DNA of 64,000 nt. It comes from Candidatus Latescibacterota bacterium (GTDB lineage: Bacteria > Latescibacterota > UBA2968 > UBA8231). The notes beneath the pieces are model-generated. The model did no database searches, was not told the origin of the DNA, and saw nothing but the letters and a program-made list of their open reading frames with translations. Shown piece by piece: positions 1 to 64,000 of the stretch (the stretch's first letter is position 1; every line of letters begins with the position of its first letter). The stretch is from assembly GCA_965217585.1 (NCBI GenBank), contig OZ244561.1:5056001-5120000 (forward strand). Direction: 5' to 3'. Both the position numbers and the translations under genes were made by a program.

Positions 1-482
1 TCGGCTTGGCGACGCAAGAGGTGTTGCTCGTAGCGGTTGAGGGGTTCCAAAAGGAGCAGGGTGCCCTTGCTGGCCGCCCAAGCGGCGAGGTCTTTGACCA
101 ACTCGACGAGCAGGGCCTTCTCTAGGGAAATGGCGTCTTGGAGCGGCGAAAGGTCGGGGATGCGCGGCGGCCCAAAGATGGGGGGGACGATCTGGCCGAC
201 GGCTTGAAAGTGCCCGCAGGCTGCTAGCTGGCGGCGGGTCTCGGCGAGGCTGTTGGCGCGCTTGCGCGGGTCTGGGTCGAGCCAGTCAAAGGTCTCTTGG
301 CCGCAGATGGAAGCGATCTTGATGGAGCGGCCAGCGAGGGCCTTTTCGTACTGTTCGACGTGGTCGTACAGGCGCGAGCCGCCGCTGACTTCTAGACCTT
401 CGATGGCGAGCGATTCGGCGAAATCGAGCTTCTCTGCGAGGCTTTCGCCGGGTAGCAGCCCTTCCTGTAAGGCGATTTTCAT
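1..482 (-). CDS. Sugar phosphate isomerase/epimerase (xylose-isomerase-like TIM barrel), runs off window edge
   Basis: Manual translation from ATG at 482: MKIALQEGLLPGESLAEKLDFAESLAIEGLEV...LLLLEPLNRYE; the EPLNRYE motif is typical of this family. Confidence 0.8.
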   Translation of the reverse strand, partial: MKIALQEGLLPGESLAEKLDFAESLAIEGLEVSGGSRLYDHVEQYEKALAGRSIKIASICGQETFDWLDPDPRKRANSLAETRRQLAACGHFQAVGQIVPPIFGPPRIPDLSPLQDAISLEKALLVELVKDLAAWAASKGTLLLLEPLNRYEQHLLRRQA

Positions 483-508
483 GGCGTCCTTTCTGTGGCT
501 GCCCAGCG

Positions 509-1531
509 TTAAAACTGGACGCCGAGCTTGATATTTGCTTCGGGTTGGGTGGCAATCTGGGGGTACGCGTCGAGCAGGTCGTCAAAGGATACGATGGGTT
601 GCACGATGGGCAGGCAATCGACTTGGTCGCCAGCGAGCATGCGCCAGCAGACGTCGTAGATGCGGGTGTTGTCCCAATTGGGGTGGTCGGGGTTTGGCTC
701 GCTGTTGGCGCGCGAGAACACGATGCGCGGCCGGTTCATATGGGCTTCGGCGCCCAAGTCCAGCCCCGTCGTCCACGCTGCGGGATACGCGCCGGCCACG
801 ATCGTGCCCCGGTAGGCGACCCCGCGCAGGGCTTGCTGCATGGCCGCGGGATGGCCGCTGTAATCAATGATCACGTCCGCGCCACGGTTGGCAGTGGCCT
901 TCTTTATCTCCACGCCGGCATCGCATTGGGTGGGGTCGAGGACGAGATTGGCTCCGCAGGCGCGCGCTACTTCGCGCCGGTTGGCCAGCGGATCGAGGGC
1001 GATGATGGGATGGGCTCCGGCCAAGCGGCAGAATTGCACGGCGATCAGGCCGATGGCCCCGAGGCCCGAGACGGCTACGGCGTCGCCGATGCGGACGTGC
1101 CCGTCGCGCACCGCGCCGAGGGCAAAATCCGCCGGGTCGAGGCAGACCGCGGCTTGCCAAGGTACGTCTGCGGGCAAGCGGCGTGCGGTTTCGGGCCAGA
1201 CGTGTTCCTCGCGGAATGGCCCGTAGGCAAAGACGCGGTCGCCTTCTTTGAGCTGCGTGACGCCCGGACCCAGCTCGACGACTTCGCCGACGCCCATGTT
1301 GCCCAGCGACACGGGGTATTGGACGCCCTCGCCCTGATAGTCGAAGATGCGCCGCTCGGAGTCGAAGCGACCGCGCGGGCCGGCGTATCCCTTAAAGAGC
1401 GACATTTCGGTGCCGTGCTTGGCGGCCGCGTACAGGCTTTTGACCCGGACTTGGCCTTGGGCCAGCGGTGGGGATGCGTATTCTTGAAAGGCCACTTGTT
1501 CGGCGGCCGGGGCGATGAGTGCTCGGGGCAT
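509..1531 (-). CDS. Zinc-binding (MDR family) alcohol/sugar dehydrogenase
   Basis: GroES-like N-terminus (KHGTEM, GNMGVGEVVELG) and Rossmann GLGAIG; likely start MPRAL at 1531. Confidence 0.85.
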   Translation of the reverse strand: MPRALIAPAAEQVAFQEYASPPLAQGQVRVKSLYAAAKHGTEMSLFKGYAGPRGRFDSERRIFDYQGEGVQYPVSLGNMGVGEVVELGPGVTQLKEGDRVFAYGPFREEHVWPETARRLPADVPWQAAVCLDPADFALGAVRDGHVRIGDAVAVSGLGAIGLIAVQFCRLAGAHPIIALDPLANRREVARACGANLVLDPTQCDAGVEIKKATANRGADVIIDYSGHPAAMQQALRGVAYRGTIVAGAYPAAWTTGLDLGAEAHMNRPRIVFSRANSEPNPDHPNWDNTRIYDVCWRMLAGDQVDCLPIVQPIVSFDDLLDAYPQIATQPEANIKLGVQF

Positions 1532-1611
1532 GGGACGACTCCGCTTGACGTTGGACGCGTTTTTGGGGTTTATAGCGAGCCAAAATATACACTTCATAGA
1601 GAGGATATGCC

Positions 1612-2574
1612 ATGCCAGAACGCGTACAGATCGTAGTGCCCGGCGACAATCCAACCCAGATCGCTGGTTCGCCGCATTTGCAGCGGCTCGCTCCCTACGG
1701 GGATATCACCCTCTTCGAGGATACGCCGCAAAGCGCGGATGAGAAAATCGCGCGGGCCGAGGGCGCGCAAATCATTATCAACACGCGCGGAGTCGTCACT
1801 TGGCGCGAGGAAATGCGCCGCTTGCCTGCGCTCAAGATGATTGCCACCTGCTCCATCGGCACGGACATGATCGACTTGGCGGTTGCCAAGGAACTCGGGA
1901 TTGTGGTGTCGAATCAGCCCGGCCGCACCGCGCCCGTGGTGGCCGAGCACATGTTCGGGCTGATGTTCGCCCTGTCCAAACGCGCCTATTTCCAGACCGC
2001 CGAGCTGAAGGCTGGCCGCTGGACGCGCAAGATGAACACCATGCTGCAGGGCAAGGTGTTAGGCGTGGTGGGCACGGGGCCGATTGGCGCGGAGATGGCG
2101 CGGTTGGGGCGGGCCATCGGCATGGAGGTCATCGCGTGGACCTTCAATCCGTCGCCTGAGCGCGCAGCCGAATACGGGGTGCGCTTCGTCGAACTCGACG
2201 AGCTGTTGCAGACCGCGGATGTGGTCAGCCTGCACGTGCAGTTGACCGAGGATACCCGGCACTTGCTCGGCGCGCGCGAGTTTGGCCTGATGAAGGAGGG
2301 GGCGTTGGTGTTGAACGGCGCGCGTGGCGATGTGCTGGATATCAACGCCTTGCGCGACGCCCTGTTGTCTGGGCATTTGGGCGGGGCTGGGCTGGACGTG
2401 TTTTCACAGGAGCCGCTGCCGAGCGACGATCCCATCCTCGATTGCGATCAGGTGGCGCTGACGCCGCATGCGGCGGATCAGACGCCCGAGGGGGTGGATT
2501 TGCTGAACGAGGGTGCGGCGGATAATGTGATCGCGTTTTTGGAGGGGCGGCCGCGGAATAATGTGGCGGTGTGA
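1612..2574 (+). CDS. D-isomer-specific 2-hydroxyacid dehydrogenase
   Basis: VAEH, GTGPIG, DVVSLH, NGARG, LDVF..EP and TPH motifs. Confidence 0.9.
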   Translation: MPERVQIVVPGDNPTQIAGSPHLQRLAPYGDITLFEDTPQSADEKIARAEGAQIIINTRGVVTWREEMRRLPALKMIATCSIGTDMIDLAVAKELGIVVSNQPGRTAPVVAEHMFGLMFALSKRAYFQTAELKAGRWTRKMNTMLQGKVLGVVGTGPIGAEMARLGRAIGMEVIAWTFNPSPERAAEYGVRFVELDELLQTADVVSLHVQLTEDTRHLLGAREFGLMKEGALVLNGARGDVLDINALRDALLSGHLGGAGLDVFSQEPLPSDDPILDCDQVALTPHAADQTPEGVDLLNEGAADNVIAFLEGRPRNNVAV

Positions 2575-2619
2575 GATTGGGGCGGGGAAGGAAACAATAG
2601 GAGAAACTTATGAGTGAGG
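2408..2619 (+). repeat. Direct repeat copy A: dehydrogenase 3' end, RBS and ATGAGTGAG; copy B at ~4346-4558
   Basis: agcgacgatcccatcctcgattgcgatcagg...aatgtggcggtgtga...gaaacaatagga..aact.atgagtgagg occurs at both places. Confidence 0.85.
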
Positions 2620-2740
2620 CGTTCTTTCATAGCCTCTAGGCTATTTTGTGTGTGTTTTACATGGTTGATTTGGAGTAGGAGTACAATAAAAGCATTTCGT
2701 CTTATCTACGACTGCCTTTGTGCCTGAAGGAGGTGCGTCC

Positions 2741-4291
2741 ATGAGCAAACGCAGACTACCCATCGGCATTCAGACTTTCCGCAAAATTCGGGCAGAGGAC
2801 TGCTACTACGTCGATAAAACCGCCTATATCCAGCGGCTGCTCGACGAGGGAACACACTACTTCCTGTCGCGTCCCCGGCGCTTTGGCAAGAGCCTGTTTT
2901 TGGACACGCTCAAGGAGCTGTTCGAGGGTAACGAGCCGTTGTTTGCCGGGCTGCACATTCACGACCATTGGGATTGGTCGGTGCGCCATCCAGTGCTGCG
3001 GCTCGACTTCAGTAGCGGCACCTACCAAGGGCCGGACGACTTGCAAAAGGAAGTGGCGGCGCAATTGAACGCTATGGAAGAGGAAGCGGAGGTCGTCCCG
3101 CGCGATGACGACACCGCTTCGGCTCGCTTCCGCCGTTTGATGAAGGTGCTGCACGAGCGCAGTGGTCAGCGCGTTGCGGTGCTAGTCGATGAGTACGACA
3201 AGCCGATTTTGGATGCGCTGGAAGTGCCGGAGGTCGCTCGCGCCAACCGCGACTTTCTGCGCGGCCTGTATTCGACCGTGAAGTTTGCCGACGCCCACAT
3301 CCGCTTCACGTTTATCACTGGGGTGAGCAAATTTTCCAAGGTCAGCCTGTTTTCTGGTCTCAACAATCTGAAGGACATCACCCTAGATGGGCGCTATTCG
3401 GCTCTCTGCGGCTATACCGAGGCGGACTTGGATACTGTGTTTGCACCGGAACTGCCCGGCTTGGACCGGGAGCAAATCCGCGATTGGTACAATGGATACC
3501 GTTGGCTCGGCGACGACAAGGTGTACAACCCCTTCGACATCCTGCTGCTGTTCGACAGCCGCGAGTTCAGAGCGTATTGGTTTGAGACCGGGACGCCGAC
3601 GTTTCTGGTCGAAACGCTGGGCAAGCGCCACGTTAGTTCGTTGGAACTAGGTGAGATGGTCGGCAGCGACGAGTTGCTATCGACCTTTGACGTGGATGAT
3701 ATAGCCACCGAGGCGCTGCTGTTCCAGACCGGCTACCTGACGATAATCGACGCCGAGGACTTGGGCGGCAAGCGGCTCTATTGCTTGGGCTATCCCAACC
3801 GGGAGGTGCGGCAGAGCCTCAACGAGAGCTTGCTGGGCTACTTGGTGCAGGACCCATCGCGGCAGATGGCCAACAGCGTCCGGCTCTACCGGCTGCTGGA
3901 AGCCAACGACTTCGCCGGGCTGGAGACGCTGTTCCACGCTTTCTTCGCCAGCATTCCCTACGAGTGGTATAACAACAACGACATCGCCGGCTATGAGGGC
4001 TACTACGCGAGCGTGTTCTACTCCTATTTCGCCGCGCTGGGATTGGACATCACAGTGGAGGATAGCAGCAGCCACGGTCGGCTGGACATGGCGGTTCTGT
4101 TCAACGGCACCGTCTATCTGTTCGAGTTCAAGGTGGTCGAGATGGCGTCAGCGGGTGCGGCGATGGCGCAGTTGCAGGAACGACGCTACGCGGACAAGTA
4201 TCGCGCCTTGGGGCAGCCGATTTACCTGATTGGCGTGGAATTCAGCAAGGATGAGCGCAACATCGCGGCGTTTGACGTGGAACGCGCCTGA
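2741..4291 (+). CDS. AAA-ATPase-like plus PD-(D/E)XK nuclease (PDDEXK_9) family protein
   Basis: LPIGIQTF, YYVDKT, Walker A RPRRFGKS, Walker B VDEYDKP, C-terminal GRLD...FEFK. Confidence 0.9.
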   Translation: MSKRRLPIGIQTFRKIRAEDCYYVDKTAYIQRLLDEGTHYFLSRPRRFGKSLFLDTLKELFEGNEPLFAGLHIHDHWDWSVRHPVLRLDFSSGTYQGPDDLQKEVAAQLNAMEEEAEVVPRDDDTASARFRRLMKVLHERSGQRVAVLVDEYDKPILDALEVPEVARANRDFLRGLYSTVKFADAHIRFTFITGVSKFSKVSLFSGLNNLKDITLDGRYSALCGYTEADLDTVFAPELPGLDREQIRDWYNGYRWLGDDKVYNPFDILLLFDSREFRAYWFETGTPTFLVETLGKRHVSSLELGEMVGSDELLSTFDVDDIATEALLFQTGYLTIIDAEDLGGKRLYCLGYPNREVRQSLNESLLGYLVQDPSRQMANSVRLYRLLEANDFAGLETLFHAFFASIPYEWYNNNDIAGYEGYYASVFYSYFAALGLDITVEDSSSHGRLDMAVLFNGTVYLFEFKVVEMASAGAAMAQLQERRYADKYRALGQPIYLIGVEFSKDERNIAAFDVERA

Positions 4292-4309
4292 GCAGGCGAG
4301 GCTGGTGGC

Positions 4310-4513
4310 ACAATGCTTCTGCGACGGCGGCGGTGTTGCTCCGGCAGGGAGCCGATGTCAAGCGACGATCCCATCCTCGATTGCGATCAGGTGGTGCTGA
4401 CGCCTCATGCAGCCGATCAGACGCCCGAGGGGGTGGATTTGTTGAACGAGGGCACGGTGGATAATGTGATTGCGTTTTTGGAGGGGCGGTCGCGGAATAA
4501 TGTGGCGGTGTGA
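4310..4513 (+). pseudogene. Chimeric remnant: ankyrin-repeat fragment joined to a duplicate of the dehydrogenase 3' end
   Basis: aatgcttctgcgacggcggcggtgttgctccggcagggagccgatgtc reads NASATAAVLLRQGADV, then SDDPILDCDQV...NNVAV*. Confidence 0.75.
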
Positions 4514-4868
4514 TGTGAGGACGAGGGATGAAACAATAGGATAAACTGATGAGTGAGGAACAGCAGCACCATTTAGCCCTGCCGCAGGGGACGCGGATAC
4601 GGGACTTTGAGTTTCACCGGGTCCTTGGCCATGGTGGATTCGGCATTACCTATCTGGGATGGAATGTCACCTTGGATATTCCGGTGGCGATCAAGGAGTA
4701 TCTGCCTACGGATTTGGCTACCCGCAAGGGTGACCAATCGGTCGTGCCGCAGTCGTCGCAGGTGGTGTCGGACTTCCAATGGGGCTTGGAACGCTTTTTG
4801 GACGAAGCCCGCACTTTGGCGCGGCTTCAACATCCCAACATCGTCCGCGTCCATCAATACTTTGAAGC

Positions 4869-5386
4869 GCATGGTACGGCGTATATCGCAATGGACTATG
4901 TGGAGGGGGAGGACTTGTCGGCGTATCTGACGCGCAAGGGGACGCTGCAAGAAGCCGAGCTTAAGGGCATTCTGTATCCACTGTTGGATGCCTTAGAAGT
5001 GGTGCATGGTGCTGATTTCCTGCATCGGGACATCAAGCCGGGCAATATCGTCCTGCGCGATGTGGATGGATCGCCTGTGTTGCTGGACTTTGGTGCGGCG
5101 CGTCAGGCGATAGGGGCGAAGAGTCGTGCATGGTACGGCGTATATCGCAATGGACTATGTGGAGGGGGAGGACTTGTCGGCGTATCTGACGCGCAAGGGG
5201 ACGCTGCAAGAAGCCGAGCTTAAGGGCATTCTGTATCCACTGTTGGATGCCTTAGAAGTGGTGCATGGTGCTGATTTCCTGCATCGGGACATCAAGCCGG
5301 GCAATATCGTCCTGCGCGATGTGGATGGATCGCCTGTGTTGCTGGACTTTGGTGCGGCGCGTCAGGCGATAGGGGCGAAGAGTCGT
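4869..5386 (+). repeat. Tandem duplication of 259 bp (4869-5127 / 5128-5386) causing a frameshift
   Basis: gcatggtacggcgtatatcg...gaagagtcgt repeated back to back; the copies look identical. Confidence 0.9.
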
Positions 5387-5957
5387 TCGGTTACGTCGAT
5401 TGTGACGCCGGGGTATGCACCGATAGAGCAGTATTCGAGTCGGGGGCGTCAGGGGGCTTGGACGGACATTTATGCGTTGGGTGGGGTGTGTTATCGGGCG
5501 TTGACCGGGGAGGTGCCCGACGATGCGACGGATAGGATGCGAGATGACCCGCTGATCCCGGTATCGCAACGGTGTGCGGGTCAAGCGAGTCGAGGGTTTC
5601 TTTTAGCGATAGATGTGGCGTTGTCGGTGGATGAGGGGGATCGTCCTCAGAGTGTTGGGGCTTGGCGGGCGGTGCTAGCGGCGGAGGTGGCGGAAGCGCA
5701 GGAACAGGCGGCGGATACGGCGAAAGCCCAGAAGGATGAGGTGAGTGACGCGACAATCGTGGGGCATGTGGAGCAGGACGCGCCGCCATCGGAGCCGCAG
5801 AAGAAGCCCTTGTTCAAGCGGCTTGCCGTAGTCTTGGGCGTGGTTGCTCTCTTGGTTGGGGGCAAAATGTATGTTGATCATGCCGAACAGGTAGCGTTGG
5901 AGAAGCAGCGTCAAGAACAAGCCGTAGAAAAAGCAAGACTAGCCGCCGAGCAGGCCG

Positions 5958-6226
5958 AGCAGCAGCGTCGGGAACAGGCGGCGTTAGAGCAGCAGCGTCA
6001 GGAGCAGGCAGCCTTAGAGCAGCAGCGTCGGGAACAGGCAGCCTTAGAGCAGCAGCGTCAGGAACAGGCGGCGTTGGAGCAGCAGCGTCGGGAACAGGCG
6101 GCGTTAGAGCAGCAGCGTCAGGAGCAGGCAGCGTTGGAGAAACAACGTCAGGAACAGGCGGCGTTAGAGCAGCAGCGTCAGGAGCAGGCAGCGTTGGAGA
6201 AACAACGTCAGGAACAGGCGGCATTA
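5958..6226 (+). repeat. 30-bp tandem repeats encoding (Q/K)QR(R/Q)EQAALE coiled coil
   Basis: About 9 units of cagcgtc(a/g)gga(a/g)caggc.gc.tt(a/g)gag. Confidence 0.9.
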
Positions 6227-7158
6227 GAGGCTGTCTGAAAACCCTTGCTGTAGCCCGTATTTGAATCGGCGTACTCATCGGGCCATATTCAGGTTTCGCT
6301 ACAAAATCTGAACAGAAAGGCTCGTATGATGAGTACGCCTAGTGGCCAATATGCCACCGATGTAACCGATGCGCAATGGCGGCGGATCGAACCGTTGCTG
6401 CCGGCTTCGACTTGGCAACCGAACGGTCCGGGTCGGCCGCCGCGGGATCAACGCCAGATGGTCAACGGCCTTTTGTATTTGACCAAGACCGGGTGTCCTT
6501 GGGCGCTGCTGCCTTCTTGCTTTGGGCCGTGGAAAACGGTGTATGATTACTTTCGTCGCTGGAGTCTACAAGGGGTCTGGCCACAGGTATTGGATCGACT
6601 CACCCAGCGAGAACGCCGCCTTAACGGACGGGCCCCTCAGCCGTCGGCTGGTTGTGTCGATAGTCAGACGATCAAGACGGCAACCCACGGTAAAACAACC
6701 GGTTATGACGCCGGCAAAAAGATCCAAGGACGTAAACGTCATCTGTTGGTCGACACCTCGGGCTTGCTTAGAGAGGTGGTGGTCACCGCCGCCGATGTAG
6801 ACGATCGCGACGGCTTGAAGCAGGTGTTGACCCGCTATAGTACTCCCGACGTACCCCGGTTACGCAAACTGTGGGTCGATGGCGGCTATCGAGGCGATCC
6901 GATCCGAACGTGGGTGGCCAACCTAAAAAAGACGCACAAAATAGACTTGGAAGTCGTCGCCAAACAAGGCGGCGGATTTACCGTAGTCAAACGTCGTTGG
7001 GTCGTCGAGCGCACGTTTGCGTGGTTGATGAATTTTCGCCGCCATGCCCGAGATTATGAGGTGTTGACCCGCCATAGCGAGGCCTTGATTCAGATTGCCA
7101 TGATCCACTTGCTACTCAAACGGATCAAATAGAAAAAATGGAGTTTTCAGACAGCCTC
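6227..7158 (+). mobile_element. IS5-family insertion sequence (IS1031-like), 932 bp
   Basis: 16-bp inverted repeats GAGGCTGTCTGAAAAC / GTTTTCAGACAGCCTC; TTA target duplication at 6224-6226 and 7159-7161. Confidence 0.95.
6326..7132 (+). CDS. IS5-family transposase
   Basis: YATDVTDAQW, W..LP..FGPWKTVY, VDSQT, GRKRHLLVDT, WVDGGY, RWVVERTFAW. Confidence 0.95.
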   Translation: MMSTPSGQYATDVTDAQWRRIEPLLPASTWQPNGPGRPPRDQRQMVNGLLYLTKTGCPWALLPSCFGPWKTVYDYFRRWSLQGVWPQVLDRLTQRERRLNGRAPQPSAGCVDSQTIKTATHGKTTGYDAGKKIQGRKRHLLVDTSGLLREVVVTAADVDDRDGLKQVLTRYSTPDVPRLRKLWVDGGYRGDPIRTWVANLKKTHKIDLEVVAKQGGGFTVVKRRWVVERTFAWLMNFRRHARDYEVLTRHSEALIQIAMIHLLLKRIK

Positions 7159-7719
7159 TTAGAAAAGCAACGTCAGGAGGAACAGGCAGTACTAAAAGAG
7201 GCAAGGGCGTCGTACAGTCTGCACAAGGCGGCGAGGAACAATGCTTCTGAGACGGTCGAGGTGTTGCTCAATGGGGGAGCCGATGCCAACGCCAAAGACA
7301 ACAGTGGCAATACGCCGCTGCACGGGGCGGCGTGGAACAATGCTGCTAAGGCGGCCTTGGTGTTGCTCAATGGGGGAGCCGATGTCCACGCCAAAACCAA
7401 CGCTGGCTTTACGCCGCTGCACGTGGCGGCGGCGGAGGATGCTTCTGCGATGGCGGAGGTGTTGCTCAAACAGGGAGCCGATGTCCACGCCAAAACCAAC
7501 GCTGGCTTTACGCCGCTGCACGTGGCGGCGGCGGAGGATGCTTCTGCGATGGCGGAGGTGTTGCTCAAACAGGGAGCCGATGTCCATGCCAAAGACAGAT
7601 TTGGCCATATGCCGCTGCACTATGCGGCGCGGAATAATGCTTCTGCGACGACCAAGGTCTTGCGTCGTTACGGCGGTCGAAAGTGAAACAAGCTGATTTT
7701 TGAAATAATCGGAGATGCT

Positions 7720-9210
7720 ATGAGCGAAGCGCAACATCCTCTTCACGCCTTACCCCGAGGACATCGGCTGCAAGAATACGAACTGGTGCGCGTGCTAGGC
7801 TTTGGCGGCTTCGGCATGACTTATCTGGGCTTTGACCACAACCTCGACAAAGCCGTCGCCATCAAAGAATACTTGCCCTCCGACATCGCCACCCGCACTG
7901 CCGACCACAGCGTCGCCCCACAAGCCAGCGACTTTCGCGGCGATTTCCAGTGGGGTCTGGAGCGTTTCCTAGACGAAGCACGCACCTTAGCTCGTTTCGA
8001 CCATCGCCACATCATTAAAGTGTATCGTTTCTTTGAGGCACATGGTACGGCGTATATCGTGATGGAGTATGCCGAGGGCGAGACCTTATCGGCGTATTTC
8101 GAACGCAAGGGGACACTGGAAGAAGCCGAACTCAAGGGGATACTGTATCCGCTTCTGGATGGTTTAGAGGTGGTGCATAAAGCGGACTTTCTGCATCGGG
8201 ACATCAAGCCGGGCAACATTGTCCTGCGCGCAAAGGATGGATCTCCGGTGTTGCTGGATTTTGGTGCGGCGCGTCAGGCGATAGGTGCGAAGAGTCGCTC
8301 AGTTACGTCGATAGTAACGCCGGGGTATGCTCCGATCGAGCAGTATTCGAGTCGGGGGCGTCAGGGGCCTTGGACGGACATTTATGCGTTGGGTGGGGTG
8401 TGTTATCGGGCATTGACGGGTCAGGTGCCCGACGATGCGACGGATAGGGTGCGGCAGGACCCGCTGATTCCGGTGGCGAAGCGGTGTGCGGGTCGGGTGA
8501 GTGGTGCGTTTTTGTCGGCGGTTGATTCGGCATTGTCGGTGGATGAGGGGGATCGTCCGCAGAGCATTGCGGCGTGGAGGGCGGTGTTGGAGGTTGGTTC
8601 GGCCTCGGCGCAAGAGCGTCGCCAAGAGGAAACGCCGAGGCATAGGGAGCAGGTCGTGCAGAGGTCGCCTTTGCCGGAGCAAGTTGGCTTGGCGGAGGAG
8701 CGAGAAAAATTTGTCGCGGAAGTGGGGCGCGAGCCGTCCCCGGGCGCGGTGGGCGATGAGGGGAGGACCGACCTACATCATGCCGCAGCCATGAACCTGC
8801 CCGCACTAACTGCATACCTGTTGAACAATGGTGCGGATGTCAACGCCAAAAGCAAATATGGCTGGACGCCGCTGCACCGGGCGGCGTGGGAGGATGCTAC
8901 TGCGACGGCCGAGGAGTTGCTCAAGGGAGGAGCTTACATCCACGCCAAAGACAAAAGTGGCTGGACGCCGCTAGAAAGGGCGGTATATAGAAAAGCTCAT
9001 AAGACGGCCGAGGTATTGCGCCGCTACGGTGCCCGCAACAATAAGTCGGGTGGTAAGGGAAATAGGGAAAGTGGTCAGGCGCAGCACGCGAAGCTCGGCC
9101 GCCTCTCTGACGGTGCCAATAAGTCGAGGGGCGAGGAGAATATGGGTTGTATTACGAAGAGTCTTGTGGGTATGGGGGTCCTAGTTTTGATCGGCCTTCT
9201 TAGCTGTTGA
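7720..9210 (+). CDS. Ser/Thr protein kinase with C-terminal ankyrin repeats
   Basis: Complete Hanks kinase motifs; about 3 ankyrin repeats (GWTPLH); hydrophobic C-terminal tail. Confidence 0.9.
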   Translation: MSEAQHPLHALPRGHRLQEYELVRVLGFGGFGMTYLGFDHNLDKAVAIKEYLPSDIATRTADHSVAPQASDFRGDFQWGLERFLDEARTLARFDHRHIIKVYRFFEAHGTAYIVMEYAEGETLSAYFERKGTLEEAELKGILYPLLDGLEVVHKADFLHRDIKPGNIVLRAKDGSPVLLDFGAARQAIGAKSRSVTSIVTPGYAPIEQYSSRGRQGPWTDIYALGGVCYRALTGQVPDDATDRVRQDPLIPVAKRCAGRVSGAFLSAVDSALSVDEGDRPQSIAAWRAVLEVGSASAQERRQEETPRHREQVVQRSPLPEQVGLAEEREKFVAEVGREPSPGAVGDEGRTDLHHAAAMNLPALTAYLLNNGADVNAKSKYGWTPLHRAAWEDATATAEELLKGGAYIHAKDKSGWTPLERAVYRKAHKTAEVLRRYGARNNKSGGKGNRESGQAQHAKLGRLSDGANKSRGEENMGCITKSLVGMGVLVLIGLLSC

Positions 9211-9239
9211 CGGCTAGTTTGAACGTACACGGAGAGGTT

Positions 9240-10845
9240 ATGAGCAAACAATACCTATCTTTCATCGTGCATTTCGCAGTGGCTTGGCTCTTTTGCACGA
9301 GCCCTGTCTTGGCGCAAATAGATGTCGATGTTGTTGCTGAAAGCATCGTGCGGGTTCGCGCTTATGACGATCACAAAGTCGTGGTTGAAGGGAGCGGGTT
9401 TGTCGTCAATGAAAAGGGATATGTGCTGACGAATGCCCATCTCCTAGAGAAGGCAGAGGGATTGACCGTATTGTCCCTGAAGACCGGGGCCGAGGTTGTG
9501 GCGCAGCGGGCGTTTGCCAGCCGCGACATGAACTTGGCCCTGTTGCACGTACAGGGCTTGAACTTGCTGCCCCTCAGCTTATCCGAGCGGGGCCGATGTA
9601 GGCCGAGTCGTGCAAACGCTGCGGTTCGGCGCTACGGGAGCTGTTCAGCTTTCTCACGGGACGATTGGCACATACCAAGATATCCTCGGCAAGAAGACAA
9701 GCCGTCCTATAGCACACCTGCTACAACACAATGCCTTGATAAATGCCCAAGCCTTCGGCATGCCCTTGTTCAACGAATGCGGGGATGTCGTCGCCATCAA
9801 TATGCCAGATCCGGGCAGCGGCTCGTGGCCGTTTCGGAAAGCGAAACCCAAAGGGACTATTTTTGCCTTGCGCAGTGGCGACATAATAGCTGCGCTCGAA
9901 GACCAAGAAATCGCACATACAGTGGTTGAAGCAGAATGCCTGAGTGCCGTTGAGCGGGCTGAACGCGATAGAAAAGCGGCCGCTGACAGCCTCAAGGTAG
10001 CCAAGGCGCAGGCCGACTCGGCAGGCAAAGCCGCAAAAAAGGCCAAGGCACAGGCCGACTCGGCAAGCGAAGCCGCAAAAAAGGCCAAGGCCAAAGAGAA
10101 GGTCACTCGGCGGGCGGCAGAACGGGCGAAAGCGCGAGCCGATTCCGCAGAGAAAGCGGTGGCCGACAGCCTGAAGATGGCTAAGGCTCGGGCTGATTCC
10201 GCGAGTAAGGCGGCGGCTGACAGCCTCAAAGCGGCCAAGGCCAAAGCCGACAGCCTGAAGATGGCGCAGGCACGGGCGGATTCCGTGAGTAAGTCGGTGG
10301 CCGACAGCCTCAAAGCGGCAGAAGAAAAGGCCGCGCAGCGATTGCAGTGGGGCATTGCTGCGGGGGCGGGACTGGTACTGCTCGCACTTCTCGGTTGGTG
10401 GCTTTCCTCACGGAGGAAAAAGGAGCAATTACAAAGCGCCGAGTCCCGCTTGAGCGAAGCCGAACAAACGGCTGAAGCAGCACGCCAAGCAGCGGAGAAC
10501 GCACCGCAACCCGCGCCGTTCAGGTGTCTATTGGAAGGCCAAGACAGTACGGGTCGGCCATTCGCCTTGACCATATCGGCCTTGGCATTGAGCGAGCGGG
10601 CCGGTGTAACGCTCGGAAGGAGCCCGGCCAACGCCGAATTTATCATTGACCACGAAGAAGTCTCCCGCGAACACGTCCGGCTTACGTATGTTGACGGCCA
10701 ACTCTACGCAGAGGACTTGAATGCCCTGAATGGCACAAAGGTGAACGGACGCCTGCTCAACCCCCGCGAACAGGTGCTGTTGCAAAACAATGATCGGCTT
10801 GAGATAGGGCCAGTCGTTTTTGCCGTGCGTTTGGTTCAGGAGTGA
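9240..10845 (+). pseudogene. Signal peptide-trypsin-like (catalytically degenerate)-coiled coil-TM-FHA protein, frameshifted near 9590
   Basis: ORFs 9207-9929 and 9610-10845 join at gagcggggccgat; GSGFVVN, TNAH; NAQAFGMPL replaces GNSGGPL; FHA motifs GR, SREH, NGT. Confidence 0.75.
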
Positions 10846-10848
10846 ACA

Positions 10849-12207
10849 TTGCACGGCTTCAGACGCTGGTGTCTCGTCTTTTTTTTGCTCGCGCTTCTAC
10901 TACCGTGCCACGCTGTTGCCGCGCCAGACTTTGACGCGCTTGAGAAGAGCGTGGTACGCATTGTAACGCAGACTAGCCAAGGGCTTGGTGCTGGCACTGG
11001 ATTCGCCATAAACGACCAAGGCCATATTGCGACCAACGTCCACGTCATAGCCAATGCCAACGCGATCAAAGCCATTCCAACCAACTCCAACGTGCTGTAC
11101 GATGTGGAAGTAATCGCCACGTCCCAAGAACTCGACCTTGCAATCGCCTATATCCCAGATATAACCCTGCCGCCGATCACGCTTTCGCTCGCACCAGCCA
11201 TAAAAGGGCAGAAGGTATGGTCCATCGGCTATCCCGGTGGGGCCGACCGGAACAGACCAGCTCACGATCCGACCGTGCAAGACGGCGTCATTGGAAGGAT
11301 TTTTTGGGGTGCGTGGCACACGCAAGAACTCAGGATTATTCAGCACAATGCCCCGACCAATCCGGGCAACAGCGGCGGACCCCTACTAGATGATTGTAGC
11401 CGGGCAATCGGCGTCAATACGCAAGCGTCTCTCGTCGTCATTAGCAGTCCATCCAGCGGGGTGACGCGGGTACCCCATGCGGCGGGCATTTACTGGTCTT
11501 CGCATATAGAGGAATTGGCAAACCTGTTGGGCGACCATGGCATTGCTTTTCAATCAGAGAGCGACGATTGTGTGGCGGCTGGTGGCATGGGAGGTTCTGG
11601 CGAGGCGGAAAAGGCGCAGCACGAGGCGGAGAAAGCCCAGCGCGAAGCGGAAAAGGCTCGGCGCGAGGCCGAACAAGCGCGAGTGCAGGCAGAAGAAGCT
11701 AGCGATCAATTTTTCGTCTGGCTGTTATTGTTGGGGGGTGTGGCATTGATCGCCTTGGTCGTTGCCTTAAAGAAGCCGCGCCAGCTTGCCCAGCAGACCT
11801 TGGAGAAGCCGCGCCAGTTCGTCCAGCAGATGAGTCGGCGCGTGACCAAAAAAGACGCGGCGGCCGTTGCAAAAGGTCCAAATCACGGCATCGTGCTGGC
11901 CGGTTTTGACGGTCGCGGCAACCGCGTCTGCATCGAGTTGTCGCCAGGCCGATTTGCCGGTCAACGCTTGGGGCTTTCGCTCGGCAGGCATCCCGAGTTG
12001 GTGGATGAAGTTGTCGCGGATGAAAACGTATCCCGACGGCATCTGCGAATTGCAGCCGAGGGCGATCAATTTTATGTCGAAGATTTGAACTCCAGCAATG
12101 GGACGTTTCTGAACGAGCAGCGCCTGTCGCCCTTTAAGCCGGCGCGGTTGGACTATGGTACCAGAGTCGCGCTGGGCGATTTGGTACTCGTGGCTTCCAA
12201 GCTTTAG
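10849..12207 (+). CDS. Trypsin-like serine protease-TM-FHA domain protein
   Basis: Signal peptide; triad TNVH / DLAIA / NPGNSGGPL; TM FFVWLLLLGGVALIALVVAL; FHA motifs GR, SRRH, SNGTF. Confidence 0.9.
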   Translation: MHGFRRWCLVFFLLALLLPCHAVAAPDFDALEKSVVRIVTQTSQGLGAGTGFAINDQGHIATNVHVIANANAIKAIPTNSNVLYDVEVIATSQELDLAIAYIPDITLPPITLSLAPAIKGQKVWSIGYPGGADRNRPAHDPTVQDGVIGRIFWGAWHTQELRIIQHNAPTNPGNSGGPLLDDCSRAIGVNTQASLVVISSPSSGVTRVPHAAGIYWSSHIEELANLLGDHGIAFQSESDDCVAAGGMGGSGEAEKAQHEAEKAQREAEKARREAEQARVQAEEASDQFFVWLLLLGGVALIALVVALKKPRQLAQQTLEKPRQFVQQMSRRVTKKDAAAVAKGPNHGIVLAGFDGRGNRVCIELSPGRFAGQRLGLSLGRHPELVDEVVADENVSRRHLRIAAEGDQFYVEDLNSSNGTFLNEQRLSPFKPARLDYGTRVALGDLVLVASKL

Positions 12208-12215
12208 ATGGGGTA

Positions 12216-13217
12216 TTGGGCATGAAAAAACGCAGCCGAGAGTTCAACATCTTTAGCATGTCCGCGCTCGATCTGTTCGCCTCCGCTCTCGGTGCCTTCA
12301 TACTCATTACCATAGTGCTGCTGCCCTTTTTTCCGAATCTGGACATGTCGGGACAGGCCAAGGCCGAGTTGGAGCAGGCGCAGGCCGAATTGGAGCAGGC
12401 CAAGGCCAAGTTAGAGCAAGCCAAGGCCCAATCAGAGCAGGAGAAGGCTAAGCTGGAACGGGAGAAGGCTAAGCTGGAACAGGAGAAGGCTAAGCTGGAA
12501 CGGGCAAAGGCCCAAGCTCCGAAAGCGAAAGGTCAGCTTGAAAAACGGGTGGAGGCTTTGCAACAGGAGCTGAAACAGGAGAAAGCCAAGCTGGAACGGG
12601 CAAAGGCCCAAGCTCCGAAAACGAAAGGTCAGCTTGAAAAACGAGTGGAGGCTTTGCAACAGGAGATAGACGACACAACCGTTTTATTGGGCATTAAGAC
12701 GAAGGCGAAGAAGTTCGTGTTCGTCATAGATATGTCGGGCAGTATTTATCAGCCTGGACAGCAAGATTATCGCCAGTTCATAGTATTGTCCATACAAGAC
12801 ATGCTCGCTGCTTTTAAGTCGGAAATAGAGGTCTGTCTCATTGGTTTTCAAGGCTCGAATCTGTTGCACTATTGGCCTCGAAATAGAGGTTACTTTCAAG
12901 TAAAAAAGAATACGCAAGATCGCGTTGTGGGACAGGTAAAAGGCTGGATGAGATTGGTGGATGGCGGCACGCCCACACGCGCCGCTTTGCTGGCGGCGAT
13001 TGCACTGCACCCCGAAGAAATCATCCTGTTGAGCGATGGTGAACCCTCAGAAGATTGGCGCATGGTCGTGCAGGCTGTAACGGTTGAAAATAGGCGGAAG
13101 ATACCCATACACGCCGTAGCCGTTGGCAAATACACGACGAACCGAAAATTTATCGATTTTCTATTGCAGTTGACAGAGCGGAATAATGGGTATGTCGTAG
13201 GAGCCAAACCAGGTTGA
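12216..13217 (+). CDS. Membrane-anchored coiled-coil vWA protein with ExbD/MotB-like N-terminal helix
   Basis: Basic N-terminus then SALDLFASALGAFILI (Asp at TM start); heptad-like repeats; MIDAS DMSGS, GGTP, LLSDGEP. Confidence 0.8.
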   Translation: MGMKKRSREFNIFSMSALDLFASALGAFILITIVLLPFFPNLDMSGQAKAELEQAQAELEQAKAKLEQAKAQSEQEKAKLEREKAKLEQEKAKLERAKAQAPKAKGQLEKRVEALQQELKQEKAKLERAKAQAPKTKGQLEKRVEALQQEIDDTTVLLGIKTKAKKFVFVIDMSGSIYQPGQQDYRQFIVLSIQDMLAAFKSEIEVCLIGFQGSNLLHYWPRNRGYFQVKKNTQDRVVGQVKGWMRLVDGGTPTRAALLAAIALHPEEIILLSDGEPSEDWRMVVQAVTVENRRKIPIHAVAVGKYTTNRKFIDFLLQLTERNNGYVVGAKPG

Positions 13218-13218
13218 T

Positions 13219-13587
13219 ATGAACAAATCGAGATTTTCTGTGTACCGAATCGGTCGCGGCTCAGGCGTGGACATCCAGATTGACGATGATTCGGTCTCTC
13301 GCGTCCATGCCGAGCTAATTGCGACGCAAAGCGGCTCTTACTATCTCACCGATTGCGCCAGCAGCGGGGGTAGTTATGTTGCACGAAACGGCGAGTGGAG
13401 ACGCATCCGGCAGGAATTTATAAGCCCGACAGACGCGATTTTACTAGGTCATTATCAGACGACCGCACCCGCACTTATCGCTATGGCCGTGCAAAGGGAG
13501 CACCGTTCAGGAGAGGGCACGTCCCTGCCCGAGGGACCAGTGCGGCGCAACGTAGATACGGGTGAGATCATTGGCGAGGAGGATTGA
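13219..13587 (+). CDS. FHA domain protein
   Basis: IGR...DIQIDDDSVSRVHA...D..S.GGS. Confidence 0.85.
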   Translation: MNKSRFSVYRIGRGSGVDIQIDDDSVSRVHAELIATQSGSYYLTDCASSGGSYVARNGEWRRIRQEFISPTDAILLGHYQTTAPALIAMAVQREHRSGEGTSLPEGPVRRNVDTGEIIGEED

Positions 13588-13588
13588 C

Positions 13589-14374
13589 ATGGCAAAAGGG
13601 CAAGGGGTAGAGCTGGAACAGCGCCTAAAAGTATGCGGCGTCAGTTTGCTAGGAGGCGTCGTATCTATAGCGATTATGAGCATTATTTTCGATCATCCCG
13701 ATTCTGGGGCAGGTGCTTTCCTGCTAGATCGCCACACGGAGAATTTTCCCTATCCATTCACAATCCAAAACGTCATGTGGCTTATGTTTTGGGTCGGCTG
13801 CGGTGAACTCTGGGTGCGGTTTAATCAAGCCAAGCTGGAAATGGAGCAGATGTCGAAACGCTATCTGCCGGAGGACGATGAGGTTATGTTGCGGGCGCGG
13901 GATTTGGGTTCCTTTTATCAGAAGGTGAAACCCATGGCCGAGGAGCGCGCCTTTTATTTACAGCGTCTAATCATGCGCTGTATTCTACAATTCCAGGGGA
14001 GCCACTCAGTGAACCAAGCCAACTCGCTATTGAATTCTTCCCTCGAATTATTTCAGCACGAGCTCGAACTCAAGTACGCGATGTTGCGCTATCTCGTCTG
14101 GCTGATACCAACGCTGGGTTTTATTGGCACTGTGGTGGGTATTGCGTTTGCATTGGATTATGCGGCCAACATTGAAAACCCACAGGACCCGACCTTGCTG
14201 GCCGGGATCACGGGTCGGCTGGGCGTCGCGTTTTACACGACCTTGCTCGCGTTGATCCAGTCGGCACTGCTGGTGTTTGCGCTGCACATTGCGCAAAGCC
14301 AGGAGGAGATGGCCTTAAACCAATCCGGCCAATACTGTTTGGACAACTTAATCAACCGGCTTTACGAAAAGTAA
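13589..14374 (+). CDS. MotA/TolQ/ExbB proton-channel family protein
   Basis: IPTLGFIGTVVGI and GVAFYTTL signature helices; start MAKGQ at 13589. Confidence 0.85.
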   Translation: MAKGQGVELEQRLKVCGVSLLGGVVSIAIMSIIFDHPDSGAGAFLLDRHTENFPYPFTIQNVMWLMFWVGCGELWVRFNQAKLEMEQMSKRYLPEDDEVMLRARDLGSFYQKVKPMAEERAFYLQRLIMRCILQFQGSHSVNQANSLLNSSLELFQHELELKYAMLRYLVWLIPTLGFIGTVVGIAFALDYAANIENPQDPTLLAGITGRLGVAFYTTLLALIQSALLVFALHIAQSQEEMALNQSGQYCLDNLINRLYEK

Positions 14375-14427
14375 GTTGCGGGCGAGACGCCTGCGCGGCC
14401 GGAATAACCCAAAGATAGGAGGGCATC

Positions 14428-15081
14428 ATGCCTGTTTATCGCGGACCCGATGGCAAAATCATTGAAGAGAAAACCGATAAGCGGACAGAGGATACCAAAC
14501 CAACGGACGCGGCCAACAAGCCGTTGCCGCCGGCACCACAGGGTGGCGAGCAACCCGCCGGTGCCGGGCGTTTAGATGCGCCCACGCAGCGGATGGGCGA
14601 AAGCCGTGCGCCGGCCAATGTCGGCGAGGAGGAGCGGACGCGCTTGGTGGGTGGACGGCGGCGGCAAGAAGACGAGGAGCGCCGGCAAGAGCGCGCCGAG
14701 GAAGATCGCGGCATGGATGATCCGGTTGTGGGGTGGTTGGTAGTTGTCGAGGGGCCGGGAAAAGGGAAGGCCGTGCAACTGGGTTATGGCTCTAATTCGA
14801 TTGGACGCGGGGAGACCGATCGCATCAAGCTCGATTTTGGCGACGATCAGATTTCGCGCAATGGCCATGCCGTTGTTACGTACGATCCTCGCGGCAGGAA
14901 GTTTTATGTGCAGCACGGCGGCGGCACCAACCTGACGTATCTCGGGGATCAGCCCGTGCTCGCACCGGCTGAGTTGCCAGCGCTGAGTCACATCAGCATC
15001 GGCAATACGGTTCTCCGTTTCGTGTCCCTGTGCGGTGCCGAGTTTGATTGGCAGGATACCGAAGGAAGCGAAGCGCGATGA
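14428..15081 (+). CDS. FHA domain protein with disordered Thr-containing N-terminus
   Basis: PVVGWLVVVEGPGKG, IGR, D..ISR..HA, TNLTY. Confidence 0.85.
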   Translation: MPVYRGPDGKIIEEKTDKRTEDTKPTDAANKPLPPAPQGGEQPAGAGRLDAPTQRMGESRAPANVGEEERTRLVGGRRRQEDEERRQERAEEDRGMDDPVVGWLVVVEGPGKGKAVQLGYGSNSIGRGETDRIKLDFGDDQISRNGHAVVTYDPRGRKFYVQHGGGTNLTYLGDQPVLAPAELPALSHISIGNTVLRFVSLCGAEFDWQDTEGSEAR

Positions 15082-16235
15082 ACGAGTTAGACGGGCGCTT
15101 TGCCGCGCGGCAAATTCCCGGCAAACGGGAGTATCAAGAGGATGATTACGGCCTGCTGGATGGGCGCGACCTCGGCCTAGACGGTAGCGAGCACTCCATG
15201 TTGTTGGTCGCCGATGGCATGGGCGGCCATGTTGGCGGCGCGACGGCTAGCGGCCTTTTGAGTAAGACCTTTGTCGAGGTGTATTCGCAGGCTTCTGGGC
15301 CAATCGTCGATCGGCTCCGGGACTGCCTCGAAGCGGGTAATAAAGCCATCGCCGATGCCATTGCCGAAAATCCCGAACTCGACAGCATGGGTTCGACCTT
15401 GGTTGCGGCTGTTGTTTCAAGCGAAGGGCTGAACTGGATCAGCGTGGGCGACTCTCCGTTGTGGTTGTTTCGCGAGGGTCAATTGGAGCGTTTGAATGCA
15501 GACCACTCTATGGCTCCGGTTCTTGCGGATCTCGTGGCAACGGGGCGCATGACCGCAGAGGAAGCGGCTCGAGATCCAAGTCGGCACTCGCTGCGGTCGG
15601 CGGTCATGGGCGATGACATACATCTGATTGACGTATCGTCGCAGCCGGTGGCGGTCGAGCAGGGCAACCGGCTGCTATTGGCGAGCGATGGTTTGATGAC
15701 CCTCAGCGACCAAGAGATCGAGGCTATCCTCAAGAAAACGCAAGACGCGCCATTGGAGGATAGCGCCGCGGCCCTTATCCAAGCTGTGGAAGATGCCGAA
15801 CAGCCCCACCAAGACAATACGACTGTCTTATTGTACGCGCCGGCTGAGAGTGCGGAATTGGCTGCGGCTGCTATTGGCGAACAGGAAGCTGCTCAGGGTA
15901 AGCCGCGATTAAAACGAAAACGCCGAGGCAGACTGTTGGGGATGTTGCTATGCGTTGCTGTCTTATGGGGGGTGCTTTATTGGCTTAGGCGGGGCGAAGA
16001 TGCGGTTGTTGAGATTCCAGCGGCAACTGTTGAGACTCCAGCAACAACGGATGTTGAACCCACTGAAGGCTCTGATGTTCAAGTGCCAATGGCATCCGGC
16101 GCCGAAGAGAGCGCACCGGTTTCTCAGGAGGAGGCGACAGGGGACAGCACTCGTGCGGGGGTGGAGAAAGCCGAGTTGAACGAGCCGCCAGCAGAGAAAG
16201 AAGAGAGTGTTAGGGTCGAGGGAGGGGAAGAGTGA
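15078..16235 (+). CDS. PP2C/PPM-family Ser/Thr phosphatase with C-terminal TM and acidic tail
   Basis: REYQED, VADGMGGH, MGST, VGDS, DHS, LASDGL, DNTT. Confidence 0.92.
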   Translation: MNELDGRFAARQIPGKREYQEDDYGLLDGRDLGLDGSEHSMLLVADGMGGHVGGATASGLLSKTFVEVYSQASGPIVDRLRDCLEAGNKAIADAIAENPELDSMGSTLVAAVVSSEGLNWISVGDSPLWLFREGQLERLNADHSMAPVLADLVATGRMTAEEAARDPSRHSLRSAVMGDDIHLIDVSSQPVAVEQGNRLLLASDGLMTLSDQEIEAILKKTQDAPLEDSAAALIQAVEDAEQPHQDNTTVLLYAPAESAELAAAAIGEQEAAQGKPRLKRKRRGRLLGMLLCVAVLWGVLYWLRRGEDAVVEIPAATVETPATTDVEPTEGSDVQVPMASGAEESAPVSQEEATGDSTRAGVEKAELNEPPAEKEESVRVEGGEE

Positions 16236-16276
16236 AATCGTAGGGGCGTCGCTACGATACAAACACGGGACAGATT

Positions 16277-18400
16277 ATGAGTGGGGAACAACAGCATCGC
16301 TTGGCGTTGCCGCAGGGGACGCGCATACGGGATTTTGAGTTTCACCGCGTCCTTGGCTACGGCGGGTTTGGCATTACCTATCTGGGATGGAACATTGCCT
16401 TGGATATTCCCGTGGCGATCAAGGAGTATCTGCCCGCAGACTTGGCTACCCGCGAACAAGACCTGTCCGTTGTGCCGCAGTCGTCACAGACAGCGGCCGA
16501 TTTCCAATGGGGCTTGGAACGCTTCTTGGACGAAGTTCGAACCCTTGCACGCTTTCAGCACCGCAACATCGTCCGCGTCCATCATTTTTTTGAAGCGCAC
16601 AGTACTGCCTATATCACAATGGACTATGTGGAGGGGGAGGACTTGTCGGCGTATCTGACGCGCAAGGGGACGCTGAGCGAAGACGAGCTTAAAGCGATTC
16701 TGTATCCACTGTTGAGTGCTTTAGAAGTGATACATCAGGCTGATTTCCTACATCGAGACATCAAGCCGGGCAACATTGTCTTGCGCGATTCGGATGGTGC
16801 GCCGGTGTTGCTGGACTTTGGCTCGGCACGTCAGGCGATAGGAGCGAAGAGTCGTTCAGTTACGTCGATTGTGACGCCGGGGTATGCGCCGATCGAGCAG
16901 TATTCGAGTCGGGGTCGTCAGGGGCCTTGGACGGACCTTTATGCGTTGGGAGGTGTGTGTTATCGGGCGTTGACGGGTCAGGTGCCGGAGGATGCGACGG
17001 ATAGGGTGCGTCTCGATCCGTTGGTTCCGGTATCACAGCGGTGTGCGGGTCGGGTGAGTGGTGCGTTTTTGTCGGCGATAGATGTGGCGTTGTCGGTGGA
17101 TGAGGGGGATCGTCCGCAGAGTGTGGGGGCTTGGCGGGAGGCGTTGGAAGTGGATGTGGTGGAAGCAGAGGGGGATGAGTTGGCCGAAGTGCCGAGGCGT
17201 GGGACGGCGGAAATACAGGAGCTCGAGACGGCGGATGTCTCGGACGTGAGCAAGGGGGGACGCGACGCTTTACCATCGGATACCAAGAAAAAGGAAGCCG
17301 TCGAGCATAAACCAGCTAGCGCAAAGTGGGTGTTCGTAATCATGGGCGGGGTCATTTTTTTCGCGATACTCGCCGGTTTTTACGACGTAAAGAACGAGCG
17401 AGCGGTGTTGGAGAAGCAGCGTCGGGAACAGGCGGTGTTGGAGAAGCAGCGTCGGGAACAAGCGGTGTTGGAGAAGCAACGTCGGGAGCAGGCAGTGTTG
17501 GAGAAGCAACGTCGGGAACAGGCAGCGTTGGAGAAGCAACGTCGGGAACAGGCGGCGTTGGAGAAACAGCGTCGGGAACAGGCGGCGTTGGAGAAACAGC
17601 GTCGGGAACAAGCGGTGTTGGAGAAGCAGCGTCGGGAACAGGCGGCGTTGGAGAAACAGCGTCGGGAACAGGCGGCGTTAGAGAAGCAACGTCAGGAGGA
17701 ACAGGCAGTACTAAAAAAAGCAGGGGTGTACAGTCTGCACGATGCGGCGTCTAAGAATGCCTATGAGGCAGCCGAGGTGTTGCTCAAGCAGGGGGCTAAA
17801 GTCAATACCAAAGCCGACAATGGCTGGACGCCGCTACACGATGCGGCGCGGAAAAATGCTGCTATGACGGCCGAGGTGTTGCTCAAGGGGGGTGCCAACG
17901 TCCACGCCAAAGACAAATATGGCTGGACGCCGTTGCACAGGGCGGCGGAGAAGGATGCTTCTGCGACGGCGGAGATGTTGCTCAAGCAGGGAGCCGACGC
18001 CAATGCCAGAAATAACTATGGCGATACGCCGCTACACATAGCGGCGCGGAATAATGCTTCTAGGACGGTCGAGGTGTTACTCAAGCAGGGAGCCGACATC
18101 CACGCCAAAGACAAATATGGCGCTACGCCGCTGCACGTAGCGGCGGAGAAGGATGCTTTTGGGACGGCTGAGGTGTTGCTTAAGGGGGGAGCCGACGCTA
18201 ACGCCAAAAACAAATATGGCTGGACGCCGTTGCACTGGGCGGCGCGGAATAATGCTTCTTCGACGGCCGAGGTGTTACTCAAGGGGAGGGCCGACGCTAA
18301 CGCCAAAACCAACAAGGGCGGGACGCCGCTGCACGTAGCGGTGGGATGGAATGCTTCTGCGACGGCGGAGGTCTTGCGCCGTTACGGCGGTCGAAAGTGA
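16277..18400 (+). CDS. Receptor-like Ser/Thr kinase-TM-coiled coil-ankyrin repeat protein
   Basis: Kinase motifs; TM WVFVIMGGVIFFAILAGF; 10 EQA(V/A)LEKQRR-type units; about 7 ankyrin repeats. Confidence 0.92.
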   Translation: MSGEQQHRLALPQGTRIRDFEFHRVLGYGGFGITYLGWNIALDIPVAIKEYLPADLATREQDLSVVPQSSQTAADFQWGLERFLDEVRTLARFQHRNIVRVHHFFEAHSTAYITMDYVEGEDLSAYLTRKGTLSEDELKAILYPLLSALEVIHQADFLHRDIKPGNIVLRDSDGAPVLLDFGSARQAIGAKSRSVTSIVTPGYAPIEQYSSRGRQGPWTDLYALGGVCYRALTGQVPEDATDRVRLDPLVPVSQRCAGRVSGAFLSAIDVALSVDEGDRPQSVGAWREALEVDVVEAEGDELAEVPRRGTAEIQELETADVSDVSKGGRDALPSDTKKKEAVEHKPASAKWVFVIMGGVIFFAILAGFYDVKNERAVLEKQRREQAVLEKQRREQAVLEKQRREQAVLEKQRREQAALEKQRREQAALEKQRREQAALEKQRREQAVLEKQRREQAALEKQRREQAALEKQRQEEQAVLKKAGVYSLHDAASKNAYEAAEVLLKQGAKVNTKADNGWTPLHDAARKNAAMTAEVLLKGGANVHAKDKYGWTPLHRAAEKDASATAEMLLKQGADANARNNYGDTPLHIAARNNASRTVEVLLKQGADIHAKDKYGATPLHVAAEKDAFGTAEVLLKGGADANAKNKYGWTPLHWAARNNASSTAEVLLKGRADANAKTNKGGTPLHVAVGWNASATAEVLRRYGGRK
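17396..17700 (+). repeat. 30-bp tandem repeats (EQA(V/A)LEKQRR) x10
   Basis: ggaacaggcggcgttggagaa(a/g)cagcgtcg periodicity. Confidence 0.9.
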
Positions 18401-18433
18401 AATAAGCTGATTTTTGAAACAATTGGAGATGCT

Positions 18434-19987
18434 ATGAGCGAAGAGCACCATCGCTTGGCGTTGCCGCAGGGGACGCGCATACGAGACTTTGAGTTTCACC
18501 GCGTCCTTGGCTACGGCGGATTTGGTATTACCTATCTGGGATGGAACATTGCCTTGGATATTCCCGTGGCGATCAAGGAGTATCTGCCTGCGGACTTGGC
18601 TACCCGCGAACAAGACCTGTCCGTCGTGCCGCAAACGACTCAGGCGGCGTCGGATTTCCAATGGGGCTTGGAACGCTTCTTGGACGAAGCTCGCGTCCTA
18701 GCGCGCTTTCAGCACCCCAACATCGTCCGCGTCCATCACTTCTTTGAGGCGCACAGCACGGCCTATATCGTGATGGACTATGTGGAGGGGGAAGATTTAT
18801 CGGTGTATCTGACGCGCAAAGGGACGCTGAGCGAAGACGAGCTTAAGGCCGTTTTGTATCCGTTGCTCAATGGCTTAGAAGTGGTGCATCGGGCTGATTT
18901 CCTGCATCGGGACATCAAGCCGGGCAATATCGTCCTGCGCGCTGAGGATGGTTCGCCGGTGTTGCTGGACTTTGGCGCGGCGCGTCAGGCGATAGGGGCA
19001 AAGAGTCGTTCGGTTACGTCGATCGTGACGCCGGGGTATGCGCCGATCGAGCAGTATTCGAGTCGTGGGCGTCAAGGGGCGTGGACGGACATTTATGCGT
19101 TGGGGGGCGTGTGCTATCGAGCGTTGACCGGGCAGGTGCCCGACGATGCGACGGATAGGGTGCGGAATGACCCGCTGATTCCGGTGGTGAAGCGGTGTGC
19201 GGGTCAAGCGAGTCGAGGAATTCTTTCGGCGATCGATTTAGCGTTGTCGGTAGATGAGGGGGATCGTCCACAGAGTATTGGGGCTTGGCGGGAGACGTTG
19301 GGGGCGGATGTGGCCTCGCAGCAAGAGTGTCGCCAAGAAGAGGAAAGGCAGTCAAGGGCCTCGTCGCCGAGTCGTCCGCCGAGATTGTCCACCTCGCAGC
19401 ACGAACACCGCCAAGAAGAAAAGAAAAAAGAGGGCATAGGCGGCGAGACCGCTGGTTCGCCTCTCACTACTCAGTCAGCGGCCAAAGTTAAAGATGCGGA
19501 GCACCTGAACACATGGTTTAAGCTCCACTGTATTTGCCTTGCTGCTATCATACCGTTGGGCGTCTCTGCTGCCGGGCTTGCCGTGTTCGGTTTACTTGCT
19601 GTCGTGTCCGGTTTACTTGCTGTGGTATTCGGTTTACGTATCCTGCATAAATTGTGGTCACTCATCCCCAATCACAAAGCAAGGACGACACCAGGCAAAG
19701 CAGTTGGATTTCTCTTTATACCGTTTTTTAATCTCTACTGGAACTTCGTTGCAATTTACGGTCTCGCCAAAGCTCTCAATACCGAAACCGGTCGAAGATC
19801 AGTCAGCGAGGTGGCTAGTTTTATCTATTGCTGCTCATTTATGGTCGCCGCGATGGCCTCCCTAGTGAATACAATGGAGGACCGGACTTTGATAATCGCT
19901 ATTGGATATATTGTTGGGGGTGTGCTCTGGTTCATCATTCTAAAGCAAATGAAGAACGCCGGCAGACTCATTTTGCAGACGGCATAA
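18434..19987 (+). CDS. Ser/Thr kinase with C-terminal multi-pass membrane domain (DUF4328/DUF4234-like)
   Basis: Kinase nearly identical to paralogs; C-terminus TTPGKAVGFLFIPFFNLYW with about 4-5 TM helices. Confidence 0.85.
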   Translation: MSEEHHRLALPQGTRIRDFEFHRVLGYGGFGITYLGWNIALDIPVAIKEYLPADLATREQDLSVVPQTTQAASDFQWGLERFLDEARVLARFQHPNIVRVHHFFEAHSTAYIVMDYVEGEDLSVYLTRKGTLSEDELKAVLYPLLNGLEVVHRADFLHRDIKPGNIVLRAEDGSPVLLDFGAARQAIGAKSRSVTSIVTPGYAPIEQYSSRGRQGAWTDIYALGGVCYRALTGQVPDDATDRVRNDPLIPVVKRCAGQASRGILSAIDLALSVDEGDRPQSIGAWRETLGADVASQQECRQEEERQSRASSPSRPPRLSTSQHEHRQEEKKKEGIGGETAGSPLTTQSAAKVKDAEHLNTWFKLHCICLAAIIPLGVSAAGLAVFGLLAVVSGLLAVVFGLRILHKLWSLIPNHKARTTPGKAVGFLFIPFFNLYWNFVAIYGLAKALNTETGRRSVSEVASFIYCCSFMVAAMASLVNTMEDRTLIIAIGYIVGGVLWFIILKQMKNAGRLILQTA

Positions 19988-20015
19988 TGGAATCACTCGC
20001 AAAAAAGGAGAAGCT

Positions 20016-20380
20016 ATGTTTCGCTCGCTATCACCGGGGGCTATCGGCGCAAGCGTAGAGAACCTCGCAGATGGGCTTGATTTGGCCGCGCGGCACGGGT
20101 TTGCCGGGTATCACTTTAGCATTGGCGAAGTCGCGGCCATGGGCGCAGAAGAGGCTCTCGCGCTGGCCGAGCGCAAGGGCGTGCGCCTGTCGGCGTGGGG
20201 ATTTCCCGTTGATTTTCGCGGGGAGGAGGCCGCATACCAAGCGAGCTTGGCGCAGTTGCCGGAGTTGGCAAAGGTGGCGGCGGCCTTGGGGGTGCGGCGG
20301 ACGGCGACTTGGATCGCGCAGGCTTCGGACGAGTGGATTTAACAAAACAATTTCGCCGTTCACGTCGAGCGGCTCCGGCC
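20016..20380 (+). pseudogene. Truncated duplicate of the isomerase/epimerase at 21423
   Basis: First ~100 codons nearly identical (offset 1407 bp), then premature stop and loss of similarity at ~20380. Confidence 0.85.
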
Positions 20381-20392
20381 AAGGCGCGAGGG

Positions 20393-20764
20393 TTAGGTCA
20401 ATTTGAGGGCGGCGAACAAGAGACCCATCAGGGCAATTTGGGTTCCAATGACCCAATAGATGCGTCCGTTGAGCGCGTCTAATCGGCGGTGTACCTCGGC
20501 GATGTCTTGCCGCATGTCTTGCCTCAAGCCGGCGTTGTCCTGCCTCAAGCCGGCGTTGGCATATCGTTGGTGTGTCTCGATGCGGTCGAGGCGTCGCTCG
20601 ATGCTGTCTAATCGCTTGGACAACTCCACTTGCACGGGATCGGGTCTGACTTTGGGGGGCTGCTGTATGATCGTTTGAAAAGCTGAGAAAGGAGGCTTTG
20701 GGAGAAAGATCAGTATGAAAACGAATAGGTTCGAGAAGCTCCTGTATCGAGGAGGACAGGGCAT
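20393..20764 (-). CDS. Small coiled-coil plus C-terminal TM protein (DUF1640/CCDC90-like); start uncertain
   Basis: LDSIERRLDRIE...LRQDMRQDIAEVHRRLDALNGRIYWVIGTQIALMGLLFAALK. Confidence 0.55.
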   Translation of the reverse strand: MPCPPRYRSFSNLFVFILIFLPKPPFSAFQTIIQQPPKVRPDPVQVELSKRLDSIERRLDRIETHQRYANAGLRQDNAGLRQDMRQDIAEVHRRLDALNGRIYWVIGTQIALMGLLFAALKLT

Positions 20765-20868
20765 ACATGAAGCTGACTATCAGGGGTAGGGTCTTGGACT
20801 GCGTCGAGAAAACCAACCTGCCAGATTAGACCCTGAGTCCAATCAAACCGCCCTGTGAATACCGACAT
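20710..20868 (-). pseudogene. Truncated retropepsin-like aspartic protease
   Basis: Manual translation MSVFTGRFDW...CPVLLDTGASRTYSFSY*; D-T-G motif; overlaps the upstream gene. Confidence 0.6.
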
Positions 20869-21103
20869 GAGAAAAATATCCTAAATCAATGGAATGGTGC
20901 GTAATCTGTTGCACTGAGAAGTGCCCATCTATCAGTTTGTTTCCCGCAGCAATTGCATCTCTGCTCGTATCGAAGCAGGCAAGCACTTCCTGATTGTGCA
21001 TGAGGGCAAACCTGTTCGGATGGGTTTGCATCAACTCGGGCAACTTGGCCTTAAAAGCCTCGTAGTTTGCATCCACCTCTTGCTGTCGGCTAATGCTTTC
21101 CAT
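20843..21103 (-). CDS. DUF5678-like small protein
   Basis: NYEAFKAKLPELMQTHPNRFALMHNQEV...FDT..DA...G; RBS aaggag. Confidence 0.7.
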   Translation of the reverse strand: MESISRQQEVDANYEAFKAKLPELMQTHPNRFALMHNQEVLACFDTSRDAIAAGNKLIDGHFSVQQITHHSIDLGYFSHVGIHRAV

Positions 21104-21422
21104 GTCTATTCTCCTTGTTCATACACGCCTATTTAGGGTTGGAATAAGCAGGAAAGTGATGTTAATGGAGGGGGCGTTCTCCGTCAAGGTCTTTTGAATG
21201 CCTTGTCTCCACAGGCCATCTCACTCTATCTTTCATGCTGGCCAACGTTTCTTGCAGATCCCGCCTTAGCCAGGTTATCTGCTGGATACAAGAGCCTTCA
21301 ATCCGGTCCTGCTCACAGGACAAACCCCTTCTCAGTCCGCCTTTGAGTGACAGACCATCCAGATCGGCGGCGAGACCTATCGCGCTCAGGCTCGCCAACA
21401 ATCAATCAAATAAGGAAAAGCT

Positions 21423-22256
21423 ATGTTTCGCTCGCTATCACCGGGAGCTATCGGCGCAAGCGTAGAGAATCTCGCAGACGGGCTTGATTTGGCCGCGCGG
21501 CACGGGTTCGCCGGGTATCACTTTAGCATTGGCGAAGTCGCGGCCATGGGCGCGGAAGAGGCCCTCGCGCTGGCCGAGCGCAAGGGCGTGCGCCTGTCGG
21601 CGTGGGGATTTCCCGTTGATTTTCGCGGGGAGGAGGCCGCATATCAAGCGAGCTTGGCGCAGTTGCCGGAGTTGGCAAAGGTGGCGGCGGCGTTGGGGGT
21701 GCGGCGGACGGCAACTTGGATCATGCCGACCTCGGACGAGCTGACGTACCAAGAGAACTTCGCCTTTCACGTCGAGCGGCTGCGGCCGGTCGCCGCGGTA
21801 CTCGCCGACGAAGGCGTGAGGTTGGGCTTGGAATACGTCGCGCCGAAAACGTTGTGGTCGAGCAAAAAGTACGAGTTCGTCCACACCATGGAGCAAATGG
21901 CGGAACTGTGCCAGGCCGTAGGCGAGAACGCGGGCTTTCTGCTCGATAGCTGGCATTGGTACACCGCCCACGAGACTGCTGCGGATCTGCGCCGTTTGCG
22001 CCCCCAGCAAGTGGTAGATGTACACGTCAACGATGCACCGGCCGGCGTAGAAATTGACGACCAGCTCGACAATGTGCGCGACTTGCCCGGGGCGACCGGC
22101 GTAATCGACATCGAGGCATTCCTCAGCGCCTTGCAGCACATCGGCTATGACGGGCCGGTCATGGTCGAGCCGTTCAGCCAGCGGCTGCGCGCCATGGAGC
22201 GGGAAGAGGCCGTGGCGGCTGCGGCCGCCGCGCTGGGCCGCGTGTGGATATCGTAG
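21423..22256 (+). CDS. Sugar phosphate isomerase/epimerase
   Basis: LGLEY, LLDSWHW, VHVND, R.LPG.TG.ID, MVEPF. Confidence 0.85.
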   Translation: MFRSLSPGAIGASVENLADGLDLAARHGFAGYHFSIGEVAAMGAEEALALAERKGVRLSAWGFPVDFRGEEAAYQASLAQLPELAKVAAALGVRRTATWIMPTSDELTYQENFAFHVERLRPVAAVLADEGVRLGLEYVAPKTLWSSKKYEFVHTMEQMAELCQAVGENAGFLLDSWHWYTAHETAADLRRLRPQQVVDVHVNDAPAGVEIDDQLDNVRDLPGATGVIDIEAFLSALQHIGYDGPVMVEPFSQRLRAMEREEAVAAAAAALGRVWIS

Positions 22257-22289
22257 GGGCAACCGGCCGGTCGCCCCTACTCACGTGAC

Positions 22290-24044
22290 ATGGAAACCCG
22301 CACGATTGAATGCGACATCTTGGTCTTGGGCGGCGGCTTGGGCGGCGTGGCCGCGGCCGTGCGCGCCGCCCGCCTAGGCTACCGAGTCTGCCTGACCGAA
22401 GAAAACCCGTGGCTCGGCGGCCAAGCCACCAGCCAGGGCGTCGCTGCCTTAGACGAGCATCCGCACATAGAGCACTTTGGCGGCACGGCTCTCTACGGCG
22501 AATTCCGCGCTGGTATCCGCGCGTACTATCGCCGCAAATACAAACTGAAAAACCCCGACGACCCGCACTTCAACCCTGGAGCCGGATGGGTCTCTGCCCT
22601 GTGCTTTGAGCCGCGAGCCGGCCTAACGGCCCTGTTGTCCTTAGTCGTACCCCAAGTCGAGGCCGGCCGCCTGATGCTGTTTTACTATGCCCGCGCGTCT
22701 GCCGCCCACGTCCAAGGCCAGTCCATCCGCACCGTAGATGTCGTCCAAGACGGCGGCACGCACATCTTGCGCTTTGCCCCGGCGTATGTGCTCGACGCCA
22801 CCGAGCTGGGCGATCTGCTACCCCTGCTGCCCGTCCCCTATGTCTCCGGCGCTGAAAGCCGCGACCAGACCGGCGAGCCGCACGCCCGCTCTGAAGGCCC
22901 GGCTCCGCATCTGACTCAGTCTTTTACCTGCCCGTTTGCGGTCGATTTCTGCCCCGGTCAAGATCACACCATTCCCCGCCCGCCCAACTACGAGCGCCAC
23001 CGCGACCAGCAGCCCTACACCTTGACCTTGCAGTACGCCCGCGGCCTGCGCACGTACCGGTTCTTCGAGACCGCCGGCGACTTGCCCGGCTCCTTTTGGG
23101 CCTACCGCCGCCTGTTGTGCGCCGATCAATTCGCCGAGGGGCAGGTGCCTAGGGACGTGGCGTTGATCAACTGGCCGGGCAACGACTACACCGGCGGCAC
23201 CCTGATCGACGTGCCGCCCGCCGAGCGAGCGCAGCAGCTAGCGGCGGCCAAGGAACTGAGTTTGGGGTTGTTGTACTGGTTACAAACTGAGGTGCCGCGC
23301 GACGACGGCCGCGGCCGTGGCTATCCCGAGCTGCGGCTGCGCCCAGACATCATGGGGACCGCTGACGGCTTCTCCCAGCACCCCTACATCCGCGAGTCCC
23401 GGCGCATCGAAGCGCGCAAGACCATTGTCGAGCAAGAGGTAGCTGCCCCGCACCAGCCCAATGCGCGCGCCGCCCCTTTTAGCGACAGCGTTGGCGTGGG
23501 CTGGTACGCCATCGACATCCACGGCCAAGCCACTGACATAGTGTATATCGCGCCAACCAAGCCCTTCCAGATCCCGTTGGGAGCGCTCGTGTCGCGGCAC
23601 TTGGACAACTTGCTGGCGGCCTGCAAGAACATCGGCACCACGCACATCACCAATGGCTGCTACCGTCTGCATCCCGTGGAGTGGAATATCGGCGAAGCCG
23701 CCGGTGCTTTGGCCGCTTTTTGCTTGGGCCAGCAGCAGACCCCAGCGGATGTGTGTAGCAGCGCGGCTCTGCGCCGCCAGTACCAGCAGACCTTGCTGGA
23801 GGCTGGCGTGCCGCTGTATTGGTACGAGGACGTGCCGCTGGGGCACCCGGCCTTTGCGGCCGTGCAGATGCTGGCCGTGGAGGGAATATGGCCGGGCTGC
23901 GCCGATCATTTGCGCTTCGATCCAGACGCCTTGGCCAGCGCACCCGCCGAACGCCTGCGGGCCGCAGGCTTGTCACCGGATCTCGCAGGCCGCGACCCCA
24001 TAACGCGCGGGGACTTAGCGCGCCGGATGGCCCAGCATTTGTAA
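22290..24044 (+). CDS. FAD-dependent oxidoreductase (FAD_oxidored family)
   Basis: GGGLGG, GGQAT, DATELGD, PYIRESRRI, YRLHPVEWNIGEAAG. Confidence 0.88.
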   Translation: METRTIECDILVLGGGLGGVAAAVRAARLGYRVCLTEENPWLGGQATSQGVAALDEHPHIEHFGGTALYGEFRAGIRAYYRRKYKLKNPDDPHFNPGAGWVSALCFEPRAGLTALLSLVVPQVEAGRLMLFYYARASAAHVQGQSIRTVDVVQDGGTHILRFAPAYVLDATELGDLLPLLPVPYVSGAESRDQTGEPHARSEGPAPHLTQSFTCPFAVDFCPGQDHTIPRPPNYERHRDQQPYTLTLQYARGLRTYRFFETAGDLPGSFWAYRRLLCADQFAEGQVPRDVALINWPGNDYTGGTLIDVPPAERAQQLAAAKELSLGLLYWLQTEVPRDDGRGRGYPELRLRPDIMGTADGFSQHPYIRESRRIEARKTIVEQEVAAPHQPNARAAPFSDSVGVGWYAIDIHGQATDIVYIAPTKPFQIPLGALVSRHLDNLLAACKNIGTTHITNGCYRLHPVEWNIGEAAGALAAFCLGQQQTPADVCSSAALRRQYQQTLLEAGVPLYWYEDVPLGHPAFAAVQMLAVEGIWPGCADHLRFDPDALASAPAERLRAAGLSPDLAGRDPITRGDLARRMAQHL

Positions 24045-24067
24045 AGGATAATCCGATGGCGTATAAT
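24039..24067 (+). promoter_or_regulatory. Sigma70-type promoter for tRNA-Thr
   Basis: TTGTAA-17 bp-TATAAT, ending 10 bp upstream of the tRNA. Confidence 0.7.
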
Positions 24068-24077
24068 TTGAGGGAGA

Positions 24078-24153
<76 letters not shown>

Positions 24154-24430
24154 ATAAATTATAGAAATTACATCGAATAGTGATCTCGGATTGCGTAAGT
24201 CGGTGTTTTTACGCAAGCCAGCTCTCCGTTAGGAGAATCAGCGGGGCCTATTTGTTGCTACACTATCTATAGATACCAGGGTCTAGATCCGGTGTCAAGG
24301 CAATCAGTGTCCTTCGATTGCCTGCTGGCGTATGGGCTTGCAGGGATTGACAGGACATTTTTATTTTTGTATAGGATGTGTTCCTTGACCCAGTCAGGGA
24401 ACAACGGTCATCGACGTCCCGGAGAGGAGA

Positions 24431-25090
24431 ATGCTTATGACCCAGCAAGGCACAACGCTGGCGATGGAATACCTATTGCATTCCTTGAACATCGTTATTC
24501 TTGCAGAGTCTCACGATCCGACTATTCTCAAGCCGAGTGTCCTGGTAGATAGAGGGATTGTGCCTACGGATTGGAAAGTAGTCAAGTCGGAGAACTCGCT
24601 GGTAGAGTCAACTGTGCAATATGAAAAAATTGTAGTGAATATCAATCCATCACGATTGGAGTTCATAGAGGGTTGCGAGAGTCCTTTTAGAGACGAGTAT
24701 AGTGTCTATGGATTGGTTGACGCCTACTTATCAGCGTTCCCTTACGTTCCTTATAAGGGCTTTGGGATTAATCATAGGGTATATATGGATATAGAGAATC
24801 CAGAGCAATGGATACGTCAGCATTTTTTGCGACTGGGAAGTGACCTCAAGATATTGAGTGTCCAACAGACCCTTGATATAGGCACAGACGATGGGTTAGT
24901 ATGTAGAATCTTAGTTAATCCGGCGACTAGAAATCCTCCTCAGGGTAATCCCCAAAGAACAGTCATATTTGACAGCAACATCCATCATCCGGATCTGGAC
25001 GCTGATGAGATGCGAGCTGCTATTAGCCGATGGCCAGAGAAGCAAGCCTTTGTCATCTCGGTGATAGATGAACTCTTGAAGGGGGAATAG
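24431..25090 (+). CDS. Hypothetical protein, TIGR04255-like
   Basis: NIVILAE.HDPTIL.P, PYKGFGIN, IFDSNIHH; lower GC than flanks. Confidence 0.6.
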   Translation: MLMTQQGTTLAMEYLLHSLNIVILAESHDPTILKPSVLVDRGIVPTDWKVVKSENSLVESTVQYEKIVVNINPSRLEFIEGCESPFRDEYSVYGLVDAYLSAFPYVPYKGFGINHRVYMDIENPEQWIRQHFLRLGSDLKILSVQQTLDIGTDDGLVCRILVNPATRNPPQGNPQRTVIFDSNIHHPDLDADEMRAAISRWPEKQAFVISVIDELLKGE

Positions 25091-25092
25091 GT

Positions 25093-25962
25093 ATGAGTGA
25101 AAAGACAATAAATAGGGATGAGTATTTCGGTGCGATGGTTCCGGTGGAGTCGTCAGGACGCAGGGTTGGCATGTTATTTGGCGCATCCCATTTCATAGTC
25201 GAGGACGAGGATATAACTATTACCGAGAGCAAGGGGATACAAGACCAGCTAGAGCGTATCGAAGAGTGGAATAGTATGTCCGGTGTAGTATTCAAGGAAG
25301 TGCTCATTGATGAGGCCAGCCGCGTCCGGACGGACTACGTCCAACAAGAGAGGATCCAATATGAGAGGATCCAATATGAGAGAGAGCTAATATCTCATAT
25401 ACAAAAACATGATATACAAAAACATGATATACAAAAACATGTCTCGTGGTACAAGCACAGATTAGGTATAGCTAGCTATGGGGGTTTATTTTTTTCTGTA
25501 GAAATTAACCAGAATTGGCGCTCGAAAGTGTCCTCGGCTGATAATCCCGAGGAGATCATTGAGCTATTTAGACAATCCGATAATCCTAAGTTTAATAGGA
25601 TAGCCGATCGGCTAAGAGAACTTCAAGATTTTTACGAAGAAGATCCTGAAGGGGGGGATCCTTTAACGATTGAGGCGTTGAGGACCTTAGCTTTTTTTGT
25701 TGGGAACAATATAGACCTGCCCTATTCACACATCTCCGTTTATTCAGATGGGAGGGTTTATCTGGAATGGAGACTGCATCCTCAAGGCCGATTGGCTATG
25801 GAGCTGTCATCAGATAAGGATTTGATCAATTTTGCTGCTATCTCTGCTACGGCCGAAGAGGGCATAGAAAGAAAAGAAGTATCCGGTGCTTTGCCAGAAA
25901 AAGAGGCAATTGAGGCTGTTCGGTGGTTCATTAATCGTATTGCAGACAATGCCCCCAAATAA
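25093..25962 (+). CDS. Hypothetical protein with short internal tandem repeats
   Basis: 289-aa ORF; ERIQY x2 and H(D)IQK x3; C-terminal P..ISVYSDGRVYLEW domain. Confidence 0.65.
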   Translation: MSEKTINRDEYFGAMVPVESSGRRVGMLFGASHFIVEDEDITITESKGIQDQLERIEEWNSMSGVVFKEVLIDEASRVRTDYVQQERIQYERIQYERELISHIQKHDIQKHDIQKHVSWYKHRLGIASYGGLFFSVEINQNWRSKVSSADNPEEIIELFRQSDNPKFNRIADRLRELQDFYEEDPEGGDPLTIEALRTLAFFVGNNIDLPYSHISVYSDGRVYLEWRLHPQGRLAMELSSDKDLINFAAISATAEEGIERKEVSGALPEKEAIEAVRWFINRIADNAPK

Positions 25963-26371
25963 TCCTCTCCTTGATTGTCATCATTTCGCACGATATTGTA
26001 GACCTGATACTGTGGAGAATGGACTTCCCACAGGAAGATCTTTTGAGATCAGACCAGAAAAGGAAAAAGGTATCTCTGTAAATTGGCTTGAGTATTTTCG
26101 CCAAGAGGATGCATGTAAAAATCTTGAAAAGGTCAGGGAAGTTTTTAAGAGAAAAAAATTTAAACTAAGTAAGAAAGGACGATTTACAGTTCTGAGTGTT
26201 GGTTATTGTAAGAGAAAAATAAAATTAGCCCATAAGATCGACATATCTATAAAACACACGCCTAATAAGAAAGACCCGTCACATTCTACAATTTTTTCAG
26301 AAGATCTTGCTATCTACATAGAAATTGCCGAGTTGGTCACGTCCGCGGATGTATATCCTGCTCTAAAGTAG
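25949..26371 (+). CDS. Hypothetical protein, possible RES/ADP-ribosyltransferase-like fold
   Basis: FARYC, F..R..E.GISVNWLE, HTP..KDPSHS; start overlaps upstream gene end. Confidence 0.6.
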   Translation: MPPNNPLLDCHHFARYCRPDTVENGLPTGRSFEIRPEKEKGISVNWLEYFRQEDACKNLEKVREVFKRKKFKLSKKGRFTVLSVGYCKRKIKLAHKIDISIKHTPNKKDPSHSTIFSEDLAIYIEIAELVTSADVYPALK

Positions 26372-26376
26372 CCCTC

Positions 26377-27647
26377 CAGGGCAATCGCATTATAACTGTC
26401 CATGTGCCAATAGGTTCGCCAAATATTTGTGGTCCCACCCGGCCTTGAGCCGTTTGGTTTGCATGCCGGCTTTGGTCGTTTTGTCTTGCTGGAGTAGATT
26501 GAGCGCGATGTGGCGTATAACGGCCATATTTTCGGGGCCATGCCCCCGGCGTATGCGGGACTGATCCCCGCGTACGCGGGGACGACATCGAGGATCCAGT
26601 GTAATGAATTCTCAATGGCCCAATGCCCGCGCACCGCTTGGCCCAATCGTTGCGCGTTGTTGTCCAGCGTGGAGATATAGTAGCGTCGTTCGACCGAAGC
26701 GCTATCGCCGCGGTGCCGGGTGGCCTCGACCATACCGAACAGGCGTAAGCCCGGCCAGTGAGCATGATCAGCAAAAGCCTCGATCTGGTTGGTGGTCCAG
26801 TACTGCCGCGTTTCTCGACGCCCGTGGTTTTCGTCCTGAGTAAACCAATAATCTACGGCGGGATCGGCGTGGAGTTTGGAGTCGGAACGGTCAAAGAGTT
26901 GTTGAAGATGGGCGTGGAGTTGGGGTTGATTGGCCTTGACGGCCAGCACGTAGTCGGCCTCTTGTTCGACGACCTGTTCGGCCGTGCTTTTATGACACCC
27001 CAAGGCATCGGTGGTGACCAGGCAGCCTTTGAGGTCTAAAACACGTAATAATTCGGGGATGAGCGCAATTTCTTCGAGGGCTTCTTCACCATGAAACTGC
27101 CCCAAGACCAGCCGATTTTTTACCGCCCAAGCATGCACCATGTGGATGGCGGCTTGGCCCGAGTCCGTATCGTAGGAGCGGCGCAGCGTCTTGCCATCCA
27201 GCGGCACGATCTCGCCCTCGTCGGCCAACAGGGGCGTCAGCGATTGCACCCAAGCGGTAAAACAGTCTTGGAAATGCCAAGGCGAAATACGGGCCAACAC
27301 ACGACCGAAGGTATCATGCGAGGGGATGCCGTTCGGCACGGCTAGAAAGGTCTTAAGCCAGTCGGCTTTAGCCCGGCCAAATTCGGCGATCGCCACCCAG
27401 TTGTCGGCCCCACAAATGGAGCCGCACACCGCAATCATGAGAATATCAATCAAGCGATGCGCCCGACAACGCTCCATACGCGGGTCGGGGATATCGGCCA
27501 AATAATCCAGCAACCCCGAAGACGATGAGGACATGAAGAAACACTCCAGGCAAGAGGGAAATGGGAGGACATGAACCTAAGCTCCATAGAACGGCCAAAA
27601 GGAACATAACCGCATGGTAAAAATCAACTTATAATGCGATTGCCCTG
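26377..27647 (-). mobile_element. ISAs1-family insertion sequence
   Basis: 19-bp inverted repeats CAGGGCAATCGCATTATAA / TTATAATGCGATTGCCCTG; 10-bp target duplication AGTAGCCCTC (26367-26376, 27648-27657). Confidence 0.95.
26391..27534 (-). pseudogene. ISAs1 transposase, frameshifted near 26570
   Basis: DPR, IPSHDTF, DGKTLR, HWAIENSLHW; native C-terminus DQSRIRRGHGPENMAVIRHIALNLL lies in another frame. Confidence 0.85.
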
Positions 27648-27677
27648 AGTAGCCCTCCTCTGGTATCTACTAACACT

Positions 27678-27713
27678 AAGCCCTCCTTGGCAAACCTGTG
27701 CCAAGGAGGGCTT
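27678..27713. terminator. Hairpin (putative terminator) between convergent units
   Basis: aagccctccttggca-aacctg-tgccaaggagggctt. Confidence 0.65.
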
Positions 27714-27740
27714 CATACTTCAAACTGACGCGCTACCGTC

Positions 27741-28565
27741 TTATTGACTACAATCCAAGGTCAGGGCAATCAGGGCAGCCTGTTCGGCTGTTTCTGAGAC
27801 TGCCTCCAAGCCCGAATAAAGATTGCTCGTGTAGTAGCTTGTATTCAATGCGGTCCGAAACACATTATAGCGAGCCGCCTGATCTAAGCGGCCAGCTAGC
27901 CCGTACGCGAAGCCGAAAAATTGCGAGGACGGCATTGGGGTACATATTTCGAGATACGCATCAGAAAAGGCCAAGATAGCGCCCCGGTATCCAACGGAAG
28001 CGTCTGGTGCATCCAAAGACAAAATGGCGTCGTTGTAGAAAGCGCAGTTAGCCTTATGCGCGGCAGCGGCGGCTTGCTTGGTTATTTCTTTCCCCGCCGC
28101 GTTAAATCGATCCCAAGCTGGGTAATACTCGTTGCCCCAGATGGCTATTTCCGCTGCGGTTAGACGGTGCATAACACCGGCAGCGTTAAAAAGGTATTTA
28201 CCGACTGCAAAAGCGCCGCTCAACGCGATTTCGTCAATGGGAGTGCCTACTGCGTAGAAAGCCTGTTTGGCATCCATATATTGATCGAAAGCCGCCGCCG
28301 CCTCGGGGCCGAAGATGGTGCGCAAAGAGGCAAAGAGCGAGTCATAGGCAGCATAGGCGACCGAATCGACGACGGCCATGGCAATGGAATCGGCAAGGGT
28401 ATCGGCAACGACTCCGGCTTCCTTGAGATTTTGATAGGCACTTGATGCTTCACGGGCGGCCAAGGCGGCGATTCCCTCGGTGGTACAGTCGGCCGCATTG
28501 CCCTGCGTGGTGTTCGCGCGGTTAGCACACGCAACAAAAGCGATGAGAAGAACAAAGCGACTCAT
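27741..28565 (-). CDS. Hypothetical helical lipoprotein
   Basis: MSRFVLLIAFVAC lipobox-like signal; Ala-rich. Confidence 0.65.
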   Translation of the reverse strand: MSRFVLLIAFVACANRANTTQGNAADCTTEGIAALAAREASSAYQNLKEAGVVADTLADSIAMAVVDSVAYAAYDSLFASLRTIFGPEAAAAFDQYMDAKQAFYAVGTPIDEIALSGAFAVGKYLFNAAGVMHRLTAAEIAIWGNEYYPAWDRFNAAGKEITKQAAAAAHKANCAFYNDAILSLDAPDASVGYRGAILAFSDAYLEICTPMPSSQFFGFAYGLAGRLDQAARYNVFRTALNTSYYTSNLYSGLEAVSETAEQAALIALTLDCSQ

Positions 28566-28580
28566 CTAACAAACCCCTCA

Positions 28581-30821
28581 CTACCAGGCGAACAGGAAGT
28601 TGCCGGTGTGCTCCGTGAAGTAGTCGATGACGAGCCAGAGGCCGAGGGTCAGCATCTGACCGGCGATCATCCCGAGGAAAAACCCCTGAGTACGGTGGTA
28701 GAAGTTGACGCCTCCGTAGCGGAGGATGATGACCTTGATGAGCCAGGCGACGAACACGCTGGTAATGATGTGGGGCATCAGGTCCACGGCCGCGACCGGG
28801 AAGCCGATCGGGTGGAGGGGCCACCAGGGCAGGCGGTGGCGAGCCCAGTACAGCAGGGCCATGATGCCGCCGCCGCCGAACAGGAAGCCGATGCCCGGCC
28901 AGTAGATGCCGGCAGGTTTTAGGTTGCGCACAGCGTTGTCGTAGGCGACCGCCGGTCCCGCCTTGAAGAACCAATAATCGAGGTTGACGCCGCCGTAGCG
29001 GTAGGCGACGTGGAAGATCATCCAGAACGAGCCCAGCGTCCCGATCAGCAGGGCGAGGATGAGAGCTAGGAAGACCAGCCGCCGGCTGCGCGCATCCATA
29101 TCCTCGATCAGCTTGAGGGCGTTCGTGCAGGTCGCCATGGCGAACGACCGGACCTCGCCGGCCCAGATGTAGGCCATGGACATGTTGAACACGCCGGTGG
29201 GACCGACGATAGATGAACCGAGACCCATGACGACGAAGTCGGGGGCGTTGACGGGCGTCCGCAGCGTCGCCAGCCCGGCTTCGGCGATGATCCGGGTGAT
29301 GCCGATAAAGATCATCATGGCCAGGACGATGAAGAAGAGGGAGACCCCCAGCGGTGTGCCCATGATCCACAGCCACAGGGTCATGACCGCGATCCCCCCG
29401 AGGGTGCCGATCACGGCGCCGCGGTAGGAGAGGATCTCGTCCCGGTCGTCGACCAGGGGCGCCCGGCCCAGGGCCTTGAGCCAGACCGCCTTCAGATGCT
29501 CGCGGGCCGTCCACAGCACCCCCGCGACCAGCACCAGCAGGGCGCCCAGCCCCTCGTAGCCGACCAGGGGTGCGTCGGGGACGCCGTGGAAGTGCACCTG
29601 CTCCGATTTGACCCCGGCGATCGCCAGCGCGCTCTTCTGGATCCTGCCGAGCAGGTAGAACACCCACACGCTGCCCGATATCCTCGTGTCGATGAGGTAG
29701 GTGAAGCCGGTCAGGGCGAAGTTGACCTTGCCGCCCAGGTACGGTATCGGCAGGTGCATGGACATCATGGGAATGGAGACGTTGTAGCTCCACATCGCCC
29801 TCAGGCTGCCGGCGATGAACGGGATGGCCATGCCGATCCACACCGACCGACGCTTGAAGAAACCGTTCACCAGACCCTTCTCGTCCTCGCCGCGGATCAT
29901 GGCCAGACCGACTTGAGCGATTGGATAGCTCAGCCGCTCCCGCTCCATCCACTGGCGCCGCAGGATCACGGCGATCGAGATCATGCAGACGTACAGCGCC
30001 AGCAGGAAGACGGCCCACCACATCAACGGCTCGACCCAGGTGCCGTAGGGGATGCTCTGGCCGGGCTCGGAAATGCCCTCGTAAAACAGGGTGTTCCCGG
30101 CCCCGTCGTCGACTAGGATGTCGTGCTCGGGAAAGTGGGGGAAGAGCTTCTCCCGCCATTGATTCTCCGGCGAAGCGTAGTAGAAGATGGCGGTGAGAGA
30201 GGGCAGGATCACCTCGGTCAGGCCCATCGTGCACACGGCCGAGACCATCGCCAGCATGGCGTACACCATGATCAGTTCGGCACGGTTGAGGGCCAGGCTG
30301 CGGCCGGACCAGACCAGCGGCACGTTGCCGAGGGCGCAGATCAGCGCGAAGGTGGAGAAGATCAGCCCGGGCGAATGCGCATCGACATCGCTCAAGGGCC
30401 AGTAGGCGTAGAGCCAGGCAGCCCCCACCGCCAGGGCGAAAGCGAGGGCTGTGCCCCTGCTGCGTGCGGCCAGCTTGAAGGCGAGGTTGAGGAATCCGAT
30501 CAGCACGACGAAGACGAAAATGGCCCCCGGGGTGCTGATGTCGGCGGACACGTAGGCACCCTTGATGACCATGTTGCTGTAGGGGGCGCTGATGGCGAGG
30601 AAGAAGCTCAGGCAGCCCCCCACGAAGAACCCCCGCCACGTCAGGCGGTGGCGCGATTCGAGGAGGGGCTCGGAGCGCGACCGCAGGTACTGGCGGTAGA
30701 TCGGGGCGATTTCCTTTTTCACGGGCGGCGCGTCAGTGGGTGAGGGCGGAGACCGGCCTCCCGCCAGGGTTGCCCCGCCCGAACGGACCCGAGGTTGGAG
30801 CGATGATGGCGGCGCTCTCAC
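28581..30821 (-). CDS. Multi-pass membrane protein, DUF6785-like (putative peptide/oligosaccharide permease); start may be ~30722
   Basis: Many TM helices; RRQWMERERLSYPIAQV and WWPLHPIGF motifs. Confidence 0.75.
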   Translation of the reverse strand: MRAPPSSLQPRVRSGGATLAGGRSPPSPTDAPPVKKEIAPIYRQYLRSRSEPLLESRHRLTWRGFFVGGCLSFFLAISAPYSNMVIKGAYVSADISTPGAIFVFVVLIGFLNLAFKLAARSRGTALAFALAVGAAWLYAYWPLSDVDAHSPGLIFSTFALICALGNVPLVWSGRSLALNRAELIMVYAMLAMVSAVCTMGLTEVILPSLTAIFYYASPENQWREKLFPHFPEHDILVDDGAGNTLFYEGISEPGQSIPYGTWVEPLMWWAVFLLALYVCMISIAVILRRQWMERERLSYPIAQVGLAMIRGEDEKGLVNGFFKRRSVWIGMAIPFIAGSLRAMWSYNVSIPMMSMHLPIPYLGGKVNFALTGFTYLIDTRISGSVWVFYLLGRIQKSALAIAGVKSEQVHFHGVPDAPLVGYEGLGALLVLVAGVLWTAREHLKAVWLKALGRAPLVDDRDEILSYRGAVIGTLGGIAVMTLWLWIMGTPLGVSLFFIVLAMMIFIGITRIIAEAGLATLRTPVNAPDFVVMGLGSSIVGPTGVFNMSMAYIWAGEVRSFAMATCTNALKLIEDMDARSRRLVFLALILALLIGTLGSFWMIFHVAYRYGGVNLDYWFFKAGPAVAYDNAVRNLKPAGIYWPGIGFLFGGGGIMALLYWARHRLPWWPLHPIGFPVAAVDLMPHIITSVFVAWLIKVIILRYGGVNFYHRTQGFFLGMIAGQMLTLGLWLVIDYFTEHTGNFLFAW

Positions 30822-30842
30822 GATCCGCCTCGGTCGATCGCA

Positions 30843-32549
30843 TCACTGTTCCTCTTGTACCAGGGTTCTCAGGTTCTCTTCGTGGATCTTGACCTGGGGC
30901 TCGTACTGGCGCCGCAGTTCGCCCAGGAATTGGAAGAAGGCCGCATCGCGCTTCTGGCGCAGGACTATGGCCCAGGCTCGAGTCGCGACCTCGGCGAAGG
31001 GCTGGGGGCTGCCTCCGAGGATTGACTCGACGACCCTGAACACGGAATAGTAGCGGTCTGCTGACGCCGCACCACCGAGAGTCGCGACCTGGCGGGCCGG
31101 CACCTCCACTTCGATGGGGCCCAGCAGGTCGCCCGGCGCGGCTTCCTGTGCGGCTTCAAACAGGGCTTGGTGCGCTTCTCTCTGGTACCAATGGAGGTGG
31201 AATCTCCCGCTGTCTGGCATGGCCATGCGCCGCAGGGTGTGCTGCTGTGCCAGGACCCGCAGATCCTCACCGCGCTCAATCCGGTCCCGGAGCGCGACCG
31301 CTTCTTCGCGTGTCGCGACCAGGATTTCGTCCAGAGTCAGGGCCTCCTTTGGGATGAAATACCGCGGATTCTGGGCATAGAAGCGCCGCGCCTCGGCGTC
31401 GTTCACTTGGACGGCGCCCGTCACCTTCTTCCTGATGACCGCCAGCAGGCGTTCCTCTTCCCTGGCTTGGCGCCAGGCGACCATCTCCCGCTCGCGGTCG
31501 ATTCCGGCCTTGTGAGCGGCCTGCATGGCCAGCGCCCGGGGGACCAGCACGGACTCGGCAAACCGCCGCACCTGCTCTTGCACATCTCCCGAGAACTCCC
31601 GGTAGTTCTCCCGGGCCGCGTCGACGAACTCTCCCACCGTAACGGTGCCGCCGTCGAACTCGTAGAGTACCGTGCCGCGCTCCACCTCGGAGAACGTGTG
31701 TCCCTCGCTCTCCAGACGCGCGGCGAGAAACTCGATACCGTCTTCTCGGGGACGCAGGTCCAGAACTTCCAGCAGTTCCCGGCCAAGCTCCATGGATCGG
31801 AAGCCGGCCTTCTCCCGGTGGAGCTCGGCCTCCACCACACTCCGCACCCGTTCGAGGGGAACAGGAACCTCGACCACGACCTGGAACACGCCGTAGGTGC
31901 CGCCCGGCAGGGGTATGGGTTCGGTGATCTGACCCTTCTTGAGGGGAAAGACCTTTTCCTGCATGACGGGCAGGGGCATCTGGTCCTTGGTGGCGTACCC
32001 GGCGTAGCGGCCGCCCTGTTCCGCCGTCGGACGGTGGATCGAGCGCTGCCGCGCCAACTCCCCGAAGTCGGCGCCGCCCTGCAACAGGCGCACGATCACC
32101 TCGGCCTCTTCCCTGCTCTCGACCACGATCTTGGCCGCCTTGACCGCGCGGTTCCGTCCGGTCTTCAGGTAGTGGTCGTGGATTTCCTGATCTTCGAGCG
32201 CGATCTTCGCGTCCACTTCCCGGGCCAAGAACTCGTTCACCAGCCGTTCGGTCCATTCGCGCTCCAGCTTGCGGCGCAGGTCGGGGTCGCGGTCCCATCC
32301 CCGCGCTGCCGCTTCCTGAATGAGGATCTCCTTGTCGATCAGGGCCTGCAGATGCTGCCGTCGGCCTTCAATGCCCGCCTCCTTGGACCTCAGGCTTTCC
32401 GCCAGGCGCTCCTCGAAGCGGCGCAACTGCGCTGTGTGAATGCGGGTCTCTCCCACCTCGGCCAGCACCGGGCCATGGGCGTCTTCCCCACAACCGGACA
32501 GGACCGCCCCCAGAGCTAGGACCAGCACCGATGTCGCAGGTCCCATCAC
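30843..32549 (-). CDS. PpiC/parvulin-type peptidylprolyl isomerase lipoprotein with two PPIase domains
   Basis: LSGC lipobox; GADFGELARQRS...GG and GEDLRVLAQQHT; SurA/PrsA-like helical segments. Confidence 0.8.
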   Translation of the reverse strand: MMGPATSVLVLALGAVLSGCGEDAHGPVLAEVGETRIHTAQLRRFEERLAESLRSKEAGIEGRRQHLQALIDKEILIQEAAARGWDRDPDLRRKLEREWTERLVNEFLAREVDAKIALEDQEIHDHYLKTGRNRAVKAAKIVVESREEAEVIVRLLQGGADFGELARQRSIHRPTAEQGGRYAGYATKDQMPLPVMQEKVFPLKKGQITEPIPLPGGTYGVFQVVVEVPVPLERVRSVVEAELHREKAGFRSMELGRELLEVLDLRPREDGIEFLAARLESEGHTFSEVERGTVLYEFDGGTVTVGEFVDAARENYREFSGDVQEQVRRFAESVLVPRALAMQAAHKAGIDREREMVAWRQAREEERLLAVIRKKVTGAVQVNDAEARRFYAQNPRYFIPKEALTLDEILVATREEAVALRDRIERGEDLRVLAQQHTLRRMAMPDSGRFHLHWYQREAHQALFEAAQEAAPGDLLGPIEVEVPARQVATLGGAASADRYYSVFRVVESILGGSPQPFAEVATRAWAIVLRQKRDAAFFQFLGELRRQYEPQVKIHEENLRTLVQEEQ

Positions 32550-35449
32550 TCTCTCAATCCGGTGTATACGGTGAAATAGGACAGACCGCTGGTCTCCGAC
32601 CGGCCTTTGTGGGCGAAGGTGTCGATCTTCCGGCGGTCCACCCGCATTCCAATCGTCGCCATAAGCCGGTATCCCACATAGCTGGTGGCATTGGTCAGCT
32701 GCAGAGCGAGGGATAGCTCATTGAAATCGCCGGTGGGATCGCCCCGGTTCAGGCCGGCCACCGGGTCGTCTTCGAACGCCACCTCCTCCTGCGCGAAGTC
32801 GCGGAAGATGACCTGCTCCAGGCCGACGATCACCCTGCTGTGTCTCAATACCGGGATGTCCAGTTGCAGGGAGGCCATGCCGGCCCACTCCTTGCGCTCG
32901 AAGACCCGGTCGTTCAGAAGCCACTCCGTGTTGAACGGCGTATCGTCCATGAACAGCTCGTGCTTGACGCGCGGACGGAGTTGGATTCCGTTGCCCAGAG
33001 GCCAAAGCCAATCCAGCTTGTTGATCACACCGAGCCGCCGGGTGTGCTGCGAGATCTTCCGGCCCTTCCGGTCCACGGTGAGCTTCTCCCGCTGCCGCAG
33101 CACCTCATAGATTAGCTTGTTCTCGGAGTTGATGCCGGCATTGCCCTGGTGCTCGAAGACCAGGGATAGCTTGTTGACCCAGGTATTCGGCAGGCCCAGC
33201 GGATCCGGGATCGGGGTCATGCCCGCGTCCCTGAACCTTCCGTGCAGCCATTGGAAGAGGTCGTCGGCGATGTCGTCCTCGACCCGCTTCAGCATGTTGT
33301 AGACCGTCAGCTCGCCCACGCCGGGATAACTGCGCTCGAAGGCGAAAAGGGCATAGCTGCTCACGTTGGTCTCGCCGGTTGAGGGACGGCGCACCCGCTG
33401 GTGGCCCGCGGTGACCTTGGCGTCCGGCATGATCCACGCACCGCCGTACACGTTGAATCCGCGGCGATCGCGCTTGTAGGGGTAGTCGGGTTCGTTGTCG
33501 TTCTCGAAACGGTCCCCCCAGCCGTTGTTGTTCATGTCGATGCCGAAGAGATACTCGGGCCGGTCCACGCTGTAGCGCAGGAAAGGCTCGGCGTAGTCGG
33601 GCACATTGTTGGGCCGCACTCGGGTGTTGTTCTGGTTGAAATCGGAGATGAAATCGTTGTTCTCGTCGAGGCCGGGAAAAACCGCCTCGTCCGCGTACCC
33701 CTTGAACCCGCGCAGGATGCCGGTGCCCCGTTCCTCTTGTGTCCGGCCGTCGTCGAATATGCGCTGCTGGTCGTTCTTGCGGTCGTTGTCGTCGTTGTCG
33801 TCGACTAAGTCGTAGAGGTAGCGGGAATTGGCCAGAGGCGTGTCCGCGTAGTTGACCCGGCCCGCCGAGTCGAGGAACCGCATGGTGGTCGAGTATTCGG
33901 CGTCCATGCTGAAGGCCTCGCCGAAGAGGTAGTACGGATAGAAATCCCTGGCCACGTTGACCATCCACCCTGCGGCGGAGGGATTTCCCCGAATGCCCGA
34001 TGAGGTGGTGTGGGTGGTCCGGCTTACGTCGGGGTACTTGCGGTACTGGTGGTTCACGTTGAACTCGCCGTAGAGCCTGAACCCGGCCAGATCGTCGGCC
34101 TCCACCGTAAAGCCGAGGACCTGGCCGGCGGTGGGCAGTCCGTAGTCAAAGACCACGGCGCCCAGGTTGGAATGGTCCTTCACATTCCCCGGCGCCCGCA
34201 CCATGGTCCTGAACACCGGGCGCGGTTCGTAGAGGGCGTTGTCGGTCTGCTGGTCGGAAGTGACTTCGACCTTGTAGTCGTTGCTCAGGACCATCCGGAA
34301 CCGGACCTTCCTGATGTTGTTGATCACATCGGCTAGGGGCACCGCCGTTTCCAGATCGTCGCGGACCGCCGGGTCCGGATCCGCCAGCACGTAGTCCAGT
34401 CGGATCCGCGCCAGTTCGCCGTCGCCTTCGGCTGCCAGGAAGCCATCCCGAGAGACGCCTCCCGAAACCCTCGGATAGAAGCCGATCTGGCTGCCCACCA
34501 GCACCGTGTCCAGCTCTCCTACCCGGGTCGCGATCTCGATCTCGTGGGCGAAGAGGGCGGGACCTGACTCGCCGTCTTCCGGGGAATCGTCGGTAATCCG
34601 CACGGTGATCCGGTTGATGCGCGCGCCCGCCTGGTGGGAGCTCAGCCTGCCGGTGTATGGACTCCCGTCGAAGGGCTTGGTCGAGCTCCGCGCGTTGTGC
34701 GCGTTCACGAAGGTGCCGCCGAGGCGCGCGAAGTCGGCCACGTTCCAGACGGCCCGGAGACCGACGAGAGTGGTGAATTCGTCGATGAAACTGGACGTTG
34801 GCTCGACCAGCGGGACATTGATTCTGGACATGAGGGCAGTGGCCGAGCCGTGATCCGACATGTAGTCGAACTGGACCCCGTTGAAGGCCGTCTTCCGCAA
34901 GGTCATGGGCGTCAGGGTCGTGCTGATCTCGTCGCCGATGCTCACGCGGAAATGGTGCTGCCCCTTGGCGTCCGAAGAGACCACGAGGGAGCCGAGAAGG
35001 TTCTTGTACTGTTCGGTCTTGTGGAGCAGATTCCCCTCAGAGGTCCGGGGCCGGCTCTGCTGCCAGTCGTAGATCAGCCAGCCTCGGGTCAGGAGCCTGC
35101 CGTAGAGATCGTAGTGATAGTCGCCCTCCTGATCGGTGGCTAGGTAAGGCCAGTAGCGCTCGAGGGCATAGTTGGTCCCCTCCTCCCACCGCCAGCGGTA
35201 GCGGTTGGCGGCCTCCTGGGGCAGGTACCATTTCTTGAGGGATGGAACGAAGGCGTCCGGGCGCAGGCTGGGAGCCGCCGGGTAGTAGATCGCCCGGCCG
35301 CTCTCGCGGATTCCGAGGAGATTCCCGTAGCCCGACTGGGGCGCGCCGGGCTCGACGCCCAACGCGACCGCCAGCCCGACGAGGATGAGGATTCGGGACC
35401 CGGGCGGCCCGGGCCGCCCGGTGCGCGCTTCGGAGGGCTCGTCCATCAC
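32546..35449 (-). CDS. Large exported protein, putative outer-membrane beta-barrel with Ca-binding Asp/Asn motifs (paralog 2)
   Basis: Signal peptide; DDNDDND, DENNDFISDFNQN, DMNNNG; amphipathic beta C-terminus. Confidence 0.65.
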   Translation of the reverse strand: MMDEPSEARTGRPGPPGSRILILVGLAVALGVEPGAPQSGYGNLLGIRESGRAIYYPAAPSLRPDAFVPSLKKWYLPQEAANRYRWRWEEGTNYALERYWPYLATDQEGDYHYDLYGRLLTRGWLIYDWQQSRPRTSEGNLLHKTEQYKNLLGSLVVSSDAKGQHHFRVSIGDEISTTLTPMTLRKTAFNGVQFDYMSDHGSATALMSRINVPLVEPTSSFIDEFTTLVGLRAVWNVADFARLGGTFVNAHNARSSTKPFDGSPYTGRLSSHQAGARINRITVRITDDSPEDGESGPALFAHEIEIATRVGELDTVLVGSQIGFYPRVSGGVSRDGFLAAEGDGELARIRLDYVLADPDPAVRDDLETAVPLADVINNIRKVRFRMVLSNDYKVEVTSDQQTDNALYEPRPVFRTMVRAPGNVKDHSNLGAVVFDYGLPTAGQVLGFTVEADDLAGFRLYGEFNVNHQYRKYPDVSRTTHTTSSGIRGNPSAAGWMVNVARDFYPYYLFGEAFSMDAEYSTTMRFLDSAGRVNYADTPLANSRYLYDLVDDNDDNDRKNDQQRIFDDGRTQEERGTGILRGFKGYADEAVFPGLDENNDFISDFNQNNTRVRPNNVPDYAEPFLRYSVDRPEYLFGIDMNNNGWGDRFENDNEPDYPYKRDRRGFNVYGGAWIMPDAKVTAGHQRVRRPSTGETNVSSYALFAFERSYPGVGELTVYNMLKRVEDDIADDLFQWLHGRFRDAGMTPIPDPLGLPNTWVNKLSLVFEHQGNAGINSENKLIYEVLRQREKLTVDRKGRKISQHTRRLGVINKLDWLWPLGNGIQLRPRVKHELFMDDTPFNTEWLLNDRVFERKEWAGMASLQLDIPVLRHSRVIVGLEQVIFRDFAQEEVAFEDDPVAGLNRGDPTGDFNELSLALQLTNATSYVGYRLMATIGMRVDRRKIDTFAHKGRSETSGLSYFTVYTGLRE

Positions 35450-38250
35450 AGTCCAGCATAGACGGTTATGAAGGTGGTGCTCAATTCGCGGCCCCGGTCT
35501 TCCTTCACCGACTCTCCTAGGTCACCGGCGGCAATGAACTCGTCCCAGACCCGGGTGTACATGATGCCGAACCGGGTGGTCAGGGTATAGCCTTGGTATT
35601 CCCGGACGTTGGACCACTGGGCGGCCAGCACCAGGCTGCGGGAGTCCCCCGTGGCCCCCACCCGGTTGGCGGCGAGGGCCTCCTTCTCGTCCAGCATCAG
35701 ATCCGCAACCCGGTGGTACTCCAGCCCGGCCTCGAGAGACGACGCCTTCAACATGGGATGCCGCAGCAGCAGGATGCCTGTTCCCGTCCACTCCTGGCGC
35801 TCGTCGCCGCCCAGGATGAACGGCGTCTGGTTCAGGTACTCGCTCTTGATCTTGGGTTGGACCTCCAGGCCGCGGACGCGGTAGGTGTAATCCGCTTTGT
35901 TGATGAGCCCGAAGAAGTGGGTGCGATCCTCGAGGACGGGGCCGACGCCCCGCTCGTAGGCATCTCCCTGCTGAGCATACAGGTCGTACTTGATCTTGGT
36001 AATCGTCTTCAGCTCGCCGACCGGGCGATAATCCAGCTCCAGGTAGGTCGAGTTCACCCAGGTGTCGCGGGCCGGGAGCAGGTCCTCGATGTTGGCCAGG
36101 TTGCCGGTGGCCAGACCGAGGTAAGGAGTCATCTCCCGGCGGTCGTCGGGTATGGTGTCCCTGGTCCGCTTGAGCATGTCGTAGACCCGAACTGCGCCGA
36201 ACCGGGGATCGTCGTGGGTGAAGGCGACCAGCCCGTAGGTCGTGTGGTTCTTGCGATCGGAAGACAACGAGCTGACCCGCAGGTGCCCCAGGGCGGCCCT
36301 GATGGCGGGCGTTGCGAAAGCGCCGCCGTAAACGTTGTACCCCCGCTGGTCCTTCTTGTAGGGGTAGTCGGCCAGATCGTCGTTCTCGAAGCGGTCCACC
36401 CAGTTGTTGTTGTTCAGGTCGATGCCGAAGAGGAACTCGGGCCGGTCCGAATGGTAGCGGAAGAAGGGCTCCTCGTAGTCGGGGATGCGATTCGGCAGAA
36501 TGGCGCTGTCGTTCTGATTGAAGTCCGACACGAAGTCGATGTTCTCGTCCCATCCCGGGAACACGTTGGCATCACCGGAGCCCTGCTCAAACCGGGCCCA
36601 GTCGGAAAACCGGTCCTGGTCGTCATTGTCCTCGACGAACTCGTAGAGGTGCCGGGCCGAATGGTCGTAGAGGACGTCCCCCTGGCTGTCTACGAGGTAC
36701 GCCGTGGTGGAGTAGTCGGGGTCCATGCTGAAGGCCTCTCCGAAGGCGAAGAACGGATAGGCCACCTTCGACACATTGACGATCAACGCCTCTGCCTCCC
36801 TCGAATAGCTGGACAGAGCGCGGTCTGCTTGGGCCAGGCTGGGGTTGGGGAACTGGTGGTAGGACCGGCTGATGGCCAGTTCGGCGTAGGCATCAAGACC
36901 CATCACATCCTTGACGTCTATGGTGAATCCATAGACCATGTTCGCCGTGGGCAAGCCGTATTCGAAGACGAGCCGGGTCTGGTTGGAGTTGTCCGACACA
37001 TTGCCCTCGGCCCGGGCCACCTCGAAGAGCGCCGGCGCCAGCTCGTCGATATCTTCGCCGCTGAGCGGCAGGTTGGGCATGGGGCGCAATCCGGTCTGAC
37101 GGTCGGACCATACCTCGATGCGGTAGTCGTTGGCCACCACCAGATCGAAGGTGATCTTCGTGATGGTGTTCGGACGCGGCCCGGTGTAGGCGATGTCGTT
37201 GAGGTCGTAACTGATTACGATCTTCTCGTCCCCGTCCGCGCTCTGGAAGCCCTCGTGGTGGAATCCGCCGCTGACCACGGGCCACGCGGCCGGATCGGTC
37301 ACCATCGCCCGCTGGCGGATCTCCTCCCGCCTCCCGGTGGCCGGATCCTCCGTGGTTATGATGATCTCGTGCGAGAACAGGGCCGCGCCGGCCACGCCGT
37401 CCTCCGGTGAATCGTCGCTCAGAACAAGGGCCAGGCCGCCCACCGGGACCGCCCCCTGGTTGGCAGCCAGCGTGCCTTTGAGCGGGTTTCGCTCGAAAGC
37501 GTCCTCGAAGGTCTGGGAGTTGTGGGCGTTGACCAGAGTCGCCCCCACTTCCACGAAGTCCCCAACCTCGGCGACGACCCGCCCCCCCATCAGGTTGGTG
37601 CCATTGGTCACCGTCACGGGCGCGTTCTTGGGCGTGGTACCTGCGACGGCAAAGCTGATCCGGGAAAAGAGCAGCGTGCCGCGGTACTTGTCCGAGGCGA
37701 AGTCCATCTGTATGCCGTTGAAGTTGGGCTTGGAGAAGGTAAGCGGCGTCAACGCCGTTCTGATCTGATTCCCGGCCGTTATGGCATAGTGAAACTGGCC
37801 CCTCGAATCCGAGCTCACCAGGACGCTGTTGAACCAGCCGGCGAACCTGGGATCCTTGTAGAGCGAGGAACCAAACTGCCCGGGCTGGTTCTGGTTCCAG
37901 TCGTAGACCAGCCACCCCCGGGTCAGGTAGTTGCCGTAGAGATCGTAGAAGGGGTCGCCCTCGCGGTCGGTGTTTACGTACCGCTGGTACTGTTCGCGGG
38001 CATAGTTGGAGTACTCCCACTGCTGCCAGCCGTACAGCTCGTACAGCTCATGTGGCACATACCACTTCTTGAGGGCCGGATCTAGGGCGTCGAAGATGAC
38101 CCCAGGTCCCCTCGGTTCATAGGTTATCTCCCCCCCTCGCCGCTCTCCGAGACGCCGGACGGAGGACTGACCGCACACCTCGGATGCCTGAAGTGTGGCG
38201 ATGAGCACGAACGCGATCAGCACTCCCGCCGCCTTGCCGGTCGTCAACAT
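35446..38250 (-). CDS. Large exported protein, putative outer-membrane beta-barrel (paralog 1)
   Basis: Shares KKWY.P.E, YDLYG..LTRGWL.YDW, DDSPEDG, YGLPTA and RPE.LFGID with its neighbour. Confidence 0.65.
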   Translation of the reverse strand: MLTTGKAAGVLIAFVLIATLQASEVCGQSSVRRLGERRGGEITYEPRGPGVIFDALDPALKKWYVPHELYELYGWQQWEYSNYAREQYQRYVNTDREGDPFYDLYGNYLTRGWLVYDWNQNQPGQFGSSLYKDPRFAGWFNSVLVSSDSRGQFHYAITAGNQIRTALTPLTFSKPNFNGIQMDFASDKYRGTLLFSRISFAVAGTTPKNAPVTVTNGTNLMGGRVVAEVGDFVEVGATLVNAHNSQTFEDAFERNPLKGTLAANQGAVPVGGLALVLSDDSPEDGVAGAALFSHEIIITTEDPATGRREEIRQRAMVTDPAAWPVVSGGFHHEGFQSADGDEKIVISYDLNDIAYTGPRPNTITKITFDLVVANDYRIEVWSDRQTGLRPMPNLPLSGEDIDELAPALFEVARAEGNVSDNSNQTRLVFEYGLPTANMVYGFTIDVKDVMGLDAYAELAISRSYHQFPNPSLAQADRALSSYSREAEALIVNVSKVAYPFFAFGEAFSMDPDYSTTAYLVDSQGDVLYDHSARHLYEFVEDNDDQDRFSDWARFEQGSGDANVFPGWDENIDFVSDFNQNDSAILPNRIPDYEEPFFRYHSDRPEFLFGIDLNNNNWVDRFENDDLADYPYKKDQRGYNVYGGAFATPAIRAALGHLRVSSLSSDRKNHTTYGLVAFTHDDPRFGAVRVYDMLKRTRDTIPDDRREMTPYLGLATGNLANIEDLLPARDTWVNSTYLELDYRPVGELKTITKIKYDLYAQQGDAYERGVGPVLEDRTHFFGLINKADYTYRVRGLEVQPKIKSEYLNQTPFILGGDERQEWTGTGILLLRHPMLKASSLEAGLEYHRVADLMLDEKEALAANRVGATGDSRSLVLAAQWSNVREYQGYTLTTRFGIMYTRVWDEFIAAGDLGESVKEDRGRELSTTFITVYAGL

Positions 38251-38287
38251 GGAGAGGCCCTCTCTCGGTGAAATCGCCGGACCAGTT

Positions 38288-40471
38288 TCAGTATGCCACT
38301 TCGACGACGGTGGTGGCCGTCTCGGCGCTGGCCGCGCTGTGCACCTCTACGTGAGCCAGATAGATCCCGGGCGGCACGAGCTCGCCACCGCCGTTGGTTC
38401 CATCCCATGGGATCGACCAGTGACCGCCTCCCTGCTCGCCGGAGAAGAGGCGGCGGACCAGGTGGCCGGCCAGATCGAGCACCCTCACCTCCACGGCCAC
38501 GGGACCGATCACGCGCGACAGGTCGTAGGAGATGCGGGTCCGGTCGTTGATCCCGTCGCCGTTGGGGCTGAAGGGCCGCGGTACGGCCCGGGTATTGATC
38601 AGGACGTCGCCGCCCGAAAGGGGCACGTCCACCGACAGCACCCGCGGATCCGCCGTTCCCACCGGAGGAAAGGTGGCGTCCTCGGGGCCGAGGTGGTCCG
38701 CGTTTCCGGCGAGGATCTTCTGACCGCTGATCCCGGTCCCGGTGTTGCCGGCCCACCCGGTAAAGGTCGTCCCGTATCTGAGGACGCGGCAGCGAAACCG
38801 GATCCTCAGGACGGCGGCCTCGTCGGCCTCGAGGTCGCTATCCGTTATGAGCGGGAAGCGCACCCGGAACCGCCGTTCCTCCACCGCCTCGATGCCGAAG
38901 TCGGCGGCCGGATCGGTGGGCAGCGCCGACGGGCTCAGATCCTGACCGGAGAAATCCGCCGCCTCGGTGCGACCGTCGCGGAAAAGGACCTGGACCGAGT
39001 CGATCGCTTCGACCCGGACCGGCGTGGCGATCTCGAAGGTGTCGAAGCCGCTGTCCCGGCCCGGCCGTATCCGGGTCGGCATGACCGCGTAGGTGAAGGT
39101 TTCCGGAACGGCCAGCTCGACCTGACGAGGGTAGATCTCTCCGACGATCCGCTCGGCCGCCGGCGGAAACACCGTGAAGGCCAGCTGCCCAACCCCGGTC
39201 GCTGCCTCCAGGTCCCGGCTCACCAGTTCGACCCGGACCTGAAAATAGCGCCGTGGGCCTGGAGTGCTGACGACCGCCCCGAGCGGCTCGTCATTGATGT
39301 TCTCGACCGTGATGCCGCTGGTGCCCTCTTGCCCATAGGGAGCCGACCACGGCGTCCAGGCGTCTGGATCGTCCCGGATCTCGCCCCGTGGCCTCAGGCC
39401 GCGATAGTCCTCCAAGCTCAGAGCAACCCGGTTCTTTTCTGCCAGCGGCAGCGCCCGGTAGGCTCGCAGCGCATCGAGCGGCTCCAGATCGTCTAGGGCA
39501 ATCTGCTCTCCCTCGGCCGTGGTGGCGACCGCGCCCTGCTTCCAGGGGAGATTCACCGAACCACCGGGACCGGGGCGGGTGAATTCCAGAGGCGTATCGT
39601 CATGCCCGGCGCGCGTCGTAATGCGGGCCTGCGCCAGCCCTTGGGGACCCAGGCTCTCCTCGATCCACCGGATCTTGCCCCACACGCCCCAGTTGTCCCC
39701 CAGATCGTAGACATTGGAGATGTACTGGGCCCCGGGCACGAACCCCGCCCCGAATACCCGAAACTCGGCGATTTCGAAGCCGACGACCGTCTGGGACTTC
39801 AGTCGCAGGAAGCGCAGGTACTGGGGGGGAATCCGCAGGTCGACCACGGGCTGGTCGTTCTGCAGCTCCAGCTTGAAGCTGGTCCGCACCGGCCTGCCGG
39901 ACTCGTCTCTGGCATTCTCGCTGCCGTCGTTGACCAGAAGCTCGTACGCGCGCAGATAGTCGTTCTGGAACGGAAAGTCGGGCGTCTCGAAACCTGGAGC
40001 GTTCCTCGGAAAGAACTGGATCCGGTTCACCCCGAAGGGCGCGCCCAGGTCAACGTCGAACATGGCCCCGAAGGCGAGGACCTGCGGCCCCCCCGCTTCG
40101 CCCTTCTGGGTGAAAGCCGTCTCGAGATCGCCGTCCACCATCAGGAGCAGTTCCTCGGCGATGCCGAGCGTCAAGATGTTCGGCGAGGTCAGGGTGGCTC
40201 CGGCCGCGATATTCCTGGTGGAGTCGGCTCTCTGGGGGAAGATCCAGCCCGGTTTTCCGGGAGAGTCGAAGTCCACCACATCGCCCGGGGTGTTGGTGAT
40301 CGCGGCCTCGGCGACACTGATCTGCACCGCGGCCGGGATCTGGCCGCCGCCGCCGTTCCAGGGTTGGCCGCTGGCGCCGCCCAGCACCCGGCTTTCGGCA
40401 GCCAGATTCTGGGCCACCAGGCAGAATGCCCCGAGCACGCCCAGGCTGAGGCTGATCCACTGCATTCTCAC
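38288..40471 (-). CDS. Secreted protein with discoidin-like region and C-terminal FlgD-Ig/CHU_C domain
   Basis: Signal peptide; DGD.ET, DLG...VNRI; PFSPNGDGIND...DL.G.LVR...WDG...V.PG.Y. Confidence 0.8.
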   Translation of the reverse strand: MRMQWISLSLGVLGAFCLVAQNLAAESRVLGGASGQPWNGGGGQIPAAVQISVAEAAITNTPGDVVDFDSPGKPGWIFPQRADSTRNIAAGATLTSPNILTLGIAEELLLMVDGDLETAFTQKGEAGGPQVLAFGAMFDVDLGAPFGVNRIQFFPRNAPGFETPDFPFQNDYLRAYELLVNDGSENARDESGRPVRTSFKLELQNDQPVVDLRIPPQYLRFLRLKSQTVVGFEIAEFRVFGAGFVPGAQYISNVYDLGDNWGVWGKIRWIEESLGPQGLAQARITTRAGHDDTPLEFTRPGPGGSVNLPWKQGAVATTAEGEQIALDDLEPLDALRAYRALPLAEKNRVALSLEDYRGLRPRGEIRDDPDAWTPWSAPYGQEGTSGITVENINDEPLGAVVSTPGPRRYFQVRVELVSRDLEAATGVGQLAFTVFPPAAERIVGEIYPRQVELAVPETFTYAVMPTRIRPGRDSGFDTFEIATPVRVEAIDSVQVLFRDGRTEAADFSGQDLSPSALPTDPAADFGIEAVEERRFRVRFPLITDSDLEADEAAVLRIRFRCRVLRYGTTFTGWAGNTGTGISGQKILAGNADHLGPEDATFPPVGTADPRVLSVDVPLSGGDVLINTRAVPRPFSPNGDGINDRTRISYDLSRVIGPVAVEVRVLDLAGHLVRRLFSGEQGGGHWSIPWDGTNGGGELVPPGIYLAHVEVHSAASAETATTVVEVAY

Positions 40472-40487
40472 TCGATAGACCCTGGCG

Positions 40488-43013
40488 TCAATACGCTACG
40501 TGGACCACGCGGTGCGCCTTGCGGCTCGATACGTCCGCGTCCGAATCCACCTCGATCTCCAACAGGTAGGTCCCGGGAGGCACCAGCCGGCCGCTCTGGT
40601 CGTGGCCGGACCAGCGGACCGTGTAGGATCCGCTCACGAGGGGACGCCGCTCCTCCCACGCCCGCACCAGGCCGCCGCCCAGATCGTAGAGGCGGGTCCT
40701 CACCGCGCGCTGCCCGGTGAGTCGGAAGACCGAGAACTCGAACCGCGCTTCGTCGTTGATCCCATCCCCGTTCGGGGTCAGGATCGGAGCACTGATCGTC
40801 AACGGGCCCATCACCCGCCTGTCTTCCAACGGCCCTCGCAACAGCATCCCCTGACTCGAGGCCAGGGCGGTTGCATCGCCGGGATCCACCCGTTGCCACC
40901 GATCGGCCTCGGACGAATTTCCCAGTTCCGCCTGCAGGATGGCACCGGGGCGGAACAGGGTCGTGGTGAACCGCACTTCGATCAGGTCGATGTCGGAGCC
41001 CATCGCCGAATCGAGGCGCACCCACAGCGAGTCCGATCCGGCCGGGACCTGCTCCAGATCGGATGGTCCCAGTTCGGCCACCGGGCCGGCTTCCCACTGC
41101 GACTCCCGGCCCATGCGGAGGAGGTGAAAATCCAGGTCCACCCCGGGAGCGTACAGGCGAATCTGGTCCATTCCCGGGCCGCTCCGCAGGAACCGGGCTT
41201 TGACGAACAGGGACAGGGTGTCGATGGCACCCAACTCGGATACCAAGGCCGGCTCGAGCTCGCCCCGGACCTGCCGGGCTAGGGGATCGAGAAAGTTCAG
41301 CCGAATCGACCGCAGGGAGGCCGCCTGGTGCGGATCATCCGTCATCAGCCAGGCCTGGAGCATTAGGTACGACCGCGGGCTCGGCGACGTGACGGCCCCC
41401 CCCGAGACCTCGTATTCCTCGCTCCAGTCGCTCCAGTCACCCCCCGGCACCTGCTCGGGCACGATGTCGATCTCCTTCTTGGCGAATTTGTTCAGCTTGT
41501 CGTAGGCCTCTTCGGTTATCTCGGTGCCGTCCTTCTTGAAGTAGCGGAGGACATCGGCGAGCTGGTTGCCGGTCCGACTGCGCAGCGCGATGGAGGTCCC
41601 GGGGGGCGTGTCTCCCTCCCACTCGATCGAGTTCAGCGTCCGGGTGCCGCCCAGCGTGATCAGGGGGGACGTGAGGGAAACGCGAGGCTGGTATCCCTCA
41701 CCGTAGAACTGCATCTCCCGCGTGTCCGCGTTGCCTCCCGCCATGCCGCCGGAATAGGGAATGCTGATGTAGCGGGCGACCGTGGGTTCGAACACGTTGG
41801 CGTGGTAATCCATGCCGCCGTCGCCCCCGAGCGCCTGGCTGGTCCAGGCCAGTGTTCCCTCGGGTGTCAGGGTGCCGTCCGAGGTCTGGATTTCGTACTT
41901 GGTGATGGGTCCCTCGTAACCCTTGTTCTGGAAGAGCATCTGCACTCGATCCACCCAAAAGAAGGTGCCCAGGTCGAAGAAGAAGAAGCGCTGGGCGGGC
42001 TTGACGACGGTGGTCACGACCGTCGTTTCATACAGGCCGTCCACCAAGCTGGTGACTGCGGTGGTATCAGTCTCTATCTTTTGCGCCACCCCCCGGCGGG
42101 CCGTCAACCCCAGGGCGATGTTCTCGCCTATCGTCCGCACTTCCATCTCGGCCAGACGAGGACGCTCGCGGCGGAAGTACCGGACCTCGCCACGCGATCC
42201 CGCGTCGATCGCTTCGTAGATCTCCGGCTCGACCCGGATGCTCCCATCGGCCACCCTCTTATAGTAGTCCACCGCCCCCCGGCGGCCCGGCTCCAGGGCG
42301 TCGTAGACTTCGCGGGATACTTCGGTGCCTCGCACCGAGTCACTTTCCGTCACCACGAGCTGGACGTACCGGATCTCGTCCCCCCGCCACTCAGGATCGC
42401 GGGCGTCTCCCGACGGTTTCAGCTCAATGTCGAAGACACGTTGGCTCTTGTTCGCGCCCGGACTCGCGTAGGCGACGACGTAGCTCTTGACGTCCCTCAG
42501 GCCCTGCTCGGGACGGTCGCCGTCCGAGGTCAGAAGGGTATACTGGAGAAAGGGATCCCCGAGATCCTCGTCCACGAAGGTCAGGAGGATGCGGGTCGCG
42601 GACACGACCCGCCCCAGATCCAGCTCGAACCACCAGTCGCGCAGCGGCTGGCTCGTGTTTGGCTGCCAGTACGAGGTCAGATCCCCGTCAAGGAGGTTGG
42701 CTACCCCGGCCGCATTGGTGCCGGCACTCACCGCATCCATCAAGTCGACGTCTTCGGCCGTGACTCCTTTGGGCGGGTTCCGGCTCAGGTGCTCGACAAT
42801 GTCCTGGGTCGCGTCGATATCCTTGGCCACAAAGTGCGGTCGGGCCGTGGCCGCCGGGGCGAAGAACTCCACCGTGCCGGCCGGGAAATCCCAGGTTTTC
42901 AGGTGGCGGCCCTCTACCACGATCTGGTTGCCGCGGATGACGTACCCCTGGCCCCAGACCGCGCTGCCACACAGGACCCAGAGAGCCAGCGCCAAGCTGA
43001 TCCTGCCGTTCAT
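40488..43013 (-). CDS. Secreted protein with discoidin-like domains and C-terminal FlgD-Ig/CHU_C domain
   Basis: Likely start MNGRISLAL at 43013; DGDLTSYW, ELDLG; LTPNGDGIND...WSG.D.SGRLVPPGTY. Confidence 0.8.
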   Translation of the reverse strand: MNGRISLALALWVLCGSAVWGQGYVIRGNQIVVEGRHLKTWDFPAGTVEFFAPAATARPHFVAKDIDATQDIVEHLSRNPPKGVTAEDVDLMDAVSAGTNAAGVANLLDGDLTSYWQPNTSQPLRDWWFELDLGRVVSATRILLTFVDEDLGDPFLQYTLLTSDGDRPEQGLRDVKSYVVAYASPGANKSQRVFDIELKPSGDARDPEWRGDEIRYVQLVVTESDSVRGTEVSREVYDALEPGRRGAVDYYKRVADGSIRVEPEIYEAIDAGSRGEVRYFRRERPRLAEMEVRTIGENIALGLTARRGVAQKIETDTTAVTSLVDGLYETTVVTTVVKPAQRFFFFDLGTFFWVDRVQMLFQNKGYEGPITKYEIQTSDGTLTPEGTLAWTSQALGGDGGMDYHANVFEPTVARYISIPYSGGMAGGNADTREMQFYGEGYQPRVSLTSPLITLGGTRTLNSIEWEGDTPPGTSIALRSRTGNQLADVLRYFKKDGTEITEEAYDKLNKFAKKEIDIVPEQVPGGDWSDWSEEYEVSGGAVTSPSPRSYLMLQAWLMTDDPHQAASLRSIRLNFLDPLARQVRGELEPALVSELGAIDTLSLFVKARFLRSGPGMDQIRLYAPGVDLDFHLLRMGRESQWEAGPVAELGPSDLEQVPAGSDSLWVRLDSAMGSDIDLIEVRFTTTLFRPGAILQAELGNSSEADRWQRVDPGDATALASSQGMLLRGPLEDRRVMGPLTISAPILTPNGDGINDEARFEFSVFRLTGQRAVRTRLYDLGGGLVRAWEERRPLVSGSYTVRWSGHDQSGRLVPPGTYLLEIEVDSDADVSSRKAHRVVHVAY

Positions 43014-43114
43014 GTTGCCACACCTCTCTCCCATTTGGGAGCCCGTTGACAAAGTCCTTGTGGGCAATCCAAGGGATTGACGGCTTCGCCGGCCCGCGGC
43101 CGACAGGCCGCGCC

Positions 43115-45079
43115 TCAATACGCCACCGCGATCAGGCGGGTTCCGCTGTCGCGGCCCCCTTCGCGATCGACCGCGACCCGGCATACGTAGAGCCCCGGCG
43201 GCACCAGCCGGCCGCCGCTGTCCCGTCCGTCCCAGGGCTGGATGTACTGACCCGAATGGTCCCGGCCCACATACACCTCCCGCACCAGCCGGCCCGACAG
43301 ATCCCACACCCCCACCTCCACTCGCCGGTCCTCGGTCAACTTCAGCAGGTCGTACTGGATCGCCACCGCGTCGTTGATGCCGTCCCCGTTGGGCGTAAAC
43401 GCGGCCGGCTCGACCTGCAGCCCCCCCACAATCGACGCGCCCAGCGACAGCGTCTCGACCGACAGACGGTTGCCGTCCAGCCTGTTGGTCGCATCGCCGC
43501 CCCGCACCGGTTGCCAGACCTCCGCCGGCGCCTGGCTGTCGAAAATGCGGCCCTCGAAGGTCGCCGCATACCGATACACCTCGCCCCGCAGCCGAACCTG
43601 CAGCAACTCACCGCTCTGGTTCACCTCCAGCCGCGGAAAGCTCACCACCACCCGGTCCTCGGTGCGCAGGCTGTCCGCCTCCGTGAAGACCACCGCCGCT
43701 CCCGCCACCTCGACCCCGACCACCTCCGCCACCCGGCCCCCCTGAAAGCGCAACTCCAGGCTGTCGAAACCCCGATCCTGCAGCGACAAGGTGGGCCGCA
43801 CCGCGTAAGTGAACTCGGTCAGCTCCGAAGCCTCGGCCTGCCACGGATCCACCTCCCCCACCAGATCCGTCGCCGCCGGCGGCGACGAGACCGCGAATTC
43901 CAGGAAATTCACCTGCCCCCCATCCAGAAAATCACTGGCGAAGTCAATCGAAAACTGCACGTAGTTGCGCGGCCGCGGCGCCACCATCGGCACCCCCAGA
44001 CTGTCGCCAAACGAATACGGCGCCGACCACAGGTCCCAGTTTACCGCGTCGTGGGTGATGCGGCCTTTCTCTTTTTTCTTCAGCTTGTCATACTGCGCCC
44101 GGGTCAGCGGCGATCCGTCCGCCCCATACGGGACCTCCTCGTCGCCCCGGAAGGTCCGCCGCCAGTACCGGGACGGATCGGGATCGTCGCCGCCATGGCT
44201 GCGGATAGATACCCGGGCCGACTCGTCTTGGCGGCCCGACCAGCGCACCCAGCCCAGACTGGAGGGGGCGCCCAGCGGAATGGTGTTCGAGGTATAGCTG
44301 GCGAACGGTACATACCCCTCGGCGAACACCTCCATCTCCGCAATCTCCCACGCCTGCCGCTGAAACGGGTCCAGCCACAGCGCCAGCTGTCGCACCGGCG
44401 TCCGGTCCAGGGGGATCTCCACCACCGGGCTCTTGTTCTCCGTGATCTCCGCCACCAGATCGAAGTCGAGTTTCGTGCCGACGAGCTTGCGCTGGAATGC
44501 GAGGTGAGACCGGTTCGGCGTTCCCCCGTGGGGTTCGCCACTGCCGGTGGCGATGGCGATGTGCTCGATGTAGAGCGGGGAGCCGGGACGCGGCGACACC
44601 CGCACCCGGTTCACCGGGAACAGGCCGCCCAGGTCGAAGTACAGGGTGAAGCCGGTGATACCGCCACCCGGACTGTAATCCGACAGCGACGCATTGTGCT
44701 CCAAGAAGAAGGTGGTGAAGTCCCCATCCGCGACCACGTCGAGGGTCGGATCGCGGCCATAGCCCGAGTAGCGCTCGGTCATCAGGAAGCCGCCCCGCTC
44801 CCCCACCGTGGCCAGGATGCTCTCGTCGCTGCCGTAGTAGTAGGGCGCCAGCGCTCCATTTAGGTTGACGCTGTCGAAGTCGCCGGCCCGGGCGGGATCC
44901 ACGTCGGTCCAGCTCAACTGCTCGAACTCGACGCTGCCGTCCGCTACCTCCGGGAGCAGGGGAAAGCTCGCGTAGTCCTCGCCGCCCAGCCGGTAGATCT
45001 TGACCGCATCTGCGGGACGCCACATCCCCGCGCCCGCCACCAGGCACAAGAGCAGGCCTGCCAATCGCGCTTTTGCCAA
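43115..45079 (-). CDS. Secreted protein with C-terminal FlgD-Ig/CHU_C domain
   Basis: Likely TTG start at 45079 after GAGGG RBS; FTPNGDGIND...WDGRDSGGRLVPPGLY. Confidence 0.8.
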   Translation of the reverse strand: MAKARLAGLLLCLVAGAGMWRPADAVKIYRLGGEDYASFPLLPEVADGSVEFEQLSWTDVDPARAGDFDSVNLNGALAPYYYGSDESILATVGERGGFLMTERYSGYGRDPTLDVVADGDFTTFFLEHNASLSDYSPGGGITGFTLYFDLGGLFPVNRVRVSPRPGSPLYIEHIAIATGSGEPHGGTPNRSHLAFQRKLVGTKLDFDLVAEITENKSPVVEIPLDRTPVRQLALWLDPFQRQAWEIAEMEVFAEGYVPFASYTSNTIPLGAPSSLGWVRWSGRQDESARVSIRSHGGDDPDPSRYWRRTFRGDEEVPYGADGSPLTRAQYDKLKKKEKGRITHDAVNWDLWSAPYSFGDSLGVPMVAPRPRNYVQFSIDFASDFLDGGQVNFLEFAVSSPPAATDLVGEVDPWQAEASELTEFTYAVRPTLSLQDRGFDSLELRFQGGRVAEVVGVEVAGAAVVFTEADSLRTEDRVVVSFPRLEVNQSGELLQVRLRGEVYRYAATFEGRIFDSQAPAEVWQPVRGGDATNRLDGNRLSVETLSLGASIVGGLQVEPAAFTPNGDGINDAVAIQYDLLKLTEDRRVEVGVWDLSGRLVREVYVGRDHSGQYIQPWDGRDSGGRLVPPGLYVCRVAVDREGGRDSGTRLIAVAY

Positions 45080-45139
45080 GATGGCACCCTCTTGCCGTGT
45101 GTGGGCCCAACCCGCGTGCACCGTTGGGCTGATTCTCAG

Positions 45140-45173
45140 GGAAGGGGGGATGTGAGACCACATCCCCCCTTCC
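45140..45173 (-). terminator. Perfect 15-bp hairpin downstream of the CBM9-like gene
   Basis: ggaaggggggatgtg-agac-cacatccccccttcc. Confidence 0.7.
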
Positions 45174-45222
45174 TTCGTGCTATGGAGCTTGGAGCGCTAG
45201 CAGCGAACCTGCTCGCCGCCAG

Positions 45223-46134
45223 CTACTGCGTGAACGCAGCCTTGATGCGGCCCCAGCTCTCGGCTTCGACTGCCGTGCCCAAATCGACACCCTCCTCCAC
45301 CGGAGCCAGCAGGAAGTCGGTGGATACCGACGAGGTTTGCCAAACCGTTGCCTCGCCATTCAGGATCCACTGATCTTTCGAGTTATCCTCCGTATTGTCA
45401 TAGTCGGTGATCTCCCAGTTCAGACCGATGATCTCACCTTCTACCATGTCGTGCACCACACTGACGTCCGGGTCATCCCACTGCAGGTTGTCCCACAACG
45501 TGAGCATCCACTCTGCATGGCCGGTGACGTCGGCGGCGTTGAGCTCGGCGGCATCCGACGAGTACCCATTGTCGGCCCACGGCAGTTCGCCGGTCCAGGT
45601 AGCCTGGGTCTGCCAGTACCAGGCCCACGCCGTCGCCTCGTTGTTCACGTTCAGCGACGAAGGATCGATATCCGGGAGGCGGAAGTGGATATTCTGGGCG
45701 AAGCGCGAGCCGTCCTCCGGCACTTCGCCATTGAAGGAGTCTTCGCCGCCGTGGTCCCCGTCAACGTTCATCTCGAAGCTGTCGGGTAAGTTAGCTGCGG
45801 CAGCGAGACTGGAGACGTCCCGCTTGCGGAAGTCGTCGAACAACTCGTGGTGCATATAGAGACGGTCGGTGCTTGCGCTATAACCGACGATGACCTTGCT
45901 GTTCAGACTGGACAGGTCTGTCCACTGCTCGCCGGCCGGGGACGCGTAGAGCTCTGGCCCGATCCAGTAGTCCTCGGGAACCACGGCCCACTCGGACAGA
46001 TCCCCGTCCAGGGTCGGCTCGGCACCCGCCGGGAACTGGAACGCGAGCAGAACTTGGCCCTCTGGCACATGGCCCCAGGCGGAAAAGGCAAAGCCCACGG
46101 TCAGGCACAGGGCGATAAGCATAGCTTTCTTCAT
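45223..46134 (-). CDS. Secreted CBM9/DOMON-like sugar-binding protein with C-terminal TAVE-x-SWGxIK motif
   Basis: MKKAMLIAL signal; PTLDGDLSEW, LY..., D.FE...DGD; ends TAVEAESWGRIKAAFTQ. Confidence 0.7.
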   Translation of the reverse strand: MKKAMLIALCLTVGFAFSAWGHVPEGQVLLAFQFPAGAEPTLDGDLSEWAVVPEDYWIGPELYASPAGEQWTDLSSLNSKVIVGYSASTDRLYMHHELFDDFRKRDVSSLAAAANLPDSFEMNVDGDHGGEDSFNGEVPEDGSRFAQNIHFRLPDIDPSSLNVNNEATAWAWYWQTQATWTGELPWADNGYSSDAAELNAADVTGHAEWMLTLWDNLQWDDPDVSVVHDMVEGEIIGLNWEITDYDNTEDNSKDQWILNGEATVWQTSSVSTDFLLAPVEEGVDLGTAVEAESWGRIKAAFTQ

Positions 46135-46278
46135 TATGTAGAACCTCCATGATGCTGATTCCCCGACCCCAGGCGCTCTGGGGCCGCAGGAATCGGGTTG
46201 CATGGGGAATATCGCGAGTCAGAATGTATGCGTTGGCCTTGGGGCGGTGCAACAAAAAACCGAGACCGACCACACTCG

Positions 46279-47817
46279 CTAGGGGGCAAGCTGTGCCATG
46301 CGTGCCTCTATCGTTGCAAGCTGACGGGCATCTCCCCGCCAGTGGGCGACCGCCAGCCGGTATGCCCGCAGTGCCGCATCCACTTGGCCCGTCTGTTCGT
46401 ATGCCTCCCCGAGCGCGTAGTGGGCCTTCGCGCTGGTGGCGTCCAACCTCTCCACGGCCTCGAACACCGCGATCGCCCGGTCGTAGGCCTGCTGGCGGAG
46501 GTAGTACTGTCCGAGGCTCAGGCGGGGATTGACCCAATCCGGTCGGTGGCGGATCGCTGCCCTGTAGGACTGCTCGGCCTCGCCCAGGCGCCCCTGAAGC
46601 AGCCCCACGTTGCCCAGGGCGTGGTGCCCCTTGGCATAGGTCGTGTCCAGTTCCAGGGCCTGCTCGAAGGACCGACGGGCCTGGTCCAGGCGCCCTCCCC
46701 TGGCCTCCACATAACCGATGGTGAAGTGGGCCTCGCAGGCCTCGCGCTGATCCGGGGCCCGGGCGATCACCTGGCGGGCCAGCGCCACCGCCTCGTCCAG
46801 GTTCTGTTGGTTCAGGTGGGCATGGCTCAATCCCGCGAGGGCCCTGACATGCCCGGGCTGGCGCTCCAGGACCGCCCGGTACATTCCGATGGCCTGCTCC
46901 CACCGGCCGAGCTCGCCGTAGGAGCGCCCCGCCGCCAGATAGGAGTCCAGGTCGCCGGCGGCCTGATTCACCTGTTTTTCTAGGGCTCGCACCTGGGCGG
47001 CCCGCCGGTTCAGCTCGGAAAAGCGGTCGAGCAGTATCTGGGCTTGCTCCACGCGCCCCTGGGCGGAGTAGAGATTGGCCAGGCTGTGATATGCCTCGGG
47101 ATAGGCCGGGTCGATCTCGAGAGCCCGGCGCAGCATTCCCTCGGCCTCCTCGTAGCGCTCCGCGTAGGTGTAGAGCACCCCGAGTTCCCGGTGGGCCTCC
47201 TTGTTGCCGGGATCGAATCTGACAGCGCGCGTCAACAGCTCCTCGGATTCTGCTAGGCGCCCCTGCAGCCGGAGGAGCCGGCCCAGGGTCCACAGCGCCT
47301 CAGCATCGGCCGAATCGGCCGCCACGGCCCGTACCAGGGCCTCTTCGGCCCGGTCGTACGTTCCCTGCTCCTGGTGCAGACCGGCCAGAAGACGGTACGA
47401 GGGAGCCGTGCCCGGATCGATGCGCACGGCCTCTTCCAGCAGGGCGACCGCCTCCCGGTGGCGTCCCGCCTCTCCGTAGGCCACGGCCAGATTGTGGTAG
47501 GCCAGAACAAGGCTCGAATCCAGGCGAATGGCGGCCAGATACGCGGTCTCAGCCGAATCCCTGCGGCCCAGTTTCATGTAGGCCGTGGCCAGATGGCAGT
47601 GGGCTTCCGCGGAGAGGGAGTCCAAGGCCACTGCCTGCTGATACGCGGCCAGTGCGTCGCGGTACCGGGCCTGGCGGAAATAGGTGTGCCCGAGCGTGCA
47701 GAGCCGGTCTCTCTCCGGGTCCGGCGCCGGCGATTCGGGTGCCTGGCACGCGCCCAGCCAGATCGTCATCAGGGCAGCGGCGGTGCGGCGAAACAGAACT
47801 GCGTACGTCGAATGCAT
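46279..47817 (-). CDS. Tetratricopeptide-repeat protein (probable lipoprotein)
   Basis: About 12 TPR units (A...LG..Y...G...EA...Y..A...P); LGAC near N-terminus. Confidence 0.85.
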   Translation of the reverse strand: MHSTYAVLFRRTAAALMTIWLGACQAPESPAPDPERDRLCTLGHTYFRQARYRDALAAYQQAVALDSLSAEAHCHLATAYMKLGRRDSAETAYLAAIRLDSSLVLAYHNLAVAYGEAGRHREAVALLEEAVRIDPGTAPSYRLLAGLHQEQGTYDRAEEALVRAVAADSADAEALWTLGRLLRLQGRLAESEELLTRAVRFDPGNKEAHRELGVLYTYAERYEEAEGMLRRALEIDPAYPEAYHSLANLYSAQGRVEQAQILLDRFSELNRRAAQVRALEKQVNQAAGDLDSYLAAGRSYGELGRWEQAIGMYRAVLERQPGHVRALAGLSHAHLNQQNLDEAVALARQVIARAPDQREACEAHFTIGYVEARGGRLDQARRSFEQALELDTTYAKGHHALGNVGLLQGRLGEAEQSYRAAIRHRPDWVNPRLSLGQYYLRQQAYDRAIAVFEAVERLDATSAKAHYALGEAYEQTGQVDAALRAYRLAVAHWRGDARQLATIEARMAQLAP

Positions 47818-48557
47818 CGCGCAGTCTTCCGTTGAGTCACGGGGTTGACCGGGGGTGACGCGGCTGCAGCGGTCAACCCCCCCAAGCCCGGAGGGGGCGC
47901 GGCGTGAGGGAGGCTGGAGTCGGGGGAAGAGAATTGCCACCCGTGGACGCCTTCGCGTTGACGTGGGGCCGCCGGCCGCTCCCCGCGCCGTCGGTCCGCG
48001 TCGCCGACCGAATATCGCCATCGGCACCGGCCCCAACAACTCGAGTGCTGGTGCCCGCAGGGCCGTTTCGTCGGCCTTGTTGACCAAGGCACCCGCTGGC
48101 TCGGTCAATCTGGCCTCGCCAGTCCAGGCGATTGGCGGTTCCGTCGGCCAGCGGGGCCTTCCTCCGCGAGGTCGCTGCAGAGCCGGCGGATGCCGCCGCG
48201 GCAGCCGTGGCCACGACCCTGTGGAAGTGGGGGCTGGCTTTCCCCTTCGGGGTCATCGCACCGCTCCCCGGGAGCGGAGGGCCTACCTGGAGCTGATAGA
48301 CTACCACTTGGAGGTGGGCGATGAGATAGGGGCCGAGGGGATCCTGGAGCGAGCCGCGACCCATCTGCCCCGCGACACCAAGCGCCTGCGGTATGTAGCT
48401 TCACCCCCCTGTGCCATCTGAGCTACCCGGACCTACCGCTACCGGGCGCGGCTCCTGTACCGACCGTTCGTCGATCGGGAAGCGGTGCGGCGGGCGTATG
48501 AGGAATGGACGGCCAAATTATAGCGCGGGTGGCCGCCATGCAGGTCCGCCAGCTCAT

Positions 48558-48745
48558 CTACTCCGCATCCGCCTCCCGCCAGTCGGGCAGGCTCACCGGC
48601 GTGGTGTGCACCGGCCAGCTGGCGCGGAACTCGTCCTCGTACAGCCCGATCTCCTCGACCGGGATCGGCCGGAACCCGACCCGGGCGAACAGCGGCGCGT
48701 CCGCGCGCAGGCGGAAATCCTCGCCCGCCGCATCCTGCTGCGGTA
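48558..48745 (-). pseudogene. C-terminal remnant resembling right-handed beta-helix protein tails
   Basis: DAAGEDFRLRADAPLFARVGFRPIPVEEIGLYEDEFRASWP. Confidence 0.55.
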
Positions 48746-48810
48746 CCTGTGAATCGCTCAAACCGGACCTCTCTTTCCGTAAAAGGTCTCCGCAGGGAGA
48801 CACTATACTT

Positions 48811-50697
48811 TCACCACGGCGGGGCCAGACTCGGCTCGTGGACGAAGCGCTTCATGCCCAGCACGAGTCGGGCCTGGGTGCGCGGCGGCAGAGCCAGCGC
48901 GAACGTCTTGCCGCTCACCGGAACGCGCTGGGACGCCCCGTCGACCTCGACCTCGGTGAACTCGTGTTCCCCCATGCCCCCCGCCTGGATCAGCACCTCC
49001 CGGCGCTCCGTCGGGCTTACGTTCACCACGGTCAGTTCGGCCCGGTCGTCGTTCAGCCCCGACACCAGCGCGGCCACGTCGGGCGGAAGCCCCGGACGAC
49101 GGCGCTGGCGATCGAAGTGACGCAGTCTCGTGACCAGCAGGCCCCCATTGTAGTGCGGCAGAGGAGCGCCCATGGTGAGCTGCACCAGGCCTTCACAAGT
49201 AACAGGATTCCGCTGCTGGAAATAGGCGTCGCCATAGCTGGCCGGGTCCTGGTCGTCCTGCGCCATGAAGTCGAGGCGCGCCTGCACCTGGCCCAGATTG
49301 TGTTGCAGGATCCGCTCCGGATACTCGGGGAACTCGCCGTGCAGGTAGGCCATCCAGCCCCAGTCGTGCCCGCCCTGATCCTTGGTGTGGTGCCACGAGT
49401 TGACGGCGAACGGATCACCCGACCGCTTGCGGGTCCGCTCGAATCGCCGTGAATCGGATCGGGCCATCGACATGCACCACAGATGGGCGATGTCGGACGG
49501 GTACATGGGCATGAACTCGAACCAGCCGTCCTGCTGCAGGGCGGTGCCGTCCTCCTGCCGGATCGGGTCGTACAGCCACGGGCCCGGCTCGTAGTCGACC
49601 AGCCCGGGATCATCGTACTTGTGGGGCACGTAGAGCTGATCGTCGCGCTCGATCCCGCGGGAAATGAGGACGTCGATCTGCGACCGCGGAAAATCCATGT
49701 ATTCCAGGCGGCGCGTCAGCAGGGCGCAGTTCTGGGCTGCGACCCCCACGGCCTGCCCCACGCTGTGCCAACCGTGGGGCCAGGCCCAGCCGTAGCTCGA
49801 CCCATACCACTTGCCGTTGGTGTGTTCGCCCACGACACCGGAGAGGCCGACGTTGTCGGGCACGATGCCGCCGTTGGCGTCGGCGCGCTCCATCCAGGCC
49901 TCGGTATATTCCAGGACCCAGTCGCGGTACTTCCCGTCCGCCGTCAGCAGGTAGGCGTTTGCCCCCAGGGTGGTCGCCAGGAGGTTGACCACGGCGTCGC
50001 CGCGGCCCATGCGATCGCGCATGGCCTGGCCCAGCCGCTCGGCCAACTCGGGACTACCTCGCACCACCTCGTGATTGGTGCATCCCGGCACGTCGTAGAA
50101 GGGCAGGTTGTACCCCTCATAGGGCCAATGCGGACCTTCCTCGAAGGCCCAGTAGGCCGGCCCCTTGCTGCCGTTTCTCGCGCAGCGGATGATCCGGTGT
50201 TCCGGGTCGTAGTTGGGTGCCTCCGGATCCTCACCGAGGAACAGCCCGGCGAAGCGCCGGGCCCGCTCGATGTTGGCCCCGTTGGTCGGATCGGCCATGC
50301 AGAGCATGTAGAACAGGTAGTTGCCCTCGCCCTGATGGAACCAGTCGTAGCCCGGCTGGTACTCCCGCACCACCATGGGGTAGCCGTGTCCCGTGCCATG
50401 CTGGCTCATCTGCTCATTGATGACGTCGAATTCCCGCTGGGCGTCGGCCAGGAACCGGTCGCTGCCGCCGAGAAGGTAGAAGAGCGGCCAGTTGTGGAAG
50501 CTCTCGTAGCAGTCATCCAGCGCGTCGATGCTCTGGAAGTCGGGACTGGGGGGCCAGAGCAGGCGCCCATCCGGATGGGTGTACCTCTCGAGCGCCTGCG
50601 GAGCGGCGTCCTCGATTGCGTCGAATAGCTGGCGCTGAAGCAGGGCCCACTTCGGTGGTGTCTGGGCCGATTCGCGCGCCTTTAGGGAGACTGCCAT
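48811..50697 (-). CDS. Conserved hypothetical protein, probable alpha/alpha-barrel glycoside hydrolase/lyase-like
   Basis: Start MAVSL with aggag RBS; DDCYESFHNWPLFY, YDWFHQGEG, PDNVGLSG.VGE, NPV.CEGLVQLT.G. Confidence 0.7.
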   Translation of the reverse strand: MAVSLKARESAQTPPKWALLQRQLFDAIEDAAPQALERYTHPDGRLLWPPSPDFQSIDALDDCYESFHNWPLFYLLGGSDRFLADAQREFDVINEQMSQHGTGHGYPMVVREYQPGYDWFHQGEGNYLFYMLCMADPTNGANIERARRFAGLFLGEDPEAPNYDPEHRIIRCARNGSKGPAYWAFEEGPHWPYEGYNLPFYDVPGCTNHEVVRGSPELAERLGQAMRDRMGRGDAVVNLLATTLGANAYLLTADGKYRDWVLEYTEAWMERADANGGIVPDNVGLSGVVGEHTNGKWYGSSYGWAWPHGWHSVGQAVGVAAQNCALLTRRLEYMDFPRSQIDVLISRGIERDDQLYVPHKYDDPGLVDYEPGPWLYDPIRQEDGTALQQDGWFEFMPMYPSDIAHLWCMSMARSDSRRFERTRKRSGDPFAVNSWHHTKDQGGHDWGWMAYLHGEFPEYPERILQHNLGQVQARLDFMAQDDQDPASYGDAYFQQRNPVTCEGLVQLTMGAPLPHYNGGLLVTRLRHFDRQRRRPGLPPDVAALVSGLNDDRAELTVVNVSPTERREVLIQAGGMGEHEFTEVEVDGASQRVPVSGKTFALALPPRTQARLVLGMKRFVHEPSLAPPW

Positions 50698-50765
50698 GGT
50701 CACTCTCCTTCCGTTTTGGGCTGGTACCACTCGATGATCAAGGTATGCTCCCCCGGTCTGATTCC

Positions 50766-52532
50766 TCAGGGGCCGGAAGCCGGATCGAGGCGTCCCACCT
50801 TGCCCTCGACCAGCGTGACGAACTGATCGGGTCTCAGACCAGTTAGGCGCTTGACCGCGCCGCTGGGCCAGCGGATCCGCACCGAGTCGACCCGCGTCCG
50901 GGCGCCCAGCCCGAAACTCACCCGCATGTCCCGCTGCGACAGATAGCTGAAGCTGCCCCGGACCTCCTGCACTTGGTAGAGGTCGCCCGCCCACACCTCG
51001 ATCCGTGCCCCGATGCCGTCCCGGTTGCTCGGTCCGCCCCGGGTGGAGATGGTGAGCCAGTGGCGCGAATTCCCCCCCTCGTTCCGCAGCAGGGCGGGCG
51101 ACTGCCCGCTGTTGGTGACCACGATGTCCGCGTCGCCGTCGTTGTCGTAATCACCCACGGCGCAGCCGCGGCTGACCCGCGCCCGTGCTAGGGCCGCTCC
51201 CGCCTGGGAAGAGATGTCCCGGAACCGGTACTGGCCGCGGACGTCGGGTCCCTGGTTCCGCAGCAGCAGGTTCGGCTGGGCGTAGCTACTGGACTCGTGG
51301 AACGCTGAGGTATTGTCGAGCACGTGGCCATTGGCCACGAACAGGTCCTGGTACCCGTCGTTGTCGTAGTCGACGAAGCCGATGCCGAACGAAAGGTAGC
51401 GCAGGCTGACCAGACCGACACCTGCGGGGTAAGAGGCGTGCGGGAAGAACCCGGTGCCCCAGTTCTGGTACAGGCTAACGGGCTCGTTCTCGAAATTGGT
51501 GACCACCAGGTCTTGGTCGCCGTCGTTGTCGTAGTCGGCCGCATCGACCCCCATTCCCGCCTCCTGTTGGCCGTCTTGGCCGTAGGCCACGCCGGCCAAC
51601 CTGCCGAGCTCGGTGAAGCGCCCGTCGCCCTCGTTGTGGTAGAGGAAGTTGGGCACGGCGTCATTGGCCACATAGAGGTCACTCCAGCCGTCGTTGTCGT
51701 AGTCGGTGGCCACCACGCCCAGCCCCCGCCCGGCCGCGGCTGAGGTGTCCACCAGCCCGGCCAGCCGATTCACGGCGCGAAAACGACCGTCGCCCTCGTT
51801 GCGAAACAGATGGTCCTCGGCGCCGGCGAAGTTCCGCGGATGGGGGTACGCCTTGATGCCTTCTGCGGGGGCGCGCTGAGACATGGCCAGGTAGGCTTCC
51901 AGATCCTTCTCGGCGTAGGCCAGGTCGTAGTGGACGTAGTTGGCCACGTACAGGTCGAGGTCCCCGTCGTTGTCGTAGTCGACGAAGGTGCTGCCCATGC
52001 TCCAGATGGTGTCTCCCACCGCGGCCTGATCAGTGACATCGCGGTACCGCCCATGGCCCTCGTTGCGGTACATGACGTTGGCGCCGTAGTTGGTCAGGTA
52101 CAGGTCCTGGTCGCCGTCGTTGTCATAGTCGGCAAACGCGCATCCCATGCCATGGCCCGGGTCGGCTACGCCAGCGTCCCGCGCCACCTCCACAAAGCGG
52201 CCGCCCTCGTTGCGAAACAGCGCATTGACTGGATCCGGCGAGCCTTTGTAGCTTGGGAATGCAGCGCCGTTGACGAAGTATATGTCCAGGTCCTGGTCAC
52301 CGTCGAAGTCGACGAAACCAACCCCAGAGCCCATGGTCTCCGGGAAGTACCGCCGACCGCTGGCCCCGGTGACGTGCTGGAACTTGACCCCGACCTGCTC
52401 GGCCACGTCGACGTATTCTATCGCGGGAAGAGGAGCGGGTTGAGCGGCCCAGCCAGCGGGCGGACCCAGGCATAGCGCGGCCGCTATCCCCGCGTCGCTC
52501 AGGGCACCCAGTGGTCGGCGCACGGGACGCAA
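50766..52532 (-). CDS. CRTAC1-family FG-GAP repeat protein with ASPIC/UnbV domain
   Basis: Repeated DYDNDGD.DL; NRDGIGA; FGLG...VDSVRIRWPSG. Confidence 0.9.
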   Translation of the reverse strand: MRPVRRPLGALSDAGIAAALCLGPPAGWAAQPAPLPAIEYVDVAEQVGVKFQHVTGASGRRYFPETMGSGVGFVDFDGDQDLDIYFVNGAAFPSYKGSPDPVNALFRNEGGRFVEVARDAGVADPGHGMGCAFADYDNDGDQDLYLTNYGANVMYRNEGHGRYRDVTDQAAVGDTIWSMGSTFVDYDNDGDLDLYVANYVHYDLAYAEKDLEAYLAMSQRAPAEGIKAYPHPRNFAGAEDHLFRNEGDGRFRAVNRLAGLVDTSAAAGRGLGVVATDYDNDGWSDLYVANDAVPNFLYHNEGDGRFTELGRLAGVAYGQDGQQEAGMGVDAADYDNDGDQDLVVTNFENEPVSLYQNWGTGFFPHASYPAGVGLVSLRYLSFGIGFVDYDNDGYQDLFVANGHVLDNTSAFHESSSYAQPNLLLRNQGPDVRGQYRFRDISSQAGAALARARVSRGCAVGDYDNDGDADIVVTNSGQSPALLRNEGGNSRHWLTISTRGGPSNRDGIGARIEVWAGDLYQVQEVRGSFSYLSQRDMRVSFGLGARTRVDSVRIRWPSGAVKRLTGLRPDQFVTLVEGKVGRLDPASGP

Positions 52533-52571
52533 TCCTTCTTGCTGAAAGGCCGCTCGACCGGTCCCTTCTCT

Positions 52572-52720
52572 TCAAATCTCCCTGTACTCATCCTTCACCA
52601 GCCCGATTTGATTGAGCGGGATTTCCTCGAATCCTGTTGCCCGACCCGGGGCATCCTCTTTGAGCCGATAGTCGCCGTTGTCCGGATCCACGAAACCCGG
52701 GTCCTCGCCGACAACCAGCC
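52572..52720 (-). pseudogene. Second beta-helix-type C-terminal remnant
   Basis: Manual translation VVGEDPGFVDPDNGDYRLKEDAPGRATGFEEIPLNQIGLVKDEYREI*. Confidence 0.55.
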
Positions 52721-53036
52721 GCTTGCTGTTCTCTTTCGATTTGATTGCACTTCCCGTGTTTCCAGCAATTTCCTTTTCTCATCGTCAGTGGATGCAAAAA
52801 GGCTTCCAAGGCTCTCCACGATGAAATCCCTGAAAACATCTACCTGATGTGCCGTTGCAGTATTATCTACTATTGTCAATATCGGCCTCTGCATATCGTT
52901 CCGCATTGGGATGTCCATGCCTTCTTCCTCCTAAGTCAAAAATGAACCAGCGCCACCAGCCGAGCGCCCGGTATCAGCAACGAGATCTCCTTGCCTCTCT
53001 CAGTCGTTGAGATCCATAGCGCCGCTCCTTTGGGAC

Positions 53037-56000
53037 TCAGTAACCACTAATCACTAATTCTGCCTGCTCTAGGACGGTGCGCGTCGCTTGCTCCTGCTTG
53101 TCCGGCGGGTAGCCGTGGCGTCTCAGCGTGCGCTTAACCAACGTGCGCAGCTTAGCACGCACGTTCTCTCGCAGCGTCCAGTCGATGGTGACGTTGTTGC
53201 GGACGGTCTCGACTAACTCGCGGGCTATGTTGCACAGGGTCTCGTCGCCCAAGATTTGGACGGCGCTGTCGTTGGTCTCCAGCGCGTCGTAGAAGGCCAG
53301 CTCGTCTTCAGTAAGGCCTAGTTGCTCGCCACGGGCGTTGGCCTCGCGCATCTCCTTGGCAAGCCCAATTAGTTCCTCGATCACCTGCGCGGCCTCGATG
53401 GCCCGATTCTGATAGCGGCGCAGGGTCTGCTCTAGCATCTCGGCGAAAGAACGCGCTTGCACTACGTTTTTTCGCCGGCGGGTAGTGAGTTCGCCCTTGA
53501 GCAGCTTCTGAAGCAGTTCCACGGCGAGGTTGCGCTGCGGCATCCCCTTTACCTCGGCGAGGAATTCGTCTGATAGTACCGAGAGGTCCGGCTTTTCCAG
53601 CCCGGCCGCAGCAAAGATATCCATTACTCCCTCGGAAGCCACGGCCTGCGAGATGAGCTGGCGCACCGCGTGGTCCATTTCCTCCTTGGACCGTGCGCCG
53701 CCAGGGGCGCTCTTGGCGAGCACGGATTGCACGGCTTGGAAGAACCCCACGTCGTCCCGGATGTGCAGGGCGTCCTCGTGCGGCACGGCCAAGGCAAAGG
53801 CTTGGGACAGCTCGCGCACGGCCTGCACGCAGCGGTCTTTCCCGTCTTCTTGTGCCAAGATGTGTTCCTGAGCGACGGGCAACAGGCCCAGCCGTTCCTG
53901 CGGTGTACCGCTGATCCACTTCGACCGGTCGAACCCGTAGAACAGGCCACAGCAGATCTCGTACTTTTCCAGCATCACGGCCACGGCCTCGCTTTGATCC
54001 AGTGCCGTTTGCCCCGTGCCTCCGCTCTCGGTGTACGTGGCAAGGGCGCGTCTTAGCTCCTGGGCCAGCCCCAAGTAATCCACCACGAGACCGCCGGGTT
54101 TGTCCTTGAACACGCGGTTGACTCGGGCGATGGACTGCATCAGCCCGTGGCCGCGCATGGGCTTGTCCACATACATAGTGTGCAGGCTCGGCGCGTCAAA
54201 GCCGGTCAGCCACATGTCGCGCACGATCACCATGTGCAGCGGATCGGCGGCGGCGCGGAACCGCTTGGCTAGGGCCTCGCGCCGGGGCTTGTTGCGGATG
54301 TGCGGTTGCCATTCCAGCGGGTCGGATGCCGAGCCGGTCATCACGACCTTGATGGCTCCCTGCATGTCGTCCTCGCTATGCCAGTCGGGGCGCAGGCTTA
54401 CCAGTTCGCGGTAGAGGTCAATGCAGATGCGGCGGCTCATACAGACGACCATCGCCTTGCCGTCTAGGGCTTCGAGGCGCTGCTCAAAGTGCTGGACGAT
54501 GTCTTGGGCGATCAGCTTCAGCCGCTCCTTTGTGCCGACGAGGGCCTCCAACTGCGCCCACTTGGTCTTGATCTTCTCCTTGCGCTCTACCTCCTCGCCC
54601 TCGGTCACTTCCTCGAACTTGGGGTCGATGAGCGGACGTTCGCGTTCGTTTAGGGCCAGCTTGGCGAGCCTGCTCTCGTAGTAGATGGGCACCGTGGCTC
54701 CATCCTCGACCGAGCGCTGGATGTCGTAGATGCTGATGTAGTCGCCGAACACGGCGCGGGTGTTGGCATCCTGCCGCTCGATGGGAGTACCGGTGAAGCC
54801 GACAAAGGAAGCCTGTGGCAGGGCGTCGCGCAGATGCCGTGCGAAGCCGTCGATGAAGTCGTACTGGCTGCGATGAGCCTCGTCGGCGATGACCACGATG
54901 TTGGGTCGCGGGGAAAGCACTGGATGCGCGTCGCCCTTCTCTTCGGGGAAAAACTTCTGGATGGTCGTGAAGACCACACCGCCCGATTCGACCGAGAGCT
55001 TGCTGCGCAGGTCGGCCCGGCTGTCCGCCTGCACCGGCGACTGGCGCAGCAGGTCCTGGCAGCGAGAAAAGGTGCTGAAGAGCTGGTTATCCAAGTCATT
55101 GCGGTCGGTCAGCACGACGATGGTGGGATTTTCCATGGCCAGCTCGCGGATGATGCACCCGGCATAGAAGACCATAGTCAGACTTTTGCCCGACCCTTGC
55201 GTGTGCCAGACCACACCGATGCGCCGATCGCCGGGGTCGCCACCGGGCTGTTGGCCCGATTCGTAGCGCCCTAGGTCATCGCCGATACGCTCTGCTGATC
55301 GCTGCAATTGGGCGGCCCGCAAGGTCTCGTCAGCGGCGACCCGGACCGCGTGGTACTGGTGATAGCCGGCCATCTTCTTGACGAGCGCAGCGCTACCATC
55401 GTCCTCAAACGCGATGAAGTCGCGTACGAGGGCCAGAAACCGCCCCGGCTCGCAGACGCCCTCCAAGGCGACCTGTAACTCCGGCTTATTGGGATCGGCT
55501 AGCGTTTCGCCGGTGATGGTGCGCCAAGGCTTGAACCACTCCCGTCCGGCAGTGAGTGTGCCGATGCGAGCCTGTGTTCCGTCCGACACCATCAGCAGTT
55601 CATTGAACGCAAACAGCGTCGGCAATTCGGCCTTATAGGTCTGGAATTGTTGCCAAGCCGTCCAGATGGTGGCGTCTTCGTCCGCTGGGTTCTTGAGTTC
55701 GATCACGTCCAGCGGTAGGCCGTTGACGAATAGCACGATGTCCGGGCGGCGGGTATGCCGGTTTTCGGAGACGGTGAACTGATTGACTGCCAGCCAGTCG
55801 TTGGCTCCCACATCGTCGAAGTTGATTATCTGCGCTTGCATTCCACGGATCGAACCGTCACTGGCCCGATATTCGACCGTCACGCCGTCTACTAGCATCT
55901 GGTGAAAAGTGCGGTTGCGCACTTCGAGGGTTACGCCTACCGGGAGGGTCAGCTTGCGGAAGGCATCGTCGAGAGCATCAGCCGGTAACAAGGGATTTAG

Positions 56001-56171
56001 CCGGGCCAAGGCGTCACGCAACCGCTGTTCCAAGATGACTTGACCGTAGTCAGTGCGCTCCGCGTCAACAGCGCCGGGGGCGATGTCTGGTCCGTGGGCA
56101 ATCGTCCAACCGAGATTTTCGAGATAGGCGAGAGCGGCGTCTTCGACGACGGCTTCGGTGAGGGTGGTCAT
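53037..56171 (-). CDS. hsdR: Type I restriction enzyme subunit R
   Basis: [49 protein letters not shown]. Confidence 0.95.
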
Positions 56172-56187
56172 TGAGATTTTCTATTAC

Positions 56188-56952
56188 TCATGCGGCAAGT
56201 TCCTCCCGCACATCCTCCCGCTGGCTCCACATCACCGGTCTCACATCGTAGCTTCGTAGAGCATCCAGCGCAGCCAGAGGCACCGTCTGCTCCGAGTCAT
56301 TCAGCAGTACATATGCACGCGATTCGGGGGTACGCACCTCCTTCGTGTCGATCCATGAGAGAACCACTGCCTGAGCGGTGTTGCGATTCGGTCGGTTGAT
56401 TGTCTGGATGATGCGCTCCGGTTGCTGCCGTGACTTCGGAATCACGAAATCGAAGAGATGATCGTACCCGGTCTTTCCAGTGAACTTTACCTGTGGCGTA
56501 TAGCGAATGTCATGCACATCCAGCCAAGCAACGACATCTTCGTAGAACAAGCTCGACACCATAGGCACCGATAGATAGAACATATCATTGACGGCAAGCA
56601 TGGACTGCACAAGGTTGTGTTTACGCAGCGCGAAATTGTCGGGCGACGCATGAACCTGCAACGCCTTGCCGTCCTGCTGCACACCGAAGCCGTTGAGCGT
56701 CATCTTGAGCAGGTCTTGACGTTTGCGGCTTTTGAGATTGCAACCGCTTTGTGCCAAGTCGTCAATCGTATATCCGTCGTCCGTCAGCACAAATCCTCCG
56801 TTGGCTTCCTTGGCGTAGATCTGCACATAGTCGTTATGGCGATCGAGATAGGGCGTGGTGATCTCGACCCATTGGCCAACCTCCCGTAGTACAGTCTTGT
56901 CCCGGAGCCACAAGTGGTAGTCATTGAGCAAATTCTGAATGTCCTGAATCAT
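56188..56952 (-). CDS. DUF1828/DUF1829-like protein (C-terminal PD-(D/E)XK-like domain)
   Basis: [35 protein letters not shown]. Confidence 0.75.
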
Positions 56953-57398
56953 GTGAGTAGCTCCTGTTTGACGTTGGGTGGCCGAGTGATATTGCAGAAC
57001 CGCATGAAGTCTTCAAATGTCATCCACACGTCGGCGACTGCACGGAACTGGTCCGTCGGAACAGGCATAGCCCACTTATCGCCGTAGCCTTCGCGGTAAA
57101 CGTGGAGGTGGGGCACCGGGATCTCTTTACCATCCGGGTTACGATGTGGGGCACCGCCCAAGTCGAGACGAACGAGCACGACGACTTGCCGCCCCCGCGT
57201 CTGCATCTTGACCTTTTTTAGATTGATGCGACCGCGGCTCAGGTCGAGCAGGAACTGCTCTCGCCTGTCGGCGGACTGAAGCGGCAGGACTACGGACTCG
57301 CCCCCCATTGGGAAGTCAGTCCGATCATCTGTTACGCGGTGTTTTTCCATGGCTATCAAAGCGTCCGCCTCCGCTTGAGTAAGGCTTATGTCTGCCAT
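56949..57398 (-). CDS. DUF6978-like protein
   Basis: [41 protein letters not shown]. Confidence 0.7.
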
Positions 57399-57458
57399 TC
57401 GAGTTTCAGTCCTTTATTGGCGTTCTGCCAGCCCCCTTGGATCGCTTGGGTTCCCTCT

Positions 57459-58424
57459 TCACGAGTGTGCTTGGAACTCAGCGACTGCATGTTTCGCGAG
57501 CTTGCCAACAATTCTGGCGACTTCACGAACGTCACTCGATGCAAGTGTGATCTTTCGACCGACTACAGCGTCGATATCGTCCGTCTTACGGATGTAGGCT
57601 TCATCTACCACGCCCATTTTGTGGGACAAAAGATTCCGTTTCTGAAATCCACGAGTGACCTCTTCCCACTCCTGTGCTGTTATCCCATCGGAGAGGTCAA
57701 TATCAAACAATGCCGACAATTTTTTCTGGGCACCTCGCAGGTCTTGAAAGGATATTTTCTCCGCTCTGATAGGATTGATCGCCTTCTCGGCATGAACGCG
57801 ACAGATTTCTCGGCCGAAGCCATCGAAAGCCGAAATACAGTCTTCCAATGCGTTCTCAATGAGTCTTTCGGATACGTCCTTATCATCTGCCTTAGCTGCT
57901 AGACCCAACATCTTCTCCACCAGTTCGAGGTTCTTATCAAAAATCTGAGATGAATTGTGCTGGCCGCAGTCCGGGCAAAAAGCGAACACGCCATAGACAG
58001 CGTATCGCAGCGTGCAGCTATCGCATACAATTTCGGTCTCAAGCTTCTTTTCCCTGAATTTATGAATCGGAGTCAGGCGACTCGGGCTGACTTTCATCGA
58101 AATACCAATGCCGAACGCGCCCTTGGGTTTGTGATTGAACTATAGCTTCTTGAGGTCCTTGTGGAACGCATCCGTTATCTTCCGTATAGCAACGGATTTG
58201 GCGTATTCGATCTGTGCCTTTGTCCAAAATTGATCATGGCCAGCAGTATGATCGCAGTAAGGGCAGTGACAGGGGATGCCCACACCTTTGAGGCCTGTAC
58301 CAAGTTCGATCTTGAAGTATCCTTCGCAATCTGCCTGTGGGCATTCACGGCCAGTGAAGCCGTCGTCATCAGCCGGGATTGAAATCGACATGCTGCTGCC
58401 AAGCCTCCGAAGGTGATTCATCAA
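57459..58424 (-). pseudogene. Zn-ribbon plus HEPN-like protein with in-frame amber stop at 58140-58142
   Basis: ...KDLKKL TAG FNHKPKGAFGIGISMKV is in frame; CxxC pairs; RNLLSH (Rx4H). Confidence 0.75.
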
Positions 58425-59620
58425 ATTGTCCTCCTAGTGAATTGCTTTGTATCCCTCACCCACAACTCGCCCGACATCAACTTCGGCAACAGCGCGTCCC
58501 TTAAAGCGGCGAGGGTGCGGGATTCTTCCTCCAGACGATGGCGACGTGTGAATATTTCAATGGCATAATGATTGAATTCGTCTATCACCTGTTTATCAGG
58601 GACAAGCTGCCTGTTCATATACGCGAGATTCCGATTGAGACCCGGCACCGCCGAATCAGCCGCAATGGACGGGAGGTCTTGAGTAGTCAAGGCAAAGAAC
58701 AGAAAGGGCAAATCTCCTTCTGTATTTCTTGGAACGACATAAAACGTCGTGTCGATTGGGAAGAAATCGCTATGCGCCCATGTGACGATGCCTGGGTTGC
58801 CCTTCCTGCCAACAACAATGCCTGGACCGGCTGCTAATTTCTTGTCGTGCCATCCTACTTGTCCGTTTGAGCCATATACCGGAATGGAGCCATTCTTCCG
58901 GTCGTCTGCTTTCAGAGCTTTGCCGTAGGCCAGTTCGATAAGCTCCCCCAGTGCCTTTACCTCCCATCTCTCCGGTATCTCCCCCAACTCCGATTCCACC
59001 AGCCGGTCAGGAAAGAGATCGGCAACATCCGGCGGCAGCCCGGTATCCCGCCCTTCCATCTTGGCACGAACTGGATCGAAATCGACGAACCACGACTTGA
59101 ACAGCGCCCGCGCCATCTCCTCCAGCGTCTCATTCATGCGCCGGTTGAGTTCAATCTTGTCGTCGAGGGTGCCGAGGATGTGGGCGATGGCGCGTTGCTC
59201 GCTTACATCGGTTGGATAGCGGACCGTTGCTTGGTGTAAGTGATTCCGGTTCAGGCCCGGTACCGCCGCCTTATCCGAATAGGCTAAGAAATCGAGTCCA
59301 CGAAGAAAGTAACTGATGAACCGTGGATCATTGCCCTTGAACTGTCGGACGTACAGCGTCGTGTTAAGCGGCCAGAAGTCATCCGGTACAAAGAAGACTT
59401 GGCCCAACGTACCATATCGACCAGTTACGACTCCGGGGCCTTTGACTTTGGCCTCCACGTGGTAATCTGATACCCCGGAAGACGAGACAAGAGGCACGGA
59501 CCCAGGGACACGCTTATGCTGTGGAAGATCATATCCGCGTTTAAGCTCAATCACTTCACCCAAACTGGTTTCAAGCCATTCTCCCCCGATGTCAGTGGCC
59601 ACTCCATCGCCTCTTGCCAT
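58421..59620 (-). CDS. hsdS: Type I R-M specificity subunit S
   Basis: Two TRDs; EQRAIAHILGTLDDKIELNRRMNETLEEMARALFKSWF; LRDALLPKLMSGE. Confidence 0.93.
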   Translation of the reverse strand: MARGDGVATDIGGEWLETSLGEVIELKRGYDLPQHKRVPGSVPLVSSSGVSDYHVEAKVKGPGVVTGRYGTLGQVFFVPDDFWPLNTTLYVRQFKGNDPRFISYFLRGLDFLAYSDKAAVPGLNRNHLHQATVRYPTDVSEQRAIAHILGTLDDKIELNRRMNETLEEMARALFKSWFVDFDPVRAKMEGRDTGLPPDVADLFPDRLVESELGEIPERWEVKALGELIELAYGKALKADDRKNGSIPVYGSNGQVGWHDKKLAAGPGIVVGRKGNPGIVTWAHSDFFPIDTTFYVVPRNTEGDLPFLFFALTTQDLPSIAADSAVPGLNRNLAYMNRQLVPDKQVIDEFNHYAIEIFTRRHRLEEESRTLAALRDALLPKLMSGELWVRDTKQFTRRTI

Positions 59621-59624
59621 AAAC

Positions 59625-59885
59625 TTACTCCAACGGTGCGATCCTGCCGGGCGGCTCTGAACGCTGCGCACGTATCCAAGCTGCCATCAGTTCGTCTTGG
59701 TGAAGGGATGCCCATTCCACCACAAGACGGCGGGCGCGGGTGGGGAGACGCCCCTCCACCACGCTGATGCTGTTTATCTCTATGACAGCTTCATGTTCAC
59801 CGTACAGCGCGTGAAAATGGGGCGGATTGTGGTCGCGAAAGTTAATGCGAATGCTGATGCCATAGAATCTACAGAGCTCAGGCAT
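59625..59885 (-). CDS. DUF4160 family protein (DhiT-like putative toxin)
   Basis: [11 protein letters not shown]...F.DHNPPHFHA.Y...W...H..EL...W. Confidence 0.85.
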   Translation of the reverse strand: MPELCRFYGISIRINFRDHNPPHFHALYGEHEAVIEINSISVVEGRLPTRARRLVVEWASLHQDELMAAWIRAQRSEPPGRIAPLE

Positions 59886-60168
59886 CGCGGCTCTGCATTA
59901 TCTGTTTCACGCCGGGCATCACTTCCTCAACAGATTTGCCTGTGAGTTCCATGTACAGAGCATCGGCGCAAAGGTCGATGTCATCGTCCCAAGCTATAGC
60001 TCTGTGGGGAGTTATATGCACCTTCTCGAAATATCCCGGTTCGTCCCAAACCTTGAACACGCCCTTTCCGGCAAGGTGCGACAGGTCAATCTCACCGGCA
60101 GTACCATCTTGGTACCGGAGCCAGATACGGTAGCCATCGCGCGCTTCTACTTCAGTTGGTTGAATCAT
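59878..60168 (-). CDS. DUF2442 family protein (DhiA-like putative antitoxin)
   Basis: Y.IWL.YQDG..G.IDL......GVF...[14 protein letters not shown]. Confidence 0.85.
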
Positions 60169-61783
60169 TGTCTTCCTCGATTCCCTTATCAAATCCTAGC
60201 TTCTTGAGATTAGCCGCAATAGCCGCGTCCAGCCGAACGGCCTCGGCCTGCTGCTCCCGCCACTGCGCCGTGAGCCGCTGCATCTTCTCCGCAAAAGGCT
60301 CGCCATCGTCCTCCTGTACCTCGGCACCAACATAGCGCCCCGGCGTGAGGACGTAGCCATGCTTGCTAACCTCTTCCAACGACGCACTCTTGCAAAAGCC
60401 GGGAACGTCTTCGTAGTCGCCCGCTCCCTCCTCGCCTCTCCAAGCCTGATACGCACTGGCGATGCGGGTGATGTCCTCTTGGGCAAAATCGCGGTGGGTG
60501 CGATCCACCATCCAACCCAGCTTCCTCGCGTCGATAAATAGAATCTCGCCCCGACGGTCGCGGTATTTGCCATTGCGCCGGTTGCGAGACAGGAACCAGA
60601 GACAGGCTGGTATCTGAGTCGAGTAGAAAAGCTGGCCGGGCAGCGCGACCATGCAGTCCACCAAATCGGCTTCTATCAGATTCTTTCGGATGTCGCCCTC
60701 TCTCGACTGGTTAGACGACATAGAGCCATTGGCCAACACAAAGCCCGCCGCACCCGTGGGCGCGAGGTGGTGGACGATGTGCTGCACCCAAGCGAAGTTG
60801 GCATTGCCCTTCGGCGGTGCCCCGTACTGCCAGTGCTGGTCGTCTTGCAGCCGCTCGCCGCCCCAATCGGAGATGTTGAACGGCGGATTGGCGAGGACGA
60901 AGTCGGCCTTCAAGTCGGGGTGGCGGTCGTTGTGAAAGCTGTCGCCGTGGGCGATTTGGCCCTCAATGCCCCGGATCGCCAAGTTCATCTTGGCCAGCCG
61001 CCACGTAGTGTAGTTGGACTCCTGACCGTAGATGGAGATGCCAGAGCGGCCTCGGCCCCCGTTGCCGTTACCCGAGGCGTGGGCTTCGATGAATTCCACC
61101 GACTGGACGAACATGCCCGAGGAGCCGCAGCAGGGATCATAGACCCGGCCTTGGTACGGCTCCAGCATCTCGACTAGGAGCTTGACTACGCTGCGCGGGG
61201 TGTAAAACTCGCCACCTCGCTTGCCTTCGGCGCTGGCAAACTGCGAAAGGAAGTACTCATACACGCGGCCCAGCACATCCTTGGAGCGAGCCTCGGCGTC
61301 GCCGACGGTGATATTGCTCACAAGGTCTATGAGCTGTCCAAGCCGCTGCTTGTCCAAGATGGGCCGGGCGTAGTCCTTGGGCAGCACATCCTTGAGGGCG
61401 AGGTTGTCGCGCTCGATACCGGCCATAGCCTCGTCCACGACTTGGCCGATGGTGGGCTGCCGCGCCTGCTCCTTGAGACGGGACCAGCGGGCCTCAACAG
61501 GCACCCAGAAAATGTTCTCGGCGCGGTACTCGTCCGGGTCCTCGGGATCGGCCCCTTGGCTGCTCTCCGCCTCCAGCCGGGCATATGCTTCCTCGAAAGC
61601 ATCGGATATGTACTTGAGGAAGATAAGGCCGAGGACGACGTGCTTGTACTCGGCAGCGTCCATGCTGCCCCGGAGGGCATCTGCCATCTGCCATAGCTCA
61701 GCCTCGTAGCCGGTGGTGGCCCCATTGCCGGTCTGCTCACTCTCTTTGTTGGTAGGTGTCCGTCTCTGTCGCGTTGTCGTCAT
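60152..61783 (-). CDS. hsdM: Type I R-M methyltransferase subunit M
   Basis: [29 protein letters not shown]. Confidence 0.95.
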
Positions 61784-61795
61784 TGTATTCCACTT

Positions 61796-62209
61796 CTAAG
61801 CGGGCCATCGCGCGGTGCCGATGGCGTAATACTTGTGTACGAAAGGTGGTTTAGTGCGCGAAGCGTTCCACAGGCGCAGGGAGCCGTCGGCTAGGCGCAA
61901 GAGCGAATGGCTAGTGGTAAAGTGCGATTCCCATGGCCGCGAAGGGTCGGGGCCGAAGATCGGATTGTGAGGGCTTTTAGTCCAGTTGAGGCCGTCTTCG
62001 CTGACGGCAAATCCGATGGAGGTTTTCATGACCTCGGGTGGATAGCTGCTATAGCCGCTGTACCACATGTAATAGCGCTCGTTTTCCAAAGCGACACAGG
62101 GAGCAAAAAGGTGGGTGTCGTCAAATTGACCGGCTGCGCCCAAGGACAGACAGGGTGCATCAACGTCTCGCTCCCAAGGTTGTGGATCCAGCCATTGGTT
62201 TTTGTCCAT
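61796..62209 (-). CDS. Short five-bladed beta-propeller glycosidase-like protein, probably internally deleted
   Basis: FDD.HLFAP.V, YYMWYSG, IGFAVSEDGLNWTK.P.NPI; only about 2 blades present. Confidence 0.55.
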   Translation of the reverse strand: MDKNQWLDPQPWERDVDAPCLSLGAAGQFDDTHLFAPCVALENERYYMWYSGYSSYPPEVMKTSIGFAVSEDGLNWTKSPHNPIFGPDPSRPWESHFTTSHSLLRLADGSLRLWNASRTKPPFVHKYYAIGTARWPA

Positions 62210-62283
62210 GATCTATTTTCGCCATTTGAAGGTGATGGCAGGGCTTGATACATTTTTCGTTCCGCTGCCATGTCAGCACGGCC

Positions 62284-63372
62284 TTATTTGGCCAACCCCC
62301 GCTCGACCTTCCGCTCAAACTCGCGCATCTCATCCGCTCCGTCTAACACGCCGATTTCCATGTTGAACTCGCGCACCTCGCCCGGTTCGATGTACTGCAA
62401 AGTCCCGTGCTTGCGGTTCCAAGCGCGGCCCAGCACCGAGCAGTTGCCCGGCTCAATGCCGGTGACGTAGGTGCCCTTGTGGAAGTGCTGCCAGTGGTTG
62501 ACGATAGGGATCTCGCTGTGCTTGAACTGCCAATACAATCCTAAGCCCAGCTTTTCGTTGAGCAGGCCGATGTGGACGCGTCCTTGGCGATCGGTGCGGG
62601 GCCGATGCACGTACACATCGTCGTGGGCGCGCGGTTGCGGCCCTTTGGCCACGGTGTAGTCCTCGGGGCCGACGGGGCGGTCCGCGGTCCACTCGGTGCT
62701 CTGGCGGCTGTGGAGGACGAGGCGGGTCCCTTCGTCGAGGAGGGGGAAGCCGGGGTTGCAGTGATAGACGAACATGAGCGGCGAGCGGTCGGCAGCGAGG
62801 TTTTCGATGCGGTCGCGGATGTGGATGTTGCGCTCACCGAGTACGGTCGAAATCTCGCGCGACAGCTCTAAATTTTCGGCAAAGACCTCGGCCTGGCGCA
62901 TCTGGCCGCGGATGCGCACGACGTAATCCGCGCCCTCCCAACTCGCCTCAATGCCGACGTTTTTCGCCGGGATGTACGAGAGGCGGCCGTGCAGGGGCAT
63001 TTCGGCGTTTTCTTCTTCGGGATCGACTTCTGGGTGGCCGACAAAGTCGAGTCCGCAAGAGGTTACTAGCCCGCCGAACCAGCCGCGCCCCCATTTGAAG
63101 CCCTCTGGCTCGTAGAAGGCCGGTCCAACATCTCCGGGGCCGGAGCGGAAGCACAGCGACTGGCCCTTGTAATGGGCCGAGGCAATGTCGAGGGCGCGGC
63201 CGGGCAAGACGGAAAACCCCAAGCCCGAAGCGTTGAACACGTCGATGAGGTCGGCACCGCGCTCGAAGCCTTCGCGGCGCTCGGCGCGGCGGGCGTACAT
63301 GAGTTGGCTGATGTCGCCGACGCGGTTGAGAAGCTGGCGGCGGGTGAAGTTGCGACCAAAGAGCTTGGGCAT
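62284..63372 (-). CDS. Aldose 1-epimerase-like protein (DUF4432)
   Basis: SGLGFSVLPGRALDI, GGLVTSCGL, PLHGR, YHCNPGFPLL, YVTGIEPGN. Confidence 0.85.
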   Translation of the reverse strand: MPKLFGRNFTRRQLLNRVGDISQLMYARRAERREGFERGADLIDVFNASGLGFSVLPGRALDIASAHYKGQSLCFRSGPGDVGPAFYEPEGFKWGRGWFGGLVTSCGLDFVGHPEVDPEEENAEMPLHGRLSYIPAKNVGIEASWEGADYVVRIRGQMRQAEVFAENLELSREISTVLGERNIHIRDRIENLAADRSPLMFVYHCNPGFPLLDEGTRLVLHSRQSTEWTADRPVGPEDYTVAKGPQPRAHDDVYVHRPRTDRQGRVHIGLLNEKLGLGLYWQFKHSEIPIVNHWQHFHKGTYVTGIEPGNCSVLGRAWNRKHGTLQYIEPGEVREFNMEIGVLDGADEMREFERKVERGLAK

Positions 63373-63496
63373 GAGGAACCTCCTATAGTAAATGCTGAGA
63401 TGCGGTTTAGGAAAAAAGGGTTAGGTTTTGCATGGTAAAACAATACATATAGGTTTTTCTTGCCAACCCGAACCCATTGAGAGGAGTGCAGCAGGC

Positions 63497-64000
63497 ATGG
63501 CTTTTTCAACGGCAGTGCAGCTTGAAGACGTGTGGAAGCGCTTCGGCGCGGTCGAGGCCGTGCGCGGGGTGTCGCTGCGCGTGCCCGCTGGGTGTATCTA
63601 CGGGCTGTTGGGTCCCAACGGCGCAGGTAAGACGACCCTGATCCGCATGATTATGAGCATCTTCTTCGCCGACTCCGGGCGCATCGGTCTGCTGGATGGG
63701 CAAAAGGCCCTCGCGGTCAAAGACCAGCTTGGCTATCTGCCCGAGGAAAAGGGCCTATACAAGAAGATGAAGGTCGCCGAGCAGATGACCTATTTCGCGC
63801 GGCTCAAGGGAGTTGCCACCGATGTGGCGCAGCAACGGGCCGCCGAGTTGTTGCAGCGCTATGGTCTGGGGGACTATCAGGATCGGCGCTGCGAGGTGCT
63901 TTCCAAGGGCATGGAACAAAAGGTGCAATTGCTCTCGGCGCTGATCCACGAGCCCGAGTTGGTCATTCTCGACGAGCCTTTTTCCGGGCTGGACCCGGTC
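63497..64000 (+). CDS. ABC transporter ATP-binding protein, runs off window edge
   Basis: GLLGPNGAGKTT, GYLPEE, LSKGM, ILDEPFSGLDP. Confidence 0.9.
   Translation, partial: MAFSTAVQLEDVWKRFGAVEAVRGVSLRVPAGCIYGLLGPNGAGKTTLIRMIMSIFFADSGRIGLLDGQKALAVKDQLGYLPEEKGLYKKMKVAEQMTYFARLKGVATDVAQQRAAELLQRYGLGDYQDRRCEVLSKGMEQKVQLLSALIHEPELVILDEPFSGLDPV

Follow-up and report, generated by a model that had tools for sequence, protein, structure and literature searches.

Bacterial Ser/Thr kinases carry many different sensor domains. Clusters that hold such kinases include the actinobacterial FhaA-FhaB-PstP-RodA-PbpA-PknA-PknB cluster and the Stk1/Stp1 pairs of Firmicutes, and PpkA, the kinase of the type VI secretion (T6SS) Thr phosphorylation pathway, has a periplasmic vWA domain. 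According to passages of PMC13713981, PpkA has a periplasmic activator, TagR, that is homologous to FGE-sulfatase. Sections of another article (PMC12204202) describe a TolQ-like gene that is tightly linked, without tolR, to a gene for a vWA protein with a TolR-like Asp helix, and state the role of this Asp in TolR, ExbD and MotB; in its main text the word "kinase" occurs 0 times, and the only match to "FHA" is FhaC. Recombination among paralogues has been described for the lpl cluster of Staphylococcus aureus (Tsuru and Kobayashi, 2008; PMC2568036), where a conserved stretch in every paralogue is given as the recombination site, the variable 5' and 3' portions of a single ORF have incongruent histories, and an ORF's 3' end moves as one piece with the spacer and the start of the ORF that follows.

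The locus described here is chromosomal and syntenic and belongs to a Candidatus Latescibacterota-like genome; in it, a family of tandem PpkA-like Hanks Ser/Thr kinases lies around a conserved seven-gene envelope module; "the window" denotes the whole 64-kb stretch of DNA that was analysed. A search of the literature did not find the core gene set and its kinases described as a unit. An earlier note on this DNA had presented the kinases as a polymorphic array; the array is real, but it was overstated, and the breakage of the first kinase gene and a frameshift in the first core gene were missed. The reading preferred here, with a probability of roughly 0.7, is that the kinase array is shuffled by recombination around the conserved core, and that the kinases would act as sensors feeding an FHA/PP2C-controlled proton-motor module. 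Comparison among genomes shows homologous recombination and gene conversion between conserved stretches, chiefly the kinase C-lobe and the 30-nt coil repeats; such exchanges duplicate and delete kinases, make stretches of the catalytic domain uniform and join catalytic domains to other tails.

All four kinase genes are on the + strand: K1 starts at 4549, K2 occupies 7720-9210, K3 16277-18400 and K4 18434-19987, and tblastn revealed no further kinase gene in the 64-kb window. In each kinase, a linker connects a conserved catalytic module, about 295 codons long, to a variable tail. Pfam Pkinase is matched by K1-K4 (E 1e-24 to 1e-37), with PF00069 scores of 128-130 bits for K2, K3 and K4 and of 103 and 85 bits for the two pieces of K1 (cut-off 31.7). 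The Hanks motifs (GxGxFG loop, VAIK, HRDIKPGN and DFG) are readable in all four translations, the frame of K1 being broken, and the closest solved-structure match of the kinase domain is PpkA (PDB 5hnv; E 1.2e-60). The kinase DNA had been called near-identical; the four kinases stand, but identity among their modules is 77-88% (K3/K4, 87.0% over 874 nt; K1 vs. K3/K4, 84-88%; K2 vs. the others, 77-85%), and the N-lobe of K2 has only 57-77% DNA identity to the other three. These matches are far above chance (BLAST E 0 to 1e-100), and the tails beyond the module are unrelated. Domain and repeat calls agree with the tail types first proposed, namely TM-coil-ANK, ANK, TM-coil-longer ANK and multi-pass. 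The tail of K1 comprises a transmembrane helix (TM), a coil of 30-nt repeats (9.1 units) and ankyrin repeats (ANK; 4.5 units of 99 nt). K2, which has a distinct N-lobe, carries 2-3 ANK repeats and a C-terminal TM (tail anchor). K3 is intact, with a TM, a coil at 17402-17697 (9.9 units) and ANK repeats at 17735-18377 (6.5 units). K4 ends in a membrane tail of four hydrophobic helices of the DUF4328 type, which scores 25.5 bits against a Pfam cut-off of 27.2; a homologous tail in the related locus L050 (L-numbers denote loci of other genomes) matches DUF4328 at E 1.5e-40.

Between K2 and K3, the core genes, all on the + strand, are ordered TRY1, TRY2, V, f, M, F and P. TRY1 (9207-10845) encodes a trypsin-like domain without the serine motif of TRY2, a coil of 42/84-nt repeats, a TM and an FHA domain; the gene is broken here, as comparison with two relatives reveals a 2-nt gap near 9588, and relatives encode an intact protein of about 550 a.a. 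TRY2 (10849-12207) has a signal-like helix, Trypsin_2 with a GNSGGP motif, a TM and FHA (Pfam E 2e-25 and 4e-17). V (12216-13217) combines a TolR/ExbD-like N-terminal helix, a coil of 21-nt repeats and a vWA domain with a DxSxS motif (Pfam VWA E 1.4e-5), and when the N-termini from the window and the related loci are aligned, the Asp of its helix is invariant (71 of 71). The TerY-P triad (vWA, PP2C and kinase) was considered and rejected, as V matches no vWA-type PADLOC model, only coiled-coil ones and, weakly, ZorB. The small FHA protein f (13219-13587; Pfam FHA E 1.6e-13) precedes M (13562-14374), a MotA/TolQ/ExbB family protein with three hydrophobic helices (Pfam E 8e-10; PF01618 38.9 bits, cut-off 22.9). 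The true start of M is probably near 13589, because its homologues are mostly 261 a.a. long. A profile made from 27 homologues of M matched TolQ and PomA chains weakly (E 0.19-0.5). Judged by sequence, M and V would supply both the PF01618 subunit and the Asp-helix partner expected of a motor of the MotA/TolQ/ExbB type. F (14428-15081) is an FHA protein with a long low-complexity N-terminus (Pfam FHA E 7e-7; NCBIfam FhaB/FipA E 7e-14, under cut-off), and P (15048-16235) is a PP2C phosphatase with a C-terminal TM (Pfam PP2C_2; NCBIfam Stp1 E 7e-40, under cut-off). None of the core proteins reaches an NCBIfam cut-off.

The seven-gene core is conserved in related Candidatus Latescibacterota genomes, in which the number of kinases (1 to 5) and their tails vary. 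Its DNA is 85-93% identical to that of L047, L001, L059, L004, L005, L006, L007 and L013, and these loci are flanked, as in the window, by dehydrogenase, TIM-barrel and FAD-oxidoreductase genes. Among 61 loci with full flanks, the number of full-length kinases is one (31 loci), two (19), three (8), four (2) or five (1); M, F and K occur in every one of the 61, P is found in 59, T and V are each found in 56, and the complete set of six in 53. The record titles of the loci bear five phylum labels. Of 598 pattern matches in species-representative genomes, 565 code for a motor-protein relative.

A functional model can be drawn purely from gene linkage and domain content, in which several sensor kinases, with their tails as receptors, would feed one core module. 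The kinases would be inner-membrane proteins whose catalytic domain faces the cytoplasm, and in the TM-coil types the tail would be held in the periplasm on a repeat stalk of adjustable length, so that different tails could respond to different envelope or external cues. Phosphothreonine would be read by four FHA domains, two of them soluble and encoded on either side of the motor gene, and two on the trypsin-like membrane proteins, whose trypsin-like domains are predicted to be periplasmic. Phosphorylation would control the proton-driven TolQ-like/TolR-helix-vWA motor unit, and the PP2C phosphatase would reset the system. A periplasmic position is unusual for ANK repeats, which counts against this model. 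A bolder proposal, which we regard as doubtful, is that the eight-gene set (two FHA genes flanking the TolQ-like gene, PP2C, one or two trypsin-FHA genes, the TolR-helix-vWA gene and at least one PpkA-like kinase) might be an undescribed, widespread trans-envelope machine, in which Thr phosphorylation gates a proton-driven 5:2 motor and FHA-tethered periplasmic proteases, its one sensor kinase having expanded into a recombining receptor repertoire in the present Latescibacterota lineage. If so, stalk length (30-nt repeats) and tips (ANK, Excalibur, TonB_C, FGE-sulfatase and DUF4328) would be swapped like cassettes, and each species, perhaps each strain, would have its own set of envelope or host cues.

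With regard to function rather than evolution, the locus could instead be an anti-phage or inter-bacterial conflict system whose tails diversify by sensing invaders. Defence loci often have variable sensor ends and pseudogenes; the kinases match PADLOC mad6 and PD-T4-6 (E 1e-44 to 1e-50), there are weak matches of M to ZorA (E 5.5e-6) and of V to ZorB (E 9e-4), and a type I restriction system and transposases are in the same window. However, the PADLOC kinase matches span only the generic catalytic domain, the FHA proteins match no PADLOC model, and PP2C matches only PDC-M21C (E 7e-8). Moreover, several species have the locus in the same chromosomal position, bordered by genes of housekeeping type, and the core has Ka/Ks values of 0.02-0.28 and is thus under purifying selection. 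A conflict system is therefore considered rather unlikely.

The arrangement [kinase-ANK][kinase]-core-[kinase-ANK][kinase] proposed in the earlier note is colinear in the window, with 76% identity over 1417 nt between the two sides (7220-8630 vs. 17934-19341). The junction that marks it, which consists of the end of an ANK tail, a stop codon, a 30-nt spacer with GGAG and the start of K2 in the first copy (7657-7729, + strand), was likewise found at both places named, the second copy (18371-18443, + strand) being identical at 69 of 73 positions; 60-nt windows on either side of the copies have 50-80% identity. Between the left and right [kinase-ANK][kinase] blocks, identity is 73-80% in the ANK repeats, 92% in the junction, 50-73% in the N-lobe and 85-93% in the C-lobe, and the longest exact matches are 59, 49 and 41 nt. 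The two blocks are mosaics and not the product of a single recent block duplication. Nor is the symmetry present in the closest relatives, as the kinases of L047 have coil-Excalibur and ANK tails on the left, and DUF4328 and coil-TonB_C tails on the right. Core fragments adjoin kinases in L001, L006 and L013, which is suggestive of core amplification or excision by the repeats; excision itself would be invisible in this sample, because every locus was chosen for containing the core.

Could the array be a contingency locus with a programmed, fast switch, which within a population would couple one expressed kinase to different silent tail cassettes, in the manner of antigenic variation or of the displacement of orphan toxins? 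The junction is conserved in the window and occurs between a tail end and the next start in L002, L003 and L007 also, and orphan pieces are at hand: an ANK fragment at 4307-4361, stand-alone ANK ORFs in L005, L059, L015 and L007, and a 155-nt stretch of junction and K2-type 5' stub at L047:16624-16778. On the other hand, positions 1-30000 contain 0 inverted repeats of at least 40 nt, the scanned window ORFs include no recombinase, invertase or reverse transcriptase beside the array, and every kinase has its own start codon and GGAG site. The cassettes are also 12-23% diverged, so that donors are not near-identical. Ks among paralogues is 0.3-0.5, compared with 0.16-0.37 for core and flank genes between species, and the last exchanges would thus be about as old as the species splits. 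Switching of this kind is quite unlikely; with paralogues this diverged and no exact left-right match longer than 59 nt, the sequences give no sign of ongoing exchange within a population. By comparison among genomes, shuffling is shown on the timescale of species divergence, and a programmed switch is undemonstrated. Between species, Ks is higher for the kinases (0.33-0.46) than for the core (0.16-0.37), which fits recombination with diverged donors, but also older paralogy.

The shuffling of kinase modules and tails is best seen in K1. This coil-ANK kinase is sister to the coil-Excalibur x3 kinase at L047:2207-3919 (100% SH-aLRT, Ks 0.33), both genes lie directly 3' of the same AAA-ATPase_like/PDDEXK_9 gene, and their DNA similarity stops abruptly after the last shared coil unit, near position 7194 of the window. 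Kinase-tail pairings are thus not fixed in relatives, the positional orthologue of K1 in the nearest relative having Excalibur rather than ANK. The comparison shows that tail modules are also replaced from outside the locus (ANK vs. Excalibur vs. TonB_C), with the break right after the coil. On a kinase-domain tree of 49 rows, tail class is almost random, with 20 changes against a mean of 23.9 in 300 label shuffles (range 19-26). In an AU test, a topology that unites the 11 DUF4328-tailed kinases in one clade is rejected (delta lnL 486, p 7.6e-8), these kinases being a group named post hoc after a quick tree had been inspected. K4 and the kinase at L047:13342 have a Ks of 0.51 in the kinase domain, and a Ks of 1.0 and a Ka of 0.36 in the tail. 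These trees are compatible with either tail movement or catalytic-domain conversion.

Conversion is indicated by synonymous sites. Between K2 and K1, K3 or K4, Ks is saturated over codons 1-140 (Ka 0.27-0.29) and falls to 0.32-0.41 over codons 161-260 (Ka 0.03-0.06), and this K2-type pattern recurs in L047 and L001. A C-lobe common to all four kinases beside a saturated N-lobe points to gene conversion. In addition, the kinase to the left of the core in L004 is sister to the one on its right (99%), and all three kinases of L016 group by genome. Because constraint varies along the kinase domain, a column-shuffle test for long matching runs is confounded. Ordinary duplication and divergence would require no recombination: the kinases would be old paralogues, alike in the catalytic domain through purifying selection, whose tails diverged or were fused once. 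That domain is indeed strongly constrained, with Ka/Ks values of 0.10-0.22 that imply purifying selection, and diverse C-terminal domains are general among bacterial Ser/Thr kinases, as parts of PMC1262709 state. However, constraint on the protein cannot explain the drop in Ks within one gene pair in three genomes, and sister kinases with non-homologous tails and a sharp DNA breakpoint, the AU test against one clade for one tail class, and the sister kinases from opposite sides of the core in L004 all argue against this account, which is very unlikely. The mismatch of sisters and tails, the breakpoint, the AU test and the shift in Ks together bear out recombination as the cause of the constant module with swapped C-terminal modules.

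K1 itself is a pseudogene, disrupted by a 259-bp tandem duplication and an IS5-family insertion. Its first part (4549-6226, + strand) contains the kinase domain, linker, TM (PLFKRLAVVLGVVALLVGG) and coil. Owing to the duplication, which lies in the kinase domain (4869-5386; TRF 2.0 copies, 100%), this part is broken up into two ORFs that overlap (4549-5223 and 5126-6238). Positions 4869-5127 and 5128-5386 are 100% identical over 259 nt, the frame is shifted, and no microhomology is present at the edges. The coil (5957-6229) comprises 9.1 units of a 30-nt (10-residue) repeat, and is separated from the ANK tail by the 932-bp insertion sequence (6227-7158, + strand; transposase 6326-7132), which has entered the coil; the terminal inverted repeats of this element are perfect over 16 nt, and its TTA target is duplicated (6224-6226 and 7159-7161). 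The transposase matches Pfam DDE_Tnp_1 and DUF4096 and NCBIfam transpos_IS5_3 (NF033580; 240 bits, cut-off 110), and the element is single-copy in the window. With the element removed, the second part of K1 (7159-7686), which holds the last coil unit and 4.5 ankyrin repeats, is in frame with the first.

The flanks, again on the + strand, contain duplicated pieces as well. A 2-hydroxyacid dehydrogenase gene (1612-2574; Pfam 2-Hacid_dh_C E 2e-55) is separated from K1 by an AAA-ATPase_like and PDDEXK_9 gene (2720-4291; Pfam E 3e-65 and 7e-22), which occupies the same place in L047 (L047:579-2186). The stretch 2409-2619, which runs from the 3' end of the dehydrogenase gene through the spacer into the initial 10 nt of a kinase gene, is the original of a copy at 4348-4558 (89% identity across 211 nt). 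Fused to this copy is the orphan ankyrin-repeat fragment upstream of K1 (4307-4361), which has 62-82% identity to 12 ANK units of K1, K2 and K3. Directly after K4, positions 20000-20380 copy the 5' end of the TIM-barrel gene at 21407-21787 (93% identity across 381 nt), and L047 likewise has a partial extra TIM-barrel copy. Errors of assembly or sequencing could account for the 259-bp duplication, the 2-nt frameshift and the duplicated flank pieces. That the repeated kinases too arose from a mis-joined or chimeric metagenome assembly, as a perfect duplication without microhomology, flank copies of 89% and 93% identity and the frameshift might suggest, is highly improbable given arrays of several kinases about this core in independent records whose titles name whole-chromosome assemblies (L047, L001, L004, L006 and L010), an extra TIM-barrel fragment and AAA-ATPase gene position shared with L047, an insertion sequence with clean inverted repeats and target duplication, and four kinases that are easily told apart because they differ by 12-23%.

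Recombinational shuffling of the array is of interest since the birth of new kinase-sensor pairings is rarely caught, and here it is visible at nucleotide resolution: the locus displays positional orthologues with different tips and a breakpoint at the end of the repeat stalk, and the converted C-lobe keeps the paralogues recombination-competent. The gene set also connects FHA/PP2C phospho-signalling with a TolQ-like/vWA motor, a pairing that was not proposed until 2025. This linkage therefore offers a testable idea of motor regulation and of a T6SS-independent relative of the PpkA pathway.

Compared with known systems, the T6SS Thr phosphorylation pathway (PpkA, PppA, Fha1 and TagQ/R/S/T) likewise links an inner-membrane Hanks kinase to PP2C and FHA proteins. 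A vWA domain is part of both, here on a separate protein with a TolR-like helix beside the TolQ-like gene, and the FGE-sulfatase fold described for TagR is here fused to the kinase itself in 29 of 117 tails, the second commonest tail class. The present locus differs in having two trypsin-FHA membrane proteins and several kinases instead of one; the scanned window ORFs (20 + 9 + 19 proteins) include no T6SS families, and TRY2 scores 40 bits against TIGR03354 TagH (cut-off 120). The actinobacterial Fha-Pkn cluster and the Stk1/Stp1 pairs similarly bring together membrane Hanks kinases with outward sensors, a membrane PP2C and FHA proteins in one operon, and a PknB-PASTA kinase model is matched at E 4e-39, under the curated cut-off; in contrast, motor, vWA and protease genes are found here in place of PASTA, RodA and PBP genes. 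The system in the sections of PMC12204202 has the same tight linkage of TolQ/ExbB and a membrane-tethered vWA protein, without tolR/exbD and with a conserved Asp; its vWA genes are described as mostly heterologous pairs, whereas most loci here have one, and the families are likened by description. As portrayed in parts of PMC3482391, polymorphic toxin loci (Rhs/CDI) also have a constant N-terminal part, recombined C-terminal modules and orphan fragments, but the variable parts here are binding or membrane domains without toxins or immunity genes, and the constant part is an enzyme. The features reported in the excerpts on the lpl cluster have their equivalents in the shared C-lobe, the incongruent tails and the 69/73 junction; unlike in lpl, the 3' parts exchanged here are whole non-homologous domains, the array is split by a seven-gene core, and the comparison extends across species rather than strains.

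The + strand region bounded by a 2-hydroxyacid dehydrogenase gene (1612-2574) and a xylose-isomerase-like TIM-barrel gene (21423-22256) contains four PpkA-like Hanks Ser/Thr kinase genes (K1 to K4) and seven others. A tblastn search with K3 as query detected no kinase domain beyond these four in the whole 64 kb. K3 (16277-18400, + strand) is intact and encodes a kinase domain, one hydrophobic helix, a charged coil specified by 9.9 units of a 30-nt repeat, and then 6.5 ankyrin units of 99 nt. In K4 (18434-19987, + strand) the kinase domain precedes four hydrophobic helices, whose match to DUF4328 falls slightly under the Pfam cut-off; the homologous tail in the related locus L050 scores E 1.5e-40. 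K2 (7720-9210, + strand) carries two to three ankyrin repeats after its kinase domain and ends with a helix right at its C-terminus. The catalytic motifs of the kinases are intact, and Ka/Ks values of 0.10-0.22 indicate purifying selection. NCBIfam cut-offs are reached by no kinase or core protein, only an IS5 transposase passing them.

The core between K2 and K3 consists of seven + strand genes. TRY1 (9207-10845) and TRY2 (10849-12207) share a layout of trypsin-like domain, coil, TM segment and FHA domain, while V (12216-13217) encodes an N-terminal helix, a coil and a vWA domain. These are followed by f (13219-13587), a small FHA protein; M (13562-14374), a MotA/TolQ/ExbB-family protein; F (14428-15081), a second FHA protein; and P (15048-16235), a PP2C phosphatase with a C-terminal helix. 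An Asp in V's N-terminal helix is shared by all 71 aligned homologues. Relative to the related loci L047 and L001, in which it is intact at ~550 residues, TRY1 is split by a 2-nt gap near 9588, outside any homopolymer run. The GNSGGP serine motif is present in TRY2 and absent from TRY1, both in the window and in L047; with a trypsin-like domain lacking this motif, TRY1 looks like a catalytically dead paralogue. TRY1 (42/84 nt, 10000-10319), the vWA protein (21/96 nt, 12354-12665) and the coil kinases (30 nt, 5957-6229 and 17402-17697) have in-frame DNA repeats of their own, each encoding a charged helical stalk beside a membrane helix.

K1 is broken twice, by a tandem duplication and by an IS5-family insertion, both of which an earlier note on the sequence had missed. 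Positions 4869-5127 recur exactly at 5128-5386 (259 nt, 100% identity); the edges of the duplication show no microhomology, and the frame is shifted by it. The 932-bp IS5-family element (6227-7158) lies inside the K1 coil and has perfect 16-nt terminal inverted repeats, with TTA duplicated on either side. Without the element, the reading frame passes uninterrupted from the coil to 4.5 ankyrin units (7159-7686). Another DDE transposase (26314-27534), unrelated to the first, is found to the right of the array, in a segment (24078-27534) that begins with a tRNA-Thr(TGT) gene (24078-24153), continues at 45% G+C vs 57-66% around it, and also holds three ORFs without a Pfam match; the low-G+C segment may be an integrated element. 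Further on, a type I restriction-modification system on the - strand (53037-61783) comprises HsdR (53037-56171), HsdS (58421-59671) and HsdM (60152-61783), with a DUF1828/DUF1829 gene (56188-56952) within it.

All related loci were found through the core. Homologues of the M protein number >3000. An alignment of 27 of them was used to scan a single genome for each species; 565 of the 598 pattern matches were confirmed, and 80 loci were retrieved. The nearest belong to records labelled Candidatus Latescibacterota. Eight loci (L047, L001, L059, L004, L005, L006, L007 and L013) have core DNA 85-93% identical to that of the window and are flanked by the same genes, for a dehydrogenase, a TIM-barrel protein and a FAD-oxidoreductase; together these features show the locus to be chromosomal and orthologous. 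Five phyla are named in the labels of the 61 loci with full 10-kb flanks, and the shorter L038 contributes Actinomycetota as a further one. All 61 have M, F and a kinase, 59 have P, 56 have T, 56 have V and 53 have the complete set of six; gene order is permuted among groups of loci. These 61 have one (31 loci), two (19), three (8), four (2) or five (1) full-length kinases. Several chromosomes bear the whole system two or three times (L003, L008 and L013 together; L037 with L046). The first three are on one contig and the other two on one chromosome, the copies being complete and set apart from one another, in one instance by about 31 kb. L002, an 8.6-kb contig labelled Gemmatimonadota, matches the DNA of the window core at 90% identity and its motor protein at 98%; since it is as similar to the window as Latescibacterota records are, its label may be a binning error.

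It is probable (about 0.8) that the array has been shuffled by recombination. The kinase tails vary. Among 117 tails of at least 60 residues, taken from the 123 full-length kinases and scanned with a threshold of E 1e-3 for 63 and E 1e-5 for 54, 30 are ankyrin, 29 FGE-sulfatase, 10 Sel1, 8 DUF4328 and 3 PG_binding (with or without beta-helix); TonB_C, Excalibur, TerB+DnaJ, TM2, PEGA, PDZ and Tudor occur once each, and 30 have no family or weak matches only. The earlier note had proposed that C-terminal modules are swapped, and comparison with related genomes bears this out, as tail pairings vary and even sister kinases can differ. For instance, the same AAA-ATPase_like/PDDEXK_9 gene immediately precedes both K1 and the L047 kinase at 2207-3919. 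The DNA tree of kinase domains pairs the two as sisters (100%), Ks between them is 0.33, and they have in common a helix and the same coil repeat. After the coil, K1 has ankyrin repeats vs three Excalibur domains in its sister, and the DNA alignment ends right past the last common coil unit, near window position 7194. The kinase nearest K3 and K4 by path length, L047:15042-16601, ends in a TonB_C domain after a similar coil. Coil repeat number is 9-10 in the window and lower in the two L047 coil kinases. No donor cassettes for Excalibur or TonB_C were found in the window or the other loci, except a weak Excalibur match in L058.

The kinase-domain tree comprised 49 of 124 kinases, from the window and 23 Latescibacterota-labelled loci. 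Tail class requires 20 changes on it, vs a mean of 23.9 (range 19-26) in 300 shuffles of the labels. Forcing the 11 DUF4328-tailed kinases together cost 486 log-likelihood units (AU p 7.6e-8), a group that was named after a quick tree had been seen. Between K4 and its DUF4328-tailed L047 counterpart, Ks is 0.51 in the kinase domain, and in the tails Ks is 1.0 and Ka 0.36. One long-branch kinase, L006:15698, was removed after the quick tree. It belongs to a single 1029-residue ORF (L006:15698-18787) in which the kinase domain, highly divergent (branch length 1.3-1.9), is fused with a trypsin-like domain and ankyrin repeats, and a partial second PP2C gene (L006 14718-15509) lies just upstream.

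Exchange appears to have affected the kinase domains as well. Core and flank genes of the window differ from those of L047 or L001 by Ks 0.16-0.37, and K1, K3 and K4 differ among themselves by Ks 0.42-0.50. K2 is saturated in Ks against these three over codons 1-140 (Ka 0.27-0.29), in contrast to codons 161-260, where Ks is 0.32-0.41 and Ka 0.03-0.06; the same N-lobe/C-lobe contrast recurs in L047 and L001. Constraint at the protein level does not explain a low C-lobe Ks, which indicates that the C-lobe has been exchanged between paralogues by gene conversion. In L004, the kinases left and right of the core are sisters (99%), and in L016 three kinases with different tails group by genome. A permutation test on runs of matching sites gave low p in 5 of 6 kinase pairs, a result that is treated as weak because it is confounded by uneven constraint along the domain. 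The incongruence between tails and tree, the sharp DNA breakpoint and the C-lobe drop in Ks point to recombination.

The kinase copies had been described as near-identical in DNA, but are only 77-88% identical. The direct repeat reported at the junction (ankyrin-tail end, stop, spacer and next kinase start) is real: 7657-7729 and 18371-18443 agree at 69/73 positions, a local peak, since identity in the adjoining 60-nt windows is 73-80% towards the ankyrin repeats and 50-73% within the N-lobe that follows. The same junction is present in L002, L003 and L007. The proposed pairing of kinase-ANK and kinase blocks on both sides of the core holds only in part: the blocks align over 1417 nt at 76%, but they form a mosaic, not a single recent block copy.

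The edges of the array retain scars. The dehydrogenase 3' end, spacer and first 10 nt of the kinase gene (2409-2619) are copied at 4348-4558 (89%), before K1, and a 55-nt orphan ankyrin fragment (4307-4361) joins this copy at a short common GGAGCCG motif. The AAA-ATPase_like/PDDEXK_9 gene and this fragment separate the two dehydrogenase-end copies (2409-4558); L047 has that gene at the same place, but a single dehydrogenase end. Directly after K4, the TIM-barrel 5' region (21407-21787, 381 nt) is copied at 20000-20380 (93%), and the ~1 kb between copy and original gave no Pfam match above threshold. L047 also has an extra partial TIM-barrel copy, so this duplication is older than the split of the two genomes. 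Between the last L047 kinase and its TIM-barrel fragment lies an orphan kinase 5' stub (L047:16624-16778, 155 nt), consisting of the junction and the first 120 nt of a K2-type kinase, 94% identical to window 7687-7842. K2 of L002 is a 95-residue stub, and PP2C or trypsin-FHA fragments adjoin kinases in L001, L006 and L013. Exact left-right kinase matches in the window reach 59, 49 and 41 nt. Such scars, core fragments beside kinases, whole-system copies and exact matches make unequal exchange across the core plausible. Excision of the core was directly observed in none of the loci, all of which had been located by means of it and so could not have revealed such an event.

A functional account can be offered tentatively, at somewhat short of even odds. 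The best solved-structure match of the kinase domain is PpkA (E 1.2e-60), the kinase of the threonine phosphorylation pathway that belongs to type VI secretion. TagR, the periplasmic activator of PpkA, has an FGE-sulfatase fold according to PMC13713981, and this fold is the second commonest kinase tail here; the window ORFs that were scanned include no type VI gene. The tails would serve as outward or membrane-embedded input modules, those of the coil type being held on a stalk with a length set by repeat number. Phosphothreonine marks might then be read by four FHA domains, two of which are on soluble proteins encoded, in nearly all loci, on either side of the motor gene. The system would control a TolQ-like/vWA motor and FHA-anchored periplasmic trypsin-like proteins, with PP2C as a possible reset.

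The PADLOC scan returned generic kinase and weak Zor matches only, and the locus is therefore not filed as a known defence system. No paper on an FHA-TolQ-FHA-PP2C-trypsin/FHA-vWA-kinase cluster, or on a recombining kinase array or repertoire around one, was found in the open literature. The eLife 2020 conflict-systems paper describes other vWA systems, and the mBio 2025 MotAB paper mentions neither FHA nor vWA, its sole "kinase" being a cloning reagent. The M-V pair fits the description, in PMC12204202, of vWA genes in tight linkage with tolQ-like genes and with no tolR, their products being proposed as the axle of a 5:2 motor. The kinases show the same pattern as the Staphylococcus lpl cluster, in which, according to PMC2568036, recombination occurs at a conserved stretch inside each paralogue, and a 3' end, spacer and next 5' end travel as a unit. 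Publications already cover variable sensor domains on bacterial kinases, recombination among tandem paralogues, the PpkA pathway and the pairing of TolQ with vWA, each by itself; the open literature yielded no account of the eight-gene set as a unit or of the recombining kinase repertoire around it.

Follow-up and report, generated by a model that had tools for sequence, protein, structure and literature searches.

The locus studied here lies in the window, a stretch of 64,000 nucleotides from a 7.32 Mb, 94.6% complete genome of a Candidatus Latescibacterota bacterium. It comprises seven genes, G1–G7, all on the plus strand at positions 9240..16235, with domains assigned by Pfam (Table 1). The earlier note had described seven tightly packed, co-oriented genes in this order and with these domains, and both open reading frames (ORFs) and Pfam matches bear this out; the gaps, given there as ranging from overlapping to ~55 bp, run from an overlap to 53 bp. 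The four flanking Hanks kinases of that account are all present, but not all intact, the first of them being broken. Similarly, the domains and the dead protease assigned to G1 hold, but its single open frame does not, as a 2-bp deletion divides the gene into two ORFs.

Table 1. Genes and other features of the locus (window coordinates; scores in bits).
Feature	Position	Strand	Matches	Description
Hanks kinase 1	4549..6238	+	Pkinase 103.2 + 85.1, on two pieces (Pfam)	
IS4/IS5-family DDE transposase gene	6326..7132	+	DDE_Tnp_1 105, DUF4096 103.8 (Pfam)	
Ankyrin-repeat remnant	7138..7686	+	Ank_2 152.8 (Pfam)	Severed C-terminal part of kinase 1
Hanks kinase 2	7720..9210	+	Pkinase 130.4, Ank_2 75.8 (Pfam)	C-terminal hydrophobic anchor
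G1 (T1)	9240..10845	+	Trypsin_2 38.6, FHA 58.6 (Pfam)	
G2 (T2)	10849..12207	+	Trypsin_2 90.7, FHA 62.7 (Pfam)	
G3 (B subunit)	12222..13217	+	VWA 25.8 (Pfam); marginal, cut-off 23.8	Coiled coil
G4 (F4)	13219..13587	+	FHA 51.3 (Pfam)	Small soluble FHA protein
G5 (A subunit)	13589..14374	+	MotA_ExbB 38.9 (Pfam PF01618, cut-off 22.9)	
G6 (F6)	14428..15081	+	FHA 30.0 (Pfam)	
G7	15048..16235	+	PP2C_2 43.8 (Pfam)	PP2C phosphatase, then TM helix and acidic tail
Hanks kinase 3	16277..18400	+	Pkinase 127.6, Ank 159.7	TM, decapeptide coil repeats
Hanks kinase 4	18434..19987	+	Pkinase 130	Multi-pass membrane domain

The frame of kinase 1 is shifted by an exact 259-bp tandem duplication (4869–5127 = 5128–5386), and the end of the gene is formed by 30-nt repeats encoding a decapeptide coil. 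The transposase gene, across which contig depth is several-fold higher than around it, separates kinase 1 from its ankyrin part; the coil motif EKQRQE starts the ankyrin remnant and also ends ORF 5126–6238. The membrane domain of kinase 4 weakly matches DUF4328 (23.6 bits, Pfam cut-off 27.2), and G7 scores 136.9 bits against the NCBIfam model of Stp1, below the cut-off of 230. In G1, ORFs 9207–9929 and 9610–10845 result from loss of 'AA' after base 9588, relative to three orthologues. The same two bases are missing from the contigs of two runs (0 at depth 13 and 0 at depth 29) and are kept by a relative in a third run (38.7 of depth 40.7). The copy of this genome is thus partly decayed, with T1 frameshifted and one kinase broken, and, as T1 is broken, the window's copy may not work as described below.

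Both trypsin-type proteins start with a signal peptide and end with a TM segment followed by an FHA domain; between them, G1 has a dead trypsin-like domain and a helical stalk, and G2, an active-type trypsin-like domain and a short coil. Each is thus predicted to have a periplasmic head, one TM helix, and a cytoplasmic FHA domain. The columns of the catalytic triad read H-D-S in G2 (H65, D96, S175) and H-N-F in G1, so that the label 'pseudo-trypsin' given earlier to the first gene is apt. The same division is seen among aligned orthologues: the triad H-D-S is found in 38 out of 39 aligned members of the T2 class, and Ser occupies the nucleophile column in none of the 58 members of the T1 class (two of them having gaps there), 33 of which have H-N-F. 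From these alignments, T1 appears to be a protease conserved in a dead form, with T2 as its live counterpart, which is new here.

The A subunit G5 (261 aa) belongs to the MotA/TolQ/ExbB family and has four membrane helices and an invariant C-terminal GQYCLDNLINRLYE. A Foldseek search with its AF2 model (pLDDT 82.8) places TolQ chains first (8vlw_B, TM 0.57/0.66), followed by ExbB, PomA, MotA, and ZorA, the best E-value being 2e-3, with no match at E ≤ 0.001; a sequence search against solved structures gave no match at E ≤ 0.01. Residues T181 (in GTVVGI) and T217/T218 are invariant in 16 out of 16 sequences, and these motifs align, weakly (E 0.33), with the motifs IGTLVG and LTT of helices TM3 and TM4 of PomA; we take these residues to be the Thr of pore-lining helices with a functional role. 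The A-subunit alignment shows no cytoplasmic Thr that is conserved, and hence any FHA docking site on the motor is a guess. Family and fold suggest that G5 is a pentamer-type A subunit.

The candidate partner of G5 is encoded by G3, which lies upstream of G5 at a distance of 372 bp, a space taken up by G4 alone. G3 consists of an ExbD/TolR-like transpore helix, a coiled-coil stalk of ~115 residues, and a vWA head carrying the MIDAS motif DMSGS...T...D; its N-terminus also yields weak ZorB/MotB matches. In 27 out of 27 sequences from different groups, residues M1, E7, F11, D17, L18, A20, S21, G24, and F26 of the helix are invariant, and outside the near-invariant first ~40 residues identity drops to 25–31%; the helix is common to 949 proteins. 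No cluster protein matches the ExbD or MotB models of Pfam. As a within-genome control, a PF02472 (ExbD) gene lies within ~1 kb of each of the eight strong PF01618 genes, and none was found in the genome near this A subunit (two copies, plus one further weak PF01618 match). The earlier note stated that MotA-like proteins pair with a partner carrying a TM Asp; such a partner exists here, and it is the vWA protein, with its invariant Asp17. Given the invariant Asp helix and the lack of an exbD gene, the vWA protein probably serves as the inner subunit in a motor of 5:2 type. It would stand in for ExbD/TolR, with the Asp as the predicted proton carrier, and the stalk would extend into the periplasm and end in a putative head for metal-dependent binding.

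B subunits differ in their heads. In the related loci, the periplasmic heads are vWA, a second vWA type, and, in about a third of loci, a TerD-like domain instead of vWA, which is new here. The latter has no Pfam match; the head of the B protein from locus L047 is modeled by AF2 with pLDDT > 90 and aligns (VIA-align) to the TerD protein SCO6318 (Z 10.3, rmsd 3.5, 122 aligned) and Klebsiella TerD (Z 9.3, 123 aligned), the only chains at Z ≥ 8, with Foldseek E-values from 5e-4 to 7e-4. These models point to a TerD-like fold of the alternative head, a beta-sandwich that in TerD binds calcium.

Two further FHA proteins accompany the motor. The FHA domain of F4 is devoid of the usual Asn in the loop that binds pThr, a residue serving this binding. 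F6 has a conserved N-terminal MPVYRGPDGKIIEEKT motif, a disordered linker with two Thr, in the contexts 'PT' and 'KTR', conserved in an 80-sequence alignment, and a conserved C-terminal CGxxFDW; its score with the NCBIfam FhaB/FipA model is 52.1 bits, below the cut-off of 125.

In order to assess conservation, we considered 63 related loci with at least 8 kb on both sides. Within 8 kb of the MotA-like gene, F6 and a Hanks kinase occur in 63 out of 63 loci, the Asp-helix/vWA (B) gene in 60, PP2C in 59, trypsin-FHA in 57, and F4 in 47, always immediately upstream of the motor gene when present. The view that these genes form one multi-gene system is thus supported by a component set conserved in other taxa. 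The earlier note had named the lack of a conserved gene order in other taxa as the outcome that would speak against it; read as order or content, this outcome does not occur, as the content is kept in at least seven phylum-level groups, among which the order is permuted. This favors selection acting on content over the common descent of a single arrangement, and the neighborhood, to judge by these comparisons, is more than chance. Of 111 kinases, 85 have at least one TM segment past the kinase domain according to a crude hydropathy scan, with 1–879 residues beyond it, and one ORF of 1029 aa adjoining locus L007 fuses trypsin, kinase, and ankyrin. The motor is co-inherited with membrane Hanks kinases that differ greatly in their outer parts, with a membrane PP2C, and with FHA proteins.

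At least two trypsin-type genes are found in 37 out of 63 loci, and hence the phospho-dependent assembly of an extracytoplasmic protease, proposed earlier, is not a universal output. Among the 20 single-trypsin loci, the dead form is found in ten; the live protease is tallied as missing in 26 out of 63 loci, with the other ten single-gene loci lying outside the triad alignment, so that proteolysis is excluded, on this tally, as the core output.

The distribution of the system in the genus is patchy, also a new observation: 16 out of 30 other genomes of the genus (35 out of 168 in the phylum) have it, in one to three copies per genome, and 14 lack it, including single-contig genomes that are 93–94% complete. 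Within the genus, the locus occupies the same chromosomal place, flanked by the same metabolic genes. A subunits are 74–78% identical across records titled as different phyla, and the full set is retained in streamlined marine lineages, such as the SAR86-titled records L040, L060, and L061.

Some parts of this arrangement have close counterparts. The 5:2 motors made of a TolQ-like protein and a TPH-vWA protein have been predicted in section 8 of [quoted passage not shown] (Mol Biol Evol 2025, PMC12204202), where the reference family comes from Idiomarina. Hence, of the claim that the system is undescribed, the motor pair has to be given up, while the main text of that paper contains 'kinase' and 'phosphatase' 0 times and 'fha' once, within FhaC. 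As in the motors outlined there, a tolQ-like gene lies near a gene for a TM-tethered vWA protein with no tolR or exbD, the helix is TolR/ExbD-like with a conserved Asp, and the A subunit has the Thr motifs (PMC12204202). This independent prediction also speaks for the pairing of G5 with G3. The TPH-vWA genes mostly form heterologous pairs according to this text, whereas a single B gene is found in the window and most related loci, with true pairs in L036 and L037; the TerD-like heads and the protease pair are without counterpart in its main text (PMC12204202).

The fold of the A subunit, the N-terminal Asp helix of B, and the presumed proton-driven work in the periplasm are shared with ExbB–ExbD–TonB and TolQ–TolR–TolA. 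Unlike these systems, the cluster has neither the periplasmic domain of ExbD nor a third subunit such as TonB or TolA, the head is fused directly, through a coiled coil, to the inner subunit, and there is a dedicated kinase/PP2C/FHA link. In line with the earlier note, which saw no TonB/TolA genes here, this is not a Ton/Tol system: exbD, tolA, and tonB genes are absent from the cluster according to Pfam; the NCBIfam model tolA_full gives 15.4 bits, on the coiled coil only, and no Ton/Tol match in the cluster is above cut-off. Zorya ZorAB is likewise a non-flagellar 5:2-type motor outside motility. However, this A subunit, being 261 aa long, is devoid of the long cytoplasmic tail of ZorA, and the B head is vWA or TerD-like rather than a peptidoglycan-binding domain. 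The PADLOC models match residues 166–257 of the A subunit only (ZorA2, 23.7 bits) and the N-terminal helix of B only (ZorB3, E 9e-4); the exclusion of Zorya stands, as none of ZorC, D, E, F, or G is matched.

The control part resembles several phospho-signaling pathways. As in the PpkA/PppA/Fha1 (TagQRST) pathway of T6SS, a membrane Hanks kinase, PP2C, and FHA proteins would control an envelope machine; unlike there, no T6SS core is present, and the machine under control would be a proton motor. The periplasmic domain of PpkA is vWA-like. A T6SS accessory role had been doubted in the earlier note, and indeed PF05943 (TssC/VipB) has zero matches in the 94.6%-complete genome, and TIGR03354 (TagH) scores 40 and 27.8 bits, the cut-off being 120. 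The TerY-P triad combines a soluble vWA protein (TerY) with PP2C and a Ser/Thr kinase, mostly in the company of ter genes; the triad and the Ter stress response were reportedly treated by Anantharaman, Iyer and Aravind in 2012. The adjacency of vWA, PP2C, and Ser/Thr kinase genes is common to both, as is a TerD-like domain in the alternative head, but the vWA or TerD-like domain of this system shares a polypeptide with a transpore helix and is presumably periplasmic, and no TerC, TerB, or TerZ genes were found in the window. MamE and MamO are the live/dead trypsin-like protease pair of magnetosomes. Similarly to them, an active HtrA/trypsin-type protease stands beside a conserved dead paralogue, both membrane-bound; in contrast, PDZ and magnetochrome domains are absent, each paralogue has a cytoplasmic FHA domain, and the NCBIfam MamE/MamO models give only 34 and 21 bits, far below their cut-offs of 800. 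Finally, the Esr threat-sensing pathway of Actinomycetales (preprint PMC13622651) also features Thr phosphorylation of an FHA protein, within its disordered linker, driven by a kinase/phosphatase pair together with a vWA protein and a surface-facing sensor. However, energy is used there by a MoxR AAA+ ATPase, in a Gram-positive envelope, as against a proton motor in diderms here, and there is no sequence kinship beyond shared domains.

Taking all this into account, we lean slightly towards reading the cluster as an envelope machine, accessory and horizontally mobile, with an ion-driven 5:2 motor like those of MotA, ExbB, and TolQ at its core. In such a machine, the kinases would read signals from the envelope or outside and phosphorylate Thr residues, F6 being the prime candidate target, and PP2C would reset this phospho-switch. 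Phospho-Thr may bring F4, T1, and T2, through their FHA domains, to the cytoplasmic side of the motor, which would switch the proton-driven movement of the B stalk and head on or off and set the tethered protease heads beside the periplasmic ligand of the B head; the output might be mechanical work on, or cleavage of, an envelope target. Considerably more doubtful is the broader proposal that this would be the first ion-driven 5:2 motor under Ser/Thr phosphorylation control, a motorized extracytoplasmic relative of Ter/TerY-P acting in envelope surveillance or defense. Were it true, a rotating inner subunit with interchangeable metal-dependent heads, vWA or TerD-like, would probe the envelope; a breach by a phage, predator, or host factor would lead to kinase-written phospho-Thr clutching the motor, with the live/dead protease pair brought onto the ligand of the B head, making this a new kind of proton-powered envelope surveillance and defense machine.

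It is rather unlikely, in our estimate, that the signal runs in reverse, that is, that the motor is a force-probing sensor, which pulls on an envelope ligand bound by the B head, and the load is reported to a cytoplasmic kinase/PP2C/FHA output. FHA-based threat-sensing pathways serve as the model for such a reading, and a sensor with changing ligands would suit the variable B heads and kinase ectodomains as compared with the conserved motor and F6, but Pfam finds neither a transcription factor nor any other evident domain for cytoplasmic output in the cluster, and the kinases' own outer domains suggest that it is the kinases that receive the input. We consider unlikely a dedicated anti-phage or anti-invader defense with Zorya-like logic, in which an attack sensed by the kinases unplugs the channel, so that it drains the proton-motive force (abortive infection), or unleashes the protease. 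The patchy presence in variable copy number, the identity of A subunits between records titled as different phyla, and IS elements in and beside the locus are all in line with it, and the patchy presence would also suit the host contact that the earlier note proposed beside defense. Yet the fixed chromosomal place in the genus speaks against it, as does the A subunit, unusually conserved for a conflict gene; moreover, there is no copy in 50,697 phage records and only two weak or variant matches in 72,556 plasmids, and the window's sole defense genes, those of a Type I R-M system, are ~37 kb off. As for PADLOC, the seven proteins match no system beyond generic domains (PADLOC-DB 2.0: trypsin, RT-Protease; PP2C, PDC-M21C), and the resemblance of the kinases to its models (PD-T4-6/mad6) is also only generic. 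Seven out of 116 flanking ORFs (from six out of 16 loci) match PADLOC at E ≤ 1e-15, a weak signal, and 109 have no match, these being raw counts without a baseline rate.

Housekeeping envelope maintenance of the Tol–Pal kind, such as outer-membrane tethering or division, merely tuned by phosphorylation, is very unlikely. While TolQ is the nearest fold of the A subunit, the N-terminus of B is TolR/ExbD-like, and streamlined marine lineages retain the full set, the system is missing from near-complete genomes of the genus, the genome already has eight canonical ExbB/TolQ–ExbD sets, and according to Pfam the cluster is devoid of TolA, TolB, and Pal genes. It is hardly credible that the phospho-signaling cassette and the motor are two independent modules that merely happen to be adjacent. 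Motor-free kinase/PP2C/FHA/vWA cassettes do exist, as in Deinococcus (DRA0331–0334), and the TerY-P triad is a further example; but the co-occurrence in 59–63 out of 63 loci withstands the rearrangement of order across phyla, and an A/B pair without a nearby kinase or FHA gene is seen in none of these loci. Moreover, a second, minimal copy elsewhere in the same genome retains exactly B, A, F6, PP2C, and a kinase.

The seven co-oriented, tightly packed genes of the cluster (see the table) carry the domains that the earlier note had named from the sequence, each of which is borne out by Pfam, and four Hanks kinases lie on their flanks. Two details of that description are to be amended: the first gene, G1, has the Trypsin_2 and FHA domains, but not in a single frame, as it is split into two ORFs in different frames, and one of the four kinases, while present, is broken (4549-6238). 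The cluster itself is real and conserved; its function is so far read from the sequence.

Features of the window, its genome and related loci
Feature	Position	Strand	Basis or content
Seven-gene cluster	9240-16235	+	ORFs, Pfam; tightly packed, spacing from overlap to 53 bp
G1, dead trypsin-FHA (T1)		+	Pfam Trypsin_2, FHA
G2, live trypsin-FHA (T2)		+	Pfam Trypsin_2, FHA
G3, Asp-helix and vWA protein (B)		+	Coiled coil; Pfam VWA, marginal (25.8 bits, cut-off 23.8)
G4, small FHA protein (F4)		+	Pfam FHA
G5, motor subunit (A)		+	Pfam MotA_ExbB
G6, FHA protein (F6)		+	Pfam FHA
G7, phosphatase		+	Pfam PP2C
Hanks kinases	4549-6238; 7720-9210; 16277-18400; 18434-19987
AAA-ATPase_like/PDDEXK_9 gene	2720-4291		PF09820 and PDDEXK_9
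Exact tandem duplication	4869-5386		259 bp, 100% identity
30-nt tandem repeats	5897-6256		9 copies
30-nt tandem repeats	17300-17760
DDE transposase gene	6326-7132		IS4/IS5-type
DDE transposase gene	26314-27534		DDE_Tnp_1_assoc-type
Metatranscriptome contigs	13397-13910; 14191-14552; 15779-16002		One library, 90-95% alike
Low-GC stretch	24001-26400		GC 0.45, around it ~0.57-0.66
Run of large genes	28581-50994	-	Pfam, ORFs
Type I restriction-modification system	53037-61783	-	hsdR, hsdS, hsdM
Third MotA_ExbB match in the window's genome	C1:6316738-6316959		Weak, 37.2 bits
Variant cluster (L084), R. leguminosarum BT01	pRlBT01d 151363-176055		Two PP2C, F4-like and F6-like FHA, A
Trypsin-kinase ORF	L007:15671-18757		1029 aa

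Relatives of G5 number thousands, the best 120 being 57-99% identical. A search of one-genome-per-species contigs with the C-terminal motif of A, GQYCLDNL, and a second pattern yielded 554 stretches, 463 of which encode a relative. From these 463, 80 loci were retrieved, assigned by record titles to Latescibacterota (34), Gammaproteobacteria including SAR86, Pseudohongiella, Parabeggiatoa and Halioxenophilus (25), Acidobacteriota (9), Alphaproteobacteria and Binatia (three each), Gemmatimonadota and Rhodothermales (two each), "Proteobacteria" and Acidimicrobiaceae (one each); most are MAGs, and some labels are possibly binning errors. The window's proteins were compared with all ORFs of the 80 loci by phmmer, and partners no more than 8 kb from the motor gene were counted in the 63 loci whose flanks reach 8 kb or more in both directions. 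An F6-type FHA protein and a kinase are present in all 63, a B/vWA-type protein in 60, PP2C in 59, a trypsin-FHA protein in 57 and an F4-type FHA protein in 47, with F6, PP2C, B, kinase and trypsin found jointly in 53. The order is T1-T2-B-F4-A-F6-PP2C-kinase in Latescibacterota, F4-A-F6-PP2C-T1-T2-B-kinase in many Gammaproteobacteria and Binatia, and B-A-F6-PP2C-kinase in a second, minimal copy in the window's genome. As judged from these comparisons, the gene content is conserved, not one inherited arrangement.

Flagella, Ton uptake, Tol-Pal, gliding and Zorya defence all run on ion-driven 5:2 motors. The AF2 model of G5 is confident (pLDDT 82.8), and its structural matches are led by TolQ, followed by ExbB, PomA/MotA and ZorA, with modest E-values (2e-3 at best). 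The A profile finds nothing at E <= 0.01 among solved structures, the PomA motif alignment being weak (E 0.33); A matches no NCBIfam model, and no protein of the cluster reaches a model cut-off there. In G3 orthologues of all groups, the first ~40 residues are almost invariant (MKxRSREINIFSMSALDLFASALGAF...), with Asp17 kept in 27 out of 27 and the remainder of the protein down to 25-31% identity. The transpore helix, which we take to resemble the TolR/ExbD N-terminus, is common to 949 proteins, and the N-terminus also has weak ZorB/MotB matches. The window's genome contains 11 PF01618 genes, all eight strong ones having an ExbD (PF02472) gene within ~1 kb; near either A copy, no PF02472 gene was found. 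Since the Asp helix is ExbD-like and both A copies come without an ExbD gene, G3 is likely the inner (B) subunit. The third MotA_ExbB match of the genome has no ExbD-family gene nearby and no protein of the system within 10 kb. A fused FHA-MotA protein (P0018, 384 aa, one contig) was rejected as a probable truncation or error, its FHA match spanning 29 of 67 profile positions.

In the predicted layout of G3, a short, positively charged N-terminus lies in the cytoplasm and is followed by the transpore helix, by a coiled-coil stalk of ~115 residues and by a periplasmic vWA head with an intact MIDAS motif. Complex prediction for a partial assembly, namely, three A and residues 1-60 of B, gave 0.02 against a mark of 0.32, a score that counts neither for nor against the pairing. 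Stalk lengths of B correlate with those of T1 at Spearman 0.30 (n = 26, p = 0.14) and with those of T2 at 0.48 (n = 19, p = 0.04), values that ignore relatedness, come from a motif rule that missed Latescibacterota-type heads and carry no weight in the reading given below.

By motif, the head is vWA in 42 of the 62 loci with a full-length B, another beta-rich type in 19, and both in one. The second type has no Pfam match; the B protein of locus L047, folded as an example, has a head with pLDDT above 90, and comparing that head with 48,161 chains gives just two matches at Z >= 8, both of them TerD proteins (Z 10.3 and 9.3; Foldseek E 5e-4 to 7e-4). Judging by motif and predicted fold, the B head is exchangeable between vWA and TerD-like forms. 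Both vWA (TerY) and TerD are parts of the Ter stress system, on which the earlier note's mention of the TerY-P triad bears.

From the loci, 97 trypsin-type ORFs with lengths of 330-700 aa were assigned to a G1 or a G2 class, according to which of the two proteins gave the better phmmer match. The H-D-S triad is present in 38 out of 39 ORFs of the G2 class, and Ser occupies the nucleophile column in none of the 58 of the G1 class (two being gaps), 33 of which have H-N-F as in the window; on the alignment, this is a conserved live/dead pair. Two or more trypsin genes occur in 37 of the 63 loci. Among the 20 single-trypsin loci, the gene entered the triad alignment in ten, and all ten have the dead form; it thus seems that the dead protease belongs to the core and that the live one is an optional extra.

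F6 is conserved in an N-terminal motif, in two threonines within a disordered linker and in a C-terminal motif. On these features it could plausibly be phosphorylated by a kinase in the manner of GarA/OdhI or EsrG; it matches the NCBIfam FhaB/FipA and OdhI models below cut-off. According to a crude hydropathy scan, 85 of the 111 kinases are membrane proteins, with very different outer parts, e.g., ankyrin repeats, a multi-pass domain, and PDZ/PAN in the Rhizobium variant. Directly downstream of a related cluster (L007), one ORF combines a periplasmic-type Trypsin_2 domain, a kinase and ankyrin repeats. In the window, the 30-nt tandem repeats encode a decapeptide coil, EKQRxEQAxL, situated between the TM segment and the ankyrin repeats of the kinases and apparently variable in copy number between paralogues.

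PADLOC matches the cluster to no system beyond generic domains. It differs from Zorya in that A has no tail, B has no peptidoglycan-binding domain and ZorC-G are missing, from Ton/Tol in lacking both the ExbD domain and TonB/TolA, and from T6SS accessory modules in that no TssC is found in the whole 94.6%-complete genome. The earlier statements that T6SS core, Zorya effector and TonB/TolA genes are missing are supported, the first through TssC and the latter two for the cluster. The earlier note's description of the system as new stands in part. The pairing of a TolQ-like protein with a transpore-helix-vWA protein in a motor has been predicted earlier (Mol Biol Evol, 2025, section 8; PMC12204202), so the motor core is not new; neither "kinase" nor "phosphatase" occurs in the main text of that article, and "fha" turns up there once, within the word FhaC. 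In the literature searched, which did not extend to the figures and supplements of PMC12204202, no paper was found that connects a motor of the MotA/TolQ/ExbB type with a module of kinase, PP2C and FHA proteins, nor any published case of a 5:2 motor tied to Ser/Thr phosphorylation. Within the reach of these searches, nothing in print describes the phospho-switch, the pairing of a dead with a live protease or the exchangeable vWA/TerD-like heads.

The system occurs in 35 of 168 genomes of the phylum (the window's genome included) and in 16 of 30 other genomes of the same genus, several single-contig genomes being without it; wherever genus members carry it, the flanking genes are the same as in the window. 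Although the family is widespread, with its 463 loci, this distribution marks it as accessory and patchy within the genus, and it therefore probably has a conditional role, for instance in defence, contact or stress. Among 72,556 plasmids, the sole carrier is a Rhizobium leguminosarum chromid with a variant cluster, in which B has the same Asp helix as G3 and a head without a Pfam match, no trypsin domain is found, and a 500-aa protein ending in FHA, two kinase-PDZ(-PAN) proteins and a 1610-aa protein without a Pfam match are also encoded. Together with Halioxenophilus sp. WMMB6, whose locus L078 holds the full set, this R. leguminosarum strain provides cultured carriers, which makes the question directly testable.

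Sequence comparison shows the parts list and its co-inheritance, an ExbD-like Asp helix on the protein that bears the head, the division into dead and live proteases, and the conserved threonines; signal peptides, TM segments and charge suggest the membrane topology. We lean, by somewhat better than even chances, towards a motor gated by phosphorylation, with a head that acts on a target in the envelope: A and B would assemble as A5B2, the FHA domains would dock at the motor in a phospho-threonine-dependent manner, and a periplasmic ligand would be acted on mechanically or proteolytically. The same parts could run as a sensor, from outside to inside, which we hold possible at a rather low probability.

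Defence through a proton leak or a protease would agree with the patchy distribution, with the presence of several copies in a genome and with the high identity that records from different phyla share. However, A is strongly conserved, the chromosomal site is stable, no copy is present in 50,697 phage records, and there is no clear defence-island signal, as PADLOC on the flanks of 16 loci matches seven of 116 ORFs (a count without a baseline rate), in six loci, mostly "PDC" candidates, one of the seven, a PP2C, probably belonging to the system itself; we thus consider defence unlikely. A housekeeping, Tol-like role appears quite improbable, and mere adjacency of two modules most improbable of all. 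Each newly understood member of the 5:2 motors adds a new use of the proton gradient, and in this family the inner subunit of the motor would bear an adhesion-type head, the motor genes being co-inherited with those of a dedicated switch made up of kinase, phosphatase and FHA proteins.

In the window's copy, G1 lacks two bases, AA, after position 9588, compared with three orthologues (L001, L049, L002). Two sequencing runs bear the window out, with AA carried by 0 of depth 13 in one and 0 of depth 29 in the other, and hence the break is probably real in this strain, although one of these runs may be the source sample; in a third run, a relative 90-95% alike carries AA (38.7 of 40.7). In the kinase at 4549-6238, the tandem duplication shifts the frame, the rows shown of the contig table fitting both a real event and an assembly artefact, and an IS5-type transposase gene sits between this kinase and its ankyrin repeats. 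As T1 is frameshifted and one kinase is broken by duplication and IS, the cluster may be partly decayed here. Intact in the window are T2, B, F4, A, F6, PP2C and three kinases, more than in the genome's minimal second copy. Metatranscriptome contigs, which come from a relative, may include DNA carry-over and lack a silent control, give only a hint of transcription of the cluster.

In three runs, contig depth over the IS4/IS5-type transposase gene exceeds that of the neighbouring sequence several-fold, hence the gene is multi-copy. The AAA-ATPase_like gene lies just upstream of the kinases, and in the same place in L049. The low-GC stretch contains three ORFs without a Pfam match and adjoins the second transposase gene. 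The long run of large genes, with proteins of 967, 934 and 727 aa among those without a Pfam match and DUF6785/DUF6784, PPIase, FlgD_ig, F5/8 type C and TPR domains in others, could represent a still uncharacterised set of genes for the envelope or the cell surface. Between hsdR and hsdS lie DUF1828/DUF1829, DUF6978 and further small ORFs.
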